Shown piece by piece: positions 1-64,000 of a stretch of DNA of 64,000 nt. The stretch lies in the NCBI RefSeq assembly GCF_055900595.2, contig NZ_CM148325.1; one strand, written 5' to 3'. The notes below the pieces were generated by a model. It did no database searches. It worked only from the letters and a program-made list of their open reading frames with translations, and had not been told where the DNA came from. The translations under genes were made by a program, and so were the position numbers. The stretch's first letter is position 1; the number at the start of each line of letters is the position of its first letter.

Positions 1-143
1 GTGTTAAGAGCCATGACGTGCCAAATGTAATAAGAATTAACATTAATATTAACCCATGATGGGAATGATCTTGAGCATTAACGCATTTAATGCTTATTTT
101 AATAGGCTGGCAGTTCCAGGTAAGACAACCAAGTGATTACATA

Positions 144-641
144 ATGAACAAAACAGAATTTTACGCGGATTTAAACCGTGACTTTAACGCGCTGATGGCG
201 GGAGAAACCAGTTTTCTGGCAACGCTGGCAAACACCAGTGCGTTGTTATATGAGCGTCTCACTGACGTAAACTGGGCAGGTTTTTATTTGCTTGAGGACG
301 AGACGTTGGTTCTCGGACCGTTTCAGGGCAAAATTGCTTGTGTACGCATCCCCGTCGGGCGCGGTGTGTGTGGCACTGCAGTTGCCCGTAATGAAGTGCA
401 GCGAATCGAGGATGTTCACGCTTTTGACGGGCATATTGCCTGTGATGCAGCAAGTAATTCTGAAATTGTCCTGCCGCTGGTGGTGAAAAATCAGATTATT
501 GGTGTTCTCGATATCGACAGTACCGTCTTCGGTCGCTTTACAGACGAGGACGAGCAGGGCTTACGTCAGCTTGTGGCACAGCTTGAAAAGGTGCTTGCAA
601 TGACGGATTACAAAAAATTCTTTGCGAGCGTCGCAGGATAA
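144..641 (+). CDS. msrC: free methionine-(R)-sulfoxide reductase, GAF domain (MsrC/YebR)
   Basis: Track ORF 90..641 trimmed to internal ATG at 144 (MNKTEFYADLNRDF...); matches recalled E. coli YebR, ~165 aa. Confidence 0.85.
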   Translation: MNKTEFYADLNRDFNALMAGETSFLATLANTSALLYERLTDVNWAGFYLLEDETLVLGPFQGKIACVRIPVGRGVCGTAVARNEVQRIEDVHAFDGHIACDAASNSEIVLPLVVKNQIIGVLDIDSTVFGRFTDEDEQGLRQLVAQLEKVLAMTDYKKFFASVAG

Positions 642-737
642 TCAACGGATAACGTAGCATTTACTGATGGCGTCATTATAATGACGCCTGTTCATGCCTG
701 CGCTTGTTGGCTACGTCCGTTGTAATCAGGAAATTTC

Positions 738-1436
738 ATGGAAAATCAACCTAAGTTGAATAGCAGTAAAGAAGTAATCGCGTTTCTGGCCGAACGTTTT
801 CCCCACTGTTTCAGTGCGGAAGGTGAAGCGCGTCCGCTGAAAATCGGTATTTTTCAGGATTTGGTCGATCGTGTTGCCGGGGAAATGAACCTGAGCAAAA
901 CGCAATTGCGATCCGCTTTACGTCTCTATACCTCGAGCTGGCGTTACCTTTACGGTGTTAAACCCGGCGCAACGCGTGTCGATCTTGACGGCAACCCATG
1001 CGGTGAGCTGGACGAGCAACATGTAGAGCATGCTCGCAAGCAGCTTGAAGAAGCGAAAGCACGTGTTCAGGCACAGCGTGCTGAGCAGCAAGCGAAAAAA
1101 CGCGAAGCTGCCGCAGCTGCTGGTGAGAAAGAAGACGCACCGCGCCGTGAACGCAAGCCACGTCCGACCACGCCACGCCGCAAAGAAGGCGCTGAGCGTA
1201 AACCACGTGCGCAAAAGCCGGTAGAGAAAGCGCCAAAAACAGCAAAAGCACCTCGCGAAGAACAGCACACCCCAGTTTCTGACATTTCAGCTCTGACTGT
1301 CGGACAAGCCCTGAAGGTGAAAGCGGGTCAAAACGCGATGGATGCCACCGTATTAGAAATCACCAAAGACGGCGTCCGCGTCCAACTGAATTCGGGTATG
1401 TCTTTGATTGTGCGCGCAGAACACCTGGTGTTCTGA
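738..1436 (+). CDS. proQ: RNA chaperone ProQ
   Basis: 232-aa [28 protein letters not shown]..., Lys/Arg/Ala-rich linker and C-terminal domain as in E. coli ProQ. Confidence 0.95.
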
Positions 1437-1455
1437 AACGGAGGCCGGGCCAGGC

Positions 1456-3504
1456 ATGAACATGTTTTTTAGGCTTACCGCGTTAGCTGGCCTGCTTGCA
1501 ATAGCAGGCCAGACCTTCGCTGTAGAAGATATCACGCGTGCTGATCAAATTCCGGTATTAAAGGAAGAGACGCAGCATGCGACGGTGAGTGAGCGCGTAA
1601 CGTCGCGCTTCACCCGTTCTCATTATCGCCAGTTCGACCTCGATCAGGCATTTTCGGCTAAAATCTTTGACCGCTACCTGAATCTGCTCGATTACAGCCA
1701 CAACGTGCTGTTGGCAAGCGATGTTGAACAGTTCGCGAAAAAGAAAACCGAGTTAGGCGATGAACTTCGTTCAGGCAAACTCGACGTTTTCTACGATCTC
1801 TACAATCTGGCGCAAAAGCGCCGTTTTGAACGTTACCAGTACGCTTTGTCGGTACTGGAAAAGCCAATGGATTTTACCGGCAACGACACTTATAACCTTA
1901 ACCGCAGCAAAGCTCCATGGCCGAAAAACGAGGCTGAGTTGAACGCGCTGTGGGACAGTAAAGTCAAATTCGACGAGTTAAGTCTTAAGCTGACAGGAAA
2001 AGCGGATAAAGAAATTCGTGAAACCCTGACTCGCCGCTACAAATTTGCCATTCGTCGTCTGGCGCAAACCAACAGCGAAGATGTTTTCTCGCTGGCAATG
2101 ACGGCGTTTGCTCGTGAAATAGACCCGCATACCAACTATCTTTCCCCGCGTAATACCGAACAGTTCAACACTGAAATGAGTTTGTCGCTGGAAGGTATTG
2201 GCGCAGTGCTGCAAATGGATGATGACTACACCGTTATCAATTCGATGGTGGCAGGTGGCCCGGCAGCGAAGAGTAAAGCTATCAGCGTTGGTGACAAAAT
2301 TGTCGGTGTTGGTCAAACAGGCAAGCCGATGGTTGACGTGATTGGCTGGCGTCTTGATGACGTGGTTGCCTTAATTAAAGGGCCGAAGGGCAGTAAAGTT
2401 CGTCTGGAAATTTTACCTGCTGGTAAAGGGACCAAGACCCGTACTGTAACGTTGACCCGTGAACGTATTCGCCTCGAAGACCGTGCGGTTAAAATGTCGG
2501 TGAAGACCGTCGGTAAAGAGAAAGTTGGCGTGCTGGATATTCCTGGCTTCTATGTGGGGTTGACAGATGATGTCAAAGTACAACTGCAGAAACTGGAAAA
2601 ACAGAATGTCAGCAGTGTGATCATCGACCTGCGTAGCAATGGCGGTGGGGCGTTGACCGAGGCAGTATCGCTTTCAGGCCTGTTTATTCCTGCAGGTCCG
2701 ATTGTTCAGGTTCGTGATAACAACGGTAAAGTTCGTGAAGACAGCGATACCGACGGTCAGGTCTTCTATAAAGGCCCGCTGGTGGTGCTGGTTGACCGCT
2801 TTAGTGCTTCGGCTTCAGAAATCTTTGCTGCGGCAATGCAGGATTACGGTCGTGCGCTGGTTGTGGGTGAACCGACATTTGGTAAAGGCACTGTCCAGCA
2901 GTACCGTTCATTGAACCGTATTTACGATCAGATGTTACGTCCTGAATGGCCAGCTTTGGGTTCTGTTCAATACACGATCCAGAAATTCTATCGCGTTAAC
3001 GGCGGCAGTACGCAACGTAAGGGCGTAACGCCAGACATCATCATGCCGACAGGTAATGAAGAAACGGAAACGGGAGAGAAATTTGAAGATAACGCGCTGC
3101 CGTGGGATAGCATTGATGCTGCAACCTATGTGAAATCAGGCGATTTAACGGCCTTTGAACCGGAGTTGCTGAAGGCGCATAATGCGCGTATCGCGAAAGA
3201 TCCTGAGTTCCAGAACATCATGAAGGATATCGCGCGCTTCAACGCCATGAAGGACAAGCGCAATATCGTTTCTCTGAATTACGCGGTGCGTGAGAAAGAG
3301 AATAATGAAGATGATGCGACGCGTCTGGCGCGTTTGAACGAACGCTTTAAACGCGAAGGTAAACCGGAGTTGAAGAAGCTGGATGATCTACCGAAAGATT
3401 ACCAGGAACCGGATCCTTATCTGGATGAGACGGTGAATATCGCACTCGATTTGGCGAAGCTTGAAAAAGCCAGACCCGCGGAACAACCCGCTCCCGTCAA
3501 GTAA
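1456..3504 (+). CDS. prc: tail-specific periplasmic protease Prc (Tsp)
   Basis: Track ORF 1408..3504 trimmed to ATG at 1456 (MNMFFRLTALAGLLAIAG signal peptide); 682 aa as recalled for Prc. Confidence 0.95.
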   Translation: MNMFFRLTALAGLLAIAGQTFAVEDITRADQIPVLKEETQHATVSERVTSRFTRSHYRQFDLDQAFSAKIFDRYLNLLDYSHNVLLASDVEQFAKKKTELGDELRSGKLDVFYDLYNLAQKRRFERYQYALSVLEKPMDFTGNDTYNLNRSKAPWPKNEAELNALWDSKVKFDELSLKLTGKADKEIRETLTRRYKFAIRRLAQTNSEDVFSLAMTAFAREIDPHTNYLSPRNTEQFNTEMSLSLEGIGAVLQMDDDYTVINSMVAGGPAAKSKAISVGDKIVGVGQTGKPMVDVIGWRLDDVVALIKGPKGSKVRLEILPAGKGTKTRTVTLTRERIRLEDRAVKMSVKTVGKEKVGVLDIPGFYVGLTDDVKVQLQKLEKQNVSSVIIDLRSNGGGALTEAVSLSGLFIPAGPIVQVRDNNGKVREDSDTDGQVFYKGPLVVLVDRFSASASEIFAAAMQDYGRALVVGEPTFGKGTVQQYRSLNRIYDQMLRPEWPALGSVQYTIQKFYRVNGGSTQRKGVTPDIIMPTGNEETETGEKFEDNALPWDSIDAATYVKSGDLTAFEPELLKAHNARIAKDPEFQNIMKDIARFNAMKDKRNIVSLNYAVREKENNEDDATRLARLNERFKREGKPELKKLDDLPKDYQEPDPYLDETVNIALDLAKLEKARPAEQPAPVK

Positions 3505-3509
3505 CATCA

Positions 3510-3540
3510 ATCAGGCACAAGAAATTGTGCCTGATTTTTT
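3510..3540 (+). terminator. intrinsic terminator downstream of prc
   Basis: 11-bp perfect stem atcaggcacaa / ttgtgcctgat with GAAA loop, followed by a 6-T run. Confidence 0.75.
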
Positions 3541-3695
3541 AACAGCGGCAAGATGCCGTAAATCAGATGCTACAAAATGTAAAGTTGTGTCTTTCTGGTG
3601 ACTTACGCACTATCCAGACTTGAAAATAGTCGCGTAACCCATACGATGTGGGTATCGCATATTGCGTTTTGTTAAACTGAGGTAAAAAGAAAATT

Positions 3696-4577
3696 ATGAT
3701 GCGAATCGCGCTCTTCCTGCTAACGAACCTGGCCGTAATGGTCGTTTTCGGGCTGGTACTGAGCCTGACAGGGATACAGTCGAGCAGCGTTCAGGGGCTG
3801 ATGATCATGGCCTTGCTGTTCGGTTTTGGTGGTTCCTTCGTTTCGCTTCTGATGTCCAAATGGATGGCATTACGATCTGTTGGCGGGGAAGTGATCGAGC
3901 AACCGCGTAACGAAAGGGAACGTTGGCTGGTCAATACTGTAGCAACCCAGGCTCGTCAGGCGGGGATCGCTATGCCGCAAGTGGCTATCTACCATGCGCC
4001 GGACATCAACGCTTTTGCAACCGGTGCGCGCCGTGATGCCTCTCTGGTTGCTGTCAGCACCGGTTTGCTGCAGAACATGAGCCCGGATGAAGCTGAGGCG
4101 GTAATTGCTCACGAAATCAGTCACATCGCCAATGGTGATATGGTCACCATGACGCTGATTCAGGGCGTGGTGAACACCTTCGTTATCTTTATTTCACGTA
4201 TTCTGGCGCAGCTGGCTGCTGGTTTCATGGGCGGTAACCGTGACGAAGGTGAAGAGAGCAACGGCAACCCACTGATCTACTTTGCCGTCGCGACGGTGCT
4301 GGAACTGGTGTTTGGTATTCTGGCGAGCATTATCACCATGTGGTTCTCGCGTCACCGTGAATTCCACGCCGATGCGGGTTCAGCAAAACTGGTTGGTCGT
4401 GAGAAAATGATTGCCGCGCTGCAACGCCTGAAAACCAGCTATGAACCACAAGAAGCAACCAGCATGATGGCTTTCTGTATTAACGGGAAGTCGAAATCGC
4501 TCAGTGAGTTGTTCATGACTCACCCGCCGCTGGATAAACGTATTGAAGCTCTGCGTACGGGTGAATACCTGAAGTAA
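3696..4577 (+). CDS. htpX: membrane zinc metalloprotease HtpX
   Basis: 293-aa [22 protein letters not shown]..., HEISH zinc motif present in translation. Confidence 0.95.
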
Positions 4578-4592
4578 TATGAAGTAAATACT

Positions 4593-4625
4593 AAAAAGCG
4601 CGTCCTGATCGACGCGCTTTTTTTA
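4593..4625. terminator. bidirectional intrinsic terminator between convergent htpX and yebQ
   Basis: stem agcgcgtc / gacgcgct flanked by a 5-A run on one side and a 7-T run on the other. Confidence 0.75.
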
Positions 4626-5996
4626 TGCCCTGGATCGTGGCTGGGTAATACGTAAGCCACTGACACAGGCAGCAATCACTGCCAGAATAGCCGCAGCCAT
4701 CAGCGAGACGTGTGTACCATTATCACCAAACTGATTTAGCATCAGCGCCACCAGCGCCGCGCCACTACTCTGACCCAATAGACGAGCCGTCCCTAACATG
4801 CCACTGGCCCCACCGCTACGTTCGCGCGGAGCGGAGGTAATAATGGTGTGGTTATTGGGTGACTGGAATAAGCCAAATCCAGCGCCACATAAGATCATCG
4901 GCCAGATAATATTGATATCCGCAGGTGACGCGGGCAGCAGAACCAGGGAAAAAAGCCCCGCAGACATGATGAACAACCCTAAAGCACCCAGCAATCCTGC
5001 ATGTACGCGTTCAATTAAATAGCCTGCCAGCGGAGCCATCACCATTGTTGCTAACGGCCACGGTGTCAGAAGTAAACCTGTTTCGACTTCACTACGCCCG
5101 AGCACGGTTTGCAGGTAAAAGGGCAGGGAAACCATTGCCAGCATTTGTGCGCAGAAAGAGCAAACAGATGTGCAAATAGAAAGTGAAAACAGCGGGATAC
5201 GCAGTAAATCCACCGGTAGCAGCGGTACGGGAAGAGAAAGCTGGCGGCGAATAAAGAAAATACCAACGACAACCATTACCACCAGTTCCGCGCCAATCAA
5301 CGTCAGCGATTGCCCCTGAGCGAAACCACTCAATGCAGTAATAAGCAGGCCGAAGGTTAACGCGTTCATCACGGCGCTGGGCAGGTCGAAACGGGGTTTA
5401 CTGGCACGAGAGCCATTGGGTGGCAGAAAACGCATGGCCAGAAGCAGGGCGATAATACCCAACGGTACGTTGATTAAAAATAACCATTTCCAGGATGCGA
5501 TGGAGAGGATTGCTGCAGCAATTGTCGGCCCGGCAGCAGAAGAGACGGCAACAATAAACGAGTTTACGCCCATCCCTCTACCCAGAAAACGTTGTGGATA
5601 GATCAGGCGGATAAGTGCGGTATTAACGCTCATCAACGCTGCACCGCCGAAACCTTGTATGACACGCGCAAGGGTGAGCATTTGTAGCGAATCAGAAAGG
5701 GCGCAGAACAGTGAAGACAACAGAAAAACGACCAGACCACATTTATAAATACGTCGATAGCCAAACATATCGCCCAGAAACGAAAACGAGAGCAGGGAGA
5801 TGACAATGGCGATTTGATAGGCGTTCACTACCCAGATGGAACTGGCCGGTGTGGCATGAAGGTCTGTGGCGATTGTTGGCAAGGCGACGTTGGCGATTGC
5901 GCCGTCAAGCACAGCCATCGAAATACCAATCACAATGGTTAATATCGCACCGTATCGCTGGGGCAACGGCAGGCCGTCGGCCTGAACTTTTGGCAT
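4623..5996 (-). CDS. yebQ: MFS transporter YebQ
   Basis: Track ORF 4623..6107 trimmed to ATG at 5996 (MPKVQADGLPLPQRYGAILTIV...); 457 aa, multi-TM MFS-like. Confidence 0.85.
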   Translation of the reverse strand: MPKVQADGLPLPQRYGAILTIVIGISMAVLDGAIANVALPTIATDLHATPASSIWVVNAYQIAIVISLLSFSFLGDMFGYRRIYKCGLVVFLLSSLFCALSDSLQMLTLARVIQGFGGAALMSVNTALIRLIYPQRFLGRGMGVNSFIVAVSSAAGPTIAAAILSIASWKWLFLINVPLGIIALLLAMRFLPPNGSRASKPRFDLPSAVMNALTFGLLITALSGFAQGQSLTLIGAELVVMVVVGIFFIRRQLSLPVPLLPVDLLRIPLFSLSICTSVCSFCAQMLAMVSLPFYLQTVLGRSEVETGLLLTPWPLATMVMAPLAGYLIERVHAGLLGALGLFIMSAGLFSLVLLPASPADINIIWPMILCGAGFGLFQSPNNHTIITSAPRERSGGASGMLGTARLLGQSSGAALVALMLNQFGDNGTHVSLMAAAILAVIAACVSGLRITQPRSRA

Positions 5997-6172
5997 AGGA
6001 ATTTTATATCTTTGGTGAATAATCAACAGGGGTAAGATTCTAGCACTGATATTCACGGTGGATGTCGCAGAATTGTAACTAACCGGCAAAAGATGGATTG
6101 CGACCACCCAGGTGCGAAATTATAATAAAAAACAGTTCTGATTTTTATAAAACACTCGCAATGAGGTGATAA

Positions 6173-6964
6173 ATGGCTAACGCAGATCTGGATAAACAGC
6201 CTGATTCTGTATCTTCCGTGCTGAAAGTTTTTGGCATTTTGCAGGCGCTGGGTGAAGAGCGCGAAATAGGGATAACCGAGCTGTCGCAGCGCGTCATGAT
6301 GTCAAAAAGCACCGTTTATCGCTTTTTACAGACCATGAAAACCCTGGGTTATGTGGCGCAGGAAGGGGAGTCGGAGAAATATTCGCTGACCCTGAAATTG
6401 TTTGAACTGGGCGCTCGCGCGTTACAAAACGTCGATTTAATTCGTAGCGCAGATATCCAGATGCGTGAGATCTCCCGCCTGACGAAAGAAACTATCCACC
6501 TCGGCGCACTGGACGAAGACAGTATTGTTTACATCCACAAAATTGACTCTATGTACAATTTGCGCATGTATTCACGGATTGGTCGTCGTAATCCGCTGTA
6601 CAGCACCGCGATTGGTAAGGTACTGCTGGCATGGCGCGATCGCGATGAAGTGAAGCAAATTCTTGAGGGCGTGGAGTATAAACGCAGTACCGAACGGACC
6701 ATCACCAGTACAGAAGCGTTATTACCCGTTCTGGACCTGGTGCGCGAGCAGGGGTATGGCGAAGATAACGAAGAGCAGGAAGAAGGACTGCGTTGCATTG
6801 CGGTTCCGGTATTTGATCGCTTTGGCGTGGTCATTGCCGGTCTGAGCATCTCCTTCCCGACGTTGCGTTTCTCTGAAGAGCGTTTACAGGAATATGTCGC
6901 AATGTTGCATACCGCGGCGCGCAAAATTTCTGCCCAAATGGGTTATCACGACTATCCGTTCTGA
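6173..6964 (+). CDS. kdgR: IclR-family transcriptional repressor KdgR
   Basis: 263-aa ORF MANADLDKQPDSVSSVLKVFGILQALGEE..., IclR-type HTH and effector domain. Confidence 0.95.
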   Translation: MANADLDKQPDSVSSVLKVFGILQALGEEREIGITELSQRVMMSKSTVYRFLQTMKTLGYVAQEGESEKYSLTLKLFELGARALQNVDLIRSADIQMREISRLTKETIHLGALDEDSIVYIHKIDSMYNLRMYSRIGRRNPLYSTAIGKVLLAWRDRDEVKQILEGVEYKRSTERTITSTEALLPVLDLVREQGYGEDNEEQEEGLRCIAVPVFDRFGVVIAGLSISFPTLRFSEERLQEYVAMLHTAARKISAQMGYHDYPF

Positions 6965-6973
6965 TGAGAGTAA

Positions 6974-7010
6974 GAACCTGTCTGAATATCAAACAGACAG
7001 GTTCTTTATT
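6974..7010 (+). terminator. intrinsic terminator downstream of kdgR
   Basis: 12-bp perfect stem agaacctgtctg / cagacaggttct followed by T-rich tract. Confidence 0.7.
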
Positions 7011-7107
7011 TAGCATGAGAAAAATAAAGTTGAAGGTGGCGTTATATTAAACGCACTTGCGATAAGAATATTTTACTTATGAGTGAGAATCTGGTTATTT
7101 ATTACCC

Positions 7108-7347
7108 TTAACCATTATCGACCACAATATTGCTTTTACGTAACAACGGGCAATCTGTTATCCCCAGAAAACCACTTTTAGTGTGCAGGTATTGTACCGT
7201 GCTGGTGCCTCTGGCGGTCAGATAGGTACATTGCAAACCTAATCCCGCGGCATTCTCTTTGCTTCCAATCAAAACGCCATATCCGCTGAGTAATAATCCT
7301 ATCCATACCAGTGCTATCAGCATAACTGTGCGAATGATGAATCGCAT
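7108..7347 (-). CDS. yobH: small uncharacterized protein YobH
   Basis: 79-aa ORF MRFIIRTVMLIALVWIGLLLSGYG..., N-terminal hydrophobic segment. Confidence 0.8.
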   Translation of the reverse strand: MRFIIRTVMLIALVWIGLLLSGYGVLIGSKENAAGLGLQCTYLTARGTSTVQYLHTKSGFLGITDCPLLRKSNIVVDNG

Positions 7348-7449
7348 TACAACCTCTTCTCTTTTTATGTTCGCTTAATCGTAGCGGCAATATGCGCTGA
7401 AGCAAGCGACTCATTCTGAAAAAGCACGAATATCGACATAGTTAGGCGC

Positions 7450-7467
7450 TGTTTAACTAACACATGC
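7450..7467 (+). promoter_or_regulatory. candidate PhoP box in mgrB promoter
   Basis: TGTTTAA...CACATG direct-repeat-like motif about 40-55 bp upstream of the mgrB GTG, followed by TTTAAT -10-like hexamer; mgrB is a known PhoPQ target. Confidence 0.4.
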
Positions 7468-7505
7468 TAGTTTAATGACATAAGGTAGGTGAAACGGAGA
7501 TTGGA

Positions 7506-7649
7506 GTGAAAAAGTTTCGATGGGTCGTTCTGGTTGTCGTGGTGTTGGCTTGCTTGCTGCTTTGGGCGCAGGTATTCAACATGATGTGCGATCAGGATGT
7601 ACAATTTTTCAGCGGAATTTGTGCCATTAACCAGTTTATCCCGTGGTGA
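7506..7649 (+). CDS. mgrB: PhoQ feedback inhibitor MgrB (47 aa)
   Basis: Translated by hand: GTG start with GGAG 6 nt upstream; [47 protein letters not shown]; absent from track because it is under 60 aa. Confidence 0.9.
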
Positions 7650-7723
7650 TATCATTTTTTCAGCACTAGATTTTCTTCCTCTCCAGCAGTGGTAGAATAG
7701 CGCCTCTACTCAGAGGTGGTGAA

Positions 7724-8011
7724 ATGAACGAAGTTGTAAATTCAGGCGTGATGAACATTGCGTCTTTGGTTGTATCGGTGGTGGTTCTTCTTCTCGGGCT
7801 CATCTTGTGGTTTTTTATCAATCGTGCCAGTTCACGAACTAACGAACAGATTGAACTGCTTGAGGCGTTGCTGGATCAGCAAAAACGTCAAAATGCACTG
7901 TTACGTCGTTTGTGCGAAGCAAACGAACCTGAGAAAGAAGATAAAAAGACCGTTGAGAGTCAAAAATCGGTTGAAGACGAAGATATTATTCGTCTGGTCG
8001 CCGAACGGTAA
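7724..8011 (+). CDS. yebO: small membrane protein YebO
   Basis: 95-aa ORF MNEVVNSGVMNIASLVVSVVVLLLGLILWFFINR... Confidence 0.85.
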   Translation: MNEVVNSGVMNIASLVVSVVVLLLGLILWFFINRASSRTNEQIELLEALLDQQKRQNALLRRLCEANEPEKEDKKTVESQKSVEDEDIIRLVAER

Positions 8012-8680
8012 TCCTTCCTCAATCTTGAGTAACCCCGTCGTTGAAGGGTTACTCAATTCATCCTGATTATACGCACTGTCATGGTGCAACTGCTTCAAAT
8101 TAAAACTCTGGTCTGACTTCAAATAATTATCATATTATTTATTTGCGTAACGGGATATCAGAAAAAGATATTTAGCCCATTAATTTATTAGGATGTTTAC
8201 ATCGGATTTGTGATTAAGCGTGGTATTATTTATTAGCGAAACGTTTCTCTCTTGATTTTTTTGCGCATTCATCAATTTTTCTTATTTTAAATTTACAATA
8301 CCTTTGGCGATTGACTTCTCTTTGGGGTGATTGATAGCCGTTAACTGACTGTTTTATGAGAAAAAGTGATATAACTTTTTATTCATTGCATAGCAGAAAA
8401 TGTGATATTGCACGCACTATGTAATAACTTCTCCCATTGGCCTGGAACAACTGAACTTATTGAACTATGTTAGAAAATACGTCAGTTTAAGTATCTGCCT
8501 GAACTGGCAAGGTTAAGCACAATGATATATCGGCGCGTATTCCGTTGCATAAGTGTGCAAAAAAAGTGGAAGACGTATCGAGATTTGTGCGTCTGATCGA
8601 GACATGTTTAAAAATGGCTTGCCATAATTAACGTTGTATGTGATAACAGATTTCGGGTTAAACGAGGTACAGTTCTGTTT

Positions 8681-8824
8681 ATGTGTGGCATTTTCAGTAA
8701 AGAAGTCCTGAGTAAACACGTTGACGTTGAATACCGCTTCTCTGCCGAGCCTTATATTGGTGCCTCATGCAGTAATGTGTCAGTTTTATCTATGTTATGC
8801 CTGCGGGCGAAGAAAACAATCTAA
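8681..8824 (+). CDS. yobF: small protein YobF (47 aa)
   Basis: Translated by hand: [47 protein letters not shown]; immediately upstream of cspC; absent from track (under 60 aa). Confidence 0.85.
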
Positions 8825-8836
8825 GGAATTTTTCAA

Positions 8837-9046
8837 ATGGCAAAGATTAAAGGTCAGGTTAAGTGGTTCAACGAGTCTAAAGGTTTTGGCTTCATCACTC
8901 CGGCTGATGGCAGCAAAGACGTGTTCGTACACTTCTCCGCTATCCAGGGTAATGGCTTCAAAACTCTGGCTGAAGGTCAGAACGTTGAGTTCGAAATTCA
9001 GGACGGCCAGAAAGGTCCGGCAGCTGTTAACGTAACAGCTATCTGA
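8837..9046 (+). CDS. cspC: cold-shock-domain protein CspC
   Basis: 69-aa [40 protein letters not shown]..., canonical CSD RNP motifs. Confidence 0.97.
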
Positions 9047-9091
9047 TCGAATCCACTGATCTGAAGTGTGAAGACACTTCAATCTCGCTAT

Positions 9092-9118
9092 AAAGCCTCG
9101 TCGAATGCGAGGCTTTTT
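9092..9118 (+). terminator. intrinsic terminator downstream of cspC
   Basis: stem aaagcctcg / cgaggcttt followed by a 5-T run. Confidence 0.8.
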
Positions 9119-9211
9119 ACTTTGCTTTATCTTCGCTCCTGGCATTCGGATATTTGCCCGCCGCGTGATTCGCGTTACACTTGCGGACTTTAGTATCCTG
9201 CCGGAGTTGTC

Positions 9212-10021
9212 ATGTCGTTTTCCTGTCCACTTTGCCATCAGCCTCTCTCGCGTGAAAAAAACAGCTATATCTGTCCCCAGCGACATCAGTTTGATATGGC
9301 GAAAGAAGGGTATGTCAACCTGTTGCCTGTTCAGCATAAACGATCTCGTGATCCGGGCGACAGCGCGGAAATGATGCAAGCACGACGCGCATTCTTAGAT
9401 GCCGGACATTATCAGCCGCTGCGTGATGCAATTGTTGCCCAACTGCGGGAACAGCTTGATGAAACGGCCACGGCGGTGCTGGATATCGGCTGTGGTGAAG
9501 GGTATTACACACACGCATTTGCCGATGCGTTGCCCGAAATCACCACGTTTGGTCTGGATGTCTCGAAGGTGGCGATCAAAGCTGCGGCAAAACGCTATCC
9601 GCAGGTCACTTTTTGTGTCGCTTCCAGTCACCGTTTGCCGTTTGCCGATGCCAGCATGAACGCCATTATTCGCATCTATGCGCCGTGTAAAGCAGAAGAA
9701 TTAGCGCGCGTAGTGAAGCCCGGCGGTTGGATCATTACAGCTACGCCGGGACCGCGACATTTGATGGAGCTGAAGGGGCTGATTTACAATGAAGTACATC
9801 TTCATGCACCTCATGCAGAACAACTGGAAGGTTTTACATTACAGCAGAGTGATGAGTTGTGTTATCCGATGCGTCTTCGCGGTGACGAAGCCGTCGCGTT
9901 ATTGCAGATGACGCCGTTTGCCTGGCGAGCGAAGCCAGAAGTCTGGCAAACGCTGGCAGCAAAAGAAGTGTTTGACTGCCAGACGGACTTTAATATTCAC
10001 CTCTGGCAGCGTTCTTATTAA
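9212..10021 (+). CDS. rlmA: 23S rRNA (guanine745-N1)-methyltransferase RlmA
   Basis: 269-aa [31 protein letters not shown]... (zinc-ribbon N-terminus, SAM-MTase fold motif DIGCGEGYY). Confidence 0.95.
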
Positions 10022-10584
10022 CCGTGGAAGTGCGTCCAGAGGATCTGGACGCCGATGCCGATCAGTACCAGCCCGCCGAGAATTTCCGCTTTCTTCCCAA
10101 TAATTGAGCCGATAAAGCGACCAACCATCATCCCTAATGTCGACATAATCAAGGTTGCACAACCAATGGCTAATGCGGTCGCGATAATGTTGACCTGCAG
10201 GAAGGCCAGACCAACCCCCACAGCCATCGCATCCAGGCTGGTGGCAATCGCGGTGGTTACCAGTAGCCAGAAACCGTGTCGACGGCGCGGTTCTTCATCT
10301 TCATCATCTGCACCACGAAAACCCTCGATAATCATTCGCCCACCGAGGAATATCAGCAGCACAAACGCAATCCAGTGATTCCATTCAAGGACAAACCGGC
10401 TGGCTAACATGCCCATTCCCCAGCCGATCAGCGGCGTCAGGGTTTCGACGGCACCAAAAATAAGGCCAGTTCGCAAAGCTTCAGAAAATTTCGGTTTATG
10501 GAGGGTGGCACCTTTACCGATTGATGCAGCAAATGCATCCATCGACATACCAAACGCAAGAAGAACAGTAGCAGTGATATTCAT
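10018..10584 (-). CDS. mntP: manganese efflux pump MntP
   Basis: Track ORF 10018..10638 trimmed to ATG at 10584 ([21 protein letters not shown]...), AGGA Shine-Dalgarno 10 nt upstream; 188 aa. Confidence 0.9.
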
Positions 10585-10699
10585 GACAACGTCCTGACCG
10601 GGGTATCCATAAAACACATCATCGCCCCCAGCAAACATGCATACATGAACAACAAACCGCGATGATTTTCGCGTTCATGCAGGCATAGCGATTGATGTG

Positions 10700-10805
10700 C
10701 ATATGGTCTCGCCTGACTGAAAGTGTTCAGTTCGTACGTGCCACGTTTTGCAACGAGTATGTTGACACGTACATTTCCGGAATCTGGAAATCGGCTACTC
10801 CCCAA
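10700..10805 (-). promoter_or_regulatory. yybP-ykoY family Mn(II) riboswitch aptamer in mntP 5' leader
   Basis: Minus-strand leader carries conserved GGGGAGUAGCC ... GUCAACAUAC ... CAGGCGAGACC blocks typical of the yybP-ykoY motif, upstream of mntP. Confidence 0.7.
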
Positions 10806-11012
10806 ATGAGGGCGCAACATTAACATATTTTTAGAATATAAAACAACTGTTGGGATATATTATTTCAGCAGTTAATTGATAACGATTTTCATTTAGATTT
10901 ATATATCAATGAAACGTTAAAATAAATAACAAATAAGGGATGGGATAATATAGCCTAAGCTATGTCTGATTATTTAAAATACAGCAAACATAGCTTTGGC
11001 TAAATTCATAAC

Positions 11013-11471
11013 TTATTGAGTGGAAACAAGAAGTTTATAAATTTTCTCCAGGTCGTCGATATTTCGAACGCGGATTAACAGCCGGCGCTGTTCTAATTGC
11101 ATCACTAACACGCCATCTTCAGACAAGTTCATCGCTTTAATTCGACTATATTCAATCCAGACATTGGCGAAGAAAAAACCTTTTTGTTTAAAGATGATCT
11201 TCGGAACGCGGATCCAGAAAATATAAAACCCCATTAGAGCCAGTGCACTTAATAACCATGTCGTTATTTGCGCGCCATGATTCGTGACGTTGTTATAGAT
11301 AAGAATGACAATCAGTCCTACGAAGATAACGCTGTCGATGCGGCCACGTCGGAGCAAAGGAATTGCCAGCAGGGTGGGGCCGTTGCGGCGGGGCATGATG
11401 AACTGATCGTAGATCGCGAAGGTCAGGAGTGCGGCGATAAAAAGAATCAGTACCAGGTCCGTGATTGTCAT
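11013..11471 (-). CDS. yobD: UPF0266 membrane protein YobD
   Basis: 152-aa [27 protein letters not shown]..., multi-TM. Confidence 0.85.
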
Positions 11472-11525
11472 TAATCCTCCAGATAAAAAAACGGGGCCAA
11501 AAGGCCCCGGTAGTGTACAACAGTC

Positions 11526-12386
11526 TTACAGTCCCAGCAGGCCGCAAGCATAACCCGCGATACCGATGACGAAGAAGCCAACGATGATCCACAGCGGATT
11601 AACTTTTTTGCGCAGCAGCCACATACAAGCAAAGGTCAGCAGTAGCGGTACCAGGCCCGGCATTAACTGGTCAAGAATAGTCTGGACAGTGGTAACGTGT
11701 TCTTTGCCCGTCTGGTCAGTAATGCGAGAGACAACCAGCGGGATGTTGACATGTGTCCACTTGTTAACCAATGCCCCCATGACAAACAGGCCGAGAATAG
11801 ACGCCCCTTCCGTCAGTTTTTGCAGGAAGCCGCCACCCATATCTTTAACGATATCGATACCTTTGGAGTAACCATACGCTACGCCGTAGTAACGGGTTGC
11901 CAGACGCACCAGGTTAAACAGGATGAAGAACAGAAGCGGACCTAACAGGCTGCCGCTCATCGCGATACCGGCACCCAGCGCTGCAAATACCGGACGTACG
12001 GTTCCCCAGAAGATCGGGTCGCCCACACCAGCCAGCGGGCCCATCAAACCAACTTTGATACCGTTGATAGCACCGTCATCGATCTCTGCGCCATTAGCAC
12101 GCTGTTCTTCCAGCGCCAGGGTTACGCCGAGAATCGGCGCAGCCACGAACGGCTGGGTGTTAAAGAACTCCAGGTGACGGCGAATAGCTTGTTTACGAGC
12201 TTCGTTGTTCTCAGGGTAGAGGCGACGAATTGCCGGTACCATAGAGAAGCAGAAACCCAGTGCCTGCATACGTTCGAAGTTCCATGAACCCTGGAAGAGG
12301 TTAGAACGCAGGAAGACGCCACGAATATCACTTTGAGTGAGTTTTTTCTCGGTGGTAGTTTGAGTTGTATCAACCATTTCGCTCAC
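11526..12386 (-). CDS. manZ: mannose PTS EIID component ManZ
   Basis: ORF translation ...VDTTQTTTEKKLTQSDIRGVFLRSNLFQGSWNFERMQALGF...; true start may be the Met 3 codons in (12377). Confidence 0.92.
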   Translation of the reverse strand: MSEMVDTTQTTTEKKLTQSDIRGVFLRSNLFQGSWNFERMQALGFCFSMVPAIRRLYPENNEARKQAIRRHLEFFNTQPFVAAPILGVTLALEEQRANGAEIDDGAINGIKVGLMGPLAGVGDPIFWGTVRPVFAALGAGIAMSGSLLGPLLFFILFNLVRLATRYYGVAYGYSKGIDIVKDMGGGFLQKLTEGASILGLFVMGALVNKWTHVNIPLVVSRITDQTGKEHVTTVQTILDQLMPGLVPLLLTFACMWLLRKKVNPLWIIVGFFVIGIAGYACGLLGL

Positions 12387-12389
12387 CTG

Positions 12390-13190
12390 TTAGTCCAGTT
12401 CGTTATCGAGATCGTTGTTACCAGCGGCCTGAGCAGGCGCACCGGCTACGCGGTTGTATTTCGGGCTAAGTTGGATGTAGAGCACTGCCATAACAGTACC
12501 AATCACACCCAGAGCAACCAGGTTAAAGTTGGTGAATGCTGCGGTTACGAAGCCGAGGTAGAAGAACGGCATCAGGTAGCCAGCACGCATCATGTTGATA
12601 ACCATCGCATAACCAACCACCACGATCATGCCACCGGCGATATTCAGACCATTGGTCACCACTTCCGGAATCGCATTCAGCATGTTCTGGACTTCGCTGG
12701 TACCAACAGACAGCGCAACGATGACGGCCGGAATAGCCACACGCATTGCTTGCAGGAACAGAGAAGAAACGTGGATCCAGGAAATCGCTGTCAGGTTGCC
12801 GTTATCAGCAGCCTTATCCGCAGCGTGCTGGAAAGCAACGGTAATAGTACGAACGATGATGGTCAGTACCTGACCTGCAGCAGCCAGAGGGATTGCCAGT
12901 GCGATACCCGCACCAATGCTCTGATGACCTGCGATAACCAGAATGGTAGAAATGATAGAAGCCAGAGCGGCGTCAGGCGCAACGGCAGCACCGATGTTCA
13001 TCCAGCCCAGCGCGATCATTTCCAGCGTACCACCGATAATAATACCGGTTTTCATATCGCCAAGAACGATACCCACCAGGGTACACGCGATTAGCGGACG
13101 GTGAAACTGAAATTCATCGAGGATTGATCCCATACCTGCGATACAGGCTACGATAAATACCAGCACAATTTGAAGAGTGGTAATCTCCAT
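12390..13190 (-). CDS. manY: mannose PTS EIIC component ManY
   Basis: 266-aa ORF MEITTLQIVLVFIVACIAGMGSILDEFQFHRPLIACTLVG... Confidence 0.95.
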   Translation of the reverse strand: MEITTLQIVLVFIVACIAGMGSILDEFQFHRPLIACTLVGIVLGDMKTGIIIGGTLEMIALGWMNIGAAVAPDAALASIISTILVIAGHQSIGAGIALAIPLAAAGQVLTIIVRTITVAFQHAADKAADNGNLTAISWIHVSSLFLQAMRVAIPAVIVALSVGTSEVQNMLNAIPEVVTNGLNIAGGMIVVVGYAMVINMMRAGYLMPFFYLGFVTAAFTNFNLVALGVIGTVMAVLYIQLSPKYNRVAGAPAQAAGNNDLDNELD

Positions 13191-13252
13191 TGTACTTCTC
13201 CTGTTTACGTAAGACTTAAGTGTGAAAACTGAGTGATAATCAACACAATACG

Positions 13253-14224
13253 TTACTTATCGATTTTGCTGATCAGATCCATCATTTTCAGTTTCGGATC
13301 GGTGGAAACCTTACGGACTTCCAGCTCAATACCGCGCGCATTCAGTTTCTTGAACGCCTCGATATCTTTTTCATCAACCGAAACCGCGTTATTCACCTGG
13401 GTTTTACCCTGACGGAATGCCATACCACCAACGTTAACAGAGGTGATTTTCACGCCGCCTTCAACGAGACGCTCTACATCTGTAGGGTTGGTAAATAACA
13501 GCATTACGCGTTCGCCAGCATATTTCGGGTTGTTGTAGACGCGAATCATTTTGGCAACATCAACTACGTGTGCTGTTACGCCCGGAGGTGCAACCTGGGT
13601 GAGCAGTGTCTTACGAACGGTATCCGCAGCCACTTCATCACTAACAACAATAATACGGGAGACATTGGTTTCTTTGGTCCAACGGGTGGCGACCTGACCG
13701 TGAATCAGACGGTCGTCGATACGCGCAAGGCCAATAACCATGTAGTCGTTTGGTCCCATTGGTTTTGCCGGAGTTGGAGCCGCTTTTGGTGCTGCGGCAA
13801 CGGGTGCTGGCGCGGCTTTTTCAACCGGTTTGGCTTTCAGTGCTTTCACGCCTTCACGGCCTGTTTCTACTGCCAGCGCCACCAGTTCATCAAAGCTTGG
13901 GTCATCATCACGGGCCATTAACGTTTCCACGAGCATTGGAATGTTAACGCCTGCAATGACTTCATAATGCTCTTTGTCGACGACAATGCGGCTGGCAGCA
14001 TTGAACGGGCTGCCTCCCCATGTATCAACGAGAAACAGCACGCCTTTAGTGGTGTCGAGTTTTGCCAACTGAGCGTTGTACTTTTCAATCAGCGTTTCGG
14101 CATTTTCACCTGGAACGAAATCGATCCAGCCGACGTTTTCCTGCTCGCCTAACAGCATTTCTGCCGTTTTAAGCAACTGCTCTGCAGCCCAACCATGTGT
14201 GCCTATAACAATAGCAATGGTCAC
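13253..14224 (-). CDS. manX: mannose PTS EIIAB component ManX
   Basis: 323-aa ORF MTIAIVIGTHGWAAEQLLKTAEMLLGEQENVGWIDFVPGE..., Ala/Pro-rich interdomain linker. Confidence 0.95.
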   Translation of the reverse strand: MTIAIVIGTHGWAAEQLLKTAEMLLGEQENVGWIDFVPGENAETLIEKYNAQLAKLDTTKGVLFLVDTWGGSPFNAASRIVVDKEHYEVIAGVNIPMLVETLMARDDDPSFDELVALAVETGREGVKALKAKPVEKAAPAPVAAAPKAAPTPAKPMGPNDYMVIGLARIDDRLIHGQVATRWTKETNVSRIIVVSDEVAADTVRKTLLTQVAPPGVTAHVVDVAKMIRVYNNPKYAGERVMLLFTNPTDVERLVEGGVKITSVNVGGMAFRQGKTQVNNAVSVDEKDIEAFKKLNARGIELEVRKVSTDPKLKMMDLISKIDK

Positions 14225-14329
14225 TTGCTACCTCCTTTATTATCGTTAACACCTCAACGTGCCAGATGTATTTTTGAATCGTCGTCCACAATCGAATCGA
14301 TTCAGATAAGGGCTACAACCAAAAACCCC

Positions 14330-14350
14330 TGCGTTTCGCGATTTATTTTA
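14330..14350 (-). promoter_or_regulatory. candidate Mlc/NagC-type operator in manX promoter region
   Basis: AT-rich element centred on TTTCGCGATTTATTTT about 110 bp upstream of manX start; manXYZ is a known Mlc target; exact site not verified. Confidence 0.3.
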
Positions 14351-14686
14351 GATATCGAAAAAATTATTTTATGTGATGAAGATCCGTAATTTAACTTTCG
14401 ATTAGCAGAAATTTCGAAAGGTAAAATATCCTTGTCACATTCGTTTGCAAAGGAAGGTAAATCTTTGCCAAATCAGATGTGTCTCTGATATGTTTAACTC
14501 CCGTTTAACAACCATGGAGTATAGGGCAGTAGCCCGCAGTATGGATCGTCACCGACGTCATTTCAGCATCAGGCCTTTTAACGCCTGCTTTTCTGGCACT
14601 TTATGCCGCACCTTTCGTTTGCCTTTTGTCGTTACGCCTGCATTATTTCTGGCGCCGAATAGCTATTCCTTAAGCAGGAGCTTGTC

Positions 14687-16243
14687 ATGGAATTCTTAAT
14701 GGACCCCTCAATTTGGGCGGGGCTACTCACGCTTGTTGTTCTCGAAATTGTGCTGGGTATCGATAACCTGGTCTTCATCGCCATTCTTGCTGACAAACTG
14801 CCGCCAAAACAACGCGATAAAGCGCGTTTGCTGGGATTATCACTGGCGCTGATTATGCGTCTGGGGCTGCTGTCGCTGATTTCATGGATGGTCACGCTGA
14901 CCAAACCGCTATTTACCGTCATGGATTTCTCCTTCTCCGGACGCGACCTGATTATGTTGTTCGGGGGGATATTCTTGCTGTTCAAAGCAACAACCGAACT
15001 GCATGAACGGCTGGAAAACCGCGATCATGATTCCGGCCACGGTAAAGGCTACGCCAGTTTCTGGGTGGTCGTCACACAGATCGTCATCCTTGACGCCGTC
15101 TTCTCGTTGGATGCGGTAATTACGGCAGTAGGGATGGTTAACCATCTACCGGTGATGATGGCGGCGGTGGTGATTGCGATGGCGGTCATGTTGCTGGCAT
15201 CGAAACCGCTGACGCGATTTGTTAATCAGCATCCAACGGTGGTGGTGCTCTGTCTGAGCTTCCTGTTAATGATTGGTCTGAGTCTGGTGGCAGAAGGTTT
15301 CGGTTTCCACATTCCGAAAGGTTACCTGTATGCCGCGATTGGCTTCTCGATCATCATCGAAGTGTTTAACCAGATTGCGCGTCGCAACTTTATTCGTCAC
15401 CAGTCGACTTTGCCGCTGCGTGCGCGTACTGCCGATGCCATCCTGCGTTTGATGGGGGGGAAACGTCAGGCCAATGTTCAGCACGATGCCGATAACCCGA
15501 TGCCTATCCCGGTACCGGAAGGTGCGTTTGCCGAAGAAGAACGTTACATGATTAACGGTGTATTGACGCTGGCGTCGCGTTCTCTGCGCGGGATCATGAC
15601 GCCGCGCGGTGAAATAAGCTGGGTTGACGCTAATCTCGGGGTCGATGAAATCCGTGAGCAGCTGCTCTCCTCACCGCACAGTCTGTTCCCGGTATGTCGC
15701 GGTGAACTGGATGAAATCATCGGTATCGTACGTGCTAAAGAACTGCTGGTGGCGCTCGAAGAAGGTGTTGATGTGGCGGCGATTGCTTCGGCGTCTCCGG
15801 CGATTATCGTCCCTGAAACCCTTGACCCGATCAACCTACTGGGCGTGCTGCGTCGTGCTCGCGGGAGCTTCGTTATCGTGACCAACGAGTTTGGTGTGGT
15901 ACAAGGCCTGGTCACGCCGCTGGATGTGCTGGAAGCCATTGCGGGTGAATTCCCGGACGCTGACGAAACGCCGGAAATCATTACCGATGGTGACGGCTGG
16001 CTGGTAAAAGGCGGTACAGATTTGCATGCCTTGCAGCAGGCGCTTGATGTTGAGCACCTTGCCGATGACGATGATATCGCGACGGTCGCGGGCCTCGTGA
16101 TCTCGGCAAATGGTCACATTCCCCGTGTGGGCGATGTGATTGATGTAGGGCCACTGCATATCACCATCATTGAAGCCAATGATTATCGTGTTGATCTGGT
16201 TCGCATTGTTAAAGAGCAACCGGCGCACGATGAAGATGAGTAA
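14687..16243 (+). CDS. yoaE: TerC-family membrane protein with CBS pair and CorC domains (YoaE)
   Basis: 518-aa [37 protein letters not shown]... Confidence 0.9.
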
Positions 16244-16246
16244 GCG

Positions 16247-17845
16247 TTAACGTAACGGCATAACGGGCGTGATATGTCCATTATGCCGGGCGGGCGGCGG
16301 TTGGCTGCCCGCCAGCCATTTGGGAAAATCACGTAGCGGCATCGGCTGTGCGTACAAATACCCTTGCAAAATATGCACGCCATGACGGCGCAAATACTTC
16401 GCCTGTTCTTGTGTTTCCACACCCTCCGCCACCAGTTCAATATTCAGTCTTTGCCCCAGTGCGATGATGATATCGGTCACCGTCGAGTTAACCGCGTCAG
16501 AACCTATAGCTGCGGTAAATGACTTATCAATTTTCAGCACGTCAGGACGTAATGTTTCAAGCCAGGAAAATGAACTGTTGCCGGTGCCGAAGTCATCAAT
16601 CGCCAGTTTGACGTTTTTACGATGCAGCTCGCGGGCAATCCGATAATCAACATCCAGTAAGGCATCGCGTTCGGTGATTTCGAGGATCAGTTGCTGAATC
16701 GGGTGAGCGCTAAACCAGTACTGATTGAGATCTTTTATCAGCACACCACGGCGAAAATGGCTGGGTGCGACGTTAATGCCAACATGAAACTGACTACTCA
16801 TTGGGAAAACATGCCGCTGACGGATGGTTTCTGCCATCACATAGCGGGTCAGTGGCACAATTAAATGATGTTCTTCCGCGATAGGAATAAACACATCCGG
16901 TGAAATCCAGCCCTGACGTGGATTGTTCCAGCGCAGCAAAATCTCTACACCAATACATTGCTGGCTGCGCGCATTAAGCAAAGGCTGGCAGAACAATTCG
17001 AACTCATGTTGCGCCAGGCCCAGATTGATTTCACGGGAAAAACTCATCCGGTAAGCGGTCGCCAGCCAGGCGATATAGCCCACAAGTAAACTTAGCAGCA
17101 CCGCCAGCGGTAATTGTGTTGGAAGATAGTGCCATGCCAGCGCCGTAGCCCCCGGACCATTAACGTTAATGGTAAAAGGAAAGCGTTGCGAAGAAACATG
17201 ATAGTTTTCATTGTCTTCAGGTTGCGGAAGGGAATCTACCAGCCCATTACCATAGAGCAAATGCCGATCGTCCACCGTCAGGCTGGCGCTACTGATTTGC
17301 GGCAGTTGTGGCTCAAGCAGCATTGCCGCCAGTAAGTCGATGTTGATCATCTCCATGACCCCAGCATTGCTACTGCCCGCTGCAGGCGTCCATTGAATCA
17401 AAACCGGACTGCCTTTAATCAGGGCATGGTCGGTCGTCAGTCGTAAAAGTGGTTGCGGTGCAGGAAGTTCAGCCAGAATGTCCACGACGGGCACATTGCG
17501 ATAACCAAAAATGCTGGAGCAATAAAGTGTGCCGTCTTGCACCAGGCCAATGGATCGCACAGTTTGGAGTTTTGCCGCCTGTTTACGTAATGGCAAATGG
17601 GCGACAGAGCAGGGCAGACCAATTAGCGGAAGTAAGACTTCACTACCTGCCTGTAGGGGAAGCAGTACTTTATCTAATTCCTCTACAGCGTGATTGGCGA
17701 ATTGTACTACCCGTTGTTGATTTAAGTTACGCTGTGAAATAAATCGCACGCTCAGGGTCGAAGCGAGCGTAACGAGTGCGCAAATCGTACAAACAATCAT
17801 TCGATTACGGCGATAGGTTTTAATGATCCGTTGTGCTTTTTGCAT
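16247..17845 (-). CDS. pdeD: c-di-GMP phosphodiesterase PdeD (YoaD), CSS sensor plus EAL domain
   Basis: Track ORF 16247..17875 trimmed to ATG at 17845 (MQKAQRIIKTYRRNRMIV...); EAL signature ELVAEGVE present. Confidence 0.85.
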   Translation of the reverse strand: MQKAQRIIKTYRRNRMIVCTICALVTLASTLSVRFISQRNLNQQRVVQFANHAVEELDKVLLPLQAGSEVLLPLIGLPCSVAHLPLRKQAAKLQTVRSIGLVQDGTLYCSSIFGYRNVPVVDILAELPAPQPLLRLTTDHALIKGSPVLIQWTPAAGSSNAGVMEMINIDLLAAMLLEPQLPQISSASLTVDDRHLLYGNGLVDSLPQPEDNENYHVSSQRFPFTINVNGPGATALAWHYLPTQLPLAVLLSLLVGYIAWLATAYRMSFSREINLGLAQHEFELFCQPLLNARSQQCIGVEILLRWNNPRQGWISPDVFIPIAEEHHLIVPLTRYVMAETIRQRHVFPMSSQFHVGINVAPSHFRRGVLIKDLNQYWFSAHPIQQLILEITERDALLDVDYRIARELHRKNVKLAIDDFGTGNSSFSWLETLRPDVLKIDKSFTAAIGSDAVNSTVTDIIIALGQRLNIELVAEGVETQEQAKYLRRHGVHILQGYLYAQPMPLRDFPKWLAGSQPPPARHNGHITPVMPLR

Positions 17846-17975
17846 GCGGGCCACCCTGTAAGCGTATGGCGACAAACGCCTGACGCAACAGTGGAAGTGT
17901 AGTGGGGAAAATTACAGCAGACGAGAAAGCAGGGATAAATTCGCCCATCCGTTGCAGATGGGCGAGGATAAAGTA

Positions 17976-19340
17976 TTAGTCACACTGGACTTTAATTGCC
18001 AGACCACCACGAGACGTTTCGCGGTACTTGGCGTTCATGTCTTTACCGGTTTCGTACATCGTTTCGATGACTTTATCCAGCGAGACGCGCGGCGCACTGG
18101 TGCGACGCAGGGCCATCCGCGCGGCGTTAATCGCCTTGACTGACGCAATGGCGTTACGTTCAATGCACGGCACCTGAACTTGCCCTGCAACAGGGTCACA
18201 GGTCAGACCGAGGTTGTGCTCCATGCCAATTTCCGCTGCCACACAAACCTGTTCCGGGCTACCGCCCAACAGCTCGGCAAGGCCCGCAGCAGCCATTGAA
18301 CAGGCAACACCCACTTCGCCCTGGCAACCGACTTCCGCACCGGAAATAGAGGCGTTCATTTTATACAGTGCACCAATCGCGCCCGCAGCCATAAAGTAAC
18401 GGGTATAGATGTCCGGGCTAACCGATTCAATAAAGTGGTCATAATAAGCCAGCACTGCCGGAACAATGCCACAAGCACCGTTGGTTGGCGCTGTTACCAC
18501 ACGACCACCGGCGGCGTTTTCTTCGTTAACTGCCAGCGCAAACATGTTTACCCAGTCAATGACATTCATCGGATCGTTAGACAGTTTATCGCTGGAAACC
18601 AGCATCCGGCGCAGGGCCGACGCACGACGCGGCACGCGCAGCGGGCCTGGCAGTACGCCTTCGGTGTTCATCCCGCGATCGATACATGCCTGCATGGTTT
18701 GCCAGACATGCGCGAAATACTCGTCGATCTCTTTCTTGCTGTGCAGCGCCAGTTCGTTCTGCATAGCGAGACCAGACAGCGAATAGCCGGTTTCATTACA
18801 GTACGCGAGCAGTTCGGTGGCAGATTTGAACGGATACGGCACGCTCACTTCGTTGGCGGCATCCTGACCAAAGTGTTCTTCATCGACGATAAAACCGCCG
18901 CCGATGGAATAATAAGTTTTGCTGTAGACGACTTCATCGCCGTTATAGGCGTGGATTTGCATACCGTTTTCATGCAGCGGCAGGTTGCCGTTATGAAAAC
19001 GCATCCCGTTGTCGCGCGGGAAATCCACTTCATGCCGTCCCTGTGCCAGCAGCAGACGTTCGCGCTCTTCTACGTCGCGAATAAAACCGGGAATACTGTC
19101 GATATCCACGGTGGCAGGTTCGTTACCTGCAAGACCCATAATAATGGCGATATCGGTGTGGTGGCCTTTACCCGTCAGCGACAGTGAACCATAAACGTCC
19201 ACGGCAACGCGAGTAACGCTATCCAGTAAGCCTTTTTCGACCAGATCATCGACGAACTGTTTACCCGCCTTCATAGGCCCTACGGTATGGGAAGATGAGG
19301 GACCAATCCCCACCTTAAACATGTCGAATAGACTAATCAC
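17976..19340 (-). CDS. sdaA: L-serine dehydratase 1 (SdaA)
   Basis: 454-aa [32 protein letters not shown]... Confidence 0.95.
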
Positions 19341-19523
19341 GATAATACTCCTGACAAGGTGACTGGACTTCCAGTAACGAACGAATAACAGCGCATAGTG
19401 TAAGAGGGAACGCGGCGACTGGCTTAACTATTCACATGAATTAAACTAATCAAAAACCGCGATTTAACTAATATTGCGATGATTGTCTCAAGTAGTGTTT
19501 TGTAGATGTAAAGATAAGTATAG

Positions 19524-20102
19524 TCAGGGTTTCACACCAATTTGCAGCGCCAGCTCACGAATTATGCCTGCGGTCATTCCCCATACAAAATACTGTTCAT
19601 ACCAGGACAGCCATACCCGATGAGAATCGCCACGGCGGTAGATATCTAAAGGGTGATAACGACCCAGATGTAATGCCTGGGCGAGCGGCATTTCAAACAC
19701 AGCGGAGACTTCATCTTCACTGGCGCGATACGGTAGATCGGGCGGGATAATGCCGACCACCGGGGTTACCTGGTAGCCAGTTACGCTATCGACGGGCGGC
19801 AGCACGCCGATAACTTCAACGGCGGAAGGCGGTATAGCGACCTCTTCTTCAGCTTCGCGCAGCGCGGCGGCGATAACGGATGTGTCCGTGTCATCGACTG
19901 CACCTCCAGGGAATGCCACTTGTCCGGCGTGTTTACGCAGATGAATCGAACGCTGAGTCAGCAACAACCCCGGTTGCGGTCGACGGACGATGGGGATTAA
20001 CACGGCAGCCTGACGATGATTTAGGGTTTCCCGGTTAATTTGCGGGCGCAAAAGTTGAAAACGCGATAAAAAATCATCAAGCGTCAGGCTACGGTATTCC
20101 AC
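19524..20102 (-). CDS. nudL: Nudix CoA pyrophosphatase NudL
   Basis: 192-aa ORF; Nudix box region [27 protein letters not shown]. Confidence 0.9.
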
Positions 20103-20104
20103 GT

Positions 20105-21466
20105 TTATTTCTCCAGTTGCTTCAGGATACGATTAACTTTATCAAAAGTTTCCTGATATTCCGCTTCTTCCTGGCTATCAGCGACAATTCCACCGCCCGC
20201 AGAGCAGTATATTTGTCCGTTAATGGCAGTCAGCGTGCGGATAGTAATGCTGGTATCCATGTTGCCGCAAAAGCTCAAATAGCCAATGCTGCCGCACCAG
20301 GCATTGCGTCGCTGCGGTTCCAGTTCGTCGATAATTTCCATAGCCCGTACTTTCGGTGCTCCAGTTATTGAGCCACCAGGAAAAGCTGCGCGCAGCAGAT
20401 CGCTGGTGTGTAACTGTTCTGGTAGTTGCGCCGTTATGGTGCTGACCAGATGATGCACGGCAGGGAAGGGTTCCACCACGAACAGCTCTGGTACTTTTAC
20501 CGAACCTGCTACGGCAACACGACCGATATCATTACGCATTAAATCGACAATCATCAGATTTTCGGCACGATCTTTCGCTGAGTTCGCCAGTTTTTCTGCT
20601 TGTTTGCTATCTTCCTGAGGATCGGGTAGGCGTGGTAGCGTGCCTTTAATCGGGCGGGTCTGGATTTCACTATTATCACAAAGAATAAACCGCTCTGGCG
20701 AAAGGCTTAAAATCGCGCCCTGTTCAAGACGTAAAAAAGCGCTAAATGGCGCGCGGTTGGCCTGATTAAGCTGAAGGAATGCCTGCCATTCATCGCCAGA
20801 ATAGGTCGCATGGAAACGCTGGGCGAGATTCACCTGATAGCAATCACCGCTGTGCAGATATTCCTGTACCTGGCGAAATTTTTCGCCGTACAGCTCGCGG
20901 GTCATATTGGATTGCCAGTCGGAAGTGAGCGTGAAATCTTCCTGCGGCGAGAATTGCTGGCTTTCCAGCCAGGCCCGACGGGCATTGACATCATTATGAC
21001 TCAGCAAAGAAACTGTTTGACGCTGGTGGTCGACAATGAGCGCCCAGTCGTAGATACCCACAGCCATATCCGGCAGAACGATATCTTGCTGCGCAATTTC
21101 TGGCAGTGACTCAAAACGGCGGCCCAGATCGTAGCCAAACAACCCCATCGCGCCGCCCTGAAATGGCAAATCTTCGTTATGCGCTGGGCGAATGTCTGCG
21201 CGATCCAGCACCTGCTGGAGCACCTGTAGCGGGTCATCAGTGGTCGTTGTGCGTTTTTCGCTTTCACTAACAACGGTTTCTTTACCGAAAGTGGTTAAAG
21301 TGCAAATCGGCTCGGCGACCACAATATCAAAGCGGCTATATGGATGATCGGCATAGCCGGAGTGTAAAAGCATCGCCCACGGCAGGTGACTTAAGCGGGA
21401 GAAATAAAATTCAGCGGCGTCCTGACGCCAGGGTAAAGTAATCACAGCGGGAGATAACGTCTTCAT
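20105..21466 (-). CDS. pabB: aminodeoxychorismate synthase component I (PabB)
   Basis: 453-aa [50 protein letters not shown]... Confidence 0.95.
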
Positions 21467-21539
21467 CAGTCCTGACTCTACTGGCTATGTGCCGGGTAGC
21501 ATGAAATAATTAGCGCCAACAATTTAGCAGGAGTTAACA

Positions 21540-21719
21540 ATGTTTGCAGGTTTACCTTCACTCACCCATGAACAGCAGCAAAAAGCCGTCGAGCGGATCC
21601 AGGAACTGATGGCACAAGGGATGAGCAGCGGCCAGGCAATCGCGTTGGTGGCAGAAGAGCTGCGTGCCAACCATTCCGGTGAGCGAATCGTGGCGCGTTT
21701 TGAGGATGAAGACGAGTAA
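21540..21719 (+). CDS. yoaH: UPF0181 small protein YoaH (59 aa)
   Basis: Translated by hand: [59 protein letters not shown]; absent from track (under 60 aa). Confidence 0.85.
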
Positions 21720-21777
21720 CACACTAATCCGTATCGCTTTCGTTATACAAGCCGATGGTTATTTGATTGTGAGAAAA

Positions 21778-21810
21778 AGGACGCTTTTCATATGTGATTA
21801 AAAGCGTCCT
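21778..21810. terminator. hairpin terminator between convergent yoaH and yoaC
   Basis: 11-bp perfect stem aggacgctttt / aaaagcgtcct; 5-A run upstream gives a U-run on the minus strand (yoaC side). Confidence 0.7.
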
Positions 21811-21838
21811 GACCCATTTATGCTGATGTAAATTTAAC

Positions 21839-22138
21839 TTAGACCAGTGCTTTTAGTTCTTCCTGCATATATGTTGAAAAGTATTCAGGATTTTTAATCA
21901 CAATGCGTTCACCAGACTCCATTTTTTTTGCCCATCCAACCATTTTTTCCGTGAACCCTGGGTTCCAGCCTTCCTGGTCAGCTCGCGCCGTAATATCAGC
22001 GGCACTCGCGGGTACTCCCAGTTCTTTCAAATATTTAAAGATTCCCTTCGCCGTGCTTTCATTCATCGAACTTGGTGTTGGCGCTGATACATCCATGGCA
22101 CCAATGAAATCCAGGGCTTTATCTATTACAGCAGGCAT
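21839..22138 (-). CDS. yoaC: DUF1889 protein YoaC
   Basis: Track ORF 21839..22198 trimmed to ATG at 22138 (MPAVIDKALDFIGAMDVSAPT...); 99 aa. Confidence 0.8.
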   Translation of the reverse strand: MPAVIDKALDFIGAMDVSAPTPSSMNESTAKGIFKYLKELGVPASAADITARADQEGWNPGFTEKMVGWAKKMESGERIVIKNPEYFSTYMQEELKALV

Positions 22139-22559
22139 ATTCTTATCCTTAAAATTAACCATGTTATCGATAAGGCTATATATGACCTTAATTTGCATCT
22201 AATATCAAAGGGATTATAACGATATGGCACGAGTTAACCTGTTGACATTCAGGTGTTTTAAAGGTAGCAGCTCATGGTGTGTTATCCAGTAAGAGGGAGA
22301 AAATTAACGGTCAGTTCTCACGCTATAACCAGATTGTTCAGCTAAGAAAGAAAACAAGAGATGCTAATCGAAGGGCGAACACAACGGCATTGTTATGTTT
22401 ATTTATATAGTTAGTTTTATAGCTAAAATTGAAATTATAAAAATAAATAATGAATTAGCAGGAGCATCAACAGTAATATCTTAATCTCTGGTCGATTTAT
22501 GTAAAACCGACCAGTATTATCGATAAATTATCGTCTGACTTATTTTGCTTCGATAAAGC

Positions 22560-22904
22560 TTACACCGCAGCCACAATCTTAATTTCAACTTTATACTTCG
22601 GGTTCATCAAACCCGCTTGTACCGTGCAGCGCACCGGCGCATGACCCGCGACAACCCAGGCATCCCACGCTTTATTCATCGCCGCGAAGTCGTTTTTATC
22701 AGCCAGGAAAATGGTGGCATCCAGAATGCTCGATTTATTGCTGCCCTGTTTTTCCAGCACGGCGTCAATCTGCGCCAGCGTGTTGGCGGTTTGCTCAAAG
22801 GCATTGGCGTCGAGGTTTTCCGGTACACCAGTGTAGTAGAGCGTGTTGTTGTGGATTACTACATCAGACCAGCGGGCTTCAGCATCGATACGAACGATAG
22901 TCAT
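22560..22904 (-). CDS. yoaB: RidA/YjgF-family protein YoaB
   Basis: Track ORF 22560..22952 trimmed to ATG at 22904 (MTIVRIDAEARWSDVVIHNNTLYYTG...); 114 aa. Confidence 0.85.
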   Translation of the reverse strand: MTIVRIDAEARWSDVVIHNNTLYYTGVPENLDANAFEQTANTLAQIDAVLEKQGSNKSSILDATIFLADKNDFAAMNKAWDAWVVAGHAPVRCTVQAGLMNPKYKVEIKIVAAV

Positions 22905-23035
22905 CATTTTGTCCTCATTATCCTTCCATTTTCGTGCTGCAAAGACTGCCACAATGTGAGGTCGCCGTCACCACTTCAACTGGCGAAAGCGCCCTCATCC
23001 TGACATAATCCCTGTTCAAATCAACAGGGGGTAGT

Positions 23036-24946
23036 GTGACGGACGATTTTGCACCAGACGGTCAGCTGGCGAAAGCGATACCAGGCTTTAAGCCGCGAGA
23101 ACCACAGCGACAGATGGCGGTAGCCGTCACCCAGGCGATAGAAAAAGGCCAGCCGCTGGTGGTGGAAGCAGGAACCGGTACGGGCAAAACCTACGCTTAC
23201 CTGGCTCCTGCGCTGCGGGCGAAAAAGAAAGTCATTATCTCGACCGGCTCAAAAGCGTTGCAGGATCAGCTCTACAGCCGCGATTTGCCAACAGTCTCAA
23301 AGGCATTGAAATATACGGGCAACGTGGCGCTGCTGAAAGGGCGCTCTAACTACCTCTGCCTCGAACGTCTCGAACAGCAGGCGCTGGCGGGTGGCGATCT
23401 ACCGGTACAAATTTTAAGCGATGTGATCCTGCTGCGCTCCTGGTCTAATCAAACAGTCGATGGTGATATCAGCACCTGCGTCAGCGTGGCGGAAGATTCA
23501 CAGGCGTGGCCGCTGGTCACCAGCACCAACGACAACTGCCTTGGCAGCGACTGCCCGATGTATAAAGATTGCTTTGTGGTCAAAGCACGCAAAAAAGCGA
23601 TGGACGCCGATGTGGTGGTGGTAAACCATCATCTCTTTCTGGCGGATATGGTGGTGAAAGAGAGTGGATTTGGCGAACTGATCCCGGAAGCGGACGTCAT
23701 GATCTTTGACGAAGCCCATCAGCTGCCCGACATTGCCAGCCAGTATTTTGGTCAGTCACTCTCCAGTCGACAACTGCTCGACCTGGCAAAAGACATCACC
23801 ATCGCCTACCGCACCGAATTAAAAGACACCCAGCAGTTACAAAAGTGCGCCGACCGCCTTGCCCAGAGCGCGCAGGATTTTCGCCTGCAATTAGGTGAGC
23901 CAGGTTATCGTGGTAACCTGCGCGAACTGTTAGCTAATCCGCAAATTCAGCGAGCATTTTTACTGCTCGATGACACCCTGGAACTTTGTTATGACGTGGC
24001 GAAACTGTCGCTGGGGCGTTCCGCCTTGCTGGATGCGGCATTTGAGCGCGCCACGTTGTATCGTACGCGGCTGAAACGGCTAAAAGAGATCAATCAGCCG
24101 GGCTACAGCTACTGGTACGAATGCACTTCGCGCCATTTTACTCTGGCACTCACGCCGCTCAGCGTGGCGGATAAATTCAAAGAGTTAATGGCGCAAAAAC
24201 CAGGTAGCTGGATCTTTACCTCAGCAACGCTGTCGGTGAATGACGATCTGCATCATTTTACCTCGCGGCTTGGCATTGAACAGGCAGAGTCGTTGCTGTT
24301 ACCCAGCCCGTTTGATTACAGCCGCCAGGCGTTACTCTGTGTGCCGCGCAACCTGCCGCAAACCAACCAGCCGGGCTCCGCACGGCAACTGGCGGCAATG
24401 CTGCGACCGATCATCGAAGCTAACAACGGTCGTTGTTTTATGCTTTGTACCTCGCACGCCATGATGCGCGATCTGGCTGAGCAGTTCCGCGCCACCATGA
24501 CGCTTCCCGTGTTGTTGCAGGGGGAAACCAGCAAAGGCCAACTGCTACAGCAGTTTGTCAGCGCCGGTAACGCGCTGCTTGTGGCGACCAGCAGTTTCTG
24601 GGAGGGGGTGGATGTGCGTGGCGATACATTGTCATTGGTGATTATCGACAAGTTGCCGTTTACCTCCCCAGATGACCCGTTGTTAAAAGCGCGCATGGAA
24701 GATTGCCGTTTGCGCGGTGGTGACCCGTTCGATGAAGTACAGCTGCCGGATGCGGTCATTACTCTCAAGCAGGGAGTAGGGCGACTGATTCGCGACGCCG
24801 ACGATCGAGGGGTTTTGGTGATTTGCGATAATCGGCTGGTGATGCGTCCTTACGGCGCGACCTTCCTCGCCAGTCTGCCGCCCGCGCCACGCACCCGTGA
24901 CATTGCCCGTGCGGTTCGTTTCCTTGCGATACCATCCTCCAGGTAA
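23036..24946 (+). CDS. yoaA: DinG-family ATP-dependent DNA helicase YoaA
   Basis: 636-aa ORF; Walker A GTGTGKT and DEAH-like box DEAHQL in translation. Confidence 0.92.
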   Translation: MTDDFAPDGQLAKAIPGFKPREPQRQMAVAVTQAIEKGQPLVVEAGTGTGKTYAYLAPALRAKKKVIISTGSKALQDQLYSRDLPTVSKALKYTGNVALLKGRSNYLCLERLEQQALAGGDLPVQILSDVILLRSWSNQTVDGDISTCVSVAEDSQAWPLVTSTNDNCLGSDCPMYKDCFVVKARKKAMDADVVVVNHHLFLADMVVKESGFGELIPEADVMIFDEAHQLPDIASQYFGQSLSSRQLLDLAKDITIAYRTELKDTQQLQKCADRLAQSAQDFRLQLGEPGYRGNLRELLANPQIQRAFLLLDDTLELCYDVAKLSLGRSALLDAAFERATLYRTRLKRLKEINQPGYSYWYECTSRHFTLALTPLSVADKFKELMAQKPGSWIFTSATLSVNDDLHHFTSRLGIEQAESLLLPSPFDYSRQALLCVPRNLPQTNQPGSARQLAAMLRPIIEANNGRCFMLCTSHAMMRDLAEQFRATMTLPVLLQGETSKGQLLQQFVSAGNALLVATSSFWEGVDVRGDTLSLVIIDKLPFTSPDDPLLKARMEDCRLRGGDPFDEVQLPDAVITLKQGVGRLIRDADDRGVLVICDNRLVMRPYGATFLASLPPAPRTRDIARAVRFLAIPSSR

Positions 24947-25003
24947 TTTGTGATGGAGTATGGTATGATGCGCGCCTTTTTATTGATCTAAGCACGAAGA
25001 CCC

Positions 25004-25699
25004 ATGCGAATTCTGGCTATCGATACCGCGACAGAGGCCTGCTCTGTCGCCCTGTGGAACGACGGTACTGTCAACGCTCATTTTGAGCTTTGCCCTCGTG
25101 AACATACTCAACGAATCTTACCGATGGTGCAGGATATCCTGACCACCAGCGGAACTTCCCTGACGGACATAAATGCTCTGGCTTACGGGCGCGGCCCCGG
25201 TAGCTTTACCGGCGTGCGCATTGGTATTGGCATTGCGCAAGGGCTGGCGCTTGGCGCGGAATTACCGATGATTGGCGTCTCCACGCTAATGACGATGGCG
25301 CAAGGGGCGTGGCGCAAAAACCGCGCAACCCGCGTGCTGGCAGCCATTGACGCGCGAATGGGCGAAGTTTACTGGGCCGAATATCAGCGTGATGAAAATG
25401 GTATCTGGCACGGTGAAGAAACCGAAGCCGTACTCAAACCTGAACTCGTTCATGAACGGATGCAACAGCTTTCCGGCGAATGGGTGACGGTAGGGACGGG
25501 CTGGCAAGCCTGGCCGGATCTCGGTAAAGAGAGCGGTTTGGCCCTGCGCGATGGCGAAGTGTTACTGCCCGCTGCAGAAGATATGCTGCCGATTGCTTGT
25601 CAGATGTTTGCCGAGGGTAAAACGGTGGCGGTGGAACATGCCGAACCGGTTTATTTACGTAACAACGTCGCATGGAAGAAACTTCCGGGCAAAGAATGA
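25004..25699 (+). CDS. tsaB: tRNA t6A37 biosynthesis protein TsaB (YeaZ)
   Basis: 231-aa [45 protein letters not shown]... Confidence 0.95.
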
Positions 25700-25738
25700 A
25701 TCTTAAGAGTATGCCCTGAGAAAAAAAGGAGTCGCATC

Positions 25739-26320
25739 ATGGCGGTTCAAAAGAATGTTATCAAAGGCATACTGGCAGGTACGTTTGCGCTAATGCTGAG
25801 CGGTTGTGTCACTGTGCCGGACGCCATTAAAGGCAACAGTCCCACGCCGCAACAAGATTTAGTTCGGGTAATGAGTGCGCCGCAGCTGTACGTTGGTCAG
25901 GAGGCACGCTTTGGCGGCAAAGTGGTTGCGGTACAAAACCAGCAAGGGAAAACCCGGCTGGAAATTGCCACCGTACCGCTGGACAGTGGAGCCAGACCGA
26001 CGCTGGGAGAACCTTCTCGCGGTCGTATTTATGCCGATGTGAACGGTTTTCTGGATCCGCTAGATTTTCGTGGACAATTGGTCACGGTAGTTGGACCAAT
26101 CACCGGTGCGGTTGACGGCAAAATCGGCAACACGCCCTATAAATTTATGGTGATGCAGGTAACGGGTTACAAACGTTGGCATTTAACCCAGCAGGTGATT
26201 ATGCCGCCTCAGCCGATTGATCCATGGTTTTATGGCGGTCGTGGCTGGCCCTATGGCTACGGTGGATGGGGCTGGTATAATCCCGGCCCCGCGAGAGTAC
26301 AAACTGTTGTAACTGAATAA
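25739..26320 (+). CDS. yeaY: Slp-family outer-membrane lipoprotein YeaY
   Basis: 193-aa ORF with lipoprotein signal (…LMLSGC). Confidence 0.85.
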
Positions 26321-26524
26321 TTGCTTGTTTTTAAAGAAAAAGAAACAGCGGCTGGTCCGCTGTTTCTGCATTCTTACGGTAAAGATAAAAATAAATAGTG
26401 ACGCGCTTCGCAACCTTTTCGTTGGGTAATTATCAAGCTGGTATGATGAGTTAATATTATGTTAACAGCATGTATATCATTTGGGGTTGCGATGACGACG
26501 AACACGCATTTTAGAGGTGAAGAA

Positions 26525-28210
26525 TTGAAGAAGGTTTGGCTTAACCGTTATCCCGCGGACGTTCCGACGGAGATCAACCCTGACCGTTATCAATCTCTGG
26601 TAGATATGTTTGAGCAGTCGGTCGCGCGCTACGCCGATCAACCCGCGTTTGTGAATATGGGGGAGGTGATGACCTTCCGCAAACTGGAAGAACGCAGTCG
26701 CGCGTTTGCCGCTTATTTGCAACAAGGGTTGGGACTGAAGAAAGGCGATCGCGTTGCGTTGATGATGCCTAATTTATTGCAATATCCGGTGGCGCTGTTT
26801 GGCATTTTGCGTGCCGGGATGATCGTTGTAAACGTTAACCCGTTGTATACCCCGCGTGAGCTGGAGCATCAGCTTAACGATAGCGGCGCATCAGCGATTG
26901 TTATCGTGTCTAATTTTGCCCACACTCTGGAAAAAGTGGTTGATAAAACCGCCGTTCAGCACGTTATTCTGACCCGTATGGGCGATCAGCTATCCACGGC
27001 AAAAGGCACGGTAGTCAACTTCGTTGTTAAATACATCAAGCGTCTGGTGCCGAAATACCATCTTCCAGATGCCATCTCATTTCGCAGCGCACTGCATAAC
27101 GGCTACCGGATGCAGTACGTCAAACCCGAACTGGTGCCAGAAGATTTAGCTTTCCTGCAATATACCGGCGGTACCACTGGTGTGGCGAAGGGCGCGATGC
27201 TGACTCACCGCAATATGCTGGCGAATCTGGAACAAGTTAACGCGACTTATGGGCCGCTGTTGCATCCGGGCAAAGAGCTGGTGGTGACGGCACTGCCGCT
27301 GTATCACATTTTTGCTCTGACCATTAACTGCCTGCTGTTTATTGAACTGGGTGGGCAGAACCTGCTTATCACTAACCCGCGCGATATTCCGGGGTTGGTA
27401 AAAGAGTTAGCGAAATATCCGTTTACCGCGATAACCGGCGTTAACACCTTGTTCAATGCGTTGCTGAACAATAAAGAGTTCCAGCAGCTGGATTTCTCCA
27501 GTCTGCATCTTTCTGCAGGCGGTGGTATGCCTGTTCAACAAGTGGTGGCTGAACGTTGGGTGAAACTGACCGGACAGTATCTGCTGGAAGGTTATGGCCT
27601 GACCGAGTGTGCGCCGCTGGTCAGCGTTAACCCGTATGATATTGATTATCATAGTGGTAGCATCGGTTTGCCGGTGCCGTCGACGGAAGCCAAACTGGTG
27701 GATGATGATGATAATGAAGTACCACCGGGTCAACCGGGTGAGCTTTGTGTCAAAGGACCGCAGGTGATGCTGGGTTACTGGCAGCGTCCGGATGCTACCG
27801 ATGAAATCATCAAAAATGGCTGGTTACACACCGGCGATATCGCGGTGATGGATGAAGAAGGATTCCTGCGCATTGTCGATCGTAAAAAAGACATGATTCT
27901 GGTTTCCGGTTTTAATGTCTATCCCAACGAAATTGAAGATGTCGTCATGCAGCATCCTGGCGTACAGGAAGTCGCAGCTGTTGGCGTACCTTCCGGCTCC
28001 AGTGGTGAAGCGGTGAAAATCTTCGTAGTGAAAAAAGATCCATCGCTTACCGAAGAGTCACTGGTGACCTTTTGCCGCCGTCAGCTCACGGGCTACAAAG
28101 TACCGAAGCTGGTGGAGTTTCGTGATGAGTTACCGAAATCTAACGTCGGAAAAATTTTGCGACGAGAATTACGTGACGAAGCGCGCGGCAAAGTGGACAA
28201 TAAAGCCTGA
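26525..28210 (+). CDS. fadD: long-chain fatty acid-CoA ligase FadD
   Basis: Track ORF 26459..28210 trimmed to TTG at 26525 so the product begins (M)[19 protein letters not shown]..., 561 aa; AMP-binding motif [12 protein letters not shown]. Confidence 0.93.
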
Positions 28211-28227
28211 GCGTTAAGTCAGTCGTC

Positions 28228-28255
28228 AGACGCCGGTTAATCCGGCGTTTTTTTT
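28228..28255 (+). terminator. intrinsic terminator downstream of fadD
   Basis: stem cgccgg / ccggcg with TTAAT loop followed by an 8-T run. Confidence 0.8.
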
Positions 28256-28279
28256 GACGCCCACTAAAGAGAATACAAT

Positions 28280-29407
28280 TTGAATTACCAAATGATTACC
28301 ACGGACGATGCGCTGGCTTCTTTGTGTGAAGCCGTCCGTGCCTTTCCGGCGATAGCCCTGGATACTGAATTTGTTCGTACGCGCACCTATTACCCGCAGC
28401 TGGGTCTAATTCAACTTTTTGATGGTGAGCATCTGGCGCTAATTGATCCTCTCGGGATCTCCGACTGGTCACCGCTGAAAGCGATACTGCGCGATCAGTC
28501 CATCACAAAATTTCTCCATGCGGGCAGTGAAGATCTGGAAGTGTTCCTCAATGTCTTTGGCGAATTACCACAACCCTTGATTGACACGCAAATCCTTGCT
28601 GCCTTCTGCGGACGCCCGATGTCATGGGGTTTCGCTTCCATGGTGGAAGAGTATTCCGGCGTTACGCTGGACAAGAGTGAATCGCGCACCGACTGGCTGG
28701 CCAGACCGCTGACCGAACGTCAGTGTGAATACGCAGCGGCGGATGTCTGGTATCTGTTACCGATCACCGCAAAGCTTATGGTAGAAACGGAGGCCTCCGG
28801 CTGGCTACCTGCGGCGCTGGATGAATGCCGCCTGATGCAAATGCGTCGTCAGGAAGTCGTTGCACCGGAAGATGCCTGGCGTGATATCACCAATGCCTGG
28901 CAGTTACGCACACGCCAACTGGCCTGTCTGCAACTGTTAGCCGACTGGCGACTGCGCAAGGCGCGGGAGCGCGATCTGGCGGTGAACTTTGTCGTGCGTG
29001 AAGAGCATTTGTGGTCGGTAGCGCGTTATATGCCGGGAAGTTTAGGCGAACTGGACAGCCTGGGCTTATCCGGTAGCGAAATCCGCTTTCACGGTAAAAC
29101 GCTGCTGGCGCTGGTGGAAAAAGCGCAGACATTGCCGGAAGAGGCCTTACCGCAGCCGATGCTTAACCTGATGGACATGCCGGGTTATCGTAAAGCGTTT
29201 AAAGCGATTAAGTCGCTGATTACTGACGTGAGCGAAACACACAAGATCAGCGCCGAATTGCTGGCATCGCGTCGGCAAATCAACCAGCTGCTGAACTGGC
29301 ACTGGAAACTGAAACCGCAGAACAATTTGCCGGAGCTGATTTCCGGCTGGCGTGGTGAGCTGATGGCGGAAGCATTACACAATTTATTGCAGGAATATCC
29401 ACAGTAA
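28280..29407 (+). CDS. rnd: ribonuclease D
   Basis: 375-aa ORF starting at TTG (rnd is known to use a UUG start); (M)NYQMITTDDALASLCEAVRAFPAIALDTEFVRTRTYYPQLGLIQL... Confidence 0.92.
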   Translation: MNYQMITTDDALASLCEAVRAFPAIALDTEFVRTRTYYPQLGLIQLFDGEHLALIDPLGISDWSPLKAILRDQSITKFLHAGSEDLEVFLNVFGELPQPLIDTQILAAFCGRPMSWGFASMVEEYSGVTLDKSESRTDWLARPLTERQCEYAAADVWYLLPITAKLMVETEASGWLPAALDECRLMQMRRQEVVAPEDAWRDITNAWQLRTRQLACLQLLADWRLRKARERDLAVNFVVREEHLWSVARYMPGSLGELDSLGLSGSEIRFHGKTLLALVEKAQTLPEEALPQPMLNLMDMPGYRKAFKAIKSLITDVSETHKISAELLASRRQINQLLNWHWKLKPQNNLPELISGWRGELMAEALHNLLQEYPQ

Positions 29408-29413
29408 AATCTT

Positions 29414-29455
29414 CCGAAGCCGGACTGGGCGCGCTCAGCGCCACATCCGGCTTCG
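29414..29455. other. nested inverted repeat between convergent rnd and yeaX
   Basis: 11-bp perfect outer stem ccgaagccgga / tccggcttcgg enclosing a second GC-rich palindrome (ggcgcgctcagcgcc); no adjacent U-run. Confidence 0.5.
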
Positions 29456-29460
29456 GCAAA

Positions 29461-30426
29461 CTACAAATCCAACACCAGGCGTTTACCCTTCGCGCGTGAA
29501 CAACAGATCAACATACTTTGCTGGCTGGCACGCTCTTCATCGCTAAAATACTGATCCCGATGGTCAGCTTCACCTTCCAGTATTGCCGTTTCGCAGGTTC
29601 CGCATACCCCTTCACGACATAAACATTCCACTTTAGCTGCTTTACTATTTTCAATAACCTGCAAAATAGTCATCTCTTCCGGCACCACAAACTCTTTTCC
29701 GGAACGGGCAAGCACCAGCGTAAATGCATCGCCGGTTTTGTCTTCGATAGCAAATTGCTCAAAGTGCAGCGTATCGGTGGCGATGTCCAGACGCGCAGCT
29801 TCACTTCTTACCGCCTCATTTAGCGCCTCGGGGCCACAGGTATAAACATGTGTGCCAGGTTCGATATCCGCCAATAATCGCGCTAATTCCAGTCGTGTTC
29901 CGGTTGATGAATGATGCAAATGGACTTTCTCGGCCTGCGGATGCTGGACTAGCTCATCACGAAATGCGCAACTTTCTGGATTTCGCGAGCAGTAATGTAA
30001 CTGCCAGTCGACGTCGCTGTATTGCAACTCTGCCATGTGCGACAGGAAAGGGGTGATACCAATACCGCCCGCGATAAACAGATGCTTTCTGGCCGAGGGA
30101 ATTAGCGCAAACAGATTATTAGGCGTCGAAATGGTCAACCGATCGCCTGCTTTCACCTGCTGATGCAAAAAGCGCGAACCACCGCGCGAGTTTTCTTCCA
30201 GCCGAACGGCAATCTGATAACGAGACGTATCGAGTGGCGAACTCAGCAGTGAGTACGCATTGCTGTACTGGTTATCACCATCGCTCATCTGCACAATGAT
30301 GTGACTTCCTCCAGTAAACGCAGGTAATGGTTTGCCATCGGTTGCCACCAGCGTGAAGCGTTTCACCTGTTCGGTAAGGGGGTCAACCTGACTCACCTGT
30401 ACTTCAAACATTTGGTAGTTTGACAT
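29461..30426 (-). CDS. yeaX: carnitine monooxygenase reductase subunit (YeaX/CntB)
   Basis: 321-aa ORF; C-terminal plant-type [2Fe-2S] Cys cluster (CREGVCGTCE) and flavin reductase-like N-terminus. Confidence 0.9.
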   Translation of the reverse strand: MSNYQMFEVQVSQVDPLTEQVKRFTLVATDGKPLPAFTGGSHIIVQMSDGDNQYSNAYSLLSSPLDTSRYQIAVRLEENSRGGSRFLHQQVKAGDRLTISTPNNLFALIPSARKHLFIAGGIGITPFLSHMAELQYSDVDWQLHYCSRNPESCAFRDELVQHPQAEKVHLHHSSTGTRLELARLLADIEPGTHVYTCGPEALNEAVRSEAARLDIATDTLHFEQFAIEDKTGDAFTLVLARSGKEFVVPEEMTILQVIENSKAAKVECLCREGVCGTCETAILEGEADHRDQYFSDEERASQQSMLICCSRAKGKRLVLDL

Positions 30427-30481
30427 TGCTGTACTCCATCAAAAATCAGCCCAGCGGCGGAAAATACCGCCGCCGATGTCA

Positions 30482-31606
30482 TTAGTCCTTAAACACCTGC
30501 GCCAGCAGATTATGGAAATGGGCGATACCATGTTCGGAAATTCCGCTACCGCTACTGTCGGCCATGATGCGCCCCTGACCACGATAGCCACGCGATTTCA
30601 GCCCTTTCTGTACGCTTTCAACCAGACGTAAATCTTCCGGACGGAACACGTCGCGATACCACTCAATCAGTGATTTTTGCTCGTCGGTTAACTCTTCATT
30701 GGTGAAGTAAATATCGTAGTTTTGCAGGGTAGTTTCAGAATCCACCGGGAATTCATAAATGACCGTCATCATGCCTTTGAGCGGGGTGACGTTCAGCATC
30801 GTGCACGGCCACAGCCAGAAACCATGGAATGCCGCATCCGTGCCCTCTTCGAATTTGAAAGACTGTTCGGACGGTTTGGCGAAACCGTACTGTAGCGTCC
30901 AGTTACCGTGCATGGTGTGCCAGTAACGATCAACCTGAACGGAGTCGGAGAAACCTGGATGCGCCGGACCACAGTGATAGCACTCGAGATAGTTATCGAC
31001 AATGTTCTTCCAGTTGGCAGGCGTGCGGGTGGTAAAGCGAGCCGCCAGTTTCAGGTTGTGGACTTCCGGGCAGGCTTCCAGCACTTTCGCCCCCAGACCG
31101 GGTAACTGATCTTCTACGCTGGTGGCGTTGGGGTCCATGTTGATGAAGACGAATCCGGCATATTCTTCCAGACGTACTGGAACCAGTTGCGCTTTGTCGC
31201 TATCGAAATTGGCGACGTTTTCGCAGTTACGCGCATGGGCCAGGTTGCCATCGAGTTTGAATGCCCAGGCGTGATACGGGCAGGTAATCACATTTTTCGC
31301 TTTCCCTTCGCCGCTCAATAACTGATGACCACGGTGCGGGCAAACGTTATAGAACGCGCGCAAAACCTTATCACGACCGCGTACCAGCACGATGCTTTCG
31401 CCAATGATCTCACGCGTCACATAATCATTGGCATTCGCCAGTTCGCTGCTGTGAGCGACGCAAATCCAGCTTTTGGCGAAGACGTTCTCTTTTTCGTGTT
31501 CAAACGCGTTCTGATCGGTATAAAAACGGGCAGGAATGGTCCACGCCTCTTGTGGGTTAGCGCAAAAATTTTCGGGTAGTACAAAGTCAGGGCTCAGATT
31601 GCTCAT
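30482..31606 (-). CDS. yeaW: carnitine monooxygenase oxygenase subunit, Rieske type (YeaW/CntA)
   Basis: Track ORF 30482..31726 trimmed to ATG at 31606 (MSNLSPDFVLPENF...); Rieske motif CPHRGH ... CPYHAW. Confidence 0.9.
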   Translation of the reverse strand: MSNLSPDFVLPENFCANPQEAWTIPARFYTDQNAFEHEKENVFAKSWICVAHSSELANANDYVTREIIGESIVLVRGRDKVLRAFYNVCPHRGHQLLSGEGKAKNVITCPYHAWAFKLDGNLAHARNCENVANFDSDKAQLVPVRLEEYAGFVFINMDPNATSVEDQLPGLGAKVLEACPEVHNLKLAARFTTRTPANWKNIVDNYLECYHCGPAHPGFSDSVQVDRYWHTMHGNWTLQYGFAKPSEQSFKFEEGTDAAFHGFWLWPCTMLNVTPLKGMMTVIYEFPVDSETTLQNYDIYFTNEELTDEQKSLIEWYRDVFRPEDLRLVESVQKGLKSRGYRGQGRIMADSSGSGISEHGIAHFHNLLAQVFKD

Positions 31607-31637
31607 AGGGATACCTTTATCGTTAGGATGATGGCGT

Positions 31638-33248
31638 TCAGTTGTCGCCTTTGAATACGGTTCCAGCAGGAAGCACTGGCGCTTTTCCCGGGGCTTCAAC
31701 CGGTGTCTGCGGGAGATAATGTTCAACTTGATGAGCTGGAATGTCGGCGTAATCCTGTTTCAGCCAGCGAATAAATCCGCCGACTTTCACCAGTAAAATG
31801 GCGAGGAAGGGAAGGGCAGTGAGGACGACGGTAGTTTTCATTGTTTCCAGCGAAGCACCGGTAAACAAGATGGAAAGCGGGATCAGAGTGATCACTACGC
31901 ACCAGAACAGACGCAGCCCACGGTCAGGATCGTCACCTTCCTGGAGATTACGCGTGCTGGTCGCCGCCATGGTGTAAGCCACCGCATCCATATGCGAGGC
32001 GAGGAAGATAATCATCACGCCCAGATAGGCCGCGAGGAACAATTTACCGGCTGGTAGAGACATCAGAACTTGCTGCACAGCTGTTTCGCCGCCCAGTGTT
32101 TCCAGCACCTGTGGGACGTTGATTACGCCATTGATAAACTGATGAATGGCATAGCTTTCCATTACGCCGAAGAAGAACCAGCAACCGACGGTGCTGCCGA
32201 GGATCAGTCCCCAGATAACTTCTTTAATCTTACGACCGCGCGAAACTCGGGTGACAAACATTGCTACGCCAGGGGTGTATGAGATCCACCACAGCCAGTA
32301 GAAAACGGTCCAGTTGCGGGTAAATGAACCATCGCCAAGCGGATCGGTGAATAAGCTCATTTGCAGGAAGTTTTGCGTGGTCAGGCCGATGGCATTGATG
32401 ATGCTGTTGGTAATAAATTCGGTTGGACCGACAATCAGCACCAGTAATGGCAGCAGGAATGCGCCCCAGCCAACCATTTTGCTTAGACGTTGCAAACCGT
32501 TGTTGATACCAATCCACGAGCTTAGGCAAAAAATGCCGCCGGAAAGCAGGATCACAAATGCCTGTACGGTAAAGTTATCGGGTAAACCGGTCAGCGCGGA
32601 AAGCCCACGGGTAAAGGTTGCTGCGGTGACAACAAGGGAAATGGTCAGTGCGCCGACAGTGGCGATCAGGAACATCAAATCGACCAGTTTCCCCCACGGG
32701 CCTTGCGGGCGAACGCCGGTAATAGCAGCAATAATGCCGGAAAGGCTCAGCCCTTTATTTTTCCGCACATGAAAGTGATAAGCCATGATTAATGAGGCCA
32801 GCGTATAAGTTGCCCAGGCGCTGATGCCCCAGTGGAAGAAGGAGTAGGGAACGCTAAATTCGAGTGCCTGTTGTGAACGCGGTGCGATATTTAATCCAGG
32901 CGTTTGATAATAATAGGCCCATTCAGCAACCCCCCAATAAAGCGTAGAAGAACCTAAACCTGCACAAATAAACATAAACAGCCAGGAGAGCGTGCTGTAT
33001 TCCGGTTTTCCTTCGCCAAGACGAATATTGCCGTATTTACTGGTGGCTAAATAAATCACCAGTCCCATTGCCAGCAAAACCAATACCTGTACGGCGGAAC
33101 CTAACGTACGCGTAACAAAAGTGTATATTGCGTTGGCCGCGTCGGCCGATTGTTGTGGGAAAAGGCTTAATGCAGCTGCGATGAAAAGAATGGCCACCAG
33201 GCTGATGCTTATCAACGGCACATCTTTTTTCTTAACATTGCTCATCAT
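31638..33248 (-). CDS. yeaV: BCCT-family transporter YeaV
   Basis: 536-aa multi-TM ORF with BCCT-like N-terminus; start taken from track, true start may be internal. Confidence 0.82.
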
Positions 33249-33497
33249 GAGTCATCTCCTGGGCATAAAAGCCCGTCTCTGGCTTTTGCCAGTTGTAATT
33301 ATTTGCAGGGTATGAGTTGTATGTTGTGTTTAACAAATTGATTATTTACATGTTACATAAATTAAACAATTAAGAATACGGAAAGCCATAAAACACGAAA
33401 CGGAAACAATAAAAGGTGAAATGACGCAGGTTATTTACTGCAAAGAACGAATAAAAAAACCGCGTCAGTGACGCGGTTCAAATAAACTGGTTTGACC

Positions 33498-34583
33498 TTA
33501 ACGCAAAAGAATTTTGCAAATCGCGTCGGCAACCTGTGGCGTGGTGGCATTGCCTTTCATATCAGGTGTTTTCGGCCCGTGAGCAATCACTTCTTCAATC
33601 GCGGCCAGAATACCGTTATGCGCTTGCTGGAAACGCTCATCGCCATTGCCGAGAAAATCGAGCATCATTGCACCGGCCCAAATCGTGGCGATAGGGTTAG
33701 CAATATTTTTCCCGTAGATATCCGGCGCGGAACCGTGGACTGGCTCGAAGAGCGACGGGAAAGTGCGTTCGGGATTCAGGTTGGCGGATGGGGCAATGCC
33801 AATGGTGCCGGTGCAGGCCGGGCCAAGATCGGAAAGGATATCGCCAAACAAATTGGACGCCACTACCACATCGAAGCGTTCCGGCTGCATCACAAAACGT
33901 GCGCAGAGAATGTCAATATGCTGCTTGTCCCAGCGGATCTCCGGGTAATTCTCAGCCATTGCTTCCACTCGCTCATCCCAGTACGGCATGCTGATGGCTA
34001 AACCGTTCGATTTAGTGGCAGAAGTTAGCGTCTTACGTGGGCGGCTTTGCGCAAGTTCAAAGGCATAGCGCAAAATACGATCGACACCACGACGAGTAAA
34101 TACCGATTCCTGAATGACGACTTCATGCTCTGTACCTTCATTCACTCTACCGCCGAGCGAGGAATATTCGCCTTCGGTGTTTTCCCTGACCACGTAAAAA
34201 TCGATGTCGCCAGGCTGTTTTCCCGCCAGCGGGCAGGGAACGCCAGGAAAGAGACGAACCGGGCGCAGGTTGACGTACTGGTCGAACTCACGACGAAATT
34301 TCAGCAGCGAACCCCACAACGAAATATGGTCCGGAACGGTATCCGGCCAGCCGACGGCACCAAAATAGATGGCGTCGAAACGGCTAAGTTGCTCATGCCA
34401 GTCGTCCGGCATCATTTTACCGTGATGGCTGTAATACTCGCAGCTCGCCCACTCCATTTGCTCAAAACTCAAGGCGAAGCCCCAGCGCTCAGCGGCAGCC
34501 TGTAACACGCGAATCCCTTCAGGAAGGACTTCTTTGCCAATCCCGTCTCCCGGGATCGCAGCAATACGCATCGTTTTCATCAT
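33498..34583 (-). CDS. dmlA: D-malate/3-isopropylmalate dehydrogenase DmlA (YeaU)
   Basis: 361-aa ORF MMKTMRIAAIPGDGIGKEVLPEG..., isocitrate/isopropylmalate dehydrogenase family. Confidence 0.9.
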   Translation of the reverse strand: MMKTMRIAAIPGDGIGKEVLPEGIRVLQAAAERWGFALSFEQMEWASCEYYSHHGKMMPDDWHEQLSRFDAIYFGAVGWPDTVPDHISLWGSLLKFRREFDQYVNLRPVRLFPGVPCPLAGKQPGDIDFYVVRENTEGEYSSLGGRVNEGTEHEVVIQESVFTRRGVDRILRYAFELAQSRPRKTLTSATKSNGLAISMPYWDERVEAMAENYPEIRWDKQHIDILCARFVMQPERFDVVVASNLFGDILSDLGPACTGTIGIAPSANLNPERTFPSLFEPVHGSAPDIYGKNIANPIATIWAGAMMLDFLGNGDERFQQAHNGILAAIEEVIAHGPKTPDMKGNATTPQVADAICKILLR

Positions 34584-34685
34584 TGGGTTCTCACTTCCTG
34601 ACCATCAAAATTGACAATACCCTCATCCTATAATTGACTGAAAAGGAATTAATCCCCGTAACTGGTGAAACATAAAACACGAATC

Positions 34686-35609
34686 ATGAATAATTTACCG
34701 CTGCTGAACGATTTGCGCGTCTTTATGCTGGTGGCTCGCCGGGCTGGTTTTGCCGCTGTGGCGGAAGAATTGGGCGTTTCACCGGCGTTCGTCAGCAAGC
34801 GCATCGCCTTGCTGGAGCAAACGCTAAACGTGGTGTTGTTACACCGCACCACCCGCCGCGTCACCATTACCGAAGAAGGAGAGCGGATTTATGAATGGGC
34901 GCAGCGGATTTTGCAGGATGTTGGTCAAATGATGGACGAACTTTCTGACGTGCGTCAGGTGCCGCAGGGGATGCTGCGTATTATCAGCAGCTTTGGTTTT
35001 GGACGACAGGTAGTGGCTCCGGCGTTATCAGCGCTGGCGAAAGCGTATCCGCAACTGGAGTTACGTTTTGATGTGGAAGACCGACTGGTCGATTTGGTCA
35101 ATGAAGGCGTCGATCTCGATATTCGCATTGGCGATGATATCGCCCCTAATTTAATCGCCCGCAAACTGGCGACTAATTACCGCATTCTCTGCGCGTCGCC
35201 GGAATTTATTGCGCAACATGGCGCGCCGAAACATTTAACCGATCTTTCTGCATTGCCGTGCCTGGTCATTAAAGAGCGCGATCATCCTTTTGGTGTCTGG
35301 CAATTACGCAATAAAGAAGGCCACCATGCGATTAAAGTTACCGGCCCACTGTCGTCTAATCATGGAGAAATTGTCCATCAGTGGTGTCTCGATGGGCAGG
35401 GGATTGCTCTGCGCTCCTGGTGGGATGTTAGCGAAAACATTGCCAGTGGTCATTTAGTACAAGTGCTACCGGAATATTACCAGCCAGCAAATGTCTGGGC
35501 CGTTTATGTTTCAAGGCTGGCGACGTCAGCGAAAGTGCGGATAACGGTAGAATTTTTACGCCAGTATTTTGCCGAGCACTACCCGAATTTTTCACTGGAC
35601 CACGCCTGA
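34686..35609 (+). CDS. dmlR: LysR-type regulator DmlR (YeaT)
   Basis: Track ORF 34665..35609 trimmed to ATG at 34686 (MNNLPLLNDLRVFMLVARRAGFAAVAEELGVSPAFVSKRI...); divergent from dmlA. Confidence 0.9.
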   Translation: MNNLPLLNDLRVFMLVARRAGFAAVAEELGVSPAFVSKRIALLEQTLNVVLLHRTTRRVTITEEGERIYEWAQRILQDVGQMMDELSDVRQVPQGMLRIISSFGFGRQVVAPALSALAKAYPQLELRFDVEDRLVDLVNEGVDLDIRIGDDIAPNLIARKLATNYRILCASPEFIAQHGAPKHLTDLSALPCLVIKERDHPFGVWQLRNKEGHHAIKVTGPLSSNHGEIVHQWCLDGQGIALRSWWDVSENIASGHLVQVLPEYYQPANVWAVYVSRLATSAKVRITVEFLRQYFAEHYPNFSLDHA

Positions 35610-35717
35610 TTAATGATTCAATTATCGGGTTGATATCAGGTTAAACCCTGATTTTCTCCTTTCTAAGCCGCTAGAGATTGGTTAGCATATTCACCTTTAA
35701 TCGCGCATGATCGATAG

Positions 35718-36374
<657 letters not shown>

Positions 36375-36457
36375 TGCTTTCAGCCCGCGTTATCGCGGGC
36401 TTCCTGCCTGTAATCTTTCCTTATTCATCGCTGATACGGTGCTAAAGAGTAACCAAT

Positions 36458-36482
36458 AAATGGTATTTAAAATGCAAATTAT
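36458..36482 (+). promoter_or_regulatory. candidate NsrR operator upstream of yeaR-yoaG
   Basis: imperfect palindrome aatGGTATTTAAAATGCAaat resembling the NsrR 11-1-11 consensus, about 65 bp upstream of yeaR. Confidence 0.4.
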
Positions 36483-36546
36483 CAGGCGTACCCTGAAACG
36501 GCTGAAATAAACTGTTTTCAGCACATTCATCGAAGGAGGGAAAAGG

Positions 36547-36906
36547 ATGCTGCAAATCCCACAGAATTATATTCATACGCGCTCAACGCCTTTCTGGAAT
36601 AAACAAACTGCGCCTGCCGGAATATTCGAACGTCATCTTGATAAAGGAACGCGCCCGGGGGTTTACCCACGCCTTTCCGTTATGCATGGGGCGGTCAAAT
36701 ATCTCGGCTACGCTGATGAACACAGTACAGAGCCTGATCAAGTGATCCTTATCGAAGCGGGGCAGTTTGCGGTGTTCCCTCCAGAAAAGTGGCACAACAT
36801 TGAAGCCATGACTGACGACACTTATTTCAACATTGACTTCTTCGTTGCTCCTGAAGTCCTGATGGAAGGCGCGCAACAACGAAAAGTCATTCATAACGGG
36901 AAATGA
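36547..36906 (+). CDS. yeaR: DUF1971 protein YeaR
   Basis: 119-aa ORF MLQIPQNYIHTRSTPFWNKQTAPAGIFERHLDKGTRPG... Confidence 0.85.
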   Translation: MLQIPQNYIHTRSTPFWNKQTAPAGIFERHLDKGTRPGVYPRLSVMHGAVKYLGYADEHSTEPDQVILIEAGQFAVFPPEKWHNIEAMTDDTYFNIDFFVAPEVLMEGAQQRKVIHNGK

Positions 36907-36909
36907 ATC

Positions 36910-37092
36910 ATGGGCAAAGCAACGTATACCGTGACCGTCACCAATAACAGTAATGGCGTTTCTGTCGATTATGAAACAGAGACGCCGATGACTTTGCTGG
37001 TGCCAGAAGTGGCGGCTGAAGTGATAAAAGATCTGGTGAATACCGTGCGTTCTTATGACACGGAAAACGAACATGATGTTTGTGGTTGGTAA
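36910..37092 (+). CDS. yoaG: DUF1869 small protein YoaG
   Basis: 60-aa ORF MGKATYTVTVTNNSNGVSVDYETETPMTLLVPEVAAEVIKDL..., 3 nt after yeaR stop. Confidence 0.85.
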   Translation: MGKATYTVTVTNNSNGVSVDYETETPMTLLVPEVAAEVIKDLVNTVRSYDTENEHDVCGW

Positions 37093-37239
37093 TTATCACT
37101 GATCGTAGATGGCGCAATTTCTGCGCCATCGCAAAAAAATCCTCCGTGATGCTTGTCACAAATCTTGCCCTCCTGATGTTGTGCTATGCTTTTTATCAGC
37201 GACTAACCCGCTAATGCAAAACAGATAAGTGAGGAAACA

Positions 37240-37488
37240 ATGGGCATTCTGTCATGGATTATTTTTGGGCTTATTGCCGGTATTCTGGCGAAGTGGATCA
37301 TGCCAGGTAAAGATGGTGGTGGATTCTTTATGACTATCCTGCTGGGGATAGTCGGTGCCGTAGTCGGCGGATGGATCAGCACGCTGTTTGGCTTTGGTAA
37401 AGTCGATGGCTTCAATTTTGGCAGCTTCGTGGTTGCCGTTATTGGTGCGATTGTCGTGCTGTTTATCTACAGAAAGATCAAAAGTTAA
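37240..37488 (+). CDS. yeaQ: GlsB/YeaQ/YmgE-family small membrane protein YeaQ
   Basis: 82-aa ORF MGILSWIIFGLIAGILAKWIMPGKDGGGFFMTILLGIVGAVVGGW... Confidence 0.88.
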   Translation: MGILSWIIFGLIAGILAKWIMPGKDGGGFFMTILLGIVGAVVGGWISTLFGFGKVDGFNFGSFVVAVIGAIVVLFIYRKIKS

Positions 37489-37501
37489 CGCGTAAATTGC
37501 A

Positions 37502-37537
37502 CAAAGGCTGCACACAGGCAGCCTTTGCTATTTTTTA
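37502..37537 (+). terminator. intrinsic terminator downstream of yeaQ
   Basis: 10-bp stem caaaggctgc / gcagcctttg followed by a 6-T run. Confidence 0.75.
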
Positions 37538-37546
37538 GATGTGACG

Positions 37547-37621
37547 TTACCACCATCCCAACTCAGTGCCGAGAACGACAATAATCGCTACGCCCATCAT
37601 AATAATCGTTGTTTTTTTCAT
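37547..37621 (-). CDS. yoaJ: small hydrophobic protein, 24 aa (YoaJ-like)
   Basis: Translated by hand on minus strand: MKKTTIIMMGVAIIVVLGTELGWW*; name assignment yoaJ versus yoaK from memory. Confidence 0.65.
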   Translation of the reverse strand: MKKTTIIMMGVAIIVVLGTELGWW

Positions 37622-37623
37622 CT

Positions 37624-37722
37624 TTACGCTCCCGGGGCAGCATAGCCGCCAATAAAAAACCATGCTAAAAATACGACCGCTGTAATAAAGATTACAACCG
37701 GAAAAATAATACCGATTCGCAT
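37624..37722 (-). CDS. yoaK: small hydrophobic protein, 32 aa (YoaK-like)
   Basis: Translated by hand on minus strand: MRIGIIFPVVIFITAVVFLAWFFIGGYAAPGA*; stop lies 2 nt before the start of the 24-aa ORF. Confidence 0.65.
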   Translation of the reverse strand: MRIGIIFPVVIFITAVVFLAWFFIGGYAAPGA

Positions 37723-37754
37723 GTTATCACCAATCAAAAGGATGTGAATACGCC

Positions 37755-38780
37755 TCAGGAATGTAGCGCTGAATGCGCGACAAAAGGTGTTTTCTGTTTG
37801 TGTTTTTTCTCCTGATACATCGCGATATCGGCAGCATGCAGGGCGCTGTCTGCATCGGTCGTTTCAGGATCGACTTCTACTATGCCAAGACTGGCACCAG
37901 GATAATACAAATCAACATCACCTAAGTGATATTCTCCGCGTATTTGCTGTTGAATACGTTCTCGCAGCGATGGAATATCCGCATTCTCATTGTTCAGTGA
38001 AACAACCAAAAACTCATCACCGCCGAGACGACCAATAACTTCGCCATTTTGCTGGAGCGTATTAAGGCGCTCGCCAACCTGAATAAGAAACAGATCGCCA
38101 CTATTATGACCAAAACGATCATTGATTAATTTGAAGTTATCCAGATCGATAAATGCGATCATTATCTTATGGTTAAGATGCCTCGCAAGAGAAAACAGCG
38201 TCGTCAGGTTTTCAAAAATCGCCCGCCGATTCGGTAGCCCGGTTAACGAGTCGGTATACGATTGCGCAATCAGTGCGGCATTTGCTTCGCGCAGCTGTTC
38301 AACCAGCGCCTCTTTTTGAATATATTGTGCAATCAGTCCGGCGAATAGCTGTAAAACCTGTTCCGCGCGTTCACTCCACTGGCGCTTCTCACTGCTGGCG
38401 GCGCAAAGTGTGCCATAGAATGATCCATCCGGTAAGTGAATTGGCGTGCTCAGAAATGTGGTGATGCCAAGATTTCGTGCCGCAACACAGTCGCCCCAAC
38501 GGTCGGGGACTTCATCGCTGAAAAAGCAGTTTTCATCAATGGCGCGTTTGCATAACGAGTAATCCCACGAGACGGTAAAATTCTCCGGGATGTGCATTTT
38601 CTGGCTATTACGGGCAAACATTATATGCTGCAGGCGCGCTTCGACATCCACTTTGGTCAGGTAGGTTGACTCCATATCAGTGACCATTTCCAGCATCTCC
38701 AGAAGCTGTCGGACCAGACTTTCCAGTGACTGTTCTTTGGCAAGGGATTGCGAGACGCGGGCGATAATCTGATCTGACAC
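37755..38780 (-). CDS. dgcP: diguanylate cyclase DgcP (YeaP), GAF plus GGDEF
   Basis: Track ORF 37755..38909 trimmed to GTG at 38780 ((M)SDQIIARVSQSLAKEQ...); GGDEF motif RLGGDEF present; 341 aa. Confidence 0.88.
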   Translation of the reverse strand: MSDQIIARVSQSLAKEQSLESLVRQLLEMLEMVTDMESTYLTKVDVEARLQHIMFARNSQKMHIPENFTVSWDYSLCKRAIDENCFFSDEVPDRWGDCVAARNLGITTFLSTPIHLPDGSFYGTLCAASSEKRQWSERAEQVLQLFAGLIAQYIQKEALVEQLREANAALIAQSYTDSLTGLPNRRAIFENLTTLFSLARHLNHKIMIAFIDLDNFKLINDRFGHNSGDLFLIQVGERLNTLQQNGEVIGRLGGDEFLVVSLNNENADIPSLRERIQQQIRGEYHLGDVDLYYPGASLGIVEVDPETTDADSALHAADIAMYQEKKHKQKTPFVAHSALHS

Positions 38781-38962
38781 GAAACAACTCCAGGATACGG
38801 CGGGTAAATGCTGATTATTTAATCTTTGCAGGCATGATAAAACATCATCAACAAAGATGAAACAAGACGTAATATGTTTTGAGTGAATGTAATAAAAATA
38901 GTGCTGCAAAACAAAACGATACCGCGATACTCTAAGCTTGGATAAATATGTGAGATCAATAA

Positions 38963-39217
38963 ATGAAAATTATCAGTTTTGTTCTGCCTTGCTTGCTGGT
39001 CCTGGCTGGTTGTTCAACCCCTTCTCAGCCAGAAGCACCTAAACCGCCGCAGATTGGTATGGCAAATCCGGCGTCGGTCTATTGCCAGCAGAAGGGCGGG
39101 ACGCTCATTCCTGTGCAGACAGCGCAAGGGGTCAGCAACAATTGCAAATTACCGGGCGGTGAAACGATTGATGAATGGGCATTGTGGCGACGGGACCATC
39201 CGGCTGGTGAAAAATAA
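38963..39217 (+). CDS. yoaF: DUF333 lipoprotein YoaF
   Basis: 84-aa ORF with lipoprotein signal MKIISFVLPCLLVLAGCS. Confidence 0.85.
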   Translation: MKIISFVLPCLLVLAGCSTPSQPEAPKPPQIGMANPASVYCQQKGGTLIPVQTAQGVSNNCKLPGGETIDEWALWRRDHPAGEK

Positions 39218-39238
39218 CCGCCGGATGCTGCACTAAAA

Positions 39239-39586
39239 TCACAAGCTACGTAGCCAGTCTGCCAGCACCAGCGCATGGTTCTGTGTGGTGTTTTTTGCTG
39301 AGTAGAGCAGGGTCAGCGGCTGTTTTTTGGCGATGTCTGCCAGCCGCTTTCCTTCTTGCTCGTGTTGCGCCAGTTCTGCAAGATATTGCTCGCGAAAGGT
39401 TGCAAAATCGACGACTTCGCCGTGAAAGGCTTTGCGCAGCTCCGTTGACGGCGTGATTTCTTTATCCCACTCATCAAGGGCTAAATCGGTTTTTTTGATA
39501 CCGCGTGGCCAGAGGCGGTCGACCAGTACGCGATAACCATCGCTCTGTTCAGCCGGATCATAAACGCGTTTGCACTGAATATTCAT
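39239..39586 (-). CDS. yeaO: DUF488 protein YeaO
   Basis: Track ORF 39239..39607 trimmed to ATG at 39586 (MNIQCKRVYDPAEQSDGYRVLVDRLWPRG...). Confidence 0.8.
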   Translation of the reverse strand: MNIQCKRVYDPAEQSDGYRVLVDRLWPRGIKKTDLALDEWDKEITPSTELRKAFHGEVVDFATFREQYLAELAQHEQEGKRLADIAKKQPLTLLYSAKNTTQNHALVLADWLRSL

Positions 39587-39640
39587 CGTATTTGTTCTTC
39601 CTTTCACGCATGATTTGTCACGTCACTATAGCACCGGATA

Positions 39641-40822
39641 TTAGCGAATTTCTTTGTCTCTCCCGGCGCAAAGTCCGAAAATCGCCATCAGTAGTGAAAG
39701 TATTGCAACACCCATCAGTGGTACGGACCAGTCACCGTTAGCATCGTGTATTTTACCCATCAGCGGCGGCCCACAGGCTGCCAGCAAATACCCGACGGAT
39801 TGTGCCATCCCCGAGAGTGCTGCCGCCTGATGCGCAGAACTTGCCCGAAGACCAATGAACGTCAACCCCAGTATCATTGTTGCGCCGGAACCAAAACCGA
39901 AAAGCAGAGTCCAGGTGATCGCGTGTGCTGGCATAAAGCAGAGCCCAACCGCGCCCACTGCGCACATCAAGGCAACGAACGCTGCAATACCACGCTGATC
40001 TTTCACATGATGTAAGAAAAGTGGGATCAGCAAACCGGGAGCTGCTGTGGCTAGTTGCAGCAAACCATGCAGTGAACCCGCCTGTGCTTCGCTATAGCCG
40101 TGACTGATGAGGATCGCCGGAAGCCAGCCAATAATCACGTAATAGACGAGTGAGTTGATCCCAAGAAACAATGTTACCTGCCAGGCAAGCGGCGAACGCC
40201 AGATACCCCGAGTATGTAAGGCGCGTGAGGTACTCAAATTTGCATGTTGTTGACTTCGCCACTGTGGCAGCCATAAAAAAAGAGCCAGCAGAGGAAAACA
40301 CATCAGCATGAGCAACGCGCCTTGCCAGCCAAAACCGTTCAAAGCCAGCGGCACGACCATAGCCGATCCCAGTGCCGCCGCAGCTCCCATTGTCAGGGAA
40401 TATGCGCCGGTAAGTCTGGCGACGGAATGAGGGAAATCGCGTTTAATTAATCCTGGCAGTAAGACATTGCCTAATGCAATCCCACCGCCAATGACCGCTG
40501 TACCGCCAAATAATAAGTAAGGCGAAGGGAGAGAGCGAATTGCGATACCTGCACAGATCAAAAGTAACGCGGCAAACAGGCTACGTTCCATACCAAAACG
40601 TCGCGCCACCGGGGCGGCAAGAGGTGAGATTAGCGCAAAGGCCAATAATGGCAGGGTGGTTAATAAGCCGGTTTGCGCCGTCGTTAGCGAGTAAGCGGAA
40701 CGAATCGTATCCAGTAACGGTGCTGCGCCGGTAAAGGTGACGCGTAATGTTGTGGCAATCATCAGAATGCCAGCGATAAGGACAATCCTGTTTTTGCCGC
40801 TTAATGAAGTTGAACAGGCCAT
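39641..40822 (-). CDS. nimT: MFS transporter NimT (YeaN)
   Basis: 393-aa multi-TM ORF MACSTSLSGKNRIVLIAGILMIATTLRVTFTGAAPLL... Confidence 0.88.
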   Translation of the reverse strand: MACSTSLSGKNRIVLIAGILMIATTLRVTFTGAAPLLDTIRSAYSLTTAQTGLLTTLPLLAFALISPLAAPVARRFGMERSLFAALLLICAGIAIRSLPSPYLLFGGTAVIGGGIALGNVLLPGLIKRDFPHSVARLTGAYSLTMGAAAALGSAMVVPLALNGFGWQGALLMLMCFPLLALFLWLPQWRSQQHANLSTSRALHTRGIWRSPLAWQVTLFLGINSLVYYVIIGWLPAILISHGYSEAQAGSLHGLLQLATAAPGLLIPLFLHHVKDQRGIAAFVALMCAVGAVGLCFMPAHAITWTLLFGFGSGATMILGLTFIGLRASSAHQAAALSGMAQSVGYLLAACGPPLMGKIHDANGDWSVPLMGVAILSLLMAIFGLCAGRDKEIR

Positions 40823-40918
40823 ATGTTTCTCATTGATACAAACGAGGCTGTACCTTACCGTTTTTATTGTTATGTTGAATCAAGTTAAAATGACAAATTA
40901 TCGCTAAATTCGGACAAA

Positions 40919-41740
40919 ATGATGCACAGGTTGAATCTCAATGGTTATGAACCCGACCGACACCATGAAGCCGCGGTCGCATTTTGTATTCACGCCGGAA
41001 CGGATGAGTTAACCAGTCCTGTACATCAGCACCGCAAAGGGCAGCTGATACTGGCGCTACATGGTGCAATTACCTGTACGGTGGAAAATGCTTTGTGGAT
41101 GGTGCCGCCACAATATGCGGTTTGGATACCGGGCGGGGTGAAACATAGCAATCAAGTGACAGCTAACGCTGAACTCTGTTTTCTGTTTATAGAGCCCAGC
41201 GCAGTGACAATGCCGACAACATGTTGCACATTGAAAATATCGCCCTTATGCCGGGAATTAATTTTAACCCTGGCAAACAGGACGACGACTCAGCGTGCTG
41301 AGCCGATGACCCGCAGATTAATTCAGGTCCTGTTTGATGAACTCCCTCAGCAGCCACAACAACAGCTGCACCTGCCCGTTTCTTCTCATCCTAAAATCCG
41401 CACGATGGTGGAGATGATGGCGAAAGAGCCTGTCGAGTGGGGGGCATTGGGGCAATGGGCTCGCTTTTTTGCGATGAGTGAACGCAATCTTGCCCGACTG
41501 ATAGTGAAAGAGACGGGGTTGAGTTTTCGCCAGTGGCGTCAGCAGTTACAGCTGATTATGGCGCTTCAGGGATTAGTGAAAGGCGATACTGTACAGAAAG
41601 TTGCTCATACGCTGGGGTATGATTCAACAACGGCCTTTATTACTATGTTTAAGAAAGGCCTGGGGCAAACGCCAGGCCGATATATTGCGGGATTAACTAC
41701 TGTTTCCCCACAATCAGCGAAACCAGACCCGCGGCAATAA
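40919..41740 (+). CDS. nimR: AraC-family regulator NimR (YeaM)
   Basis: 273-aa ORF, cupin-like N-terminus and AraC HTH C-terminus; divergent from nimT. Confidence 0.88.
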
Positions 41741-42143
41741 GCGGGCCAACCGGTACGCCGCGAAACAGCGCCACGCCCAAAACAGTGCCCACCAGCAGCC
41801 CGGCGACCAGTTGCGGCTGGCTGCCCATTAACGTCACGCCGCGCCCACCTAGCCAGGAGACAATAACGCCTACTGCAATTGCCACCAGCGATTTCCAGTT
41901 CAGAAACGAGTGAATCAGGGTTGAGGGCGGTAGCGTCCCGCTGGCGATGGGGGCCATAACGCCAATCGTCAGAATGATTATCCCGATACTTAGCCCCTGT
42001 TTTTCAATCCACGGGAAAAAGGTGCTTAACGGTGTGACGCGGACAATGATTAACACCAGAATTGAAACGGCGACAGTGGTGTTATGACTGATAAAGCCCA
42101 GCGCAGCTAACCCGAGCAGGATCAGCAAAGTGACATCAAACAT
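41697..42143 (-). CDS. yeaL: DUF441 membrane protein YeaL
   Basis: 148-aa [39 protein letters not shown]... Confidence 0.85.
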
Positions 42144-42312
42144 CGTGGTTTCCTTGCCAAAAAATAATAAGCCTGCTTACTTTACGCTTGCTGCAGGAAG
42201 GAAGTAGAAAATCTTTACGTTTTTTGCATAAAAAATCAGGCGAACTGTCATCAAACTGCCATTTGTGCACGCTAACAATAACGTGAAAACAGCTATCTCC
42301 CCGGGGCATACT

Positions 42313-42417
42313 ATGAACGATCAAATGTTTGTCGAGACACTGATTATCACGTCATCGTTTTTTGCCATTGCTGTTGTGCTGGTTTTGTCCGTTCTGCTTA
42401 TTGAACGGACAGGCTAG
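42313..42417 (+). CDS. yoaI: small membrane protein YoaI (34 aa)
   Basis: Translated by hand: [34 protein letters not shown]; absent from track (under 60 aa). Confidence 0.75.
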
Positions 42418-42921
42418 TTACGCAGTGCGGCGGAAATTGACCAGTTCTGGTTGCGCAATGCGCAAATAATCCGCGGTTTTCAAAATAACGGATTTATCCA
42501 GCATGCCTGCATTGAAGGCGATTTCATCAAATCGTTCGAAGAGTAGGGGGTCGGCAACCAGTTTGAGTTTTGGATGGAAGCTGAAAGGGGGGATCGCGCC
42601 GAAGACACAGCCTGTGAGTTCATCGACTTCCGCCGGGCTGGCCAACGAAGCGCGTAATCCGCCTATATGGATGGCAAGTTGGCTCAGATCGGCCTGTTGA
42701 TCGGCAGCGAGGATCGCCAGAACATGTTGATTTACGCCATTGCCTTTGACTTTACATACCAGTGCCTTAGCCCCCTGGCCTAAAGCGGTGCCACGAATTT
42801 CTGACACCGCTTCGCATTTACCTACCGCCTCATGGGTAACGACGCGGAAGTCAGCACCTTCTTGTGATAATAAAGCGATTAACCGCTGATGCGTCACGCT
42901 TCCTTTAGCCATTTCAGTCAT
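42418..42921 (-). CDS. yeaK: YbaK/ProX-family aminoacyl-tRNA deacylase YeaK
   Basis: 167-aa ORF MTEMAKGSVTHQRLIALLSQEGADFRVVTHEAVGKCEAVSEIRG... Confidence 0.88.
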   Translation of the reverse strand: MTEMAKGSVTHQRLIALLSQEGADFRVVTHEAVGKCEAVSEIRGTALGQGAKALVCKVKGNGVNQHVLAILAADQQADLSQLAIHIGGLRASLASPAEVDELTGCVFGAIPPFSFHPKLKLVADPLLFERFDEIAFNAGMLDKSVILKTADYLRIAQPELVNFRRTA

Positions 42922-42963
42922 TTCACGCTCCTGAGATTACAAGCAAACAACCACAGAAGATTA

Positions 42964-44454
42964 TCATGAACGGCTGTTTTTGTTCTGCTTATTGACATAT
43001 AAACGCTCATCGGAAGCTTTATACGCATCATGTAACGTATCGTTTTCTTTCATCGCATAAATACCGGAAGAGAAGCCGATCTCTTTCTGCGGCGCGATAT
43101 GTTGCAGACGTTTTTCGATACGTTCAGGCAGTTGTGCTGCAATTTGCGGCGTCGAATCGACAAGAATGATGCAGAATTCATCGCCACCGAGTCGGATGGC
43201 ATAATCACTTTTACGAATCGACTGTTTAATCGCCTGAGCTAATAACGTAATCGCTAAATCTCCTTCCTGATGACCGAGCGTGTCATTTATTTGCTTTAAC
43301 TTGTCCATGTCAATTGCAATAAACATCACCGAAGAACCAGATTGCACCAGTTTTTGCAACCGCTGCTCCAGTTCAGGGGTTAATATTTTGCGATTATACA
43401 GTCCGGTCATCGCATCACTAATATTTTCTCGCGACACATTTTGGTATAAACGGAAGTGCATCCGCACCATATTCAGCAAAATTAACGCCGTCAAAATCCA
43501 GAACAGAACGCTTTTCCACGAAGATGTGATAAAGTAAAGAATATCAATGGATAACGATACACGAATGCCGCCCGGTAAGTCATGGACGTAACTGACATAC
43601 TGGAACAGATTATCTTCGCTCTGGTTGATGATAATGTCGCGCCCAGAATCTGTATCGGTTAGCGTGACATTGAGAAAACGCCAGAGGAGAGGGCGGTCAT
43701 GCGTGTAAAAGATATTCCGCAGATTGTTTTTGTTAATATCCAGCAGCACAATTCCTTTTAGCTGCCCTGCAACATACACTGGCGTCAGCAAACTCATCAC
43801 GTTCTGTTTAGTACGCTGATCCTGGTAAATGCTCGATAATACGGTGCGACCGGTAAAAACTTTTTCAATATCTTTGCGATCGATGCCAATGCTTCCTGAC
43901 TGCAGGAAGGACCAGTTATTCATCGCAAAGTACTCAACATTAACCGGCTCATAAAAATAGACATAGAGGTCATTGAGATCGAGATAATAGTGAAATTTCT
44001 CTTCGGCCATTCCAAGACCTGAACCATAATCATCCTGGTGGCGGTTGCCTTCCACTGCCTGATCAAAAGCGGGTAATAGTGCTGCAGCTTCCACAATTGT
44101 GTCGCATTCAGTGGATGCGGTTTGTAGTGTACCGTGTAAGCCCGTGTACTTATGGGCAGTCAGGTTTAAGCCATGGGTATTATTGGCAGACTCAAAAGCC
44201 TCGCAGATGGTACGCCGCTGTTCTGGCGACACTTCCGACTGCTCAGCAGCGAGAGCGCGCATCACATGCGCGGCAATACTCTGATTTTGATACTTGTCAT
44301 AAAGAAAGGAGGAATCTGCTCTCTGCACGATATAGCGCAGATAGGCACTCATTGCTCTGTCGCTGGCGACAAGTTCAAAAATAAGGAAGGAAGATGTCAG
44401 CACAATGACACTTGCGGCGATAAAATGCCGGAGCATTCTATGGTGCAATTTCAT
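42964..44454 (-). CDS. dgcJ: diguanylate cyclase DgcJ (YeaJ), membrane sensor plus GGDEF
   Basis: Track ORF 42964..44634 trimmed to ATG at 44454 (MKLHHRMLRHFIAASVIVLTSSF...); GGDEF motif RLGGDEF; 496 aa. Confidence 0.88.
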   Translation of the reverse strand: MKLHHRMLRHFIAASVIVLTSSFLIFELVASDRAMSAYLRYIVQRADSSFLYDKYQNQSIAAHVMRALAAEQSEVSPEQRRTICEAFESANNTHGLNLTAHKYTGLHGTLQTASTECDTIVEAAALLPAFDQAVEGNRHQDDYGSGLGMAEEKFHYYLDLNDLYVYFYEPVNVEYFAMNNWSFLQSGSIGIDRKDIEKVFTGRTVLSSIYQDQRTKQNVMSLLTPVYVAGQLKGIVLLDINKNNLRNIFYTHDRPLLWRFLNVTLTDTDSGRDIIINQSEDNLFQYVSYVHDLPGGIRVSLSIDILYFITSSWKSVLFWILTALILLNMVRMHFRLYQNVSRENISDAMTGLYNRKILTPELEQRLQKLVQSGSSVMFIAIDMDKLKQINDTLGHQEGDLAITLLAQAIKQSIRKSDYAIRLGGDEFCIILVDSTPQIAAQLPERIEKRLQHIAPQKEIGFSSGIYAMKENDTLHDAYKASDERLYVNKQNKNSRS

Positions 44455-44634
44455 GATAAATGGCACTCCTTCGGTTAGTGAAACGAGAAAACCAGATAAA
44501 GTTCGATTGCGGCCTGGCACAGGGGCGCTAATTATACTCATCTCTGCGCCGCTGGGGAGGGGAAATTTAGGGGTAATAGTAATAAATTGTATGCAAAAGC
44601 CACGCAAAAAGCATGGCTCTGAATATTTTTGCAC

Positions 44635-46083
44635 TTAAATATGATGAATAATCACTTTGTTGCCCCCCTCGCTTTTCGCTTCGCGTAAGGCTTTATCTGC
44701 TTCCGTCATGACAAGCGAGATATTACGCGTGTCACCCGTTGAAAAAACCGTGCCAATACTGATGGTCATTTGTTCAGGAACATCATATCTGTTACTAAAA
44801 CCGGTCAGGAGTTCGACATTTTTACGCATACGTTCCGCAATGATTTTTGCCTGGGCACTATTGAGTTCGGTAAATAGCAAGCCAAACACCTCACCCTCCA
44901 GTCGCGCTAAAATATCATCGGGGCGGATGCTTTGCTGGATAATATCGACAATTGAAACCAGCACTTTATCACCCACACGATGTCCCCATTGGGCATTGAT
45001 GCGCTTGAACTGATTAATATCAACCAGCATGACACAAAAGTCCTTAACAACAGGTCGCGACAATAATGACTCTACGCTGTTGAAAAAGTAGCGCCGATTA
45101 TAAATATTGGTCAGTACATCATGAACTGCCAGTTTGCTGGAGAGTTGCAGTTCCTGAAAAATGTTATAAATCAGAAAAGACACAACAAACAGTTTACTGG
45201 AAACTTCAATCCCGCGACTGATATACCAGATGGTGTAATTATACTCATCCAGAGTCAGTAGAAGTAAGTTGCAGCATAGCGATGCCAGACATAATAATGC
45301 TATTAACGGCCATAGTTCGCTGGCTAATCGTGTACGCATGATAATAAAGAACAGTAAAAATGCCCACAGACAAACCAATATTTTTGTATAGTTGATTCCC
45401 CAGGTCGCAGTATGGTTGTCCGGACAGTAATCGACGACATACAAAGAATAGTCAGCGTTATAACTGCTCAGATTGTGTGCCAGAAGGGGAAATACTAAAA
45501 AAGGGATCAGCGTCAGTAACAGGATCCCCGTTTTTTTCTTATTGTTGTTAAGAATGTTGTCTTTACCATAACAAAAGAGCGCCAGCGAGGTTAAACAAAT
45601 AAAACTGAGTTGGCGGAAAATATAGAAAATAGAAACATCATTCGACTTTGTCTGGATCAGTGTACTGCCGTTGATTGGTTTATGGATAATTACAATGGTT
45701 TCAACTAAATAGATAAGGCCACTTAAAAATGCAAGGCTTAAAATGAGTGTTGGTAAAATTTGTTTGTTAGTGAAATATTTCATCAACATGAAAAGAAAAA
45801 TGACGGCGTTAAGGAAGAACAAAGCCACAACAACCATCAGGTAATTCATCTGTGGAATGAGTTTTACATTCGTGTTTTCGTTATATAAGGTGGTGATGCA
45901 AAATAAAATTAACGTCAGCAATAAGCTGAAAATAAAAAAGCCTTGAGCTTTTAATTTTTGTGTACCCATAGAAACCATAAAAAGGAGAGCAATGTGAGTG
46001 CTGGATTTTATTGATGGCAGAGATATATGGTTTTGACCAAGATCAATTTTCGGTAACGATGCAAAATAATTAAAGAATAACAC
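44635..46083 (-). CDS. cdgI: GGDEF-domain membrane protein CdgI (YeaI)
   Basis: 482-aa track ORF from GTG; multi-TM N-terminal region and C-terminal GGDEF-like domain (RLEGEVFG); strongly AT-rich; true start uncertain. Confidence 0.8.
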   Translation of the reverse strand: MLFFNYFASLPKIDLGQNHISLPSIKSSTHIALLFMVSMGTQKLKAQGFFIFSLLLTLILFCITTLYNENTNVKLIPQMNYLMVVVALFFLNAVIFLFMLMKYFTNKQILPTLILSLAFLSGLIYLVETIVIIHKPINGSTLIQTKSNDVSIFYIFRQLSFICLTSLALFCYGKDNILNNNKKKTGILLLTLIPFLVFPLLAHNLSSYNADYSLYVVDYCPDNHTATWGINYTKILVCLWAFLLFFIIMRTRLASELWPLIALLCLASLCCNLLLLTLDEYNYTIWYISRGIEVSSKLFVVSFLIYNIFQELQLSSKLAVHDVLTNIYNRRYFFNSVESLLSRPVVKDFCVMLVDINQFKRINAQWGHRVGDKVLVSIVDIIQQSIRPDDILARLEGEVFGLLFTELNSAQAKIIAERMRKNVELLTGFSNRYDVPEQMTISIGTVFSTGDTRNISLVMTEADKALREAKSEGGNKVIIHHI

Positions 46084-46255
46084 GGGTAAATACGTGTTGA
46101 ACGAAGCATTTTTCCGAATGATTGTTTTCTGGAACTAAATTGTGTAAAGGTTGTGCTGTTATATTTAAAGCGATTGTAAGTTAATGTATATAATAAATGA
46201 GATGATTTACAGTGTGCTAAAAAACAGCCAGGCGACGATGACCCGGCTGATAGTT

Positions 46256-47551
<1,296 letters not shown>

Positions 47552-47651
47552 CTACATTTGCCAACTGTTTGCTACGCCTGTGTTGCCGCTTCTCTGGCCC
47601 ACGGTTCGCTGTCGTTGTAGGCCCGGTAGCATGCGTACCGGGCCATGGTTG

Positions 47652-49586
47652 TTAAGACGATTTACGTACGCGCAAATACCATTCGCACAGTAAACGCACC
47701 TGTTTACGGGTGTAGCCTTTTTCCATCATACGGTCGACAAAATCGTCGTGTTTCTTCTGCTCGTCGGTTGACGTTTTGGCGTTAAACGAAATAACCGGCA
47801 ACAGCTCCTCGGTATTAGAGAACATTTTCTTCTCAATAACCGTGCGCAGTTTTTCATAGCTGGTCCAGTTCGGATTGCGTCCGCTGTTATTCGCTCTGGC
47901 GCGCAGTACGAAGTTGACAATCTCGTTGCGGAAATCTTTTGGATTACTGATCCCCGCCGGTTTCTCAATTTTCTCCAGCTCAGCGTTGAGAGATTCGCGG
48001 TCAAATAGCTGCCCGGTATCCGGGTCGCGATACTCCTGATCCTGAATCCAGAAATCTGCATACGTGACATAACGGTCAAAAATGTTTTGTCCATATTCAG
48101 AATAGGATTCAAGATACGCAGTCTGAATCTCTTTACCGATAAACTCGGCATATTTCGGAATCAAGTAACCTTTCAGGAACTCGAGATAACGCTCAGCCTG
48201 CTCCTGAGGGAACTGCTCGCGCTCGATCTGCTGTTCCAGGACGTAGAACAGATGAACAGGGTTTGCTGCCACTTCCACGTGGTCGAAGTTGAACACGCGA
48301 GAGAGGATCTTAAACGCAAAACGCGTGGACAGACCGTTCATCCCTTCATCAACGCCTGCGTAGTCACGATATTCCTGATACGACTTGGCTTTCGGATCGG
48401 TGTCTTTCAGACTTTCGCCATCATAAACCCGCATCTTCGAATAAATGCTGGAGTTTTCCGGCTCTTTCAGACGCGAAAGAATGGAAAAACGAGACAGCGT
48501 TTCCAGCGTGCCAGGTGCGCAGGGGGCGTGAGTCAGTTCACTGTGATTAAGCAATTTCTCGTAGATTTTGATCTCTTCGGAAATACGCAAGCAATATGGC
48601 ACCTTCACGATATAAACACGATCGAGGAAGGCTTCGTTGTTCTTGTTATTACGGAAAGTGACCCATTCGGATTCGTTCGAATGGGCGAGAATAATCCCGT
48701 TAAACGGCAGGGCGGAGATACCTTCCGTCCCGTTGTAGTTACCTTCCTGAGTGGCGGTTAACAGGGGATGCAGCACTTTAATCGGGGCTTTAAACATCTC
48801 GACAAACTCCATGATCCCCTGGTTGGCGCGGCATAGTGCACCGGAATATCCGTAGGCGTCCGGATCGTTCTGCGCGTAGTGTTCGAGTTTACGGATATCG
48901 ACTTTCCCTACCAGCGCTGAGATGTCCTGGTTGTTCTCATCGCCAGGTTCCGTTTTGGCGATAGCAATTTGTTGCAGAATTGACGGCCAGACCTTTACCA
49001 CCCGGAACTTAGTAATATCGCCACCAAATTCATGCAGGCGTTTTGCTGCCCACGGCGACATGATGGTGCCAAGATAGCGTCGAGGAATGCCATACTCTTT
49101 TTCCAGAATCTGCGCATCTTCTTGCGGATTGAAAAGACAGAACGGATGATCGTTGACCGGGCTCCGCTCACCGTTAGCGCTTAATACATAGATCGGCACG
49201 AGCTGCATTAATGATTTCAGTCGCTCAGCAAGCGATGATTTACCCCCACCCACAGGCCCCAGCAGATACAGGATTTGTTTCTTCTCCTCCAGCCCCTGAG
49301 CCGCGTGTTTCAGATAAGAGACAATCTGTTCAATCGCGTCTTCCATGCCGTAAAACTCTTCAAAGGCTGGGTAACGTGCAATGACCCGGTTAGAAAAGAG
49401 TCGAGAAAGTCTGGGTTCCTGGGCTGTATCGACCATGACAGGCTCACCGATAGCCATCAATAGCCGCTCAGCCGCGTTGGCATAAGCACTGCGATCTTGC
49501 CGACAAGTGGTAAGAAACTCCTGCAGTGTGAACTCTTCGTTCTTGGCAGCTTCATATCGCTGGCGATAGTGATCGAATATATTCAT
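47652..49586 (-). CDS. yeaG: PrkA-family serine protein kinase YeaG
   Basis: 644-aa ORF MNIFDHYRQRYEAAKNEEFTLQEFLTTCRQDRSAYANAAERLL..., Walker A-like LLGPVGGGKSS. Confidence 0.95.
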   Translation of the reverse strand: MNIFDHYRQRYEAAKNEEFTLQEFLTTCRQDRSAYANAAERLLMAIGEPVMVDTAQEPRLSRLFSNRVIARYPAFEEFYGMEDAIEQIVSYLKHAAQGLEEKKQILYLLGPVGGGKSSLAERLKSLMQLVPIYVLSANGERSPVNDHPFCLFNPQEDAQILEKEYGIPRRYLGTIMSPWAAKRLHEFGGDITKFRVVKVWPSILQQIAIAKTEPGDENNQDISALVGKVDIRKLEHYAQNDPDAYGYSGALCRANQGIMEFVEMFKAPIKVLHPLLTATQEGNYNGTEGISALPFNGIILAHSNESEWVTFRNNKNNEAFLDRVYIVKVPYCLRISEEIKIYEKLLNHSELTHAPCAPGTLETLSRFSILSRLKEPENSSIYSKMRVYDGESLKDTDPKAKSYQEYRDYAGVDEGMNGLSTRFAFKILSRVFNFDHVEVAANPVHLFYVLEQQIEREQFPQEQAERYLEFLKGYLIPKYAEFIGKEIQTAYLESYSEYGQNIFDRYVTYADFWIQDQEYRDPDTGQLFDRESLNAELEKIEKPAGISNPKDFRNEIVNFVLRARANNSGRNPNWTSYEKLRTVIEKKMFSNTEELLPVISFNAKTSTDEQKKHDDFVDRMMEKGYTRKQVRLLCEWYLRVRKSS

Positions 49587-50021
49587 GGTATGCCGTCCTT
49601 TCGTTTTTTAGCACAGGTTAAGAGCCGTTCATATGAATAGTAGAGGCTCCCGGAAGAGGTAAACTGAACGACGTCTCTTGCTAAAACACAGCAACTCTCA
49701 TGCCATTTTATCGACGATGAGAACAACGTGCCCGGTGATACACCTTCAAAATTAAGCGTAGATGGCAAATGGAAAACTTGCCTGCACGGCTTTCTTAATT
49801 TCAATGGCATATCAACAACTCATCCATAAAATTTGCATAATTAATGTAAAGACCAGGGTCGCCAGTAACGCGTAATTCATTTGGCTGTAAGCGTGGTGTC
49901 ATCTGCGTCAGGAAAATTAAACAGTTACTTTAAAAAATGAAAACGTAAAAAGGTTGGGTTTCGATGTATTGACGGGTAAACTTTGTCGCCCGCTAAACAT
50001 TTGTTTAAGGAATGATTAATT

Positions 50022-50768
50022 GTGACCAAACTCAAACTTCTGGCACTTGGAGTGCTTATCGCAACGTCTGCAGGCGTAGCGCACGCTGAAGGTAAATTTT
50101 CCCTGGGCGCAGGCGTAGGTGTCGTTGAACACCCATATAAAGATTACGATACCGATGTTTACCCAGTACCGGTAATCAACTATGAAGGCGATAACTTCTG
50201 GTTCCGTGGCTTAGGTGGTGGTTACTACCTGTGGAATGACGCAACGGATAAACTTTCAATTACCGCTTACTGGTCGCCGCTTTACTTCAAAGCTAAAGAC
50301 AGTGGCGATCACCAAATGCGTCACCTGGATGACCGTAAGAGCACCATGATGGCTGGTCTGTCTTATGCTCACTTTACCCAGTACGGTTACCTGCGTACCA
50401 CCCTGGCTGGCGATACCCTGGATAACAGCAACGGCATCGTCTGGGATATGGCCTGGTTGTATCGTTACACCAACGGTGGCCTGACCGTGACTCCGGGTAT
50501 TGGTGTGCAGTGGAACAGCGAAAACCAGAACGAATACTATTATGGCGTATCGCGTAAAGAGTCTGCGCGCAGCGGTCTGCGTGGCTATAACCCGAATGAC
50601 AGCTGGAACCCTTACCTGGAGCTAAGTGCCAGCTACAACTTCCTCGGCGACTGGAGTGTTTACGGCACCGCACGCTACACTCGTCTGTCTGATGAAGTTA
50701 CTGACAGCCCAATGGTGGATAAATCCTGGACTGGCCTGATTTCTACCGGGATCACCTACAAATTCTGA
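50022..50768 (+). CDS. mipA: MltA-interacting outer-membrane protein MipA
   Basis: 248-aa ORF with signal peptide MTKLKLLALGVLIATSAGVAHA and C-terminal ...ITYKF. Confidence 0.92.
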   Translation: MTKLKLLALGVLIATSAGVAHAEGKFSLGAGVGVVEHPYKDYDTDVYPVPVINYEGDNFWFRGLGGGYYLWNDATDKLSITAYWSPLYFKAKDSGDHQMRHLDDRKSTMMAGLSYAHFTQYGYLRTTLAGDTLDNSNGIVWDMAWLYRYTNGGLTVTPGIGVQWNSENQNEYYYGVSRKESARSGLRGYNPNDSWNPYLELSASYNFLGDWSVYGTARYTRLSDEVTDSPMVDKSWTGLISTGITYKF

Positions 50769-50857
50769 TAATGCATCTTTCCAGGGCATTTTGTGCATAA
50801 AAACAGGGCGTAATGCCCTGTTTTGCATTACGGTGGTGCAATACCTGGGAGGAAACA

Positions 50858-51712
50858 ATGCAACAAAAAATGATTCAATTTAGTGGCGATGTCTCACTGC
50901 CAGCCATAGGGCAGGGAACATGGTATATGGGCGAAGATGCCAGTCAGCGTAAAACAGAAGTTGCTGCACTACGCGCGGGCATTGAACTCGGTTTAACCCT
51001 CATTGATACCGCCGAAATGTATGCCGATGGTGGTGCCGAAAAGGTGGTTGGGGAAGCATTAACCGGTCTGCGTGAGAACGTCTTTCTCGTCTCTAAAGTC
51101 TATCCGTGGAATGCTGGCGGGCAAAAAGCGATAAATGCATGCGAAGCCAGTTTACGCCGTCTCAATACTGATTATCTCGATCTCTACCTATTACACTGGT
51201 CTGGCAGTTTCGCTCTCGAAGAGACTGTCGCAGCGATGGAAAAATTGATCGCCCAGGGAAAAATCCGCCGCTGGGGCGTTTCTAACCTTGATTATGCCGA
51301 TATGCAGGAACTCTGGCAGCTGCCGGGGGGAAATCAGTGTGCCACTAATCAGGTGCTTTACCATCTCGGTTCACGAGGGATTGAGTACGATCTACTTCCC
51401 TGGTGCCAGAAACAGCAGATGCCGGTGATGGCTTACAGTCCATTAGCCCAGGCCGGGCGGTTGCGCAATGGACTGTTAAAAAATGCGGTAGTCAACGAAA
51501 TTGCACATGCTCACAATATCAGTGCGGCACAAGTATTGTTGGCGTGGGTAATCAGCCATCAGGGTGTGATGGCGATTCCAAAAGCGGCAACTGTCGCACA
51601 TGTCCAACAAAATGCGGCTGTGCTTGAGGTTGAACTTTCGTCAGCGGAATTAGTTATGCTGGATAAAGCGTATCCGGCACCAAAAGGAAAAACTGCGCTG
51701 GATATGGTGTGA
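50858..51712 (+). CDS. yeaE: aldo-keto reductase YeaE
   Basis: Track ORF 50813..51712 trimmed to ATG at 50858 (MQQKMIQFSGDVSLPAIGQGTWYMGEDA...); GGAGGA Shine-Dalgarno upstream. Confidence 0.9.
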   Translation: MQQKMIQFSGDVSLPAIGQGTWYMGEDASQRKTEVAALRAGIELGLTLIDTAEMYADGGAEKVVGEALTGLRENVFLVSKVYPWNAGGQKAINACEASLRRLNTDYLDLYLLHWSGSFALEETVAAMEKLIAQGKIRRWGVSNLDYADMQELWQLPGGNQCATNQVLYHLGSRGIEYDLLPWCQKQQMPVMAYSPLAQAGRLRNGLLKNAVVNEIAHAHNISAAQVLLAWVISHQGVMAIPKAATVAHVQQNAAVLEVELSSAELVMLDKAYPAPKGKTALDMV

Positions 51713-51762
51713 TGTTGATACGTGCCGGATGCATCGCACCCGGCACACAATATTAACGCAAA

Positions 51763-52647
51763 TTAACGTTTCGCAACGCGAATGGATTGCGCCAGATGTG
51801 CAGGTTTCTCTTTGGTGACTTTTTGCGTTTCTGAAGCGTATGCCGTTTCTACACAAACAAAGGTCTTGTAGCCATCATCCGGCATATCGCCCATGCTAAC
51901 TGAAAGCGCCGGTCCTGGGTTCCAGCCTACAACGTTCAGATGATGCTGGTGGCCTACGGCGATAATACGATTCAGCGCTTCGTCATTAATTACGCTGCAA
52001 TCTTGCGGATTCAGATACACGCGATCGGTACGGTCAGGGAAGGTCTGAATACCGTCGGTCAGTACATCTTCTTTCGCGTCATTTACTTTATCAATGAAGC
52101 GATCGCCTAGTCCACTGACGCTTACCTTAGCGATATCACCCACGTTAAAGTAGGTATGCAGAGCAGAGGTAGTTTCAAATTCGCCGTGTGCTTCAAGATC
52201 GATTTCACAGGTTTTACCCACGTGGAAATGCGCTAACAGCGTAAAGTCGTGCGGCCAGAATTTTTTCGTCTCTTCGCTTTGTGTCAATTCAAAAGTCAGC
52301 GCTACACCATCAGCATCTTCACGATGTGATTTCAGCGTCCACGGCAGGTTGCGGGCAAAACCGTGCGCAGGCAGACCTTGTTGTGCAGCCGGACCAAACC
52401 ACGGCCAGCAAACCGGTATGCCACCGCGAATGGCGACGCCATTTTTGAACGGTGTGTTGTTACTCAACCACAGAACTTCTTCTTCACCCGCAGGTTTCCA
52501 CGAGAGAAGGTGTGCGCCCTGTAATGCAAAAGAGGCTTTTACCTGGGGATGATCGACCACAATGAGGTCCAGTTCATCCAGTTTACGACGGGAGAGGACA
52601 GGGGAGATTTGTTCGATGACCGGAAGGGCAAAAATTTTCTTAATCAT
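51763..52647 (-). CDS. yeaD: putative glucose-6-phosphate 1-epimerase YeaD
   Basis: Track ORF 51763..52668 trimmed to ATG at 52647 (MIKKIFALPVIEQISPVLSRRKLDELDLIVVDHPQ...). Confidence 0.9.
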   Translation of the reverse strand: MIKKIFALPVIEQISPVLSRRKLDELDLIVVDHPQVKASFALQGAHLLSWKPAGEEEVLWLSNNTPFKNGVAIRGGIPVCWPWFGPAAQQGLPAHGFARNLPWTLKSHREDADGVALTFELTQSEETKKFWPHDFTLLAHFHVGKTCEIDLEAHGEFETTSALHTYFNVGDIAKVSVSGLGDRFIDKVNDAKEDVLTDGIQTFPDRTDRVYLNPQDCSVINDEALNRIIAVGHQHHLNVVGWNPGPALSVSMGDMPDDGYKTFVCVETAYASETQKVTKEKPAHLAQSIRVAKR

Positions 52648-52678
52648 GACGCAGTCCTTTAACTTCATTTTATCAGGT

Positions 52679-52710
52679 AAAAAAAAGAGCGACCGAAGTC
52701 GCTCTTTTTA
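52679..52710 (-). terminator. intrinsic terminator downstream of gapA
   Basis: stem aagagcgac / gtcgctctt with CGAA loop, flanked by A-run and T-run (bidirectional geometry). Confidence 0.8.
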
Positions 52711-52730
52711 GATCACAGTGTCATCTCAAC

Positions 52731-53738
<1,008 letters not shown>

Positions 53739-54067
53739 CTATTTGTTAGTGAATAAAAGGTTGCCTGTAAAATTACAAAAACCTTACGCAGCGTCAAGCG
53801 GAATCGTGTCAATCATTGCGACAAATCAATCCTGTGCCTAAGCATTATGCGACTGACTCGCCTCACTCTTCCTTTGGGCTTGAGACCACATGGGGTCGGC
53901 GCCCCGAATTTTAAAGGGCAATTACGATAAAAATGTGATTTTCATCACGATTTAGGTGCAGCTATTTCGTCGAGATCAAGTTTAGGACAAAATTTTGCCA
54001 GTTGGTGTTAATGTTTTGTTAGAATCAGTCGCGTAATGTGAGCACGATTAAAGTGAGATGTGAGCAA

Positions 54068-54481
54068 ATGGCTAATAAACCTTCGGCAGAAGAACTGAAA
54101 AAAAATTTGTCCGAGATGCAGTTCTACGTGACGCAGAATCATGGGACAGAGCCGCCATTTACGGGTCGTTTACTGCATAACAAGCGTGACGGCGTATATC
54201 ACTGTTTGATCTGCGATGCCCCGCTGTTTCATTCCCAAACCAAGTATGATTCCGGCTGTGGCTGGCCCAGTTTCTACGAACCGGTGAGTGAAGAATCCAT
54301 TCGTTATATCAAAGACTTGTCACATGGAATGCAGCGCATAGAAATTCGTTGCGGTAACTGTGATGCCCATCTGGGGCATGTCTTCCCCGACGGGCCGCAG
54401 CCAACGGGTGAACGTTATTGTGTTAACTCAGCCTCTTTACGCTTTACCGATGGCGAAAACGGCGAAGAAATCAACGGTTGA
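54068..54481 (+). CDS. msrB: peptide methionine sulfoxide reductase MsrB
   Basis: Track ORF 54038..54481 trimmed to ATG at 54068 ([33 protein letters not shown]...); CxxC zinc pairs present. Confidence 0.93.
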
Positions 54482-54522
54482 AAAAACGATTCAGCAACTT
54501 ATTCCACAGGAGCGGAAAAATT

Positions 54523-54795
54523 ATGAATCTTGATGACATTATCAACAGCATGACGCCTGATGTATACCAGCGTTTGTCGACTGCCGTTGAGCTGGGGAAA
54601 TGGCCCGATGGCGTTGCGCTGACCGAGGAACAAAAAGAGAACTGCCTACAGCTGGTGATGCTGTGGCAAGCCCGCCATAATACCGAAGCACAGCATATGA
54701 CAATTGACACACATGGTCAGATGGTTATGAAGAGCAAACAACAGTTAAAAGAAGATTTTGGTATCTCAGCAAAGCCTATTGCCATGTTTAAGTGA
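54523..54795 (+). CDS. yeaC: DUF1315 protein YeaC
   Basis: Track ORF 54478..54795 trimmed to ATG at 54523 (MNLDDIINSMTPDVYQRLSTAVELGKWPDG...). Confidence 0.88.
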   Translation: MNLDDIINSMTPDVYQRLSTAVELGKWPDGVALTEEQKENCLQLVMLWQARHNTEAQHMTIDTHGQMVMKSKQQLKEDFGISAKPIAMFK

Positions 54796-54901
54796 ATGAG
54801 TTGTCTAGTATTTAAGCCTGTTATTAAGGGAGGGCAAATAGACTTGTTCGGACGTCGTGTTTTAGCTGCAAGTAGGTTAAATGCAACACTGACAAGTATT
54901 A

Positions 54902-54938
54902 TCTGGCCTACAATGTCATTGAGGAAATGTAGGCCAGA
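54902..54938. repeat. 11-bp perfect inverted repeat in the yeaC-pncA junction
   Basis: tctggcctaca ... (15-nt loop) ... tgtaggccaga; no adjacent U-run on either strand. Confidence 0.6.
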
Positions 54939-54955
54939 GATGAATCCAACTAATA

Positions 54956-55597
54956 TTACTCCTGCGTCTCTTCCCAGTCTGCAAGCGTATATAGCGTTGC
55001 CCCAGCTGCTGACATCTCCATAAACGCGTGCGCACTGTCCTGTGGCTGGATATTCACGCCACGACAACCATCGGTAATCACATTAACCTTATAACCTAAC
55101 TGTAACGCGTCCAGCACGGTAAACTTCACGCAATAGTCAGTAGCCAGGCCCATAATGATCAATTCATCGATTTCATGATCGCGTAACCAGTCATCGAGCG
55201 TGGTTTTCTGCCGACGGCCGTTATCAAAAAAGGCACTGTAACTGTCAACTAAAGGATTTTCGCCTTTATGGAACACCGCTGCGATCGCTTTTTGGTTCAG
55301 TAACGGATGTAATTGTGCGCCTTCACTGTTCTGCACACAGTGATCTGGCCAGAAGGTTTGTGGCAAACCGTCGATTTGGCCTGGCGTATAAGGCTCTACA
55401 CCGTGCTGACTGGCAAAACTGCCGTGATTCGCCGGGTGCCAGTCTTGACTGGCGATAACCGCTTCACCGCGTGACTGGCACCAGTCAATCAGGCGGTTAG
55501 CGACATCCACCGTACTGTCACCTTCCGGCACGGCGAGCGCGCCACCAGCACAGAAATCATTTTGTAAATCGACCAGTAACAGGGCGCGAGGGGGCAT
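54956..55597 (-). CDS. pncA: nicotinamidase/pyrazinamidase PncA
   Basis: Track ORF 54956..55615 trimmed to ATG at 55597 (MPPRALLLVDLQNDFCAGGALAV...). Confidence 0.93.
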   Translation of the reverse strand: MPPRALLLVDLQNDFCAGGALAVPEGDSTVDVANRLIDWCQSRGEAVIASQDWHPANHGSFASQHGVEPYTPGQIDGLPQTFWPDHCVQNSEGAQLHPLLNQKAIAAVFHKGENPLVDSYSAFFDNGRRQKTTLDDWLRDHEIDELIIMGLATDYCVKFTVLDALQLGYKVNVITDGCRGVNIQPQDSAHAFMEMSAAGATLYTLADWEETQE

Positions 55598-55607
55598 TGC
55601 AGTCTCC

Positions 55608-56624
55608 TTAATCATCCGGCGTCAGTTCGCCGCGCAGGTTTTGGCTCATGGCCTTGCGAATGGTTTCAGTATCCAGTTCCTGGCTAAGCAGGTAATGCAG
55701 TTTGGTTAGCGTGGCTTCTACAGTCATATCTGCACCGCCAATAACGCCGGCATGGGCGAGGGCGTTACCGGTGGCATAACCCCCCATGTTCACTTTACCG
55801 GACATACATTGTGTCAGGTTGACTACCACAATTCCGCGATCGCTGGCTTCTTGTAATTCTTGCAGGAAGGCTTTGTTTTGTGGCGCATTACCCACGCCAT
55901 ATGAGCGCAGAATCAATGCTTTCACCGGTTGGCGCAGAAAATTGCGCACGACGTCAGCAGAAATCCCTGGATAAATCGTCACTACGCCAATTGGTTGTGG
56001 GGTGATTGGATGAACGATCAATTCCCCTTCACCGTGCGGGGCGGGTGGCGTATTCAAACGACGAATATGGATACCTGCTTCCAGTAACGGAGGAAGGTTT
56101 GGAGAGGCAAACGCATCAAAACCATCGGCATGGGCTTTGGTGGTACGGTTGCCACGATAAAGTCGATTATTAAAAAAGAGAGTTACTTCGTTGATAGGAT
56201 AATTCGCCGCAACGTACAACGCATTCAGCAGATTAATTTGTCCGTCAGAGCGTAACTCAGCCAGCGGGATTTGTGACCCTGTCACAATGACCGGTTTACC
56301 GAGATTCTCGAGCATGAACGACAGCGCAGAGGCGGTATACGCCATCGTGTCGGTGCCGTGCAGAATGACAAAACCATCATAGTCGTCATAATGCGCTTTA
56401 ATATCTTCAGCAATATGCTGCCAGTCTTCTGGCGTCATATCTGAAGAGTCCATCAGCGGCGTATATTCATGAATGGTGAAATCTGGCATCTCCGGGCGAT
56501 GGAATTCCGGCATCAGCGCCAGTTGGCGTTGTAGATGACCTGACACCGGAATATAACCCTGCTCGGAACGCTGCATCCCGATGGTCCCGCCCGTGTAGGC
56601 GACGTAAATTGATTTCTTTTGCAT
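55608..56624 (-). CDS. ansA: cytoplasmic L-asparaginase 1 (AnsA)
   Basis: 338-aa ORF MQKKSIYVAYTGGTIGMQRSEQGYIPVSGH...; start 10 nt upstream of pncA. Confidence 0.95.
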   Translation of the reverse strand: MQKKSIYVAYTGGTIGMQRSEQGYIPVSGHLQRQLALMPEFHRPEMPDFTIHEYTPLMDSSDMTPEDWQHIAEDIKAHYDDYDGFVILHGTDTMAYTASALSFMLENLGKPVIVTGSQIPLAELRSDGQINLLNALYVAANYPINEVTLFFNNRLYRGNRTTKAHADGFDAFASPNLPPLLEAGIHIRRLNTPPAPHGEGELIVHPITPQPIGVVTIYPGISADVVRNFLRQPVKALILRSYGVGNAPQNKAFLQELQEASDRGIVVVNLTQCMSGKVNMGGYATGNALAHAGVIGGADMTVEATLTKLHYLLSQELDTETIRKAMSQNLRGELTPDD

Positions 56625-56755
56625 GATATTGATATGAATGATATCGAAAGAGCAAAAGTATATACGTGAGGGGCAGCGAGCGCACCTGGATACTCTGTGG
56701 ATATGAGAAAAGTCCGGCAGAACGGAGGGATTAGTGTCCCGCCGGAGAAAAGTGG

Positions 56756-57478
56756 TTAATCCTGCAACGCATAGGTTACGGTGGTGACTACGCGTACCGT
56801 TTTATTAATCGCCGTAGGATCATCTTCATCACTGCCACTGGCGAAGATCTGGAACACGCCTTGTGAGGCATCGCTAATTGACCCCACCTGGCTACCTGAG
56901 TCCGTTGCAAATTGTAATGCTGCGTTGCGTGCATCTTTGGTGGCGGCGGCAATCATCTCAGCGCGCAGTGCGCCAATACCATTAAAGCGATAGGCGACTT
57001 TGCTCTCAGCGATAGCGCCCTCCGTAGCGACTTGCAGTTCGTTTAATTTCGCGACGACTTTTTCGACAGCAGCAACATTATGGGTTTTTATCGTCACTGA
57101 CCCGTCTGCGTTATAGCGTGGCATTGTGGGATCATCTTTCAGATAAAAGGAATCTGTTCGCTTGCTTGTCCATTGGCCCAGGGTTATCTCTTTCTCGTTA
57201 ATCCCCTGAGCATTGAGTTCGGCAACAATTTTTTTCTGCGCGTCTTCCAGTTTCGGGAACAGTTCGCCGGGAATATTACCCTTAAAGTTAATCGCAATTG
57301 TTAATTCTGCCGTATCTGCGCGAACTTCTTTTTCAGAAAGCCCACGCACATTTACATAACGGTTATTGGTTTTCAAATGTTTAACACCATCGCCAACAAA
57401 ATAACCACAGGCGCTAATCCCCAGTCCGAGGACGATAGCGGCAATTAAAGAGGGGGCCTTATTCACTGATGACTCCAT
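56756..57478 (-). CDS. SIMPL/DUF541-like putative lipoprotein
   Basis: C-terminal ~240 codons of track ORF 56756..57925; ATG at 57478 (MESSVNK...) or, better supported, GTG at 57466 with GGAG 6 nt upstream giving (M)NKAPSLIAAIVLGLGISAC lipobox signal; family call from recalled SIMPL architecture. Confidence 0.55.
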   Translation of the reverse strand: MESSVNKAPSLIAAIVLGLGISACGYFVGDGVKHLKTNNRYVNVRGLSEKEVRADTAELTIAINFKGNIPGELFPKLEDAQKKIVAELNAQGINEKEITLGQWTSKRTDSFYLKDDPTMPRYNADGSVTIKTHNVAAVEKVVAKLNELQVATEGAIAESKVAYRFNGIGALRAEMIAAATKDARNAALQFATDSGSQVGSISDASQGVFQIFASGSDEDDPTAINKTVRVVTTVTYALQD

Positions 57479-57717
57479 ATCAGATGCTAAATGAGCAAGG
57501 GAATGTAGTGGAGAGAGGGAGTGAAAGACAGTCCGATTCAGGAGTGTGGCCGACAGCATATCGGCCACATTTTTGTGCACAGAAAACCCCCAGCTAGGCT
57601 GGGGGTTCCGGAAAGCTTTCAGCTTTGAGCCAGTTATTAAAACCCCTTTTGATTTGTTAAAACACCTTGCGGTCTGGCAACTGCAAGTGTCAAACAAGAA
57701 ATCAAAAGGGGGTCCCA

Positions 57718-58176
57718 ATGGGGGACGAAAAGAGCTTAGCGCACACCCGCTGGAACTGTAAATATCACATAGTTTTTGCGCCGAAATACCGAAGACTGGC
57801 GTTTTACGGAGAGAAGCGTAGGGCGATAGGCAGTATTTTGAGAAAGCTGTGTGAGTGGAAAAGCGTACGGATTCTGGAAGCAGAGTGCTGCGCAGATCAT
57901 ATCCATATGCTTGTGGAAATCCCACCCAAAATGAGCGTATCCGGCTTTATGGGATATCTGAAAGGGAAAAGCAGTCTGATGCTTTACGAGCAGTTTGGGG
58001 ATTTGAAATTCAAATACAGAAACAGGGAGTTCTGGTGCCGAGGGTACTATGTCGATACGGTGGGTAAGAACACGGCGAAGATACAGGACTACATAAAGCA
58101 CCAGCTTGAAGAGGATAAAATGGGGGAGCAGTTATCGATTCCATATCCGGGCAGCCCGTTTACGGGCCGTAAGTAA
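57718..58176 (+). CDS. tnpA: IS200 transposase TnpA (HUH/Y1 family)
   Basis: Track ORF 57667..58176 trimmed to ATG at 57718: MGDEKSLAHTRWNCKYHIVFAPKYRR...HIHMLVEIPPK...; HUH motif (HIHML) and catalytic-Tyr region recognisable. Confidence 0.92.
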   Translation: MGDEKSLAHTRWNCKYHIVFAPKYRRLAFYGEKRRAIGSILRKLCEWKSVRILEAECCADHIHMLVEIPPKMSVSGFMGYLKGKSSLMLYEQFGDLKFKYRNREFWCRGYYVDTVGKNTAKIQDYIKHQLEEDKMGEQLSIPYPGSPFTGRK

Positions 58177-58252
58177 CGAAGTTGAATGCAAATGTCAGAT
58201 CGTATGCGCCTGTTAGGGCGCGGCTGGTAACAGAGCCTTACAGGCGCATTTG

Positions 58253-58276
58253 AAAAACCTCCGGCTATGCCGGAGG
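58253..58276 (-). terminator. intrinsic terminator 16 nt downstream of sppA stop
   Basis: minus-strand stem cctccgg / ccggagg with 5-nt loop followed by UUUUU; may lie inside the IS200 right end. Confidence 0.6.
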
Positions 58277-58292
58277 ATATTTATTGCAGGAT

Positions 58293-60149
58293 TTAACGCA
58301 CGTTGGCGCAGGTCAGGCAAAACGCATAACGGTTTTGTGGGTCGTTAAACGCTGCCAGCTTGTCGCTTTCACTTTTAACGGTAGAGGCTACCGAGGCCAG
58401 CGGTGCAGGTAACATGGCCTGGAACGCATCTGGCAACATTGCCCGGACAGAACCAGACATATTGTCCATCACTTTGTCGAAGAAGGTCGGTTCATCAACG
58501 TAGTATTCCAGATGCCACTGTTTCACTTTTGCCAGCTCTGCCGCTTTGGCAACCGCATCATCGAAATCCCCGAGACTATCGACCAGCCCGTTAGCTTTTG
58601 CATCCTGACCGGTCCAGACGTGGCCCTGGGCGATTTTATCAATCTGCTCCGGCGTCGAATGACGCGCATCAGCAACCAGCGTGATAAAGCGTTTATAGCC
58701 ATTCTCAATGCTTAACTGCATCATCTGCTGCGCTTCCGGCGGCAGTGCCTTGGTGATAGAAACATCCGCTAGCGGTGAAGTTGAGACGCCATCGGTATGA
58801 ACACCAATCGAATCCAAACTATTTTCTACGGTAGTGATCACGCCGAAGATACCGATAGAACCGGTCAGGGTGCTGGGGTTAGCCACAATGTAATTAGCTG
58901 GCGTGGAAATCCAGTAACCACCAGATGCCGCCATGCCGCCCATCGATACAACCACCGGCTTACCCGCTGCCCTGGCTGCTGCCAGTTCAGCGCGAATCAC
59001 TTCAGAGGCGGTAACGCTGCCGCCAGGGCTATTAACACGCAGAACAATCGCTTTCACTTTCGGGTCAAGGCGAGCGTCGCGGATTTGTGCCGCAGTGGTA
59101 TCACCGCCAACATTCCCCTGAGTTTCCTCGCCATCCATAATTGCGCCATTAGCGAAGACGACACCGATACTGTCACCGGTATCTGCCGGCGTTTTCAATG
59201 CGTAATCGTAATAACTGATGGCGCGATAATTTTTATCAGTCTTACTCCAGCCGAACTCTTTGGTCAGAGCTTTTTCGATTTCGGCACTTGATGCCAGTGC
59301 ATCGACCAGCTTGTTTTCCAGCGCATATTTCGCGGTATCGCCACCGGTTTTGGTTAAACCCTTAAGCAACCCTTGCGCACCAGGGAATACCTGCTGAGCA
59401 GGGATCTGCCGGTTAGCGGCAACAGTATTCAGATAGTTTTGCCACAGCTCACCGATCCAGCGGCTGTCAGCTTCGCGGGCTGCCGGTGACATATCATCAC
59501 GAATAAACGGTTCAACGGCAGATTTATACGTACCCACGCGGAACACATGGGTGGAAACTTTCAGCTTATCCAGCAACGATTTGTAGTACAGGCCGTTGGT
59601 AGCAAAACCGTGCAGATCCACCACGCCTTGTGGAGATAGCCAAATTTTGTTGGCGAAACTGGCGAGATAATATTGCCCCTGGCTGTAGTTCTCGCCTATG
59701 GCATAAACTGGTTTCCCGCTGTCACGAAACTCTTTCAGGGCTTTGCCGATGTACTGCATAGACGGCTGGTCGCCGCCTGCGAAGTTTTTCAGATCCATCA
59801 CGATACCGGTGATATTGCGGTCGTCCTTCGCCTGGCGAATGGTGTTGACGATATCAAACAGTGAGTTTTCCTGCAGACGATCGGAACTGGCACCAAGCAG
59901 CTGGCGGCTTAGCTTACTAAACCGCTGAGAACTGTCGGGTTTATCGACGATTACACCAGATATGTCCAGCAGCAGCGCGCCACGACTGGCCGTTTCTTTC
60001 GAATCACCACCACTGACCTGCATCCAAATCCCCACACCAACCAGTACGAGAAAAATAAAGAACAGGTTAAGTACCATTTCACGGACGAAATTCAGCAGAC
60101 GCCACGTCCATTTAAAAAATCCGGCAATAAATCGCCAAAGGGTTCGCAT
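58293..60149 (-). CDS. sppA: signal peptide peptidase SppA (protease IV)
   Basis: Track ORF 58293..60161 trimmed to ATG at 60149 ([38 protein letters not shown]...); 618 aa. Confidence 0.95.
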
Positions 60150-60309
60150 GTATTCTCCCAACTAAAGGTCACACCTGTCACAGGCGCAATAGATGTGGTT
60201 ATCGTAATGACCCAACCGGCACTTGTCAGCAGGAATTGCGGACTGTGCTGTAACAAAATCCACTCTCGTGTTAATTTTGTGAATAAATATCATGACAGGA
60301 GTTAATCAA

Positions 60310-60861
60310 ATGGATGCACTCGAACTATTGATCAATCGCCGTAGCGCCTCCCGCCTGGCTGAACCTGCGCCAACGGGTGAACAACTGCAAAACATACTGC
60401 GAGCGGGTATGCGTGCCCCGGACCATAAGTCCATGCAACCGTGGCATTTTTTTGTGATTGAAGGGGAAGGACGCGAGCGTTTCAGCGCATTATTGGAACA
60501 GGGGGCGATTGCTGCCGGTAGTGATGACAAAGCTATCGACAAAGCGCGTAATGCGCCGTTCCGCGCACCGCTCATCATAACGGTGGTGGCAAAATGCGAA
60601 GAAAATCATAAAGTCCCGCGCTGGGAACAGGAAATGTCTGCGGGATGTGCGGTCATGGCGATGCAAATGGCAGCAGTTGCCCAGGGGTTTGGCGGCATCT
60701 GGCGCAGTGGCGCATTAACTGAAAGTCCGGTAGTGCGTGAAGCATTCGGTTGCCGTGAGCAGGATAAAATTGTCGGTTTTCTCTACCTTGGTACGCCGCA
60801 GTTGAAAGCATCTACGTCGATAAACGTTCCGGACCCGACGCCGTTTGTGACTTATTTCTGA
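60310..60861 (+). CDS. ydjA: NAD(P)H nitroreductase YdjA
   Basis: Track ORF 60292..60861 trimmed to ATG at 60310 ([30 protein letters not shown]...); 183 aa. Confidence 0.9.
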
Positions 60862-60977
60862 TAATTGTCGCGAAACTGTCTGGATTGTGAGCAAAGGCGC
60901 AGGAATTCAGACACTCTCACTTATCACTTCATGGAATGAGGGTTACCATACCCGGATTGCATTGACAGGAGATGTCC

Positions 60978-62021
60978 ATGAGCGAGAACTCGATTCGTTT
61001 GACCCAATACAGCCACGGTGCAGGTTGCGGCTGTAAAATTTCCCCAAAAGTGTTGGAAACCATCCTGCACAGTGAGCAGGCGAAGTTTGTTGATCCGAAT
61101 TTGCTTGTGGGTAATGAAACCCGCGACGATGCGGCGGTGTACGATCTGGGCAATGGCACCAGCGTTATCAGTACCACCGACTTCTTTATGCCGATCGTTG
61201 ATAATCCTTTCGATTTTGGCCGCATTGCGGCGACTAACGCCATCAGCGATATCTTCGCGATGGGTGGCAAACCGATTATGGCGATTGCGATTCTCGGCTG
61301 GCCTATTAACAAACTTTCCCCTGAAATTGCCCGCGAAGTAACCGAAGGTGGACGCTATGCATGCCGTCAGGCGGGTATTGCGCTGGCTGGCGGTCACTCC
61401 ATCGATGCGCCGGAGCCGATTTTTGGTCTGGCGGTAACGGGGATCGTACCGACCGAGCGGGTGAAGAAAAACAGTACTGCACAAGCCGGATGCAAACTGT
61501 TCCTGACGAAACCGCTGGGAATTGGCGTTCTTACTACGGCTGAGAAAAAATCACTGCTGAAACCAGAACATCAGGGACTAGCGACGGAAGTGATGTGCCG
61601 GATGAACATCGCAGGCGCGTCCTTTGCCAACATCGAAGGCGTAAAAGCGATGACTGACGTGACTGGTTTTGGTCTGCTGGGGCATTTGAGCGAAATGTGT
61701 CAGGGTGCTGGTGTGCAGGCGCGAGTCGACTATGAAGCGATCCCGAAACTGCCGGGGGTTGAAGAGTACATTAAGTTGGGCGCAGTGCCTGGCGGCACCG
61801 AACGTAACTTTGCCAGCTATGGGCATCTGATGGGTGAAATGCCGCGTGAAGTGCGCGATCTGCTGTGCGATCCGCAAACTTCTGGCGGTCTGCTGCTGGC
61901 GGTCATGCCGGAAGCAGAAAATGAGGTCAAAGCTACAGCCGCCGAGTTTGGCATTGAACTGACGGCGATTGGCGAACTGGTGCCAGCGCGCGGCGGTCGT
62001 GCCATGGTTGAGATCCGTTAA
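60978..62021 (+). CDS. selD: selenide, water dikinase (selenophosphate synthetase) SelD
   Basis: Track ORF 60972..62021 trimmed to second ATG at 60978 ([26 protein letters not shown]...). Confidence 0.95.
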
Positions 62022-62025
62022 TTCA

Positions 62026-63981
62026 ATGCGGTTGTTTATTGCCGAAAAACCGAGTCTGGCGCGCGCCATTGCTGATGTCCTGCCCAAACCGCACCGGAAA
62101 GGCGATGGCTTTATCGAGTGCGGTAATGGCCAGGTGGTGACCTGGTGTATCGGTCACCTGCTTGAGCAGGCGCAGCCAGACGCCTACGACAGTCGCTATG
62201 CGCGCTGGAACCTGGCCGATCTCCCCATTGTCCCGGAAAAGTGGCAATTACAGCCACGACCCTCCGTGACCAAACAACTTAACGTCATCAAACGCTTTCT
62301 GCATGAAGCCAGCGAAATCGTTCACGCCGGTGACCCGGACCGTGAAGGGCAATTGCTGGTAGATGAAGTGCTGGACTACCTGCAACTGGCACCAGAAAAG
62401 CGCCAGCAGGTACAGCGTTGTTTGATAAACGACCTGAACCCGCAGGCGGTTGAGCGGGCGATCGATCGTCTTCGCTCCAATAGCGAGTTTGTACCACTGT
62501 GCGTTTCTGCGCTGGCGCGAGCACGAGCCGACTGGTTATACGGCATCAATATGACCCGCGCGTACACCATTCTCGGTCGTAATGCGGGTTATCAGGGCGT
62601 GCTTTCCGTGGGCCGCGTGCAGACGCCCGTGCTCGGGCTGGTGGTGCGCCGCGATGAAGAAATTGAAAACTTCGTGGCGAAAGACTTCTTTGAAGTCAAA
62701 GCGCATATCGTGACACCTGCCGATGAGCGGTTTACCGCTATCTGGCAACCGAGCGAAGCGTGTGAACCGTACCAGGATGAAGAAGGGCGCTTGTTACATC
62801 GTCCGCTGGCGGAGCATGTGGTCAACCGCATCAGCGGCCAACCGGCTATTGTCACCAGCTATAACGATAAACGGGAATCAGAATCCGCACCGCTGCCGTT
62901 TTCGCTTTCGGCGTTGCAGATTGAAGCGGCTAAACGCTTTGGTCTGAGTGCGCAGAACGTGCTTGATATCTGCCAGAAGTTGTACGAAACGCACAAGCTA
63001 ATCACTTATCCGCGTTCCGATTGTCGCTATCTGCCAGAAGAGCATTTTGCCGGACGCCACGCGGTGATGAATGCTATCGGCGTCCATGCGCCGGATCTGT
63101 TGCCGCAACCAGTGGTAGATCCAGATATACGCAACCGCTGTTGGGATGACAAAAAGGTCGATGCGCACCACGCCATCATCCCGACCGCGAGGAGTTCTGC
63201 CATCAACCTGACGGAAAACGAGGCGAAGGTCTATAACCTGATTGCTCGTCAGTATTTGATGCAGTTCTGTCCGGACGCGGTGTTCCGCAAGTGTGTTATC
63301 GAACTGGAAATAGCCAAAGGCAAATTTGTCGCTAAAGCCCGTTTTCTTGCTGAAACAGGCTGGCGCACACTGTTAGGCAGCAAAGAGCGCGATGAAGAAA
63401 ACGACGGCACGCCACTGCCTGTGGTGGCGAAAGGCGATGAGTTGCTGTGTGAAAAAGGTGAAGTGGTAGAGCGGCAAACCCAGCCGCCGCGCCATTTTAC
63501 CGATGCAACACTGCTTTCGGCGATGACCGGGATCGCGCGCTTTGTGCAGGACAAAGATCTGAAAAAGATCCTTCGTGCCACCGATGGTCTGGGGACAGAA
63601 GCAACCCGTGCCGGGATTATTGAACTGTTGTTCAAGCGTGGCTTTCTGACCAAAAAAGGGCGCTATATCCACTCCACCGACGCCGGAAAAGCGTTATTCC
63701 ATTCACTGCCAGAAATGGCTACGCGACCGGACATGACCGCGCACTGGGAATCGGTGCTGACGCAAATCAGCGAAAAGCAGTGCCGCTATCAGGACTTTAT
63801 GCAACCGTTGGTGGGGACGCTGTATCAGTTGATTGATCAGGCCAAACGTACGCCGGTGCGGCAGTTTCGCGGCATAGTGGCTCCAGATGGCGGAGAAGGA
63901 AATAAAAAGACTTCACCCCGTAAGCGAGCAGCGAAAAAAAGCCCGCCAGCAGCAGAGGCGGGCAGTGGAGTGATAATGTAA
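62026..63981 (+). CDS. topB: DNA topoisomerase III (TopB)
   Basis: Track ORF 61969..63981 (TTG-initiated) trimmed to ATG at 62026 ([46 protein letters not shown]...); 4 nt after selD stop. Confidence 0.93.
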
Positions 63982-64000
63982 TGCTCTGATGCAGTCAGTT

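Follow-up and report, generated by a model that had tools for sequence, protein, structure and literature searches.

The gene mgrB, its PhoP-dependent promoter and the feedback inhibition of PhoQ by its product are textbook knowledge, and in Klebsiella the loss of mgrB is among the leading causes of colistin resistance. That the mgrB promoter depends on PhoP and that MgrB inhibits PhoQ have both been described (PMC2789325, PMC8404706): an Escherichia coli PmgrB reporter is regulated by PhoP (PMC2789325), and the K-12 protein, identical to the one analyzed here, has been shown to bind and inhibit the PhoQ sensor kinase (PMC2789325, PMC8404706). Binding of phosphorylated PhoP (PhoP-P) to the E. 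coli mgrB promoter has also been used as the positive control in electrophoretic mobility shift assays (EMSA; PMC8355897). In Salmonella, where mgrB is named yobG, the promoter was assigned to architecture II by Zwir et al. 2012 (PMC3335776). It carries a proximal PhoP box in direct orientation (ACAGTTACTCCTGGTTTAA) 12 nt upstream of the -10 element TAATTT, a distal PhoP box in reverse orientation (GTTTTTAGGAATGATTCAC) and a single S1-mapped, PhoP-dependent transcription start on the fifth nucleotide after the -10, yielding a 26-nt leader (PMC3335776). Among PhoP promoters, architectures I and II are those described with 12 nt between box and -10 element (PMC3335776).

The DNA analyzed in this work, referred to throughout as the window, is a 64,000-nt stretch of contig NZ_CM148325.1 from RefSeq assembly GCF_055900595.2. 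A preceding reading of the letters alone (the sequence-only reading) had proposed that interval 7450..7649 encodes MgrB on its plus strand beneath a spurious antisense open-reading frame (ORF), with a PhoP box upstream. Our analysis indicates, with high confidence, that the interval holds E. coli mgrB together with its PhoP-activated promoter. The mgrB coding sequence (CDS) spans 7506..7649 (+) and comprises a GTG start, 47 codons and a TGA stop, and the ORF listing reports the 47-residue product translated from the plus strand with GTG as first codon. The alignment to K-12 mgrB that had been put forward as a check finds the 144-nt CDS to be 100% identical to b1826 of E. coli K-12 MG1655. The product matches the MgrB family in Pfam (PF13998; 66.3 bits, cut-off 27) and the NCBIfam equivalog NF007635 over residues 1-47 of its 47-position profile (89.9 bits, cut-off 40). 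Of 5426 complete E. coli genomes, 5424 contain a match to the 1.1 kb around mgrB, and yobH, mgrB and yebO are the RefSeq features under that match among the matches listed. K-12 identity, both family profiles and RefSeq annotation thus agree with the earlier proposal of a 47-aa MgrB starting at GTG 7506, and 7506..7649 on the plus strand is mgrB, an ordinary and well-studied E. coli gene.

Conservation was assessed on an ortholog set of 81 sequences, consisting of the window and 80 mgrB loci from other Enterobacteriaceae. The search probe was a 3-sequence alignment including Klebsiella and Salmonella MgrB sequences, and the Salmonella sequence was found verbatim in public genomes. The Shine-Dalgarno sequence GGAG that had been reported ahead of the gene can be read directly at 7496..7499 (+), 6 nt before GTG 7506, and its four positions are conserved at 1.00/0.94/0.94/1.00 across the 81 orthologous upstream regions; another GGAG (7503..7506) overlaps the start codon itself. 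This codon is GTG in 80 of the 81 orthologous sequences and TTG in the remaining one, and the in-frame TGA at 7476..7478 precludes a canonical start for mgrB further upstream.

The translated product displays the traits of MgrB, namely a length of about 47 residues, N-terminal lysines, a tail with C28 and C39, and residues W20, D31, F34, G37 and W47. Mutagenesis has established that K2, K3, W20, F24, C28, D31, F34, G37, C39 and W47 matter for PhoQ inhibition (PMC8404706), and the window protein has every one of them. In the 81 orthologs, the K3, W20, C28, D31, F34, C39 and W47 columns are at least 98% conserved (C28 and C39 are kept in 81/81), G37 is conserved at 90% and K2 at about 70%, and F24 is variable, with I as the consensus residue. 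Judged by the identical K-12 protein, which was studied in PMC2789325, the window MgrB would consist of one hydrophobic helix followed by a periplasmic tail. The cysteine at position 16 (7551..7553) follows V-L-A in a lipobox-like arrangement and is kept in 80 of 81 orthologs, and some RefSeq records, as well as the NCBIfam model, use the product name 'PhoP/PhoQ regulatory lipoprotein MgrB'; a C16A substitution was reported to be without effect on MgrB function (PMC8404706).

The genes flanking mgrB are kdgR (6173..6964, +), found as in K-12, yobH (7108..7347, -), which matches the Pfam YobH family and is divergent from mgrB, and yebO (7724..8011, +), which matches the Pfam YebO family. The order kdgR-yobH-mgrB-yebO is the same in the window, in the best-matching strain, in K-12 and in a retrieved Salmonella-type locus. 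A search for an intrinsic terminator in the stretch from mgrB to yebO (7650..7723, +) gave none. A hairpin at approximately 7700..7720, adjoining the yebO ribosome-binding site, is unremarkable (z = -0.64) and has no T-run. The sequence TGgTAGAAT at 7690..7698 (+), which this small hairpin follows, resembles an extended -10 element for yebO. An Rfam scan of 6900..8300 returned only sub-threshold chance matches.

To locate PhoP boxes, the window was scored with a matrix derived from 36 DNase-footprinted Salmonella boxes (PMC3335776 Table 1), from which the two yobG sites were left out because their use would have been circular. The matrix is validated inside the window by the yoaE PhoP box ATGTTTAACTCCCGTTTAA (14490..14508, +), since this footprinted site ranks second of 127,964 positions (13.73 bits, 1 mismatch; fraction 0.00002) and fits the canonical PhoP box better than any other sequence in the window. 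The box is oriented towards yoaL-yoaE and precedes yoaL by 35-51 nt, YoaE being a CNNM/CorC-type cation transport protein. A sequence identical to ATGTTTAACTCCCGTTTAA bound PhoP of Shigella flexneri in EMSA and DNase footprinting (PMC5775216), and the yoaE PhoP site is hence already known. Another sequence, TGTTTAAGGAATGATTA (50002..50018, +), matches the PhoP-box pattern with 1 mismatch (13.37 bits). By coordinate mapping to NZ_CP098223.1, it precedes the start codon of mipA, a gene of the same strand, by only 5-21 nt, which is too near that codon for an activator site of the -35 type; it could be a chance match, or a leader or repressor site. In the window as a whole, the pattern KGTTTA-N5-KGTTTA is matched with at most 2 mismatches at 33 positions, compared with 16.6 in dinucleotide shuffles, and 0 of 100 shuffles reach 33; this twofold excess may stem from higher-order composition and not from PhoP sites.

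Upstream of mgrB, the matrix, the pattern, conservation and alignment to Salmonella all point to a proximal PhoP box ATAGTTAGGCGCTGTTTAA at 7438..7456 (+), which occupies the -35 region. Its half-sites, TAGTTA (7439..7444) and TGTTTA (7450..7455), are directly repeated with a period of 11 bp, TGTTTA being the promoter-proximal half. The arrangement TAGTTA-GGCGC-TGTTTA (7439..7455) is the sole match near mgrB to KGTTTA-N5-KGTTTA with up to 2 mismatches, and both mismatches to the consensus fall in the TAGTTA upstream half. The box scores 9.81 bits and ranks 43 of 127,964 window positions (fraction 0.00034, or the top 0.034%). For comparison, the footprinted proximal box of Salmonella yobG, ACAGTTACTCCTGGTTTAA, scores 7.47 bits, a value reached by a fraction 0.00079 of window positions. 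The matrix is weak, with 43 positions in 64 kb reaching this score, and it is position and conservation, not score, that carry the argument. The half-site cores GTTA (7441-44) and GTTTA (7451-55) are 94-100% conserved across the 81 upstream regions, and in 66 of the 81 the top-scoring upstream matrix site begins at -65 to -73 relative to the start codon, a range that includes the window site at -68.

Alignment to the Salmonella promoter leads to the same placement. A retrieved locus with a Salmonella-type MgrB holds both yobG boxes verbatim, the distal one (GTTTTTAGGAATGATTCAC) at 1102..1120 (-) of that locus (L083), and can be aligned to the window over the promoter with no gaps, so that ACAGTTACTCCTGGTTTAA maps to 7438..7456, the -10 TAATTT to TAGTTT at 7468..7473 and GTTTTTAGGAATGATTCAC to 7406..7424 (-). 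By this gap-free correspondence with the DNase-footprinted yobG box, the Salmonella PhoP footprint would be expected to transfer base for base to the E. coli box. The top matrix match in the yobH-mgrB spacer is another sequence, CTTTTTATGTTCGCTTAAT at 7361..7379 (+), which scores 10.98 bits, the mgrB box being second-best. This match falls within the leader of yobH, at 14-32 nt from the start codon of that gene, and does not keep its position in other genera; we take it to be, probably, a chance match.

Downstream of the box, conservation and the Salmonella alignment define a predicted extended -10 element, TG-c-TAGTTT, at 7465..7473 (+), with its hexamer at 7468..7473. Across the 81 upstream regions, conservation reaches 0.99 at T7465, 1.00 at G7466, 0.91 at T7468, 0.99 at A7469 and 1.00 at T7473; positions 7470-72 and 7474 keep the window base (G, T, T; A) in just 12-22% of sequences. 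The conserved islands of the region are GTTA...GTTTA, TGnTAnnnT, A7480, GGAG and GTG. The end of TGTTTA at 7455 and the start of TAGTTT at 7468 are separated by 12 nt. A consensus scan for a sigma-70 -35/-10 pair at the mgrB promoter found none, as expected of a promoter in which an activator site takes the place of the -35. The Salmonella yobG start maps by alignment to window position 7478/7479, and A7480, which is 90% conserved, lies at the canonical 7-nt distance from the -10 element. From Salmonella and from this conservation we infer that E. coli mgrB transcription starts near 7478-7480 (+).

The features just described bear directly on two rival accounts of the interval, concerning its coding strand and the composition of its PhoP box. 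The sequence-only reading was accurate in stating that the ORF track gives only a 62-aa minus-strand ORF at 7467..7655. This frame is the sole ORF of at least 60 aa overlapping 7450..7649, which is why a track filtered at that length shows nothing else. That it has an ATG start and is also the longest ORF of the interval might suggest a real overlapping gene, a proposition to which we give next to no credence. The mgrB frame is free of internal stops and of the same length in 81 of 81 orthologous sequences, whereas the antisense frame is stop-free in 15, interrupted in 66 and retains its start codon in just 17. In the 81 sequences, the first, second and third codon positions of mgrB have nucleotide diversities of 0.196, 0.088 and 0.423, a pattern that is the signature of selection on the plus frame. 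The first codon position of the antisense frame falls on the fast-evolving third position of mgrB, and the substitutions track the mgrB frame, not the antisense ORF. The antisense product has no Pfam match above cut-off and no NCBIfam match, and the ORF is annotated neither in K-12 nor in the best-matching strain nor in the genomes among the matches listed. As a gene, it would start beyond the mgrB stop codon and finish within the mgrB promoter. Its earlier description as spurious is upheld, and the case illustrates how a 60-aa ORF filter misses a 47-codon gene with a GTG start and displays a longer spurious antisense ORF in its place.

The PhoP box proposed by the sequence-only reading fared less evenly. 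Its location over the -35 region is borne out by ATAGTTAGGCGCTGTTTAA, and TGTTTA 7450..7455 is indeed one of the half-sites. TGTTTA-type repeats do exist upstream of the gene, but at 51-56 nt (TGTTTA, 7450..7455) and 32-37 nt (AGTTTA, 7469..7474) from the GTG and not at the 40-55 bp that had been given. The alternative that these two hexamers together form the PhoP box draws on their location upstream of a known PhoP-activated gene and on their sequence, both fitting (T/G/A)GTTTA and sharing the hexamer GTTTAA (at 7451 and 7470). Their starts are, however, 19 bp apart rather than the 11 of a PhoP box. The matrix scan that had been suggested as a check supports 7438..7456, but not the 19-mer frames that pair either hexamer with a partner 11 bp off inside the interval: CTGTTTAACTAACACATGC (7449..7467, frame A) scores -2.60 bits (fraction 0.027) and CTAACACATGCTAGTTTAA (7457..7475, frame B) scores -3.19 bits (fraction 0.031). 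The repeat itself does not exceed what chance would give. The window contains 41 copies of GTTTAA where 38.9 are expected, and at least one same-strand pair no more than 30 nt apart is present in 34% of dinucleotide shuffles. Nor is AGTTTA 7469..7474 conserved as GTTTA. Only TA...T preceded by TG is kept in this region, which aligns with the Salmonella -10 TAATTT (PMC3335776), and because positions 7470-72 and 7474 are unconserved and other genera read AACCTG, ATCCTG or AATTTG, we assign the hexamer to the -10 element and not to a half-site. A box composed of the 7450 and 7469 hexamers is accordingly highly improbable, and as a claim about sequence it may be considered refuted by the analysis. 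The partner of TGTTTA is instead TAGTTA 7439..7444, which lies just outside the 7450..7649 interval considered originally. Spotting GTTTA hexamers by eye thus catches a -10 element and overlooks the real but degenerate half-site; the gene call obtained in this way was trustworthy, whereas the motif call needed spacing, a matrix and phylogenetic footprinting to be corrected.

A third question concerns the region upstream of the proximal box. Alignment places the equivalent of the distal, reverse PhoP box of Salmonella at 7406..7424 (-), in a block that is conserved but makes a degenerate PhoP site: the sequence found there, CTTTTTCAGAATGAGTCGC, scores -7.7 bits, as opposed to 5.9 for Salmonella, and the E. 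coli promoter may therefore have one box (architecture I) and not two. Adjoining it we find a putative yobH promoter at 7378..7405 (-), with a -35 TTGCTT (7405..7400), a 16-nt spacer and a -10 TACGAT (7383..7378). It is quite possible, if short of probable, that in E. coli the conserved block 7400..7424 is chiefly part of this divergent yobH promoter and not a second mgrB PhoP site; the -35 TTG (7405..7403), with the bases immediately upstream, would then come from the block. In agreement with this proposal, not only does the window counterpart of the Salmonella box fail to score, but the conserved CAA at 7403-05 reads TTG on the minus strand and stands 16 nt upstream of a conserved TAnnnT (7383..7378), both being at least 85-95% conserved across genera. 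Against it, DNase footprints show that the homologous sequence of Salmonella is covered by PhoP-P (PMC3335776), and the strongest conservation in the block, at ATTC (7413-16) and AAA (7419-21), is at least 99% in the 81 upstream regions and falls outside the putative yobH -35. The distal box was also considered as an 'architecture III' site for yobH, 23 nt upstream of the putative yobH -10. This option was set aside because yobH has been described as apparently not regulated by PhoP/PhoQ in Salmonella (PMC6726612) and the E. coli sequence does not score. The block 7400..7424 is conserved in nearly all Enterobacteriaceae sampled. The two roles might be combined, the 158-bp yobH-mgrB spacer being a compact bidirectional region in which 7400..7424 acts both as yobH -35/upstream element and as a vestigial or low-affinity PhoP site, but we regard this as unlikely. 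Were it true, E. coli would have gone over to a promoter with one box from an architecture with two, as in Salmonella, and the gain of MgrB negative feedback could differ between the species.

For mgrB itself, taken with the proximal box as its PhoP site, these elements outline how the locus would operate. Upon sensing low Mg2+, antimicrobial peptides or acid pH, PhoQ would phosphorylate PhoP, and a PhoP-P dimer would bind head-to-tail at TAGTTA-N5-TGTTTA (7439..7455), in the place of a -35 hexamer, and recruit RNA polymerase to the extended -10 TGcTAGTTT (7465..7473). Transcription would start at about 7478-7480, producing a leader of about 27 nt that contains GGAG 7496..7499, and translation would proceed from GTG 7506. 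The 47-residue MgrB is expected to enter the inner membrane by its N-terminal helix, where it would bind and repress PhoQ, closing a negative feedback loop. The gene, its PhoP-dependent promoter and this regulatory logic are already known, and the locus presents no new biology.

The locus can be placed next to three described systems. With the canonical PhoP boxes of mgtA, phoP and yoaE, which follow (T/G)GTTTA-N5-(T/G)GTTTA, the mgrB box shares an 11-bp direct repeat over the -35 region; unlike them, it has TAGTTA as its upstream half, a weak first repeat of the S2 submotif type of Zwir et al. A strict pattern search for the Shigella PhoP box makes no mention of mgrB (PMC5775216), and this weak half-site may be the reason; the yoaE box of the window is, by contrast, almost perfect. 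Relative to K-12 mgrB (b1826, formerly yobG), the CDS, start codon, Shine-Dalgarno sequence, promoter elements and neighbourhood are all the same, and the yobH-mgrB spacer differs by two SNPs only. The first (7417; T in the window, C in K-12) lies within the degenerate distal block at a position where either allele is often met in other genera (C 67%, T 33%), and the second (7462; A in the window, G in K-12) lies in the non-conserved spacer between PhoP box and -10; neither touches a conserved position, and no effect is expected from them. Compared with Salmonella yobG, the proximal box is in the same place (ACAGTTACTCCTGGTTTAA there, ATAGTTAGGCGCTGTTTAA in the window) and 12 nt from the -10 in both, the -10 elements are of the same type (TAATTT and TAGTTT, each preceded by TG-n), and the leaders are similarly short, that of E. 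coli being 1 nt longer. The two promoters part at the distal reverse box, which scores 5.9 bits in Salmonella and -7.7 bits in the window.

Follow-up and report, generated by a model that had tools for sequence, protein, structure and literature searches.

The yebO-yobF spacer

The window analysed here is a 64,000-nucleotide stretch of E. coli DNA (contig NZ_CM148325.1, assembly GCF_055900595.2) in which the stop of yebO at position 8011 and the start of yobF at position 8681 enclose a non-coding gap of 669 bp ahead of the yobF-cspC operon. The genes and features that frame this gap are:

8012..8680, no strand: yebO-yobF intergenic spacer, 669 bp, 35.4% G+C, unannotated
8025..8056, plus strand: hairpin 3' of yebO with an 11-bp stem, 14 nt past the yebO stop codon
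8681..8824, plus strand: yobF, 47 amino acids, Pfam DUF2527/DUF2627
8837..9046, plus strand: cspC, 69 amino acids
9092..9116, plus strand: intrinsic terminator of yobF-cspC

The initial annotation had described about 670 bp of AT-rich, non-coding sequence before yobF, and the composition bears this out, with a G+C content of 35.4% compared to 49.5% for the window as a whole and a minimum of 27% at 8100-8299. Its view of the entire span 8012-8836 as untranslated holds for 8012-8680 and fails for the remainder, since the yobF gene (8681-8824) lies inside that span. No annotated feature was found in the spacer of K-12 or in that of 40 sampled genomes spread across the 5,421 matching E. coli genomes. 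The K-12 region is the same locus, with 98.7% identity to the window from yebO to cspC, a mapped start site and -35 box identical to those of the window, and a spacer (IG1905616_1906284) that is likewise 669-670 bp long and contains several RNA polymerase peaks and H-NS binding. On the K-12 chromosome the spacer occupies 1907592-1908260 of the minus strand, where window positions 8478, 8633 and 8655/6 correspond to 1907794, 1907639 and 1907616/7. The window strain and K-12 differ at 13 spacer positions, none of them of substance; one corresponds to R15K in the 22-codon open reading frame (ORF) considered below and another falls in a -35-like hexamer region upstream.

The hairpin at 8025-8056 has a predicted free energy of -17.8 kcal/mol and a z-score of -2.85. 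It probably forms the end of the mgrB-yebO transcript, as a 3'-end or terminator hairpin, but is followed by AAUUCAUCC instead of a U tract, and it was not called by our terminator scan. In other genera, a different hairpin is found at the same place after yebO.

Conserved promoters upstream of yobF

Alignment of 77 Enterobacteriaceae sequences revealed near-neutral spacer DNA with five conserved islands in it. All 76 other loci that possess both yebO and yobF share 83-94% identity with the window over the last 98 bp of the spacer, and their remaining spacer sequence aligns just in patches. Among 10 E. coli strains, we found no variable sites in 8543-8680 compared to 36 in 8012-8542. A position-weight scan of the 77 aligned sequences identified promoters that are conserved in position and whose starts are predicted near 8478, 8634 and 8655, the latter two of which coincide with published 5' ends. 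The features of this part of the spacer are:

8443..8471, plus strand: predicted distal sigma70-type promoter, -35 TGGAAC (8443-8448), 17-nt spacer, -10 TATGTT (8466-8471)
8547..8559, no strand: conserved island 4, GCATAAGTGTGCA (consensus GCATAAnTGTGCA), from the alignment
8583..8604, no strand: weak CRP-like 22-mer ATTTGTGCGTCTGATCGAGACA, read from the sequence, more than 90% conserved
8599..8628, plus strand: middle promoter, -35 GAGACA, 18-nt spacer, extended -10 TGcCATAAT, 5' end at 8633
8619..8647, plus strand: proximal promoter yobFp, -35 TTGCCA (8619-8624), 17-nt spacer, extended -10 TGtGATAAC (8639-8647)
8664..8667, plus strand: yobF Shine-Dalgarno sequence GAGG, in the short leader

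The last 98 bp thus carry two overlapping extended -10 sigma70 promoters. The proximal one, yobFp, scores 7.1 bits, and the K-12 yobF start has been mapped to -25 by 454 sequencing (8 reads) and to -26 by 5' RACE, with a -35 box of GGCTTGCCA (PMC2760140 supplement); these starts correspond to G8655 and G8656 of the window. The same TTGCCA-17-GATAAC promoter is listed in PMC3946193, which also reports more than two peaks of binding by RpoD holoenzyme and an H-NS flag for the 670-bp spacer. Together, the mapped start and the multiple holoenzyme peaks substantiate the suggestion that this stretch serves as a promoter region for yobF-cspC (PMC2760140, PMC3946193). For the middle promoter, the 5' end at 8633 is the position at which the primer of a Salmonella yobF::sfgfp fusion begins (GTTGTATGTGATAAC). 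Promoters named yobFp1 and yobFp2 (RegulonDB/EcoCyc) and cspCp8 are cited in the literature, and an RpoN/NtrC binding peak at 1,905,652 in older K-12 coordinates falls at about position 8644 of the window. We found no yobF or cspC entries in the ROSE and Shigella M90T supplements and no coordinates within the spacer range in the Cappable-seq supplement, and for this locus the Salmonella ChIP-exo supplement contains gene expression rows only.

The CRP-like 22-mer is centred approximately 62 bp upstream of the mapped yobF start, and its inner portion (8586-8601) reads TGTGC-N6-TCGAG against TGTGA-N6-TCACA, a match of 4/5 in the left half and 2/5 in the right; genomic SELEX lists yobF among the predicted targets of CRP (PMC3105977). 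Downstream of the start, the small RNA OxyS has been proposed to pair within the short yobF leader (PMC10965054), and CyaR, like OxyS, is reported to act on this leader.

The distal promoter, that of island 3, lies about 180 bp upstream of the two promoters of the proximal region and has a family consensus of CTGGAC...GCTATGGT, that is, CTGGAC, 17 nt and (C)TATGGT. It scores 5.7 bits in the window, the prediction is conserved in position across species, and its hexamers are free of intervening indels in nearly all of the 77 species. Its predicted start near 8478 would give a leader of about 203 nt, and predicted leader lengths across species have a mode of 204 nt, which is also the Salmonella value. 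A start coordinate of 1893683 in S. Typhimurium 4/74 (CP002487), which arithmetic on transposon coordinates puts 181 nt or more upstream of yobF, fits this prediction; the Salmonella evidence is nonetheless ambiguous, given that the table points to this distance while the GFP fusion in the same paper begins 48 nt upstream. Based on these observations, we infer that the distal promoter is probably used in E. coli, where it would add a transcript with a leader of approximately 203 nt. A sigma54 promoter at CTGGAAC was considered and rejected, the -12 GC being missing on reading the sequence.

Alternative readings of the spacer

The initial annotation had also raised the prospect of a long structured leader. 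In its strongest form, this reading holds that the spacer is mainly a long 5' leader, thermosensor- or riboswitch-like, on a transcript starting far upstream of yobF, which we consider unlikely. The conserved distal promoter, the conserved length of its predicted leader and the Salmonella start coordinate all speak for it, as do the heat induction of YobF, reported as post-transcriptional, and the folding of the putative long leader, whose variable part of 105 nt does somewhat better than shuffles (mean z -1.31, with -2.3 for the window sequence) and may hold a structured element. Yet the K-12 leader, as mapped, is only about 25 nt long, and the invariant last 98 nt show no folding beyond that of shuffled sequence (mean z +0.16; these leader z-scores derive from mononucleotide shuffles, which overstate significance somewhat) and have a layout that fits two promoters with documented starts. 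RNAalifold analysis of the leaders of 77 species gave an energy of -10.8 kcal/mol, a covariation contribution of -0.24 and compensatory change in none of the 24 predicted pairs, and even if it were made, the long leader would span just 203 of the 669 bp. A further point in favour of this reading is a cspA-family match that lies downstream:

8662..9121, plus strand: match to Rfam RF01766 (whole cspA mRNA model), 136 bits (gathering score 78)

This match is situated outside the AT-rich region and vanishes without the coding sequence: when 8012-8836 was scanned alone, no cspA match appeared at E values up to 10 and Rfam returned only a spurious plant snoRNA match (E 1.7). Because the match begins 6-7 nt past the mapped start site, yobF sits where a cspA-type 5' UTR would. 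Like the cspA promoter, yobFp combines a -35 TTGCCA with an extended -10; positions 1-25 of the cspA mRNA model align to the yobF 5' end with high posterior probability, such that the 5' end coincides with the start of the model, and both leaders precede a gene for a cold-shock domain. However, cspA has a 159-nt leader, whereas in yobF-cspC the translated yobF ORF takes up that space. For E. coli, the idea of a long structured leader is therefore not upheld, there being a mapped leader of about 25 nt, no Rfam match of its own and no compensatory pairs.

A second possibility, to which we assign a low probability, is that the islands are part of a transcript in the spacer that has escaped annotation, either a small RNA or an antisense RNA. 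Sigma70-dependent transcripts were detected on in vitro run-off arrays at probe sets IG1905616_1906284-f and c2230, both of which report the window minus strand (c2230 being the antisense of cspC), and weak, positionally conserved minus-strand promoter predictions occur near 8625 and 8268. This run-off evidence was, however, obtained only in vitro, where H-NS and Rho are lacking. Moreover, 8012-8680 has no terminator-like site on either strand and no Rfam match, and the islands measure just 10-35 bp with unalignable sequence between them, a pattern that does not resemble a conserved small-RNA gene.

The initial annotation further drew attention to a 22-codon ORF, which overlaps one of the islands:

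8356..8424, plus strand: 22-codon ORF MRKSDITFYSLHSRKCDIARTM, ATG start; chance ORF overlapping conserved DNA island 2
8378..8409, no strand: conserved island 2, consensus TTTATGCATTA.A..GCATAAAAAGTGATAT, conserved at the DNA level

The ATG ORF is present at exactly these coordinates and, as had been remarked, is not preceded by a Shine-Dalgarno sequence, the 25 nt upstream (TTGATAGCCGTTAACTGACTGTTTT) carrying no GGAG, GAGG or AGGA. Its proposed identity as yobI is mistaken. The K-12 gene yobI (b4677) is located at 1946115-1946180 beside ruvA, between ruvA and yebB and hence outside the window, and encodes MYIFITHFFTEYVILKYLLPI, a sequence unrelated to that of the ORF; size is the only likeness between the two (21 versus 22 amino acids). 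By contrast, the ORF sits in the yebO-yobF spacer and corresponds to K-12 1907848-1907916, approximately 38 kb from yobI.

We conclude that the ORF is an accident of AT-rich sequence and not a small protein gene. The spacer contains five ATG ORFs of at least 22 codons compared to a mean of 3.5 in base-shuffled spacers, 28% of which reach five. The start codon is lost in E. albertii (ATA for ATG), two other Escherichia species have TAA as codon 3, and all three have a 1-nt indel within the ORF region. Substitutions in the Escherichia comparison are distributed 16:17:14 over the three codon positions and thus show no codon periodicity, and within E. coli there are two non-synonymous changes and one synonymous change at a site density equal to that of the rest of the spacer; on coding constraint, then, its standing as a gene fails. 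The frame is intact in just 2 of the 77 aligned sequences, and the sole conserved part of the ORF is the island 2 DNA motif, which is also conserved where the frame is closed. Comparison with the annotated small proteins of K-12, whose annotation includes curated ones, yielded no match at 8356-8424, and Pfam has no family for the 22-residue peptide. Neither variant of the ORF was found by exact look-up in a collection of 15 billion proteins, although 22 amino acids may be below the reach of gene callers, and the locus is unmentioned in the text of the Weaver et al. 2019 preprint. That the ORF nevertheless encodes a real product, a small protein or leader peptide that is young and specific to E. 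coli, is in our estimation very improbable. Such a reading could appeal to its ATG start, to the many E. coli small proteins that long went unannotated and to the intact frame in all 10 sampled E. coli strains, but the last of these is expected at 2-3% divergence. Mini-ORFs within islands 2 and 3 were likewise rejected, as their starts and lengths vary between species. The 22-codon frame should accordingly stay off small-protein lists and should not be confused with yobI.

Least probable of all is that the long spacer represents the decayed remnant of an MBL-fold hydrolase gene that other genera carry between yebO and yobF. Although 32 of the 76 loci have a 1.45-1.58-kb gap with such a gene (about 333 amino acids, PF12706) and a faint C-terminal trace (E 0.4-0.8) exists in two short Enterobacter cloacae-complex loci (L052 and L073), tblastn with the MBL protein finds nothing in the spacer (the best whole-window matches lie elsewhere, with E above 4) and gene-bearing species retain, upstream of yobF, approximately 520 bp of non-coding sequence in which the same islands occur, which indicates that the E. 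coli spacer is mostly that regulatory module.

An RbsR-type palindrome and the control of yobF-cspC

Two further conserved elements lie in the upstream part of the spacer:

8233..8252, no strand: palindrome TTAGCGAAACGTTTCTCTCT, candidate RbsR-type LacI-family operator by similarity to the rbsD operator
8268..8295, plus strand: conserved block GTCAT...TTTCATTATTTTGGTGCA (family consensus), promoter-like, predicted start near 8285-8294

The palindrome matches the perfect palindrome TCAGCGAAACGTTTCGCTGA upstream of K-12 rbsD (L084:821-840) at 16 of 20 positions. The rbs operator, which is bound by the LacI/GalR-family regulator RbsR, has a central CG, as does the window palindrome, and within the core the two agree at 15 of 16 bases (AGCGAAACGTTTCGCT in rbs, AGCGAAACGTTTCTCT at 8235-8250). 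Conservation of the core CGAAACGTTT is at least 90%, and at the homologous position 67 of the 77 species retain 12/16 or better, a level that just five other 16-mers reach among the 38,885 scanned. The 8268-8295 block, which has degenerated in E. coli, keeps an almost constant spacing from the palindrome; the weak, conserved plus-strand promoter prediction with a start near 8285-8294 would place the palindrome centre at about -44 to -52, and a weak minus-strand prediction would place it at about +26. In contrast to the rbs operator, the window palindrome has an imperfect right half-site and is located approximately 440 bp upstream of yobF, off the start of any documented promoter. Two of the 10 E. 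coli strains have a mutated central C in the palindrome, the natural variant being C8242T, and the palindrome is lost in six Klebsiella- or Raoultella-type loci (L009, L048, L056, L062, L069 and L082). As for other regulators, a PurR-type box fits worse than the rbsD operator (10-11/16 versus 15/16). A Cra site matches at only 7-8 of 16 positions, and the main text of the Cra ChIP-exo paper makes no mention of one here. Our literature search found no report of this palindrome or of RbsR binding at yobF or cspC. Taken together, these data make it conceivable, if somewhat doubtful, that 8233-8252 is a working operator for RbsR or a close LacI-family paralogue within an upstream promoter module of yobF-cspC.

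Overall, we consider it highly probable that 8012-8680 is the transcriptional control region of the yobF-cspC operon and neither a gene nor a long leader. Read from the left, the hairpin that probably closes the mgrB-yebO transcript is followed by approximately 200 bp of fast-evolving, AT-rich DNA that is reported to bind H-NS, and then by a module of about 475 bp that is common to Enterobacteriaceae and consists of near-neutral sequence with the five islands. The almost invariant last 98 bp carry the two overlapping promoters, with starts at 8633 (Salmonella) and 8655/8656 (K-12), and the short leader contains a ribosome-binding site, the reported target of OxyS and CyaR; another conserved promoter, some 180 bp upstream of these two, probably contributes the transcript with the longer leader. 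The more distant islands may be protein-binding sites or weaker promoters, one of them the RbsR-type palindrome, and the 22-codon ORF arose by accident in AT-rich sequence and overlaps island 2.

For the most part, then, the spacer is ordinary and largely known, a control region with several promoters that has already been described for the yobF-cspC stress operon. The positive result of our analysis is a conservation map of this unusually long spacer, with three positionally conserved promoters and an invariant 98-bp core, and the RbsR-type palindrome is the part of that map for which prior reports were not found in our search. Loss of CspC is a recurrent adaptive route, taken by E. coli in colonies as they age (PMC13162491) and by Salmonella growing on succinate (PMC10965054), and the upstream control elements of yobF-cspC are therefore of interest. 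Should the palindrome indeed be an operator, it and the distal promoter near 8478 would imply that no fewer than three or four conserved promoters, arrayed in tandem, drive yobF-cspC, of which only the proximal ones have been documented so far. Such an operator would also tie production of the RNA chaperone CspC to ribose or nucleoside availability and would link rbsR and cspC, which were separate hits of one Salmonella succinate-utilisation screen (PMC10965054).

The yebO-yobF spacer and its 22-codon frame

From yebO to cspC, the window, which is from E. coli, differs from K-12 MG1655 at 17 of 1,323 positions, and this segment was found in 5,411 of 5,426 complete E. coli genomes. The genes and features of the locus are as follows.

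7506-7649, +, mgrB
7724-8011, +, yebO
8012-8680, yebO-yobF gap (669 bp)
8681-8824, +, yobF
8837-9046, +, cspC
9092-9116, +, terminator downstream of cspC
9212-10021, +, rlmA

The AT-rich non-coding stretch that the initial annotation placed before yobF is real: it spans 669 unannotated bp with a G+C content of 35.4%, compared to 49.5% for the window, and drops to 27% at 8100-8299. Its description of 8012-8836 as untranslated does not hold throughout, because that span takes in yobF itself. K-12 RefSeq, which includes curated small-protein genes, has no annotation between yebO and yobF; the same interval was without any annotation in 40 E. coli genomes sampled evenly down a ranking of 5,421 matching genomes.

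The ORF itself (MRKSDITFYSLHSRKCDIARTM, 8356-8424) was confirmed to lack a Shine-Dalgarno sequence, with none found within 25 nt 5' of its start. The gap contains five ATG-initiated ORFs that are 22 or more codons long, a count within the range of shuffled sequences (mean 3.5, with 28% of shuffles reaching five), so the ORF is not above chance expectation. In all three other Escherichia species recovered (loci L003, L004 from E. albertii, and L005), the homologous segment carries a 1-nt indel and either its start is ATA or its third codon is TAA. Codon periodicity, which the initial annotation had proposed as a check, is absent: substitutions in the Escherichia comparison fall 16:17:14 on codon positions 1, 2 and 3. 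A start codon without an internal stop is found in the homologous segment of only 2 of 77 Enterobacteriaceae sequences. The frame is unbroken in each of ten diverse E. coli strains, with two non-synonymous changes and one synonymous change, and variable sites are as dense in it as elsewhere in the gap, which has 36 in total. Both peptide variants are missing from a collection of 15 billion proteins, 22 residues being perhaps below gene-caller size, and the peptide has no Pfam match. Conservation within the ORF is confined to 8378-8409, a DNA motif that is retained in species where the frame is closed. The chance-level count, the broken frame in relatives and the lack of codon periodicity speak against a genuine gene. 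Identity with yobI, which had been suggested, is wrong: yobI lies 38 kb away and outside the window, between ruvA and yebB (K-12 1946115-1946180), and encodes a different product, MYIFITHFFTEYVILKYLLPI. Judged by these sequence comparisons, the frame arose by chance and is not yobI.

Conserved islands across the Enterobacteriaceae

A scan for YebO yielded 80 loci, one per species, of which 76 have yebO, yobF and cspC together. The gap measures 590-761 bp in Escherichia, Salmonella, Citrobacter, Klebsiella and some Enterobacter, and 1,455-1,582 bp in 32 other loci that include other Enterobacter, Lelliottia, Kosakonia, Buttiauxella and Cedecea. These long-gap loci (L010, L020, L027, L028, L058, L078 and 26 more) carry a gene of approximately 333 aa (PF12706, MBL fold) 3' of yebO and keep about 520 bp of non-coding DNA 5' of yobF. 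Escherichia, Salmonella, Citrobacter and Klebsiella lack this gene at the locus, and the E. coli gap holds no trace of it; a faint C-terminal remnant is present in the E. cloacae-complex loci L052 and L073.

By BLASTN, the final 98 bp of the gap (8583-8680) are 83-94% identical to the window in every locus, and the remainder aligns in patches only. An alignment of 77 sequences over the last 520 bp of the gap resolved five islands.

8236-8246 and 8268-8295, island I1, CGAAACGTTT more than 90% conserved, then consensus TTTCATTATTTTGGTGCA
8378-8409, island I2, consensus TTTATGCATTA.A..GCATAAAAAGTGATAT
8442-8478, island I3, consensus CTGGAC...TTGAGCTATGGTAAAAAAG
8547-8559, island I4, consensus GCATAAnTGTGCA
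8583-8680, island I5, near-invariant

In the stretches between islands, Escherichia species share an identity of 0.43-0.79 per 30-bp bin, compared to 0.64-0.83 at four-fold degenerate sites in the genes on either side, indicating that most of the gap evolves near neutrality. Among the ten E. coli strains, the 138 bp at 8543-8680 contain no variable site and the preceding 531 bp contain all 36. Locus L003, a species representative listed as E. coli (strain SCPM-O-B-8794), shares just 76% identity with the window across the gap and 85% across rlmA, and is nearer to L005 (Escherichia sp. E1V33); from its sequence, it probably belongs to a cryptic clade of Escherichia and not to E. coli proper.

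Promoters and leaders of yobF-cspC

The gap is already known as a control region for yobF-cspC that holds several promoters and is bound by H-NS, which bears out the promoter region proposed in the initial annotation. Mendoza-Vargas et al. placed the K-12 yobF start at -25 by 454 sequencing (8 reads) and at -26 by directed 5' RACE, with the -35 box GGCTTGCCA (PMC2760140 supplement). In the window this start is G8655/G8656, 3' of TTGCCA (8619-8624), a 17-nt spacer and TGtGATAAC (8639-8647), and Shimada et al. list TTGCCA-17-GATAAC for the yebO-yobF spacer with H-NS flagged, and record more than two RpoD-holoenzyme peaks across this 670-bp interval (PMC3946193). An RpoN/NtrC binding peak at 1,905,652 in older K-12 coordinates (PMC8743547) falls at approximately 8644, given an offset of 1,976 from older to current coordinates set from the probe-set name IG1905616_1906284. 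In addition, yobF is among the predicted CRP targets (PMC3105977), yobFp1, yobFp2 and cspCp8 are named promoters cited in PMC13162491, the yobF leader is acted on by OxyS (PMC10965054) and CyaR (PMC5861431), and heat induction of YobF has been called post-transcriptional (PMC11429745).

We scored sigma70 -35/-10 pairs in each species and projected the predicted starts onto the alignment. At 4 bits, positionally conserved plus-strand starts lie at about 8655, 8634 and 8478; weaker ones lie at about 8285/8294, 8407 and 8494, and minus-strand predictions at about 8625 and 8268. The first is the mapped K-12 start. The second corresponds to GAGACA, 18 nt and TGcCATAAT, and nearly coincides with 8633, the first base of the Salmonella yobF 5' UTR cloned in a GFP fusion (the primer reads ...ATGCAT/GTTGTATGTGATAAC, the base after the stroke being 8633). 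That two of the three strongest predictions match documented 5' ends lends some weight to the third. This distal site, in island I3, consists of TGGAAC (8443-8448), exactly 17 nt and TATGTT (8466-8471), with the family consensus TGGACG-17-TATGGT and a C at -13; conservation ends a few bases 3' of the predicted start, and the leader that it would imply is conserved in length (mode 204 nt) and variable in sequence.

In Table 1 of a Salmonella study the start site is 1893683, the transposon insertions 1893511 and 1893502 are assigned to the 5'-UTR, and a further insertion, 1893137, is placed "in cspC". With gene spacing taken from the Salmonella locus L006, these three statements would fit only a start 182-390 nt 5' of the yobF ATG, and a start at the predicted 204 nt would put each coordinate in its tabulated place. 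Such a start would conflict with the 48-nt GFP fusion unless both starts are used.

Several other features were noted. At 8342-8375, four Escherichia species share 91% identity, with conservation stopping at the genus, and the segment includes an extended -10 close to consensus (TGaTATAAC in the window; E. albertii has TGATATAAT). This may represent an additional promoter peculiar to the genus, which would start at about 8382, inside the chance ORF. A hairpin with an 11-bp stem and no U tract (8025-8056, z -2.85) lies 14 nt 3' of the yebO stop, and at the corresponding position other genera, Citrobacter and Salmonella among them, carry an unrelated one. In-vitro run-off arrays recorded a sigma70-dependent minus-strand signal in the gap (8012-8680) and a sigma70-favoured transcript for c2230 (PMC3141248), a 194-aa ORF antisense to cspC (8795-9379, minus strand), which suggests an antisense transcript across the yobF-cspC operon.

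The initial annotation had also envisaged a long structured leader. Given the start at -25/-26, the mapped E. coli leader is about 25 nt rather than hundreds, so this proposal fails for the mapped transcript and could apply only to a possible second one, with a leader of about 203 nt, from the predicted distal promoter. Across 77 putative long leaders, RNAalifold returned 24 pairs and no compensatory changes; as the pairs sit in invariant sequence, this result is uninformative rather than negative. Scored against mononucleotide shuffles, folding of the invariant 98 nt does not exceed chance (mean z +0.16) and that of the first 105 nt, which vary, is somewhat better (mean z -1.31; z below -2 in 32% of species; window z -2.3), and many species have a differing, species-specific hairpin directly after the predicted distal start. 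A stabilising 5' hairpin in the distal transcript is possible but unproven. The Rfam cspA model RF01766, which covers the entire cspA mRNA, matches 8662-9121 (136 bits; gathering score 78), and 8012-8836 with coding sequence taken out has no Rfam match. Because this alignment begins just past the mapped start (6-7 nt 3' of it) and runs through cspC, yobF occupies the place of a cspA-type leader: where cspA has a 159-nt regulatory leader, there is here a translated ORF.

An RbsR-type palindrome in island I1

Island I1 overlaps a palindrome, TTAGCGAAACGTTTCTCTCT (8233-8252). It matches at 16 of 20 positions, and at 15 of 16 in the core, the perfect palindrome TCAGCGAAACGTTTCGCTGA located 12-31 nt 5' of the K-12 rbsD ATG, presumably the operator of rbs that RbsR binds (Mauzy and Hermodson 1992, as cited in PMC10965054). 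A fit of at least 12/16 occurs at the homologous place in 67 of 77 Enterobacteriaceae, amid otherwise diverging DNA, and in only five other 16-mers among 38,885 scanned. Alternative assignments fare worse than the 15/16 of the rbsD core: the Cra consensus fits at 7-8/16 only and a PurR-type box at 10-11/16. The palindrome is lost in six Klebsiella-/Raoultella-type loci (L009, L048, L056, L062, L069 and L082) and its central CG carries C8242T in two of ten E. coli strains, which argues against a strict requirement for it. The literature searched contains no report linking RbsR to yobF-cspC; the two are co-mentioned only in a Salmonella succinate study and its preprint, as separate hits, and that study proposes that RbsR acts via RpoS (PMC10965054). 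The conserved putative RbsR-type palindrome, together with the distal promoter module, is the one lead here worth an experiment.

Follow-up and report, generated by a model that had tools for sequence, protein, structure and literature searches.

Convergent gene pairs that overlap by a few bases are well described in bacteria, and each pairs two genuine genes that lie on opposite strands and have bases in common between their stop codons; in E. coli, 75 overlapping convergent gene pairs were counted (Huvet and Stumpf 2014, PMC4161906). At the level of transcript ends, Rho-dependent transcripts were reported to have precise steady-state ends just past stable stem-loops without U tracts, with the stem-loops protecting the RNA against PNPase and RNase II and with rut sites located just downstream (Dar and Sorek 2018, PMC6061677). 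Two further systems lie close to these: the suppression of antisense transcription by Rho (Peters et al. 2012, as presented by Adams et al. 2021), which in that presentation concerns spurious transcripts from internal promoters, and the bidirectional terminators (Ju et al. 2019; the preprint of Wang et al. 2022, 10.1101/2022.10.23.513370), which are Rho-independent, lie between genes and use one shared hairpin.

The convergent ends of rlmA and mntP were analysed in a window of 64,000 nucleotides, which is the whole stretch of DNA under study (NCBI RefSeq assembly GCF_055900595.2, contig NZ_CM148325.1). The pair belongs to two of the well-described kinds, the short convergent overlaps and the hairpin-capped Rho-dependent 3' ends, and since about 75 convergent pairs overlap in E. 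coli, the arrangement is an ordinary one. The preferred reading, to which a probability of about 0.68 was given, is that of an ordinary ancient overlap in which the rlmA transcript would be terminated by Rho and trimmed back to a hairpin encoded within mntP (H1), with the mirror arrangement at a hairpin encoded within rlmA (H2) for the mntP transcript.

Gene identities and shared stop codons

The two genes and the bases shared by their stops were located as follows:

Positions 9212..10021, plus strand: rlmA coding sequence (CDS), 23S rRNA m1G745 methyltransferase, 269 aa (ORF, NF008300, PDB 1P91, annotation in K-12 and N96).
Positions 10018..10584, minus strand: mntP CDS, Mn2+ exporter, 188 aa from the ATG at 10584 (ORF, NF008546, RefSeq annotation).
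Positions 10018..10021, no strand assigned: palindromic TTAA holding both stops, with the central TA required by both genes (sequence; overlap of the same geometry in 65 of 82 loci).

Direct reading of the window gave the letters t10018, t10019, a10020 and a10021 at the junction. According to the ORF list, the plus-strand ORF (9212..10021, 269 aa) terminates in CAG CGT TCT TAT TAA, with its stop at 10019-10021, and the minus-strand ORF terminates in CAC GGT TAA, with the mntP stop at 10020..10018. Positions 10019-10020 are common to both stops, and the two coding sequences overlap by 4 bases, stops counted. A second in-frame TAA (10017..10015) lies directly behind the first stop of mntP (tandem stop), and past its stop the rlmA frame, antisense to mntP, contains no further stop for 118 codons.

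RlmA matched the NCBIfam equivalog NF008300, 23S rRNA (guanine745-N1)-methyltransferase, with a score of 474 bits that covers residues 1-268 of 269, and the chain of the E. coli RlmA crystal structure (PDB 1P91) across 1-269 of 269, while MntP read from the ATG at 10584 matched the equivalog NF008546 across 1-188 of 188. These end-to-end family and PDB matches ruled out a chance ORF or a wrong stop assignment. The original prediction had named the two genes, their strands and their coordinates, and had placed both stops in a shared TTAA, all of which proved exact on direct reading and by the ORFs and family matches. It had also allowed for a different start or stop on alignment: both stops were upheld, and only the start of mntP shifted, from the longest-ORF start at 10638, which is not used, to the true start at 10584 (MNITAT...), with the stop unaffected.

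The identical 4-base overlap was found in the RefSeq annotation of K-12 MG1655 (mntP at 1905688..1906254, plus strand; rlmA at 1906251..1907060, minus strand) and of strain N96, and the K-12 coordinates of the two genes are also printed in the gene table of a 2025 paper. The overlap of the two stop codons is thus already on record in the reference annotation. The query region was found in 5422 of 5426 complete E. coli genomes, and the window was 95-99% identical to E. coli chromosomes. The overlap is a true convergent gene pair with shared stops, and not a strain-specific mutation or a sequencing error.

Conservation of the overlap

For comparison, the 80 closest loci from other Enterobacteriaceae species were fetched with the MntP protein and were joined by K-12 and N96, giving 82 loci. 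Among these best 80 matches together with K-12 and N96, rlmA was the convergent neighbour of mntP in 82 of 82 loci. The exact overlap of four bases was present in 65 of the 82, in Escherichia, Citrobacter, Salmonella, Enterobacter, Kosakonia, Trabulsiella, Kluyvera and others. The remaining loci differed: Klebsiella, Raoultella and allies had a 3-base spacer instead of an overlap (10 of 82 loci), the rlmA stop was lost in 2 of 82, resulting in a 48-base overlap, and 5 other loci of the 82 had spacers of 0 to 16 bases.

The four-base solutions for a convergent overlap are limited to TTAA, CTAA, TTAG and CTAG, and all four were seen at this locus across species. Read on the mntP strand, the 65 loci with the four-base overlap carried TTAA (54), CTAA (7), TTAG (3) and CTAG (1). 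The two outer bases of the tetranucleotide, each of which is the third position of the last sense codon of one gene, varied within this class, and the central TA was invariant, because any change there kills both stops. This double lock, in which a change to a central base costs both stops and lengthens RlmA by 118 residues, explains why the overlap persists, and a special function of TTAA is not needed for the explanation. The overlap was unusually stable within the family (65 of 82 loci), whereas Huvet and Stumpf (PMC4161906) stress the rapid turnover of overlaps.

Stem-loops encoded in the two gene ends

An intergenic terminator cannot be accommodated between rlmA and mntP, and therefore the signals for the 3' ends sit in the last codons of the partner gene. 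An inverted repeat was found on each side of the overlap:

Positions 10032..10052, plus strand: H1, GCGUCCAGA-GGA-UCUGGACGC, a perfect inverted repeat with a 9-bp stem and a 3-nt loop, at the end of the mntP CDS and in the rlmA 3' UTR.
Positions 9975..10010, minus strand: H2, GCUGCCAGA...(18-nt loop)...UCUGGCAGU, an inverted repeat with a 9-bp stem, at the end of the rlmA CDS and on the 3' side of mntP.

H1, the arms of which are also printed as GCGTCCAGA GGA TCTGGACGC, begins 11 nt past the rlmA stop; the mntP codons that encode it, G-V-Q-I-L-W-T, precede the mntP stop by five to eleven codons. Folded on the rlmA RNA, H1 had a minimum free energy of -15.7 kcal/mol (z -2.96 against dinucleotide shuffles). 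H2 starts 10 nt past the mntP stop on the mntP RNA, is formed from the rlmA codons C-Q-T ... L-W-Q-R, and gave a minimum free energy of -17.3 kcal/mol on that RNA (z -3.36). A canonical intrinsic terminator shares with H1 the GC-rich hairpin and an RNA 3' end lying a few bases beyond it, and is defined by a U tract right after the hairpin, which both H1 and H2 lack: the sequence downstream of H1 reads CGAUGCCGAUCAG, that adjoining H2 reads UCAAACACUUC, and the terminator scan was blank at 10032-10060 on the plus strand and at 9960-10010 on the minus strand. The scan found no intrinsic terminator at or next to the overlap; its nearest hits were a weak one at 10272-10292 on the plus strand and internal ones at 10349-10322 and 10673-10658 on the minus strand.

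The contribution of the encoded peptides was assessed with a recoding test, in which the peptide of each species was kept fixed, synonymous codons were resampled and the sequences were folded, and a native sequence was counted when it beat at least 95% of its recodings (p<=0.05). For H1 (last 14 mntP codons, rlmA strand), the native median was -14.7 kcal/mol and that of the synonymous recodings -6.9 kcal/mol, and 71-72% of the 83 species, counting the window as one, had a native sequence that exceeded its recodings. Control windows of 14 codons elsewhere in mntP (n=11) gave 0-22% of species in 10 cases and 48% in one. A finer scan of mntP in 24 genera reached its maximum, 71-79%, at the C-terminal window, with lesser antisense peaks of 42-58% (~40-58%, in this 24-species subset) at 10075-10125, 10228-10278 and 10372-10440; H1 is the strongest but not the sole recoding signal in mntP. 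For H2 (last 16 rlmA codons, mntP strand), the native median was -17.2 kcal/mol against -10.0 kcal/mol for recodings, and the native sequence exceeded its recodings in 68-77% of species, compared with 1-16% for nine other rlmA windows. Both hairpins are conserved beyond the amino-acid requirement in about 70% of species, a figure drawn from related species that are not independent, with the compensatory changes tracing to few events.

In the E. coli helix register, pair 32-50 of H1 was U-A in 15 sequences, C-G in 13 and U-G in 8, and pair 34-48 was U-G in 26, C-G in 25 and U-A in 19. From E. coli (GCGUCCAGA/UCUGGACGC) to Enterobacter (GUGCCCAGA/UCUGGGCAC), two double changes were seen, with Val...Thr of MntP replaced by Ala...Ala, and in Kluyvera, Cedecea and Buttiauxella the helix was retained (for example GGCUGU...ACAGCC) despite Trp-to-Tyr and Ala/Val-to-Cys replacements. 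Wobble pairs were unevenly distributed between the strands, with 55 G-U cells on the rlmA strand and 15 on the mntP strand, and a perfect 9-bp helix was present on the rlmA strand only in 17 species and on the mntP strand only in 1. The covarying pairs and the wobble asymmetry of H1 favour the rlmA strand as the acting strand. Pair 40-73 of H2 was C-G in 71 sequences, U-A in 4, U-G in 3 and C-A in 4, with doubly synonymous changes in scattered genera, and its wobble asymmetry pointed to neither strand once the terminal pair was set aside.

The conservation had limits. RNAalifold found no single consensus structure over all 83 sequences, and in a pair count with the register fixed the paired fraction was 80.8%, compared with 78.5% for shuffled sequences, because roughly half of the species fold in a different register, shifted or bulged. 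Klebsiella indica, Huaxiibacter, Silvania and Leclercia had little or no hairpin.

The rlmA 3' end and Rho-dependent termination

Because rlmA and mntP are not separated by a spacer, the transcript of either gene has to end within the other one, as the original prediction had stated. This was confirmed on the rlmA side by published Term-seq data from K-12, in which an rlmA 3' end classed as 'primary, antisense' lies at 1906214 on the minus strand, inside mntP (Adams et al. 2021, PMC7815308, Supplementary file 1), with 48,943 and 40,317 reads in the sheets of two growth conditions. The transcript data come from K-12 and were carried over to the window through the sequence, which is identical base for base from the rlmA stop through 10058 (the relevant 40 nt). 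The register of the sequence printed in PMC7815308 (50 nt upstream, the end, and 10 nt downstream) was verified on the row of the manZ terminator. The positions obtained for the rlmA tail were:

Position 10058, plus strand: homologue of the K-12 rlmA steady-state 3' end (K-12 1906214, minus strand), 37 nt past the stop and 6 nt past H1.
Positions 10053..10150, plus strand: C-rich, G-poor untranslated rlmA read-through RNA, candidate rut region (GC skew; K-12 Rho region).

Ends of this class were numerous in the same table, where 9 of the first 72 K-12 rows are classed as 'primary, antisense' (PMC7815308). The presence of mRNA 3' ends antisense inside a neighbouring gene is common.

A Rho termination region was reported at K-12 1906268 on the minus strand with a Rho score of 10.2 and p 1.3e-31 (PMC7815308, Supplementary file 2), the score being computed over 800-nt windows and the position approximate only. 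With bicyclomycin, the 3'-end reads in the 800 nt downstream on the rlmA strand rose from 22 to 530 in K-12 (PMC7815308). This sensitivity indicates that the rlmA read-through is Rho-dependent in K-12. Detection of antisense RNA had been proposed as a check on the overlap, and the K-12 tail of rlmA antisense to mntP is indeed present and rises with bicyclomycin in the same data. In the window, GC skew on the plus strand was -0.32 at 10050-10149 and negative across most of mntP, so that 10053..10150 was taken as a candidate Rho-loading (rut) region.

The Term-seq authors regard such positions as processed ends rather than termination sites (PMC7815308), and the end at 10058 is most likely the processed, hairpin-protected end of a Rho-terminated transcript and not the termination site itself. 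H1 and the rlmA end fit the protective stem-loop class of Rho-terminated transcripts of Dar and Sorek (PMC6061677): a 3' end past a stable stem-loop free of a U tract and bicyclomycin-sensitive read-through are shared, the C-rich composition downstream is consistent with a rut site, and protection of the rlmA mRNA from exonucleases would follow by analogy with that class. H1 differs in lying wholly inside the CDS of the opposing gene, and therefore evolves under both protein and RNA constraint. The tail is also antisense, untranslated and induced by Rho inhibition, as are the transcripts of Peters et al. 2012 in the presentation of Adams et al. 2021, and differs from the spurious internal-promoter transcripts described there in being the tail of a bona fide mRNA. 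Like the bidirectional terminators of Ju et al. 2019 and Wang et al. 2022, the locus is convergent and has a hairpin-forming stretch covered by both transcripts. Those terminators are Rho-independent, lie between genes and use one shared hairpin, whereas here the rlmA side is Rho-dependent and two hairpins lie within coding sequences; the bicyclomycin sensitivity in K-12 places the rlmA side outside a class defined by Rho independence.

The mntP side and its regulation

H2 is predicted to be the stem-loop capping the 3' end of the mntP mRNA. An end of this transcript inside rlmA is what we infer from the logic of the geometry and from the conserved hairpin. The tables of Adams et al. (PMC7815308) have no entry for a plus-strand 3' end near K-12 1906300 (mntP), which is explained by the very low transcription of mntP in the absence of Mn and by Rho termination in its leader. 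A search of literature text on mntP together with rlmA, Term-seq or antisense found nothing relevant.

Control of mntP by Rho and a riboswitch has been described (PMC11647493). Expression of mntP is barely seen without added Mn, and the mntP leader is itself Rho-terminated (PMC11647493). The riboswitch was located in the window as follows:

Positions 10715..10811, minus strand: Mn2+ (yybP-ykoY) riboswitch of the leader of mntP (Rfam RF00080; at 39.1 bits and E 3e-8 the match falls short of the family's gathering score, 45).

Through the riboswitch, transcription arriving at the overlap from mntP becomes Mn-dependent. Upstream of it, matches to microRNA families at about 10824-11017 were rejected as chance matches in an AT-rich promoter region with palindromes.

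Proposed mechanism and alternative explanations

In the proposed mechanism, the spacer between rlmA and mntP would have shrunk to minus four bases, at which point the TA core of TTAA serves both stops, and the overlap itself would be a frozen, doubly constrained accident. RNA polymerase would continue past the rlmA stop into mntP on the antisense strand, and Rho would terminate this read-through somewhere downstream because the RNA is untranslated and C-rich. Trimming by 3'-to-5' exonucleases back to H1 would then leave the defined rlmA end at about 10058 (+37). The mirror event would be expected for mntP, with read-through into antisense rlmA trimmed back to H2 and an end near 9965-9972. Trimming as the origin of the rlmA end, the rut region and the whole of the mntP 3' end are the parts of this scheme that we infer.

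The hairpins could instead be by-products without RNA function, the overlap being frozen drift of the stops and the inverted repeats accidents of conserved C-terminal peptides (QILW in MntP; CQT and LWQR in RlmA). Conserved residues do force the helix cores, CAGA/UCUG in H1 and GCCAG/CUGGC in H2; RNAalifold gives no consensus; the Klebsiella/Raoultella group lost the overlap (+3 spacer) with no apparent harm; and Huvet and Stumpf argue, with the 75 convergent E. coli pairs among their counts, that overlaps arise and vanish neutrally (PMC4161906). Such a reading is nevertheless unlikely. With the peptides fixed, native codons were about 7 kcal/mol more stable than their recodings in ~70% of species, the excess stability marked these two windows and was absent from most of either gene, doubly compensatory changes occurred that were in part non-synonymous on both arms, and a real and abundant 3' end lies 6 nt past H1. 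Strand evidence bears on a different proposal, in which each hairpin would work chiefly in cis, on its own coding mRNA; H1, for instance, located just before the mntP stop, might slow terminating ribosomes or serve as a back-up exonuclease barrier. As a perfect palindrome, H1 is just as stable when folded on the mntP strand (-17.0 kcal/mol, z -3.43), and its recoding test was positive on that strand in 47% of species. The signal was stronger on the rlmA strand (71%), the G-U intermediates and the strand-only perfect helices leaned the same way (55 against 15, and 17 against 1), the mapped 3' end belongs to the rlmA strand, and ribosomes open a helix inside a translated region, which together leave action in cis with only a slight chance of being the main role.

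Another account would have the region act as an overlapping bidirectional terminator of the collision type, in which the hairpins pause converging polymerases and head-on and trailing collisions release both transcripts without Rho. The pair is convergent and has hairpins placed where the two transcripts would overlap, and an inverted repeat, CCTCTGG/CCAGAGG (10000-10006 / 10036-10042), flanks the TTAA. The class is defined as Rho-independent, however, and read-through on the rlmA strand rises about 10- to >20-fold with bicyclomycin in K-12. The model also predicts better termination for highly expressed pairs (10.1101/2022.10.23.513370), and in media lacking added Mn, in which mntP is poorly transcribed and opposing polymerases are therefore few, the rlmA end is strong; collision is accordingly a very unlikely basis for the rlmA end. 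Less probable still is an excludon-like coupling of the Mn exporter to 23S rRNA m1G745 methylation, in which Mn-induced transcription of mntP lowers the expression of rlmA. If it were true, MntR activation and relief of Rho termination by the riboswitch would send polymerases or RNA into the 3' end of rlmA, the routes would be transcriptional interference or a duplex over the ~90-nt shared region (~9970-10058), and H1 and H2 would set the depth to which each transcript invades the other. The reading of an ordinary ancient overlap with Rho termination and trimming is the one retained.

Implications

The antisense tail of rlmA has a practical consequence, as RNA assays of mntP that are not strand-specific also read this tail, which is up >20-fold under Rho inhibition. 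In one assay published in 2024, RNA of the 'mntP ORF' was up 20-30-fold with bicyclomycin by one-step RT-qPCR with both primers present (PMC11647493), and the strands are therefore indistinguishable in it. This figure may be inflated by the antisense rlmA tail, which rises similarly; the main conclusion of that paper has the support of its reporter fusions and western blots.

In general biological terms the finding carries little weight, the overlap being part of the reference annotation and the 3' end of rlmA part of a published table. It provides a clean worked example of a pair with zero spacer, in which the last codons of each gene double as the putative hairpin capping the mRNA of the other. 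A rarely stressed feature of the pair is that both putative protective hairpins lie wholly inside the CDS of the partner and co-evolve with it, and that the protein sequences themselves co-vary in ways that keep the helix, as in the change of MntP from Ala/Val...Trp to Cys...Tyr.

Reading frames and repeats at the shared stop codons

Past the rlmA stop codon, the reading frame continued for 118 further open codons (10022-10378, +), antisense to mntP, and this extension frame was also seen as a 107-aa ORF at 10055-10378. By contrast, mntP ended with the tandem stops TAATAA (10020-10015). In two related loci from the multi-species comparison, L044 (Huaxiibacter chinensis) and L046 (Lelliottia sp. 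WAP21), the shared site (approximately locus position 3067) no longer held an rlmA stop, and the rlmA ORF extended 48 nt into mntP. H1, the hairpin of the rlmA 3' UTR that is encoded by the last mntP codons (10032-10052), was weak in both (-5.9 and -8.6 kcal/mol for L044 and L046, respectively) and no more stable than synonymous recodings of the same peptide.

At the junction of the H1 loop and 3' arm lay GATC (10042-10045), a Dam methylation site, which was retained by most species within the Gln-Ile codons. Several CTGGCAG/CTGCCAG copies were spread across the last 27 rlmA codons (9934-10013), and many alternative inverted-repeat pairings were therefore found there. A 7-bp repeat, CCTCTGG/CCAGAGG (10000-10006 / 10036-10042), flanked TTAA on both sides, because a Leu-Trp pair with the codons CTC TGG occurs close to the end of both RlmA and MntP.

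Three other segments on the + strand, antisense to mntP (10075-10125, 10228-10278, and 10372-10440), folded more stably than their synonymous recodings; this held for 42-58% of 24 genera. They may be additional structured elements or pause sites, belonging either to the rlmA read-through transcript or to mntP mRNA. Next to the segment 10228-10278 was a weak terminator-like site (10272-10292, +).

Upstream regions of rlmA and mntP

Structured RNA features upstream of the two genes
8662-9121, +, cspA-thermoregulator family RF01766 (136 bits), spanning yobF-cspC
9092-9116, +, strong intrinsic terminator at the end of the yobF-cspC match
10715-10811, -, Mn2+ (yybP-ykoY) riboswitch in the mntP leader (39.1 bits; Rfam gathering score 45)

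The yybP-ykoY riboswitch scored below the gathering score and would therefore be overlooked by default Rfam annotation, though it has been studied experimentally. An inverted repeat of 22 nt (86% complementary) was located at 10947-11006 and contained two palindromic boxes, ATAGC...GCTAT, which precede the mntP start codon by approximately 360-420 bp. The boxes resemble the MntR consensus and are candidate MntR operator sites. Only 95 nt separated the terminator at 9092-9116 from the rlmA start; rlmA therefore requires its own promoter or terminator read-through. The K-12 counterpart of this terminator had 9.2 million reads, among the most abundant Term-seq 3' ends (PMC7815308).

Relation to E. 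coli and to published mntP data

The top E. coli identity over 9000-11000 was only 98.7%, with most genomes at 95-99%, and the nearest MntP locus among the matches listed was 'Escherichia sp. MOD1-EC7003'. From these sequence matches, the source of the window may therefore be an Escherichia lineage that is divergent or cryptic and lies outside mainstream E. coli.

Bicyclomycin induced K-12 'mntP' RNA 20-30-fold by one-step RT-qPCR of the mntP ORF (equivalent to 10018-10584), an assay without strand specificity (PMC11647493). In an independent K-12 dataset, the rlmA antisense tail over mntP gave 22 reads in untreated cells and 530 after bicyclomycin treatment (PMC7815308). The 20-30-fold mntP figure may therefore be partly antisense rlmA signal.

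Follow-up and report, generated by a model that had tools for sequence, protein, structure and literature searches.

The mntP locus and its leader

What is the long untranslated leader in front of the manganese exporter gene mntP, and how might it control that gene? The question arose for a stretch of 64,000 nucleotides, referred to here as the window, in which an earlier note had read the DNA upstream of mntP as a known yybP-ykoY manganese riboswitch. The mntP coding sequence, identified from its open reading frame and by locus comparison, occupies positions 10018 to 10584 on the minus strand (start codon 10584-10582) and encodes a Mn2+ exporter of 188 aa. The surrounding DNA is the yobD-mntP-rlmA-cspC region of Escherichia coli, and of 5,426 complete E. 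coli genomes 5,418 have this region, with 95-99% identity. When positions 1-25000 of the window were compared with these 5,426 genomes, the nearest complete relative had 99.3% identity over 25 kb, and because of this the source genome belongs, as judged from such comparison, to an E. coli lineage that is somewhat divergent. For the mntP locus itself, a few strains gave the best matches, namely EC42405, 2020CK-00188 and the MFDS strains.

Since a scan for the sigma-70 consensus returned zero promoters, the transcription start was taken from literature numbering. In the RNA numbering of PMC12153347, which places A11 in loop L1 and A48 in loop L3, +1 falls on window position 10809 and the leader comprises 225 nt (10809-10585, minus strand). 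The window has adenosines at both published positions (A11 = 10799, A48 = 10762), with which the 225-nt numbering is consistent. A leader length of 229 nt is given in PMC11647493. The untranslated region of about 250 nt in the earlier note is thus real and was somewhat overestimated in size. The span assigned to it, 10585-10830, was right at its lower bound and took in about 21 nt of promoter DNA at its upper bound, which leaves the location correct to within about 20 nt.

Open reading frames that overlie the leader were considered and rejected. An 81-aa ORF on the minus strand (10826-10581) begins upstream of the transcription start and, like a 43-aa ORF on the plus strand (10692-10823), overlies covarying RNA helices. 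An N-terminally extended mntP ORF of 206 aa, starting with the ATG at 10638, lacks conservation: 41 of 71 distinct leaders have in-frame upstream ATGs, which give differing lengths, and 30 have none. In the window no stop interrupts the mntP frame between its start codon and this ATG (10585-10638, minus strand), an openness that looks like a by-product of conservation at the RNA level.

Sequence blocks and the RF00080 covariance model

Three conserved blocks of the motif had been named in the earlier note, and all of them were found exactly on the minus strand: GGGGAGTAGCC at 10803-10793, GTCAACATAC at 10766-10757 and CAGGCGAGACC at 10715-10705. The ordered three-block pattern had a single match in the 64-kb window and none in 100 dinucleotide-preserving shuffles. 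An Rfam scan of the whole window at gathering thresholds returned no RF00080, the yybP-ykoY family, and reported only STnc490, a cspA-thermoregulator match and sroD. With permissive filters, RF00080 (Rfam 15) aligned to 10811-10715 on the minus strand, a segment without the third block, and scored 39.1 bits, short of the gathering score of 45. The corresponding E-values were 4.6e-9 for a 701-nt search and 4.2e-7 for the whole 64-kb window, where this was the only RF00080 match and the sole additional match with E<=1e-3 in the permissive scan. The cmscan proposed in the earlier note as a check gave a covariance-model match that is statistically significant and scores below gathering.

The gathering score of 45 bits is an operational cut-off and not a biological property. 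The leader of E. coli K-12 MG1655 likewise stayed under it, with 41.6 bits (positions 2462-2558 of locus L002 in our leader set). Because the K-12 leader also falls below this value and because of the E-value of 4.2e-7, the missing gathering match was not taken as a refutation. Inspection of the model pointed to the origin of the low scores. As displayed in release 15, RF00080 has 177 positions and ends after the hairpin equivalent to P4; its 5' GGGGAGUAG block is unpaired, it holds no positions for the 3' GAGACC strand, and the short enterobacterial P4 costs a long deletion. The conserved 3' strand (GGCGAGACC) lies beyond the end of the model and so adds nothing to the RF00080 score. Hence the score below gathering is a property of the RF00080 model and not evidence against membership of the family.

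This has consequences for annotation. Neither the E. coli RefSeq/PGAP records listed nor the K-12 record carries a feature under the mntP leader. The earlier remark that ORF-based annotation would miss the element was accurate and even understated, as Rfam annotation at the gathering threshold misses it too. In its current form, RF00080 at gathering passes over an experimentally validated enterobacterial mntP riboswitch (39-42 bits vs 45), and for this reason the leader is unannotated in the roughly 5,400 complete E. coli RefSeq genomes examined. Pipelines that rely on gathering thresholds would systematically under-count the mntP riboswitch class in Enterobacteriaceae.

Architecture and conservation of the aptamer

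The RNA from +1 to +111 (10809-10699, minus strand) folded without constraint into P1.1, P1.2, P2, P3.1/P3.2 and P4, so that the four-way junction is the minimum free energy (MFE) structure. In a slightly offset segment P1.2, P2, P3 and P4 were formed. Comparative data came from 80 Enterobacteriaceae mntP loci that were fetched by similarity of the MntP protein and not by motif. All 77 loci with enough upstream sequence contained the aptamer. In a MAFFT alignment of the 74 distinct aptamers, 95.7% of cells were paired when the known structure was imposed, and 19 of its 34 pairs showed compensatory changes, that is, changes on both sides. None of 500 shuffles scored as high on any measure; these covariation figures are descriptive, the shuffle control being blind to phylogeny. 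In a second control, sliding the 3' partners by 1-3 columns reduced pairing to 25-44%. Despite the phylogeny-blind shuffles, the case for the predicted four-way junction is strong, given the slid controls and how many distinct pair types were seen. The folding check suggested in the earlier note was in this way borne out, with the junction as unconstrained MFE and covariation behind it.

Every helix of the aptamer had at least one compensatory pair among the 74 leaders. In the yybP-ykoY family these helices are expected to form two coaxial legs, P1.1-L1-P1.2-P2 and P3.1-L3-P3.2-P4, and the window fold contains all of them. On the minus strand, the switch helix P1.1 is formed by RNA 1-8 (10802-10809) and RNA 104-111 (10699-10706, CCAUAUGC), with compensatory changes at 2-110, 3-109 and 4-108. 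It is followed by loop L1, whose 5' side is GGAGUA (RNA 9-14, 10796-10801) and includes the A-minor adenosine A11, and whose 3' side is GAGA (RNA 100-103, 10707-10710). The P2 hairpin (RNA 19-37, 10773-10791) has 6 pairs, 3 of them compensatory, with 99.8% of cells paired. The P3.1-L3-P3.2 arm extends over RNA 38-76 (10734-10772) and has 7 pairs in P3.1 (3 compensatory) and 4 in P3.2 (1 compensatory); within it lies the metal-binding loop L3, CAACAUAC (10764-10757), which contains A48, the adenosine that would stack with A11. In the P4 hairpin (RNA 78-95, 10715-10732) all 7 pairs are compensatory, and in the window A78 (10732) stands opposite C95. The metal core, consisting of L1 (GGGGAGUAG opposite GAGA) and L3 (CAACAUAC opposite UGG), is identical to that of K-12 and invariant in all 74 leaders.

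The score of 39.1 bits against a gathering score of 45, taken with the lack of any PGAP annotation on the mntP leader, could be read to mean that the likeness to yybP-ykoY is fortuitous and the leader simply a long structured UTR. Such a chance likeness would have to account for an E-value of 4.2e-7 over the whole window, for three ordered blocks that appeared in no shuffle, and for strong covariation in exactly the helices of the yybP-ykoY family. It would also have to explain why the element precedes a Mn2+ exporter gene in 77 of 77 loci and why the orthologous K-12 RNA, a crystallised member of the family, scores below gathering as well. The K-12 score, the covariation and the E-value effectively refute this reading, to which we assign next to no probability.

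We conclude that the mntP leader is almost certainly a Mn2+-sensing riboswitch of the yybP-ykoY class (RF00080) and of the four-way-junction type, in which Mn2+ would turn on translation of MntP. Its position directly upstream of a Mn2+ efflux gene is that of the family, whose members precede genes of Mn2+ efflux or tolerance (MntP, TerC/Alx, P-type ATPase). The leader of K-12 mntP (yebN), in the orthologous yobD-mntP-rlmA locus, is also 225 nt long and shares the platform layout, the Shine-Dalgarno sequence and the start codon; its aptamer is identical at 109 of 111 positions, with L1, L3, P1.1, P1.2, P2 and P3 unchanged. The K-12 leader is an experimentally characterised Mn2+ riboswitch whose apo aptamer has been solved (PDB 4Y1M, as cited in PMC12153347). 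The reading of the earlier note is upheld by this identity, by the E-value of 4.2e-7 and by a junction that is both MFE and covarying, and neither of the outcomes that the note had named as refuting it occurred. The element is already known, since E. coli has two textbook Mn2+ riboswitches and the mntP leader is one of them. Beyond the textbook, the analysis adds only the gap in Rfam and RefSeq annotation, a P4 variant private to the window, a platform allele that is rare, and comparative data in support of the platform helices.

Expression platform and proposed mechanism

In K-12, Mn2+ binding stabilises the docking of L1 with L3 and hence P1.1, which results in a translationally active leader (PMC12153347). 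Unless Mn2+ is bound, the platform invades the P1.1 switch helix once the transcript is about 205 nt long, and the RNA has to fold co-transcriptionally (PMC12153347). Alkaline pH tightens Mn2+ binding (PMC9603457). Rho terminates transcription in the K-12 leader and early ORF, and activation of the riboswitch partly relieves this termination (PMC11647493). Mn2+ binding, translational activation, the switching point near 205 nt and the role of Rho are taken from this K-12 literature, and the work on the window provided the identity of the locus, the architecture of the aptamer, its conservation and covariation, and a competing, more stable fold that disrupts P1.1. By analogy with the K-12 ortholog, from which it differs at two aptamer positions, the window allele would be expected to bind Mn2+ and to be activated by it.

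The expression platform comprises RNA 112-225 (10585-10698, minus strand), as delimited from the alignment, the folds and PMC12153347. Its main stem, H2, is formed by RNA 111-122 with 185-195 (10615-10699) and encloses an apical hairpin that varies between lineages. In an alignment of 71 distinct leaders, 9 of its 11 pairs were compensatory. Downstream of H2 lies UAUGG (RNA 199-203, 10607-10611), which is complementary to CCAUA in the 3' strand of P1.1 (RNA 104-108) and pairs with it in the MFE fold of the full leader. In the 71 leaders 96.9% of the cells for this anti-P1.1 interaction were paired; both segments are nearly invariant, so that they show no covariation and covariation is uninformative for this helix. 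CCCCGGU (RNA 207-213, 10597-10603), directly 5' of the Shine-Dalgarno sequence, has alternative partners in GCUGGGG (RNA 178-184, 10632-10626) and in G7-G10 of the aptamer, and both pairings were seen in folds. GCUGGGG/CCCCGGU was paired in 99.2% of cells, with compensatory changes in only four leaders of the Cedecea/Buttiauxella type (L069, L077, L078 and L082). The Shine-Dalgarno sequence itself, AGGA (RNA 215-218, 10592-10595), was read from the sequence 7 nt before the AUG, and GGAC/GAGG is conserved in the 71 leaders.

Folding of RNA 1-245 gave an OFF-like MFE structure (-80.7 kcal/mol) that paired UAUGG with the 3' strand of P1.1 and G7-G10 with C207-C210. With the aptamer forced closed, the energy was -72.4 kcal/mol and C207-U213 was paired to 179-185. 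The P1.1-disrupting fold of the full leader was thus 8.3 kcal/mol more stable than the aptamer-locked one. These predicted folds, together with the platform covariation, fit the published switch-helix picture of K-12, and the pairing of CCAUA with UAUGG agrees with co-transcriptional probing of the K-12 leader (PMC12153347). Accessibility of the Shine-Dalgarno sequence showed no clear difference between ON-mimic and OFF-mimic folds, and published probing of the K-12 leader found no clear Mn-dependent trend at the ribosome-binding site (RBS) (PMC12153347).

We propose that RNA +1 to +111 acts as the aptamer and that Mn2+ would stabilise the P1.1 switch helix and so permit translation. When Mn2+ is lacking, CCAUA in the 3' strand of P1.1 would be captured by UAUGG at the base of the long platform hairpin, and the leader would adopt a translationally inactive fold, in which the RBS may be occluded. 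Because the inactive fold would form when Mn2+ is absent, Mn2+ would turn on translation of the MntP exporter; through the coupling of translation to transcription it would also lift in part the Rho-dependent termination that takes place in the leader and early ORF. The alignments of 71-74 leaders add comparative support for the platform stem, and the conserved GGGG/CCCC/GGGG competition adjoining the Shine-Dalgarno sequence could help to design experiments on how the RBS is gated.

The 3' strand of P1.1 also contains an AUG (RNA 108-110) that opens a 27-codon upstream ORF (10702-10619, minus strand), and the leader might act through this uORF instead of, or alongside, ligand sensing. Both the window and K-12 keep this ORF open, and a 12-nt insertion in E. 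coli leaves its frame intact. Its start codon is found in only 11 of the 71 distinct leaders, though, the rest having AGA, AGG, TGG or TGA at this place, and where an AUG is present the ORF differs in length and frame, having 7 codons in one case, running on in another or being fused in frame with mntP. Moreover, all three differences between window and K-12 inside the ORF are non-synonymous, and no uORF is mentioned in PMC11647493. On these grounds the uORF was rejected as a conserved element, and control through it is highly improbable.

The apical platform hairpin differs considerably between lineages. Leaders of the Enterobacter type do without it altogether and have a platform of 75-78 nt, as compared with 107-128 nt elsewhere. 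E. coli sensu stricto (window and K-12 included) carries the 12-nt insertion in this hairpin, at about 10660-10671 on the minus strand, and the insertion is absent from the cryptic Escherichia clades, E. whittamii and E. albertii (loci L003-L007 compared). One of these loci, L006, comes from a strain labelled E. coli SCPM-O-B-8794. Because it lacks the insertion and its MntP is only 96% identical, it looks like a cryptic-clade genome.

The interior of the platform also shows a terminator-like hairpin, CGCGAAAATCATCGCG followed by GTTTGTTGTT (10648-10673, minus strand). As a terminator, the hairpin at 10673-10658 was rejected: one match was found with 0.4 expected, which is not significant, and in the folds its U-tract is paired inside the platform hairpin.

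Differences between the window allele and K-12

The transcribed leader of the window differs from that of K-12 by six substitutions (G78A, U85C, C145U, A150G, C154U and A220G). Two of them, G78A and U85C, fall in the aptamer, U85C being located in the P4 loop, and A220G lies between the Shine-Dalgarno sequence and the AUG. G78A (window position 10732) is also the sole difference from the nearest leader allele, that of strain EC42405. When a 60-nt probe was compared with 5,422 complete E. coli genomes, A78 was seen in none of them, and all full-length matches had one mismatch. The affected pair closes P4; among 74 leaders it is GC in 67, AU in 4, GU in 1 and other in 2, and in the window it is A.C. 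The predicted cost of the exchange is 3.6 kcal/mol, with P4 keeping six Watson-Crick pairs and the junction still being the MFE structure. Since the nearest genome is 0.7% divergent, drift would be expected to bring about one private SNP into a stretch of 111 nt. Because of the retained pairs, the retained junction and this expectation, we judge G78A to be probably neutral or mildly destabilising.

C145U, A150G and C154U lie in the apical platform hairpin, where they produce a perfect 5-bp CGCGA/UCGCG stem followed by GUUUGUUGUU, the tail being richer in U. The stem of this terminator-like hairpin is perfect in the window-type allele only; in K-12 it contains a C.A mismatch, and the tail has fewer U. 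The window-type allele of this 60-nt platform segment was found exactly in 7 of 5,410 E. coli genomes.

One could suppose that the riboswitch of this lineage has been kept by descent and functionally weakened or re-tuned by G78A and the platform allele, with a Mn2+ set-point or dynamic range unlike that of K-12. A78.C95 is indeed one of only 2 non-pairs in 74 at an otherwise covarying pair, and the absence of A78 from the complete genomes, the predicted loss of 3.6 kcal/mol and the rarity of the platform segment point in the same direction. This has to be set against the six Watson-Crick pairs that P4 retains, the four-way junction that remains the MFE structure, the unchanged L1/L3 core and the private SNP that drift alone would supply at this divergence; P4 is, in addition, the most variable helix in both length and sequence. 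Lineage-specific re-tuning by G78A and the platform allele has no positive support, and we regard it as unlikely. In a more specific form, G78A would leave an A.C opposition at the P4 junction that could pair only when protonated, and together with the platform allele it would shift the Mn2+ or pH set-point or add an intrinsic pause or termination step without counterpart in K-12. That the lineage may carry a riboswitch naturally re-tuned in this way is quite unlikely.

Comparison with other riboswitches

The second E. coli member of the family, alx (ygjT), likewise exerts translational control over a Mn2+ exporter by way of a P1.1 switch helix (PMC12153347). It differs in having no P2 and therefore a three-way junction, in another L3 sequence, in intrinsic terminators and in its response to alkaline pH (PMC12153347), whereas the window element possesses P2, forms a four-way junction and carries an L3 of the mntP type. 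The alx riboswitch is absent from the 64-kb window, the single RF00080 match of the permissive scan being the mntP leader.

Gram-positive yybP-ykoY riboswitches mostly control an intrinsic terminator. Those of Lactococcus lactis yoaB, Bacillus subtilis yybP and ykoY and Streptococcus pneumoniae mgtA share with the mntP leader the L1/L3 metal core, the four-way junction and the role of an ON-switch for Mn2+ efflux genes (PMC12153347). The mntP leader differs from them as a translational switch with secondary Rho-dependent termination (PMC11647493, PMC12153347). In the latter respect it resembles the Mg2+ leader of Salmonella mgtA and the FMN leader of E. coli ribB, which are also long and in which the state of the ligand sets the access of Rho (PMC11647493). 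Ligands and aptamer folds of these leaders are unrelated to those of mntP, and the effect of Rho on mntP has been attributed to the coupling of transcription and translation (PMC11647493).

Putative upstream operators and promoter region

Upstream of the transcription start, a palindrome search revealed two MntR-operator-like sites. The proximal one, ATAGC-N4-GCTAT at 10947-10966, lies about 150 bp upstream of +1 and keeps a fixed distance in 74 of 75 loci; the distal one, TAGC-N4-GCTAT at 10987-11006, is located just after the yobD stop codon. The pattern TAGC-N4-GCTA occurs only twice in the 64-kb window, and the two copies together make up inverted repeat I1. In the window they lie some 140-200 bp upstream of mntP +1. 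Among 75 Enterobacteriaceae loci, 74 have at least one such palindrome, with a varying spacer and a distance to the aptamer that stays fixed, and 38 have both by the strict pattern. The half-sites match what we take to be the operator consensus of MntR, a member of the DtxR family, for which Waters et al. 2011 is reportedly the primary footprinting paper. On their sequence, the palindromes are probably MntR operators, here called putative. Matches to mir-282, mir-355 and other miRNA-like models at 10931-11018 on both strands were rejected as spurious; they are explained by the two operator-like palindromes and not by RNA.

In K-12, both MntR and Fur act at the mntP promoter, and MntR activates mntP (PMC11647493). 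Between the MntR-like sites and the promoter, at 10860-10925, the window has AT-rich inverted repeats (I2, I4 and I5). As Fur is reported to regulate mntP (PMC11647493), one of them may be a candidate Fur box.

Other observations

The further Rfam matches in the window concern other RNAs. STnc490 (57585-57708, plus strand, 146 bits) and sroD (28169-28254, plus strand, 115 bits) are full-length, near-identical matches to small RNAs. The cspA thermoregulator RF01766 scored 136 bits at 8662-9121 on the plus strand, over the leader and coding sequence of a cold-shock paralogue adjoining yobF, and many non-canonical pairs were flagged in the alignment. The orthologue of this paralogue is cspC in the K-12 annotation and cspE according to PGAP in another strain. 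The match may reflect homology of coding sequences and not a conserved thermosensor.

Among the fetched leaders, one locus from a record labelled Chryseobacterium sp. 18061 (L076, CACSKA010000003.1) is of the Enterobacteriaceae type. It has exactly the same aptamer sequence as Citrobacter sp. 18056 (L072), which by its naming belongs to the same study, and the record is probably an assembly contamination or a labelling error.

Follow-up and report, generated by a model that had tools for sequence, protein, structure and literature searches.

The four genes pdeD, dgcP, dgcJ and cdgI lie in an interval that is, with high probability, ordinary and already described E. coli core chromosome; they are four of 29 GGDEF/EAL genes, independent of one another and not one system. 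An earlier note had counted four turnover genes here and proposed a check of their catalytic motifs. Domain scans and alignments found these motifs intact in PdeD, DgcP and DgcJ and degenerate in CdgI (EGEVF, DIN and NA). CdgI is non-enzymatic, and the interval therefore contains three turnover enzymes and one receptor-like protein. The domain types named in the note (EAL in PdeD, GAF-GGDEF in DgcP, membrane GGDEF in DgcJ and CdgI) were recovered by Pfam and by 98-99% identity to the K-12 proteins. Published work already covers the four genes, the types of domain they encode and the degenerate state of CdgI, in keeping with the note's description of the interval as known biology.

The window, the whole 64-kb stretch of DNA analysed here, is E. 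coli chromosome and matches the K-12 region at 1.86-1.90 Mb in reversed orientation. All four genes were found in it, on the same strand:

16247..17845, minus strand: pdeD (yoaD), 532-aa membrane c-di-GMP phosphodiesterase (TM1, periplasmic CSS domain, TM2, EAL domain)
37755..38780, minus strand: dgcP (yeaP), 341-aa cytoplasmic GAF-GGDEF diguanylate cyclase, GTG start
42964..44454, minus strand: dgcJ (yeaJ), 496-aa membrane diguanylate cyclase (TM, periplasmic GAPES1 sensor, TM, GGDEF)
44635..45978, minus strand: cdgI (yeaI), 447-aa multi-pass membrane protein with MASE4 and a degenerate GGDEF domain; the longest ORF reaches 46083, where the note ends the interval

The Pfam architectures are CSS-motif+EAL, GAF+GGDEF, GAPES1+GGDEF and MASE4+GGDEF, with E-values of 1e-40 to 1e-148. 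Neither tBLASTn nor a profile search against the ORFs of all six frames detected a further GGDEF or EAL domain in the 64 kb, and no c-di-GMP riboswitch was found there with Rfam. Among the stress genes described as interspersed, yeaQ (37240-37488) does lie within the pdeD-cdgI interval, whereas yeaH-yeaG (46256-49586) flank it and yobF-cspC (8681-9046) is located 7 kb outside.

Catalytic motifs of PdeD, DgcP and DgcJ

PdeD shares 526 of its 532 residues with K-12 PdeD. Its EAL domain (Pfam PF00563, 2.7e-58) covers 233 of 236 profile positions, and a CSS-motif domain was also recognized (PF12792, 3e-42). Two hydrophobic (TM) segments, aa 15-37 and aa 241-265, enclose a periplasmic loop of ~200 aa. 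The following features were read from the sequence:

17513..17611, minus strand: periplasmic cysteines of PdeD, C79 and the C109-S-S motif
16358..16945, minus strand: catalytic signatures of PdeD, E301-I-L-L-R, N358, E389-x-x-E, D417-D-F-G-T-G, K438, E474-G-V-E and Q494

Two conserved periplasmic cysteines are the defining feature of CSS-domain phosphodiesterases (PMC5897775). The catalytic set is kept in full (aligned as EILLR, N358, EITER, DDFGTG, K438, EGVET and Q494) and agrees column by column with the structures of active PA3825-EAL and YahA/PdeL; an identical residue string is given for PdeD in Table 1 of PMC3484386. By these residues, the CSS-domain EAL phosphodiesterase PdeD is intact; its activity is still annotated as 'putative' in K-12. 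Complementation of a yoaD mutant by a heterologous phosphodiesterase has been reported (PMC3484386). According to the literature, PdeD is induced in stationary phase, matching the reported RpoS control of pdeD.

DgcP (337 of 341 residues identical to K-12) matches GGDEF (PF00990, 1e-40) and GAF_2 (8e-11), and no hydrophobic segment occurs in its sequence. The I-site was sought as R-x-x-D five residues ahead of the A-site (positions -9 to -6); in DgcP, this place is taken by QNGE, and RxxD is absent.

38010..38147, minus strand: active site of DgcP, D212-L-D...N220-D and G253-G-D-E-F (aa 253-257), intact
37547..37722, minus strand: yoaK and yoaJ, both encoding tiny membrane proteins, 32 nt downstream of dgcP, placed by annotation and exact mapping

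The motifs indicate that DgcP is an intact diguanylate cyclase with a cytoplasmic GAF sensor. It is expressed vegetatively according to the literature, and its Shigella flexneri orthologue, when expressed, raises c-di-GMP, slowly (PMC11327459). Judging from their spacing, yoaK and yoaJ are probably co-transcribed with dgcP.

DgcJ (490 of 496 residues identical to K-12) matches GAPES1 (1e-148) and GGDEF (PF00990, 3.2e-40), and its whole-protein score on the NCBIfam DgcJ equivalog NF040885 is 743.5 bits, above the curated cutoff of 500. Hydrophobic segments were found at aa 7-32 and aa 308-334.

43174..43311, minus strand: active site and I-site of DgcJ, D382-M-D...N390-D, R414-K-S-D (414-417) and G423-G-D-E-F (423-427), all intact

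DgcJ thus reads as an intact diguanylate cyclase with a periplasmic GAPES1 sensor and an RxxD I-site. Infection by phage N4 requires DgcJ activity, which a GGAAF mutant loses; the glycosyltransferase NfrB, which makes the N4 receptor polysaccharide, obtains c-di-GMP locally from DgcJ (PMC8669469). NfrB is encoded elsewhere, away from dgcJ.

CdgI and its gene model

CdgI differs from the K-12 protein at 3 of 447 residues, contains about seven hydrophobic segments and matches MASE4 (5.6e-49) and GGDEF (PF00990, 7.6e-45). The GC content of cdgI is 39%, versus 49% for the window.

44884..45021, minus strand: degenerate catalytic pocket of CdgI (D320-I-N, N328-A and E361-G-E-V-F at 361-365) with a kept I-site (R352-P-D-D, 352-355)

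In solved cyclases and in DgcT, the string aligned to EGEVF is GGEEF, and CdgI lacks a GG(D/E)EF A-site. The metal- and substrate-binding DxD...ND block, present in DgcP (DLD...ND) and DgcJ (DMD...ND), reads DIN...NA in CdgI; the status of all three proteins agrees with Table 1 of PMC3484386. The motif E/DGEVF is common to CdgI of all Escherichia species loci compared. DgcT (YcdT), an active MASE4-GGDEF cyclase adjoining the pga operon and thus at another locus than cdgI, is a full-length paralogue of CdgI with 38% identity over 447 aa. The two share the MASE4 and GGDEF architecture and the RPDD I-site, but DgcT carries DID, ND and GGEEF where CdgI carries DIN, NA and EGEVF. Identity between CdgI and DgcJ is 28% and confined to the GGDEF domain. 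CdgI has been published as a degenerate, non-enzymatic, c-di-GMP-binding protein that interacts with other GGDEF domains and is undetectable under laboratory conditions (PMC5635695). It is regulated by SrsR (PMC9181523), and the literature suggests that it may titrate other GGDEF domains. Taken together, the pocket seen in the alignments and the binding reported in PMC5635695 identify CdgI as a receptor-like c-di-GMP binder with a dead active site, not an enzyme.

It is very unlikely that CdgI, with its EGEVF motif, has kept diguanylate cyclase activity, in which case the count of four turnover genes would be literally right. PMC3484386 places YeaI among the cyclases of 'verified' activity, in conflict with the degenerate motif, and reports that the biofilm defect of yeaI in no-salt LB is complemented by the heterologous cyclase WspR; purifying selection on cdgI and retention of the fold and most substrate-binding residues also fit such an activity. 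However, CdgI has E361 in place of the first Gly of GG(D/E)EF and V364 in place of the Glu at position four, and compared with DgcT and solved active cyclases it has also lost the second Asp of DxD and the Asp of ND. In glycerol medium, WspR failed to complement the yeaI defect (PMC3484386). CdgI is listed as degenerate in PMC5635695, where its binding of c-di-GMP is shown, and conservation of the degenerate motif across Escherichia species is expected of a receptor. That cdgI is a pseudogene in decay, left over from horizontal acquisition, silenced and without function, is extremely improbable. Its degenerate active site, low GC and undetectable protein (PMC5635695), its deletion in Shigella flexneri (PMC11327459) and an Arg-to-His change in the I-site of one Escherichia species (L024) would all fit decay. 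Against this, the 447-codon frame is intact in six of six Escherichia sequences, with dN/dS of 0.04-0.11 at dS up to 0.67, and at least 80% of the cdgI-dgcJ segment is carried by 5390 of 5426 complete E. coli genomes. The binding of c-di-GMP, the interaction with other GGDEF domains (PMC5635695) and regulation by SrsR (PMC9181523) also argue for function. Decay is thus already disfavoured by the selection analysis. The catalytically dead CdgI would instead derive from a DgcT-like cyclase, as an old form specific to Escherichia and kept by selection, which supports a receptor or titrator role over a pseudogene.

The comparison also bears on the start codon.

45979..46110, minus strand: 44 codons annotated in K-12 as the CdgI N-terminus, probably a 5' untranslated leader

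In the window, the K-12 cdgI ATG does not lie in frame, and the annotated K-12 start is thus absent here. One other Escherichia sequence (L004) has two in-frame stops at and just past this position, and another (L006) has TTG in place of the ATG. The Met at 45978 is the only start kept in all six Escherichia cdgI sequences, and Met-1 of DgcT aligns to CdgI residue 4. The K-12 cdgI start is therefore probably annotated 44 codons too far upstream. This correction to the reference gene model, drawn from comparative evidence, is a modest point that may be useful.

Organization, density and history of the interval

The contiguity without unrelated genes expected of an operon or functional cluster was not found. 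A gap of 21 kb with 19 annotated unrelated genes separates pdeD from dgcP, and 4.2 kb with seven unrelated genes on both strands separates dgcP from dgcJ. The 180-nt spacer between cdgI and dgcJ holds a hairpin and T-run.

44591..44617, minus strand: hairpin with a core of 7 bp and a 5-nt loop, then UUUUGCAU; located 18 nt past the cdgI stop

This hairpin (RNA fold -19.1 kcal/mol, z = -3.75 versus shuffles) was not among the hits of a consensus scan; it probably acts as an intrinsic terminator between cdgI and dgcJ. The four genes also differ in regulation and partners (PMC5635695; PMC8669469; PMC5897775; PMC9181523). They are four separate transcription units with different sensors, and no functional unit is indicated.

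The 'notable local density' of the earlier note is real but statistically marginal, only weakly beyond chance. In a naive null, 29 GGDEF/EAL genes (PMC5635695) were placed randomly on 4.64 Mb and groups of four within 29.6 kb were sought. Simulations with 29 independent genes gave P = 0.02. This value rose to 0.24 when adjacent gene pairs were treated as one unit, and to 0.09 or 0.48 when terminus-side enrichment was modelled; the refined models used gene positions derived from b-numbers. On that b-number list, the four genes are presumably the tightest four-gene group among the K-12 GGDEF/EAL genes, and 17 of the 29 lie in 26% of the chromosome (binomial 2e-4, post hoc).

A synteny comparison of 23 loci, covering cdgI, dgcJ and dgcP, revealed no co-inheritance across genomes. 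cdgI was found only in Escherichia, at a junction whose cargo differs in other genera. Loci of Escherichia, Klebsiella and Kluyvera and one examined Citrobacter locus (L011) carry dgcP, which was also looked for elsewhere and is absent, with the region covered, from Salmonella arizonae, C. sedlakii and two other C. amalonaticus loci. In Shigella flexneri the genes have decayed independently: cdgI is absent, dgcJ truncated and dgcP intact (PMC11327459). dN/dS is 0.03-0.05 for dgcJ and 0.04-0.06 for dgcP. A third GGDEF gene lies near dgcJ and dgcP in two genera independently, namely cdgI in Escherichia and a gene for a 507-aa GGDEF protein in Kluyvera; these are only 2 of about 12-15 lineage-specific gene families in the neighbourhood. 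The two gains hint at non-random accretion.

These data are consistent with a stepwise history. dgcJ and dgcP would be an old pair on a yeaG-yeaH-dgcJ-yeaK...yoaF-dgcP backbone common to Citrobacter, Klebsiella and Kluyvera. cdgI, a low-GC DgcT paralogue, was probably inserted later, in Escherichia only, at the junction that holds other cargo elsewhere; its catalysis was probably lost early, and the gene was then kept by purifying selection. pdeD simply lies 20 kb off. On such a history, the proximity of the four genes would therefore be historical contingency in a sector generally rich in such genes.

Two selective readings were weighed against this. It is unlikely that GGDEF genes recurrently land in the yeaH-leuE neighbourhood of Enterobacteriaceae through selection for co-placing c-di-GMP genes in the terminus-side sector, e.g., through shared silencing or replication-linked dosage; if they did, selection rather than accident would account for the local density. 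Improbable, too, is a selected 'c-di-GMP island' in which cyclases, phosphodiesterase and receptor are favoured beside the stationary-phase yeaGH operon and GGDEF genes accumulate, for example through a common chromosomal domain or silencing, or through the timing of copy number near the terminus. The naive P value, the post hoc terminus-side concentration, the independent third GGDEF genes within ~10 kb of the ancestral dgcJ/dgcP, and the lack of GGDEF and EAL domains in all other lineage-specific ORFs there favour an island, although the accretion argument is post hoc and based on two events, and P climbs to 0.09-0.48 under realistic nulls. The four transcription units with many unrelated genes in between, the published regulation that differs per gene, the location of the DgcJ partner gene elsewhere, and independent losses in Salmonella, Citrobacter and Shigella also argue for contingency. 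The proximity of the four genes defines no new system and has little importance beyond correct bookkeeping, apart from a weak hint that GGDEF genes accumulate at the yeaH-leuE locus in more than one genus.

Comparison with known systems

PdeD resembles the CSS-domain phosphodiesterases PdeC and PdeB in layout (TM, periplasmic two-Cys domain with one CSS motif, TM, EAL). Redox control by DsbA/DsbB and processing by DegP/DegQ have been shown for PdeC and PdeB and may, by analogy, apply to PdeD (PMC5897775). In K-12 MG1655, pdeD (b1815), dgcP (b1794), dgcJ (b1786) and cdgI (b1785) have the same order, neighbours and spacing as here, with a span of 29.6 kb versus 29.7 kb, and every catalytic or degenerate motif of the four proteins is unchanged. 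Nucleotide divergence from MG1655 is ~3%, and the lineage of the window is an outlier within E. coli. The dgcO-pdeO (dosCP) operon of E. coli also consists of adjacent c-di-GMP genes, and the products of dosC and dosP work together as one cyclase/phosphodiesterase complex. Its likeness to the four genes of the window is one of proximity only: dosC and dosP are co-transcribed (PMC5635695), whereas each of the four genes forms a unit of its own with its own partners.

The four genes and their catalytic motifs

All four c-di-GMP genes named in the earlier note are present in the interval (16247-46083) with the domain types it had given, as established by coordinates, Pfam architectures and identity to K-12:

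16247-17845, minus strand, pdeD: CSS-motif and EAL domains
37755-38780, minus strand, dgcP: GAF and GGDEF domains
42964-44454, minus strand, dgcJ: GAPES1 and GGDEF domains
44635-45978, minus strand, cdgI: MASE4 and GGDEF domains

Residues identical to K-12 number 526/532 for PdeD, 337/341 for DgcP, 490/496 for DgcJ and 444/447 for CdgI, the last counted after the conserved start; the longest cdgI open reading frame (ORF) that is possible begins at position 46083. The NCBIfam equivalog score of DgcJ was 743 bits (cutoff, 500). No further GGDEF or EAL domain was found in the 64 kb by tBLASTn and profile search of all six-frame ORFs, no c-di-GMP riboswitch was found in the window with Rfam, and annotation of the remaining window held no other c-di-GMP-related gene. 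The stress genes said to be interspersed with the four are so only in part: yeaQ lies inside the interval, but yeaH-yeaG merely abut it and yobF-cspC are 7 kb away from it. This study itself observed the identity, domain content, motif state, synteny and selection; for the biochemical activities, regulation and partners of the four genes it draws on the literature.

PdeD keeps all the EAL signatures (E301-I-L-L-R, N358, E389-I-T-E, D417-D-F-G-T-G, K438, E474-G-V-E and Q494), which match those of the active PA3825-EAL and YahA/PdeL structures at each alignment column; both periplasmic cysteines of its CSS domain (C79 and C109-S-S) are also kept, between two hydrophobic segments. PdeD is one of five CSS-domain phosphodiesterases, of which PdeC and PdeB have demonstrated redox control, while that of PdeD is inferred only (PMC5897775). 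In DgcP, the DLD...ND block and GGDEF are present and the RxxD allosteric I-site is absent; DgcJ has DMD...ND, an RKSD I-site and GGDEF. CdgI deviates at three sites (DID to DIN, ND to NA, and GGEEF to EGEVF), both from solved active cyclases and from DgcT, the active MASE4-GGDEF cyclase encoded elsewhere on the chromosome; its I-site, RPDD, is kept. Spurbeck et al. 2012 list identical residue strings in their Table 1 (PMC3484386), and in CdgI Sarenko et al. 2017 described a degenerate A-site alongside an intact I-site (PMC5635695). The protein binds c-di-GMP, interacts with several other GGDEF domains, and was undetectable under laboratory conditions (PMC5635695). Given the motif loss and the published c-di-GMP binding, the interval therefore comprises three turnover enzymes and one receptor-like protein, CdgI. 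The description "four turnover genes", for which a check of motif integrity had been proposed, stands for PdeD, DgcP and DgcJ, whose motifs are intact, but not for CdgI, whose catalytic motifs are degenerate.

Origin of cdgI and its pairing with dgcJ

CdgI is a full-length paralogue of DgcT (38% identity), and its gene has a GC content of 39% versus 49% for the window. The 447-codon frame is intact across Escherichia species, with E/DGEVF in all of them, and dN/dS is 0.04-0.11 (dgcJ, 0.03-0.05; dgcP, 0.04-0.06; yeaH, 0.004-0.011). Thus, catalysis was lost long ago and the gene has been maintained; the maintained frame and low dN/dS also oppose a pseudogene. In the CdgI of Escherichia sp. MOD1-EC7003 (locus L024), the I-site Arg is replaced by His (HPDD) and the ND position reads NT.

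The K-12 annotation of cdgI encodes 491 residues and includes one additional stretch:

45979-46110, minus strand, annotated in K-12 as extra CdgI N-terminus; start not conserved

Where the 491-residue model has its first ten codons, the window has unrelated sequence, out of frame and without an ATG; in two other Escherichia loci, the K-12 ATG is either replaced by TTG (L006) or met by two in-frame stops at and just past its position (L004). Amino acid divergence between the window and K-12 is 5/34 upstream of Met-45 and 3/447 downstream. The start Met of the 447-residue protein is the only conserved Met start, and DgcT Met-1 aligns to its residue 4. By these comparisons the K-12 model seems to be 44 codons longer than it should be, and conservation supports the 447-residue model, as used by PGAP.

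The gene dgcJ is next to cdgI on the same strand, across a spacer of 180 nt that contains a stable hairpin and then UUUUGCAU (-19.1 kcal/mol, z = -3.75). CdgI and DgcJ share 28% identity, in the GGDEF domain only, and their sensor domains are unrelated, which rules out tandem duplication. With such a spacer and such limited identity, the pair does not look like an operon and is not a recent tandem duplication. An ORF running from just past the cdgI stop into dgcJ (42964-44634) is a chance open frame rather than a gene extension, because the spacer has the hairpin and T-run and dgcJ has a conserved ATG at 44454. A consensus promoter and terminator scan of 44300-46400 gave counts not above those of shuffled sequences and did not pick up the spacer hairpin, so no evidence was drawn from it. 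Elsewhere in the interval, dgcP and dgcJ have seven genes between them, on both strands, and 19 annotated genes (sdaA ... fadD, rnd, yeaVWX, dmlRA, leuE ... yoaJ, yoaK) lie between pdeD and dgcP.

The induction of PdeD in stationary phase was tied by the authors to earlier-reported RpoS control of pdeD; DgcP is expressed vegetatively, and cdgI is silent and repressed by CsrA (PMC5635695). Activation of cdgI by SrsR has also been reported (PMC9181523). DgcJ binds the glycosyltransferase NfrB, supplies c-di-GMP to it locally and is necessary for infection by phage N4 (PMC8669469).

Synteny across genera and lineage of the window

A scan for DgcJ relatives with one genome per species yielded 23 loci, which were then searched by tBLASTn with the window's proteins. 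The backbone yeaG-yeaH-dgcJ-yeaK-...-yeaO-yoaF-dgcP-yeaQ is common to Escherichia, Citrobacter, Klebsiella and Kluyvera, across which identity falls from 97% to 45% for DgcJ and from 99% to 54% for DgcP. Among the loci examined, dgcP is absent from Salmonella enterica subsp. arizonae, Citrobacter sedlakii and two C. amalonaticus loci; L011 is the only Citrobacter locus that has it. Across the 23 loci, cdgI was found in Escherichia species only, and its site, the yeaH-dgcJ junction, is a variable insertion point whose content differs by genus (L016:8485-9642, L025:8200-9825, L009 9859-10001):

Escherichia: cdgI
Most Citrobacter: empty, about 140 nt
Klebsiella: family-9 glycosyltransferase gene
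Kluyvera georgiana: LysR regulator and LysE-type exporter

Kluyvera, alone among the genera sampled, carries a further GGDEF gene just past dgcP on the opposite strand, with an N-terminal domain unrecognised by Pfam:

L023:18271-19794, minus strand, 507-residue GGDEF gene, intact, SGGDEF motif; also in loci L017 and L026

Shigella flexneri lacks cdgI and has a truncated dgcJ and an intact dgcP (PMC11327459); the members of the group clearly have fates independent of one another. In Escherichia sp. MOD1-EC7003 (L007/L024) and E. albertii NBRC 107761 (L014/L019), dgcJ is split over two contigs, possibly by an insertion element within the gene. One locus (L021) is a 429-nt contig of the Firmicute Terrisporobacter mayombei, at about 1x coverage, which encodes DgcJ residues 147-289 at 99%; almost certainly, that assembly is contaminated with E. 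coli.

A 20-kb probe from the interval matched 5425/5426 complete E. coli genomes. The best match with annotation is strain Z0117EC0005, isolated from a dog in Korea; placed against it and the K-12 reference, the window corresponds to K-12 1.86-1.90 Mb, reversed. The window differs from the best match by scattered SNPs and a 1-bp indel, so that left of about 11.7 kb coordinates are one base off. Identity of at least 99% in this region occurs in only 8/5426 genomes; the rest, at about 97%, include all familiar phylogroups (K-12, O157 and LF82 among them). The window is from an unusual, outlying E. coli lineage. The 20 kb is contiguous over at least 80% of its length in only 4369/5426 genomes and is interrupted in some (database matches H3 and H8); H3 extends over 29 kb with a "replication endonuclease" gene inside it, which points to a prophage insertion in this region of those strains. 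K-12 has ydjK and ydjL immediately upstream of yeaC; in the window (about 54.0-54.6 kb), pncA is followed directly by yeaC with no gene between, and the ydj sugar-utilisation cluster appears to be absent from this lineage. Other features of the window are as follows:

8662-9121, Rfam cspA thermoregulator model, covering the yobF-cspC transcript
8837-9046, plus strand, cold-shock gene beside yobF, labelled cspE in the closest strain's RefSeq record
10715-10811, minus strand, Mn2+ (yybP-ykoY) riboswitch upstream of mntP, 39.1 bits
31638-33248, minus strand, yeaV, 536 residues versus 481 in K-12
about 56756-57466, SIMPL-domain gene, between sppA and ansA with the transposase gene
57585-57708, STnc490 Rfam match, 146 bits, directly beside the transposase gene
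about 57718-58176, IS200/IS605 transposase gene, between sppA and ansA

The riboswitch is missed by a default scan, its score being below the Rfam gathering score of 45. Spurious microRNA-precursor matches on both strands come from an inverted repeat at about 10935-11017. The STnc490 match is probably part of the insertion sequence. The cold-shock gene matches CspC in sequence and position, and the cspE label looks like a naming inconsistency of automatic annotation. For yeaV, the two annotations differ either in the choice of start codon or at the N-terminus.

Gene density and the c-di-GMP network

The density of c-di-GMP genes, called notable in the earlier note, was simulated with 29 GGDEF/EAL genes (PMC5635695), a 4,641,652-bp chromosome and the 29,641-bp K-12 span. 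The null models gave the following probabilities:

29 independent genes, four within the span: P = 0.02
Three known adjacent pairs as one unit each, three units within the span: P = 0.24
29 genes with terminus-side enrichment modelled: P = 0.09
Merged pairs with terminus-side enrichment modelled: P = 0.48

By b-number, 17/29 of these genes fall within 26% of the chromosome (post hoc binomial, 2e-4), and the interval is the tightest four-gene group in K-12 (span of 30 b-numbers), ahead of pdeO-dgcO-dgcF-dgcZ (span of 46). A literature search for published accounts of chromosomal clustering of E. coli GGDEF/EAL genes returned nothing relevant. The four genes are really close, but the P value of 0.02 rises to 0.09-0.48 in the other models; the density is real, marginal and not compelling.

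We infer that the proximity of the four genes reflects historical contingency. Most likely, an ancestral dgcJ/dgcP pair was joined later, in Escherichia only, by an inserted DgcT-like gene that turned into a c-di-GMP-binding non-enzyme, cdgI; pdeD lies 20 kb off, in a chromosome sector generally rich in c-di-GMP genes. That the neighbourhood was instead selected for gaining GGDEF genes seems improbable. The Kluyvera 507-residue gene and cdgI are the only GGDEF genes among about 12-15 lineage-specific families observed in the neighbourhood, a share exceeding the roughly 0.5% genomic frequency of GGDEF genes; however, this argument is post hoc, involves two events, and does not separate gain from loss.

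In sum, the interval most likely carries four already characterised members of the c-di-GMP network of E. coli, each acting independently. Because three of the four genes encode turnover enzymes and the density is marginal, the earlier interpretation is only partly supported; its description of the interval as known biology holds throughout, all of the content being already known.
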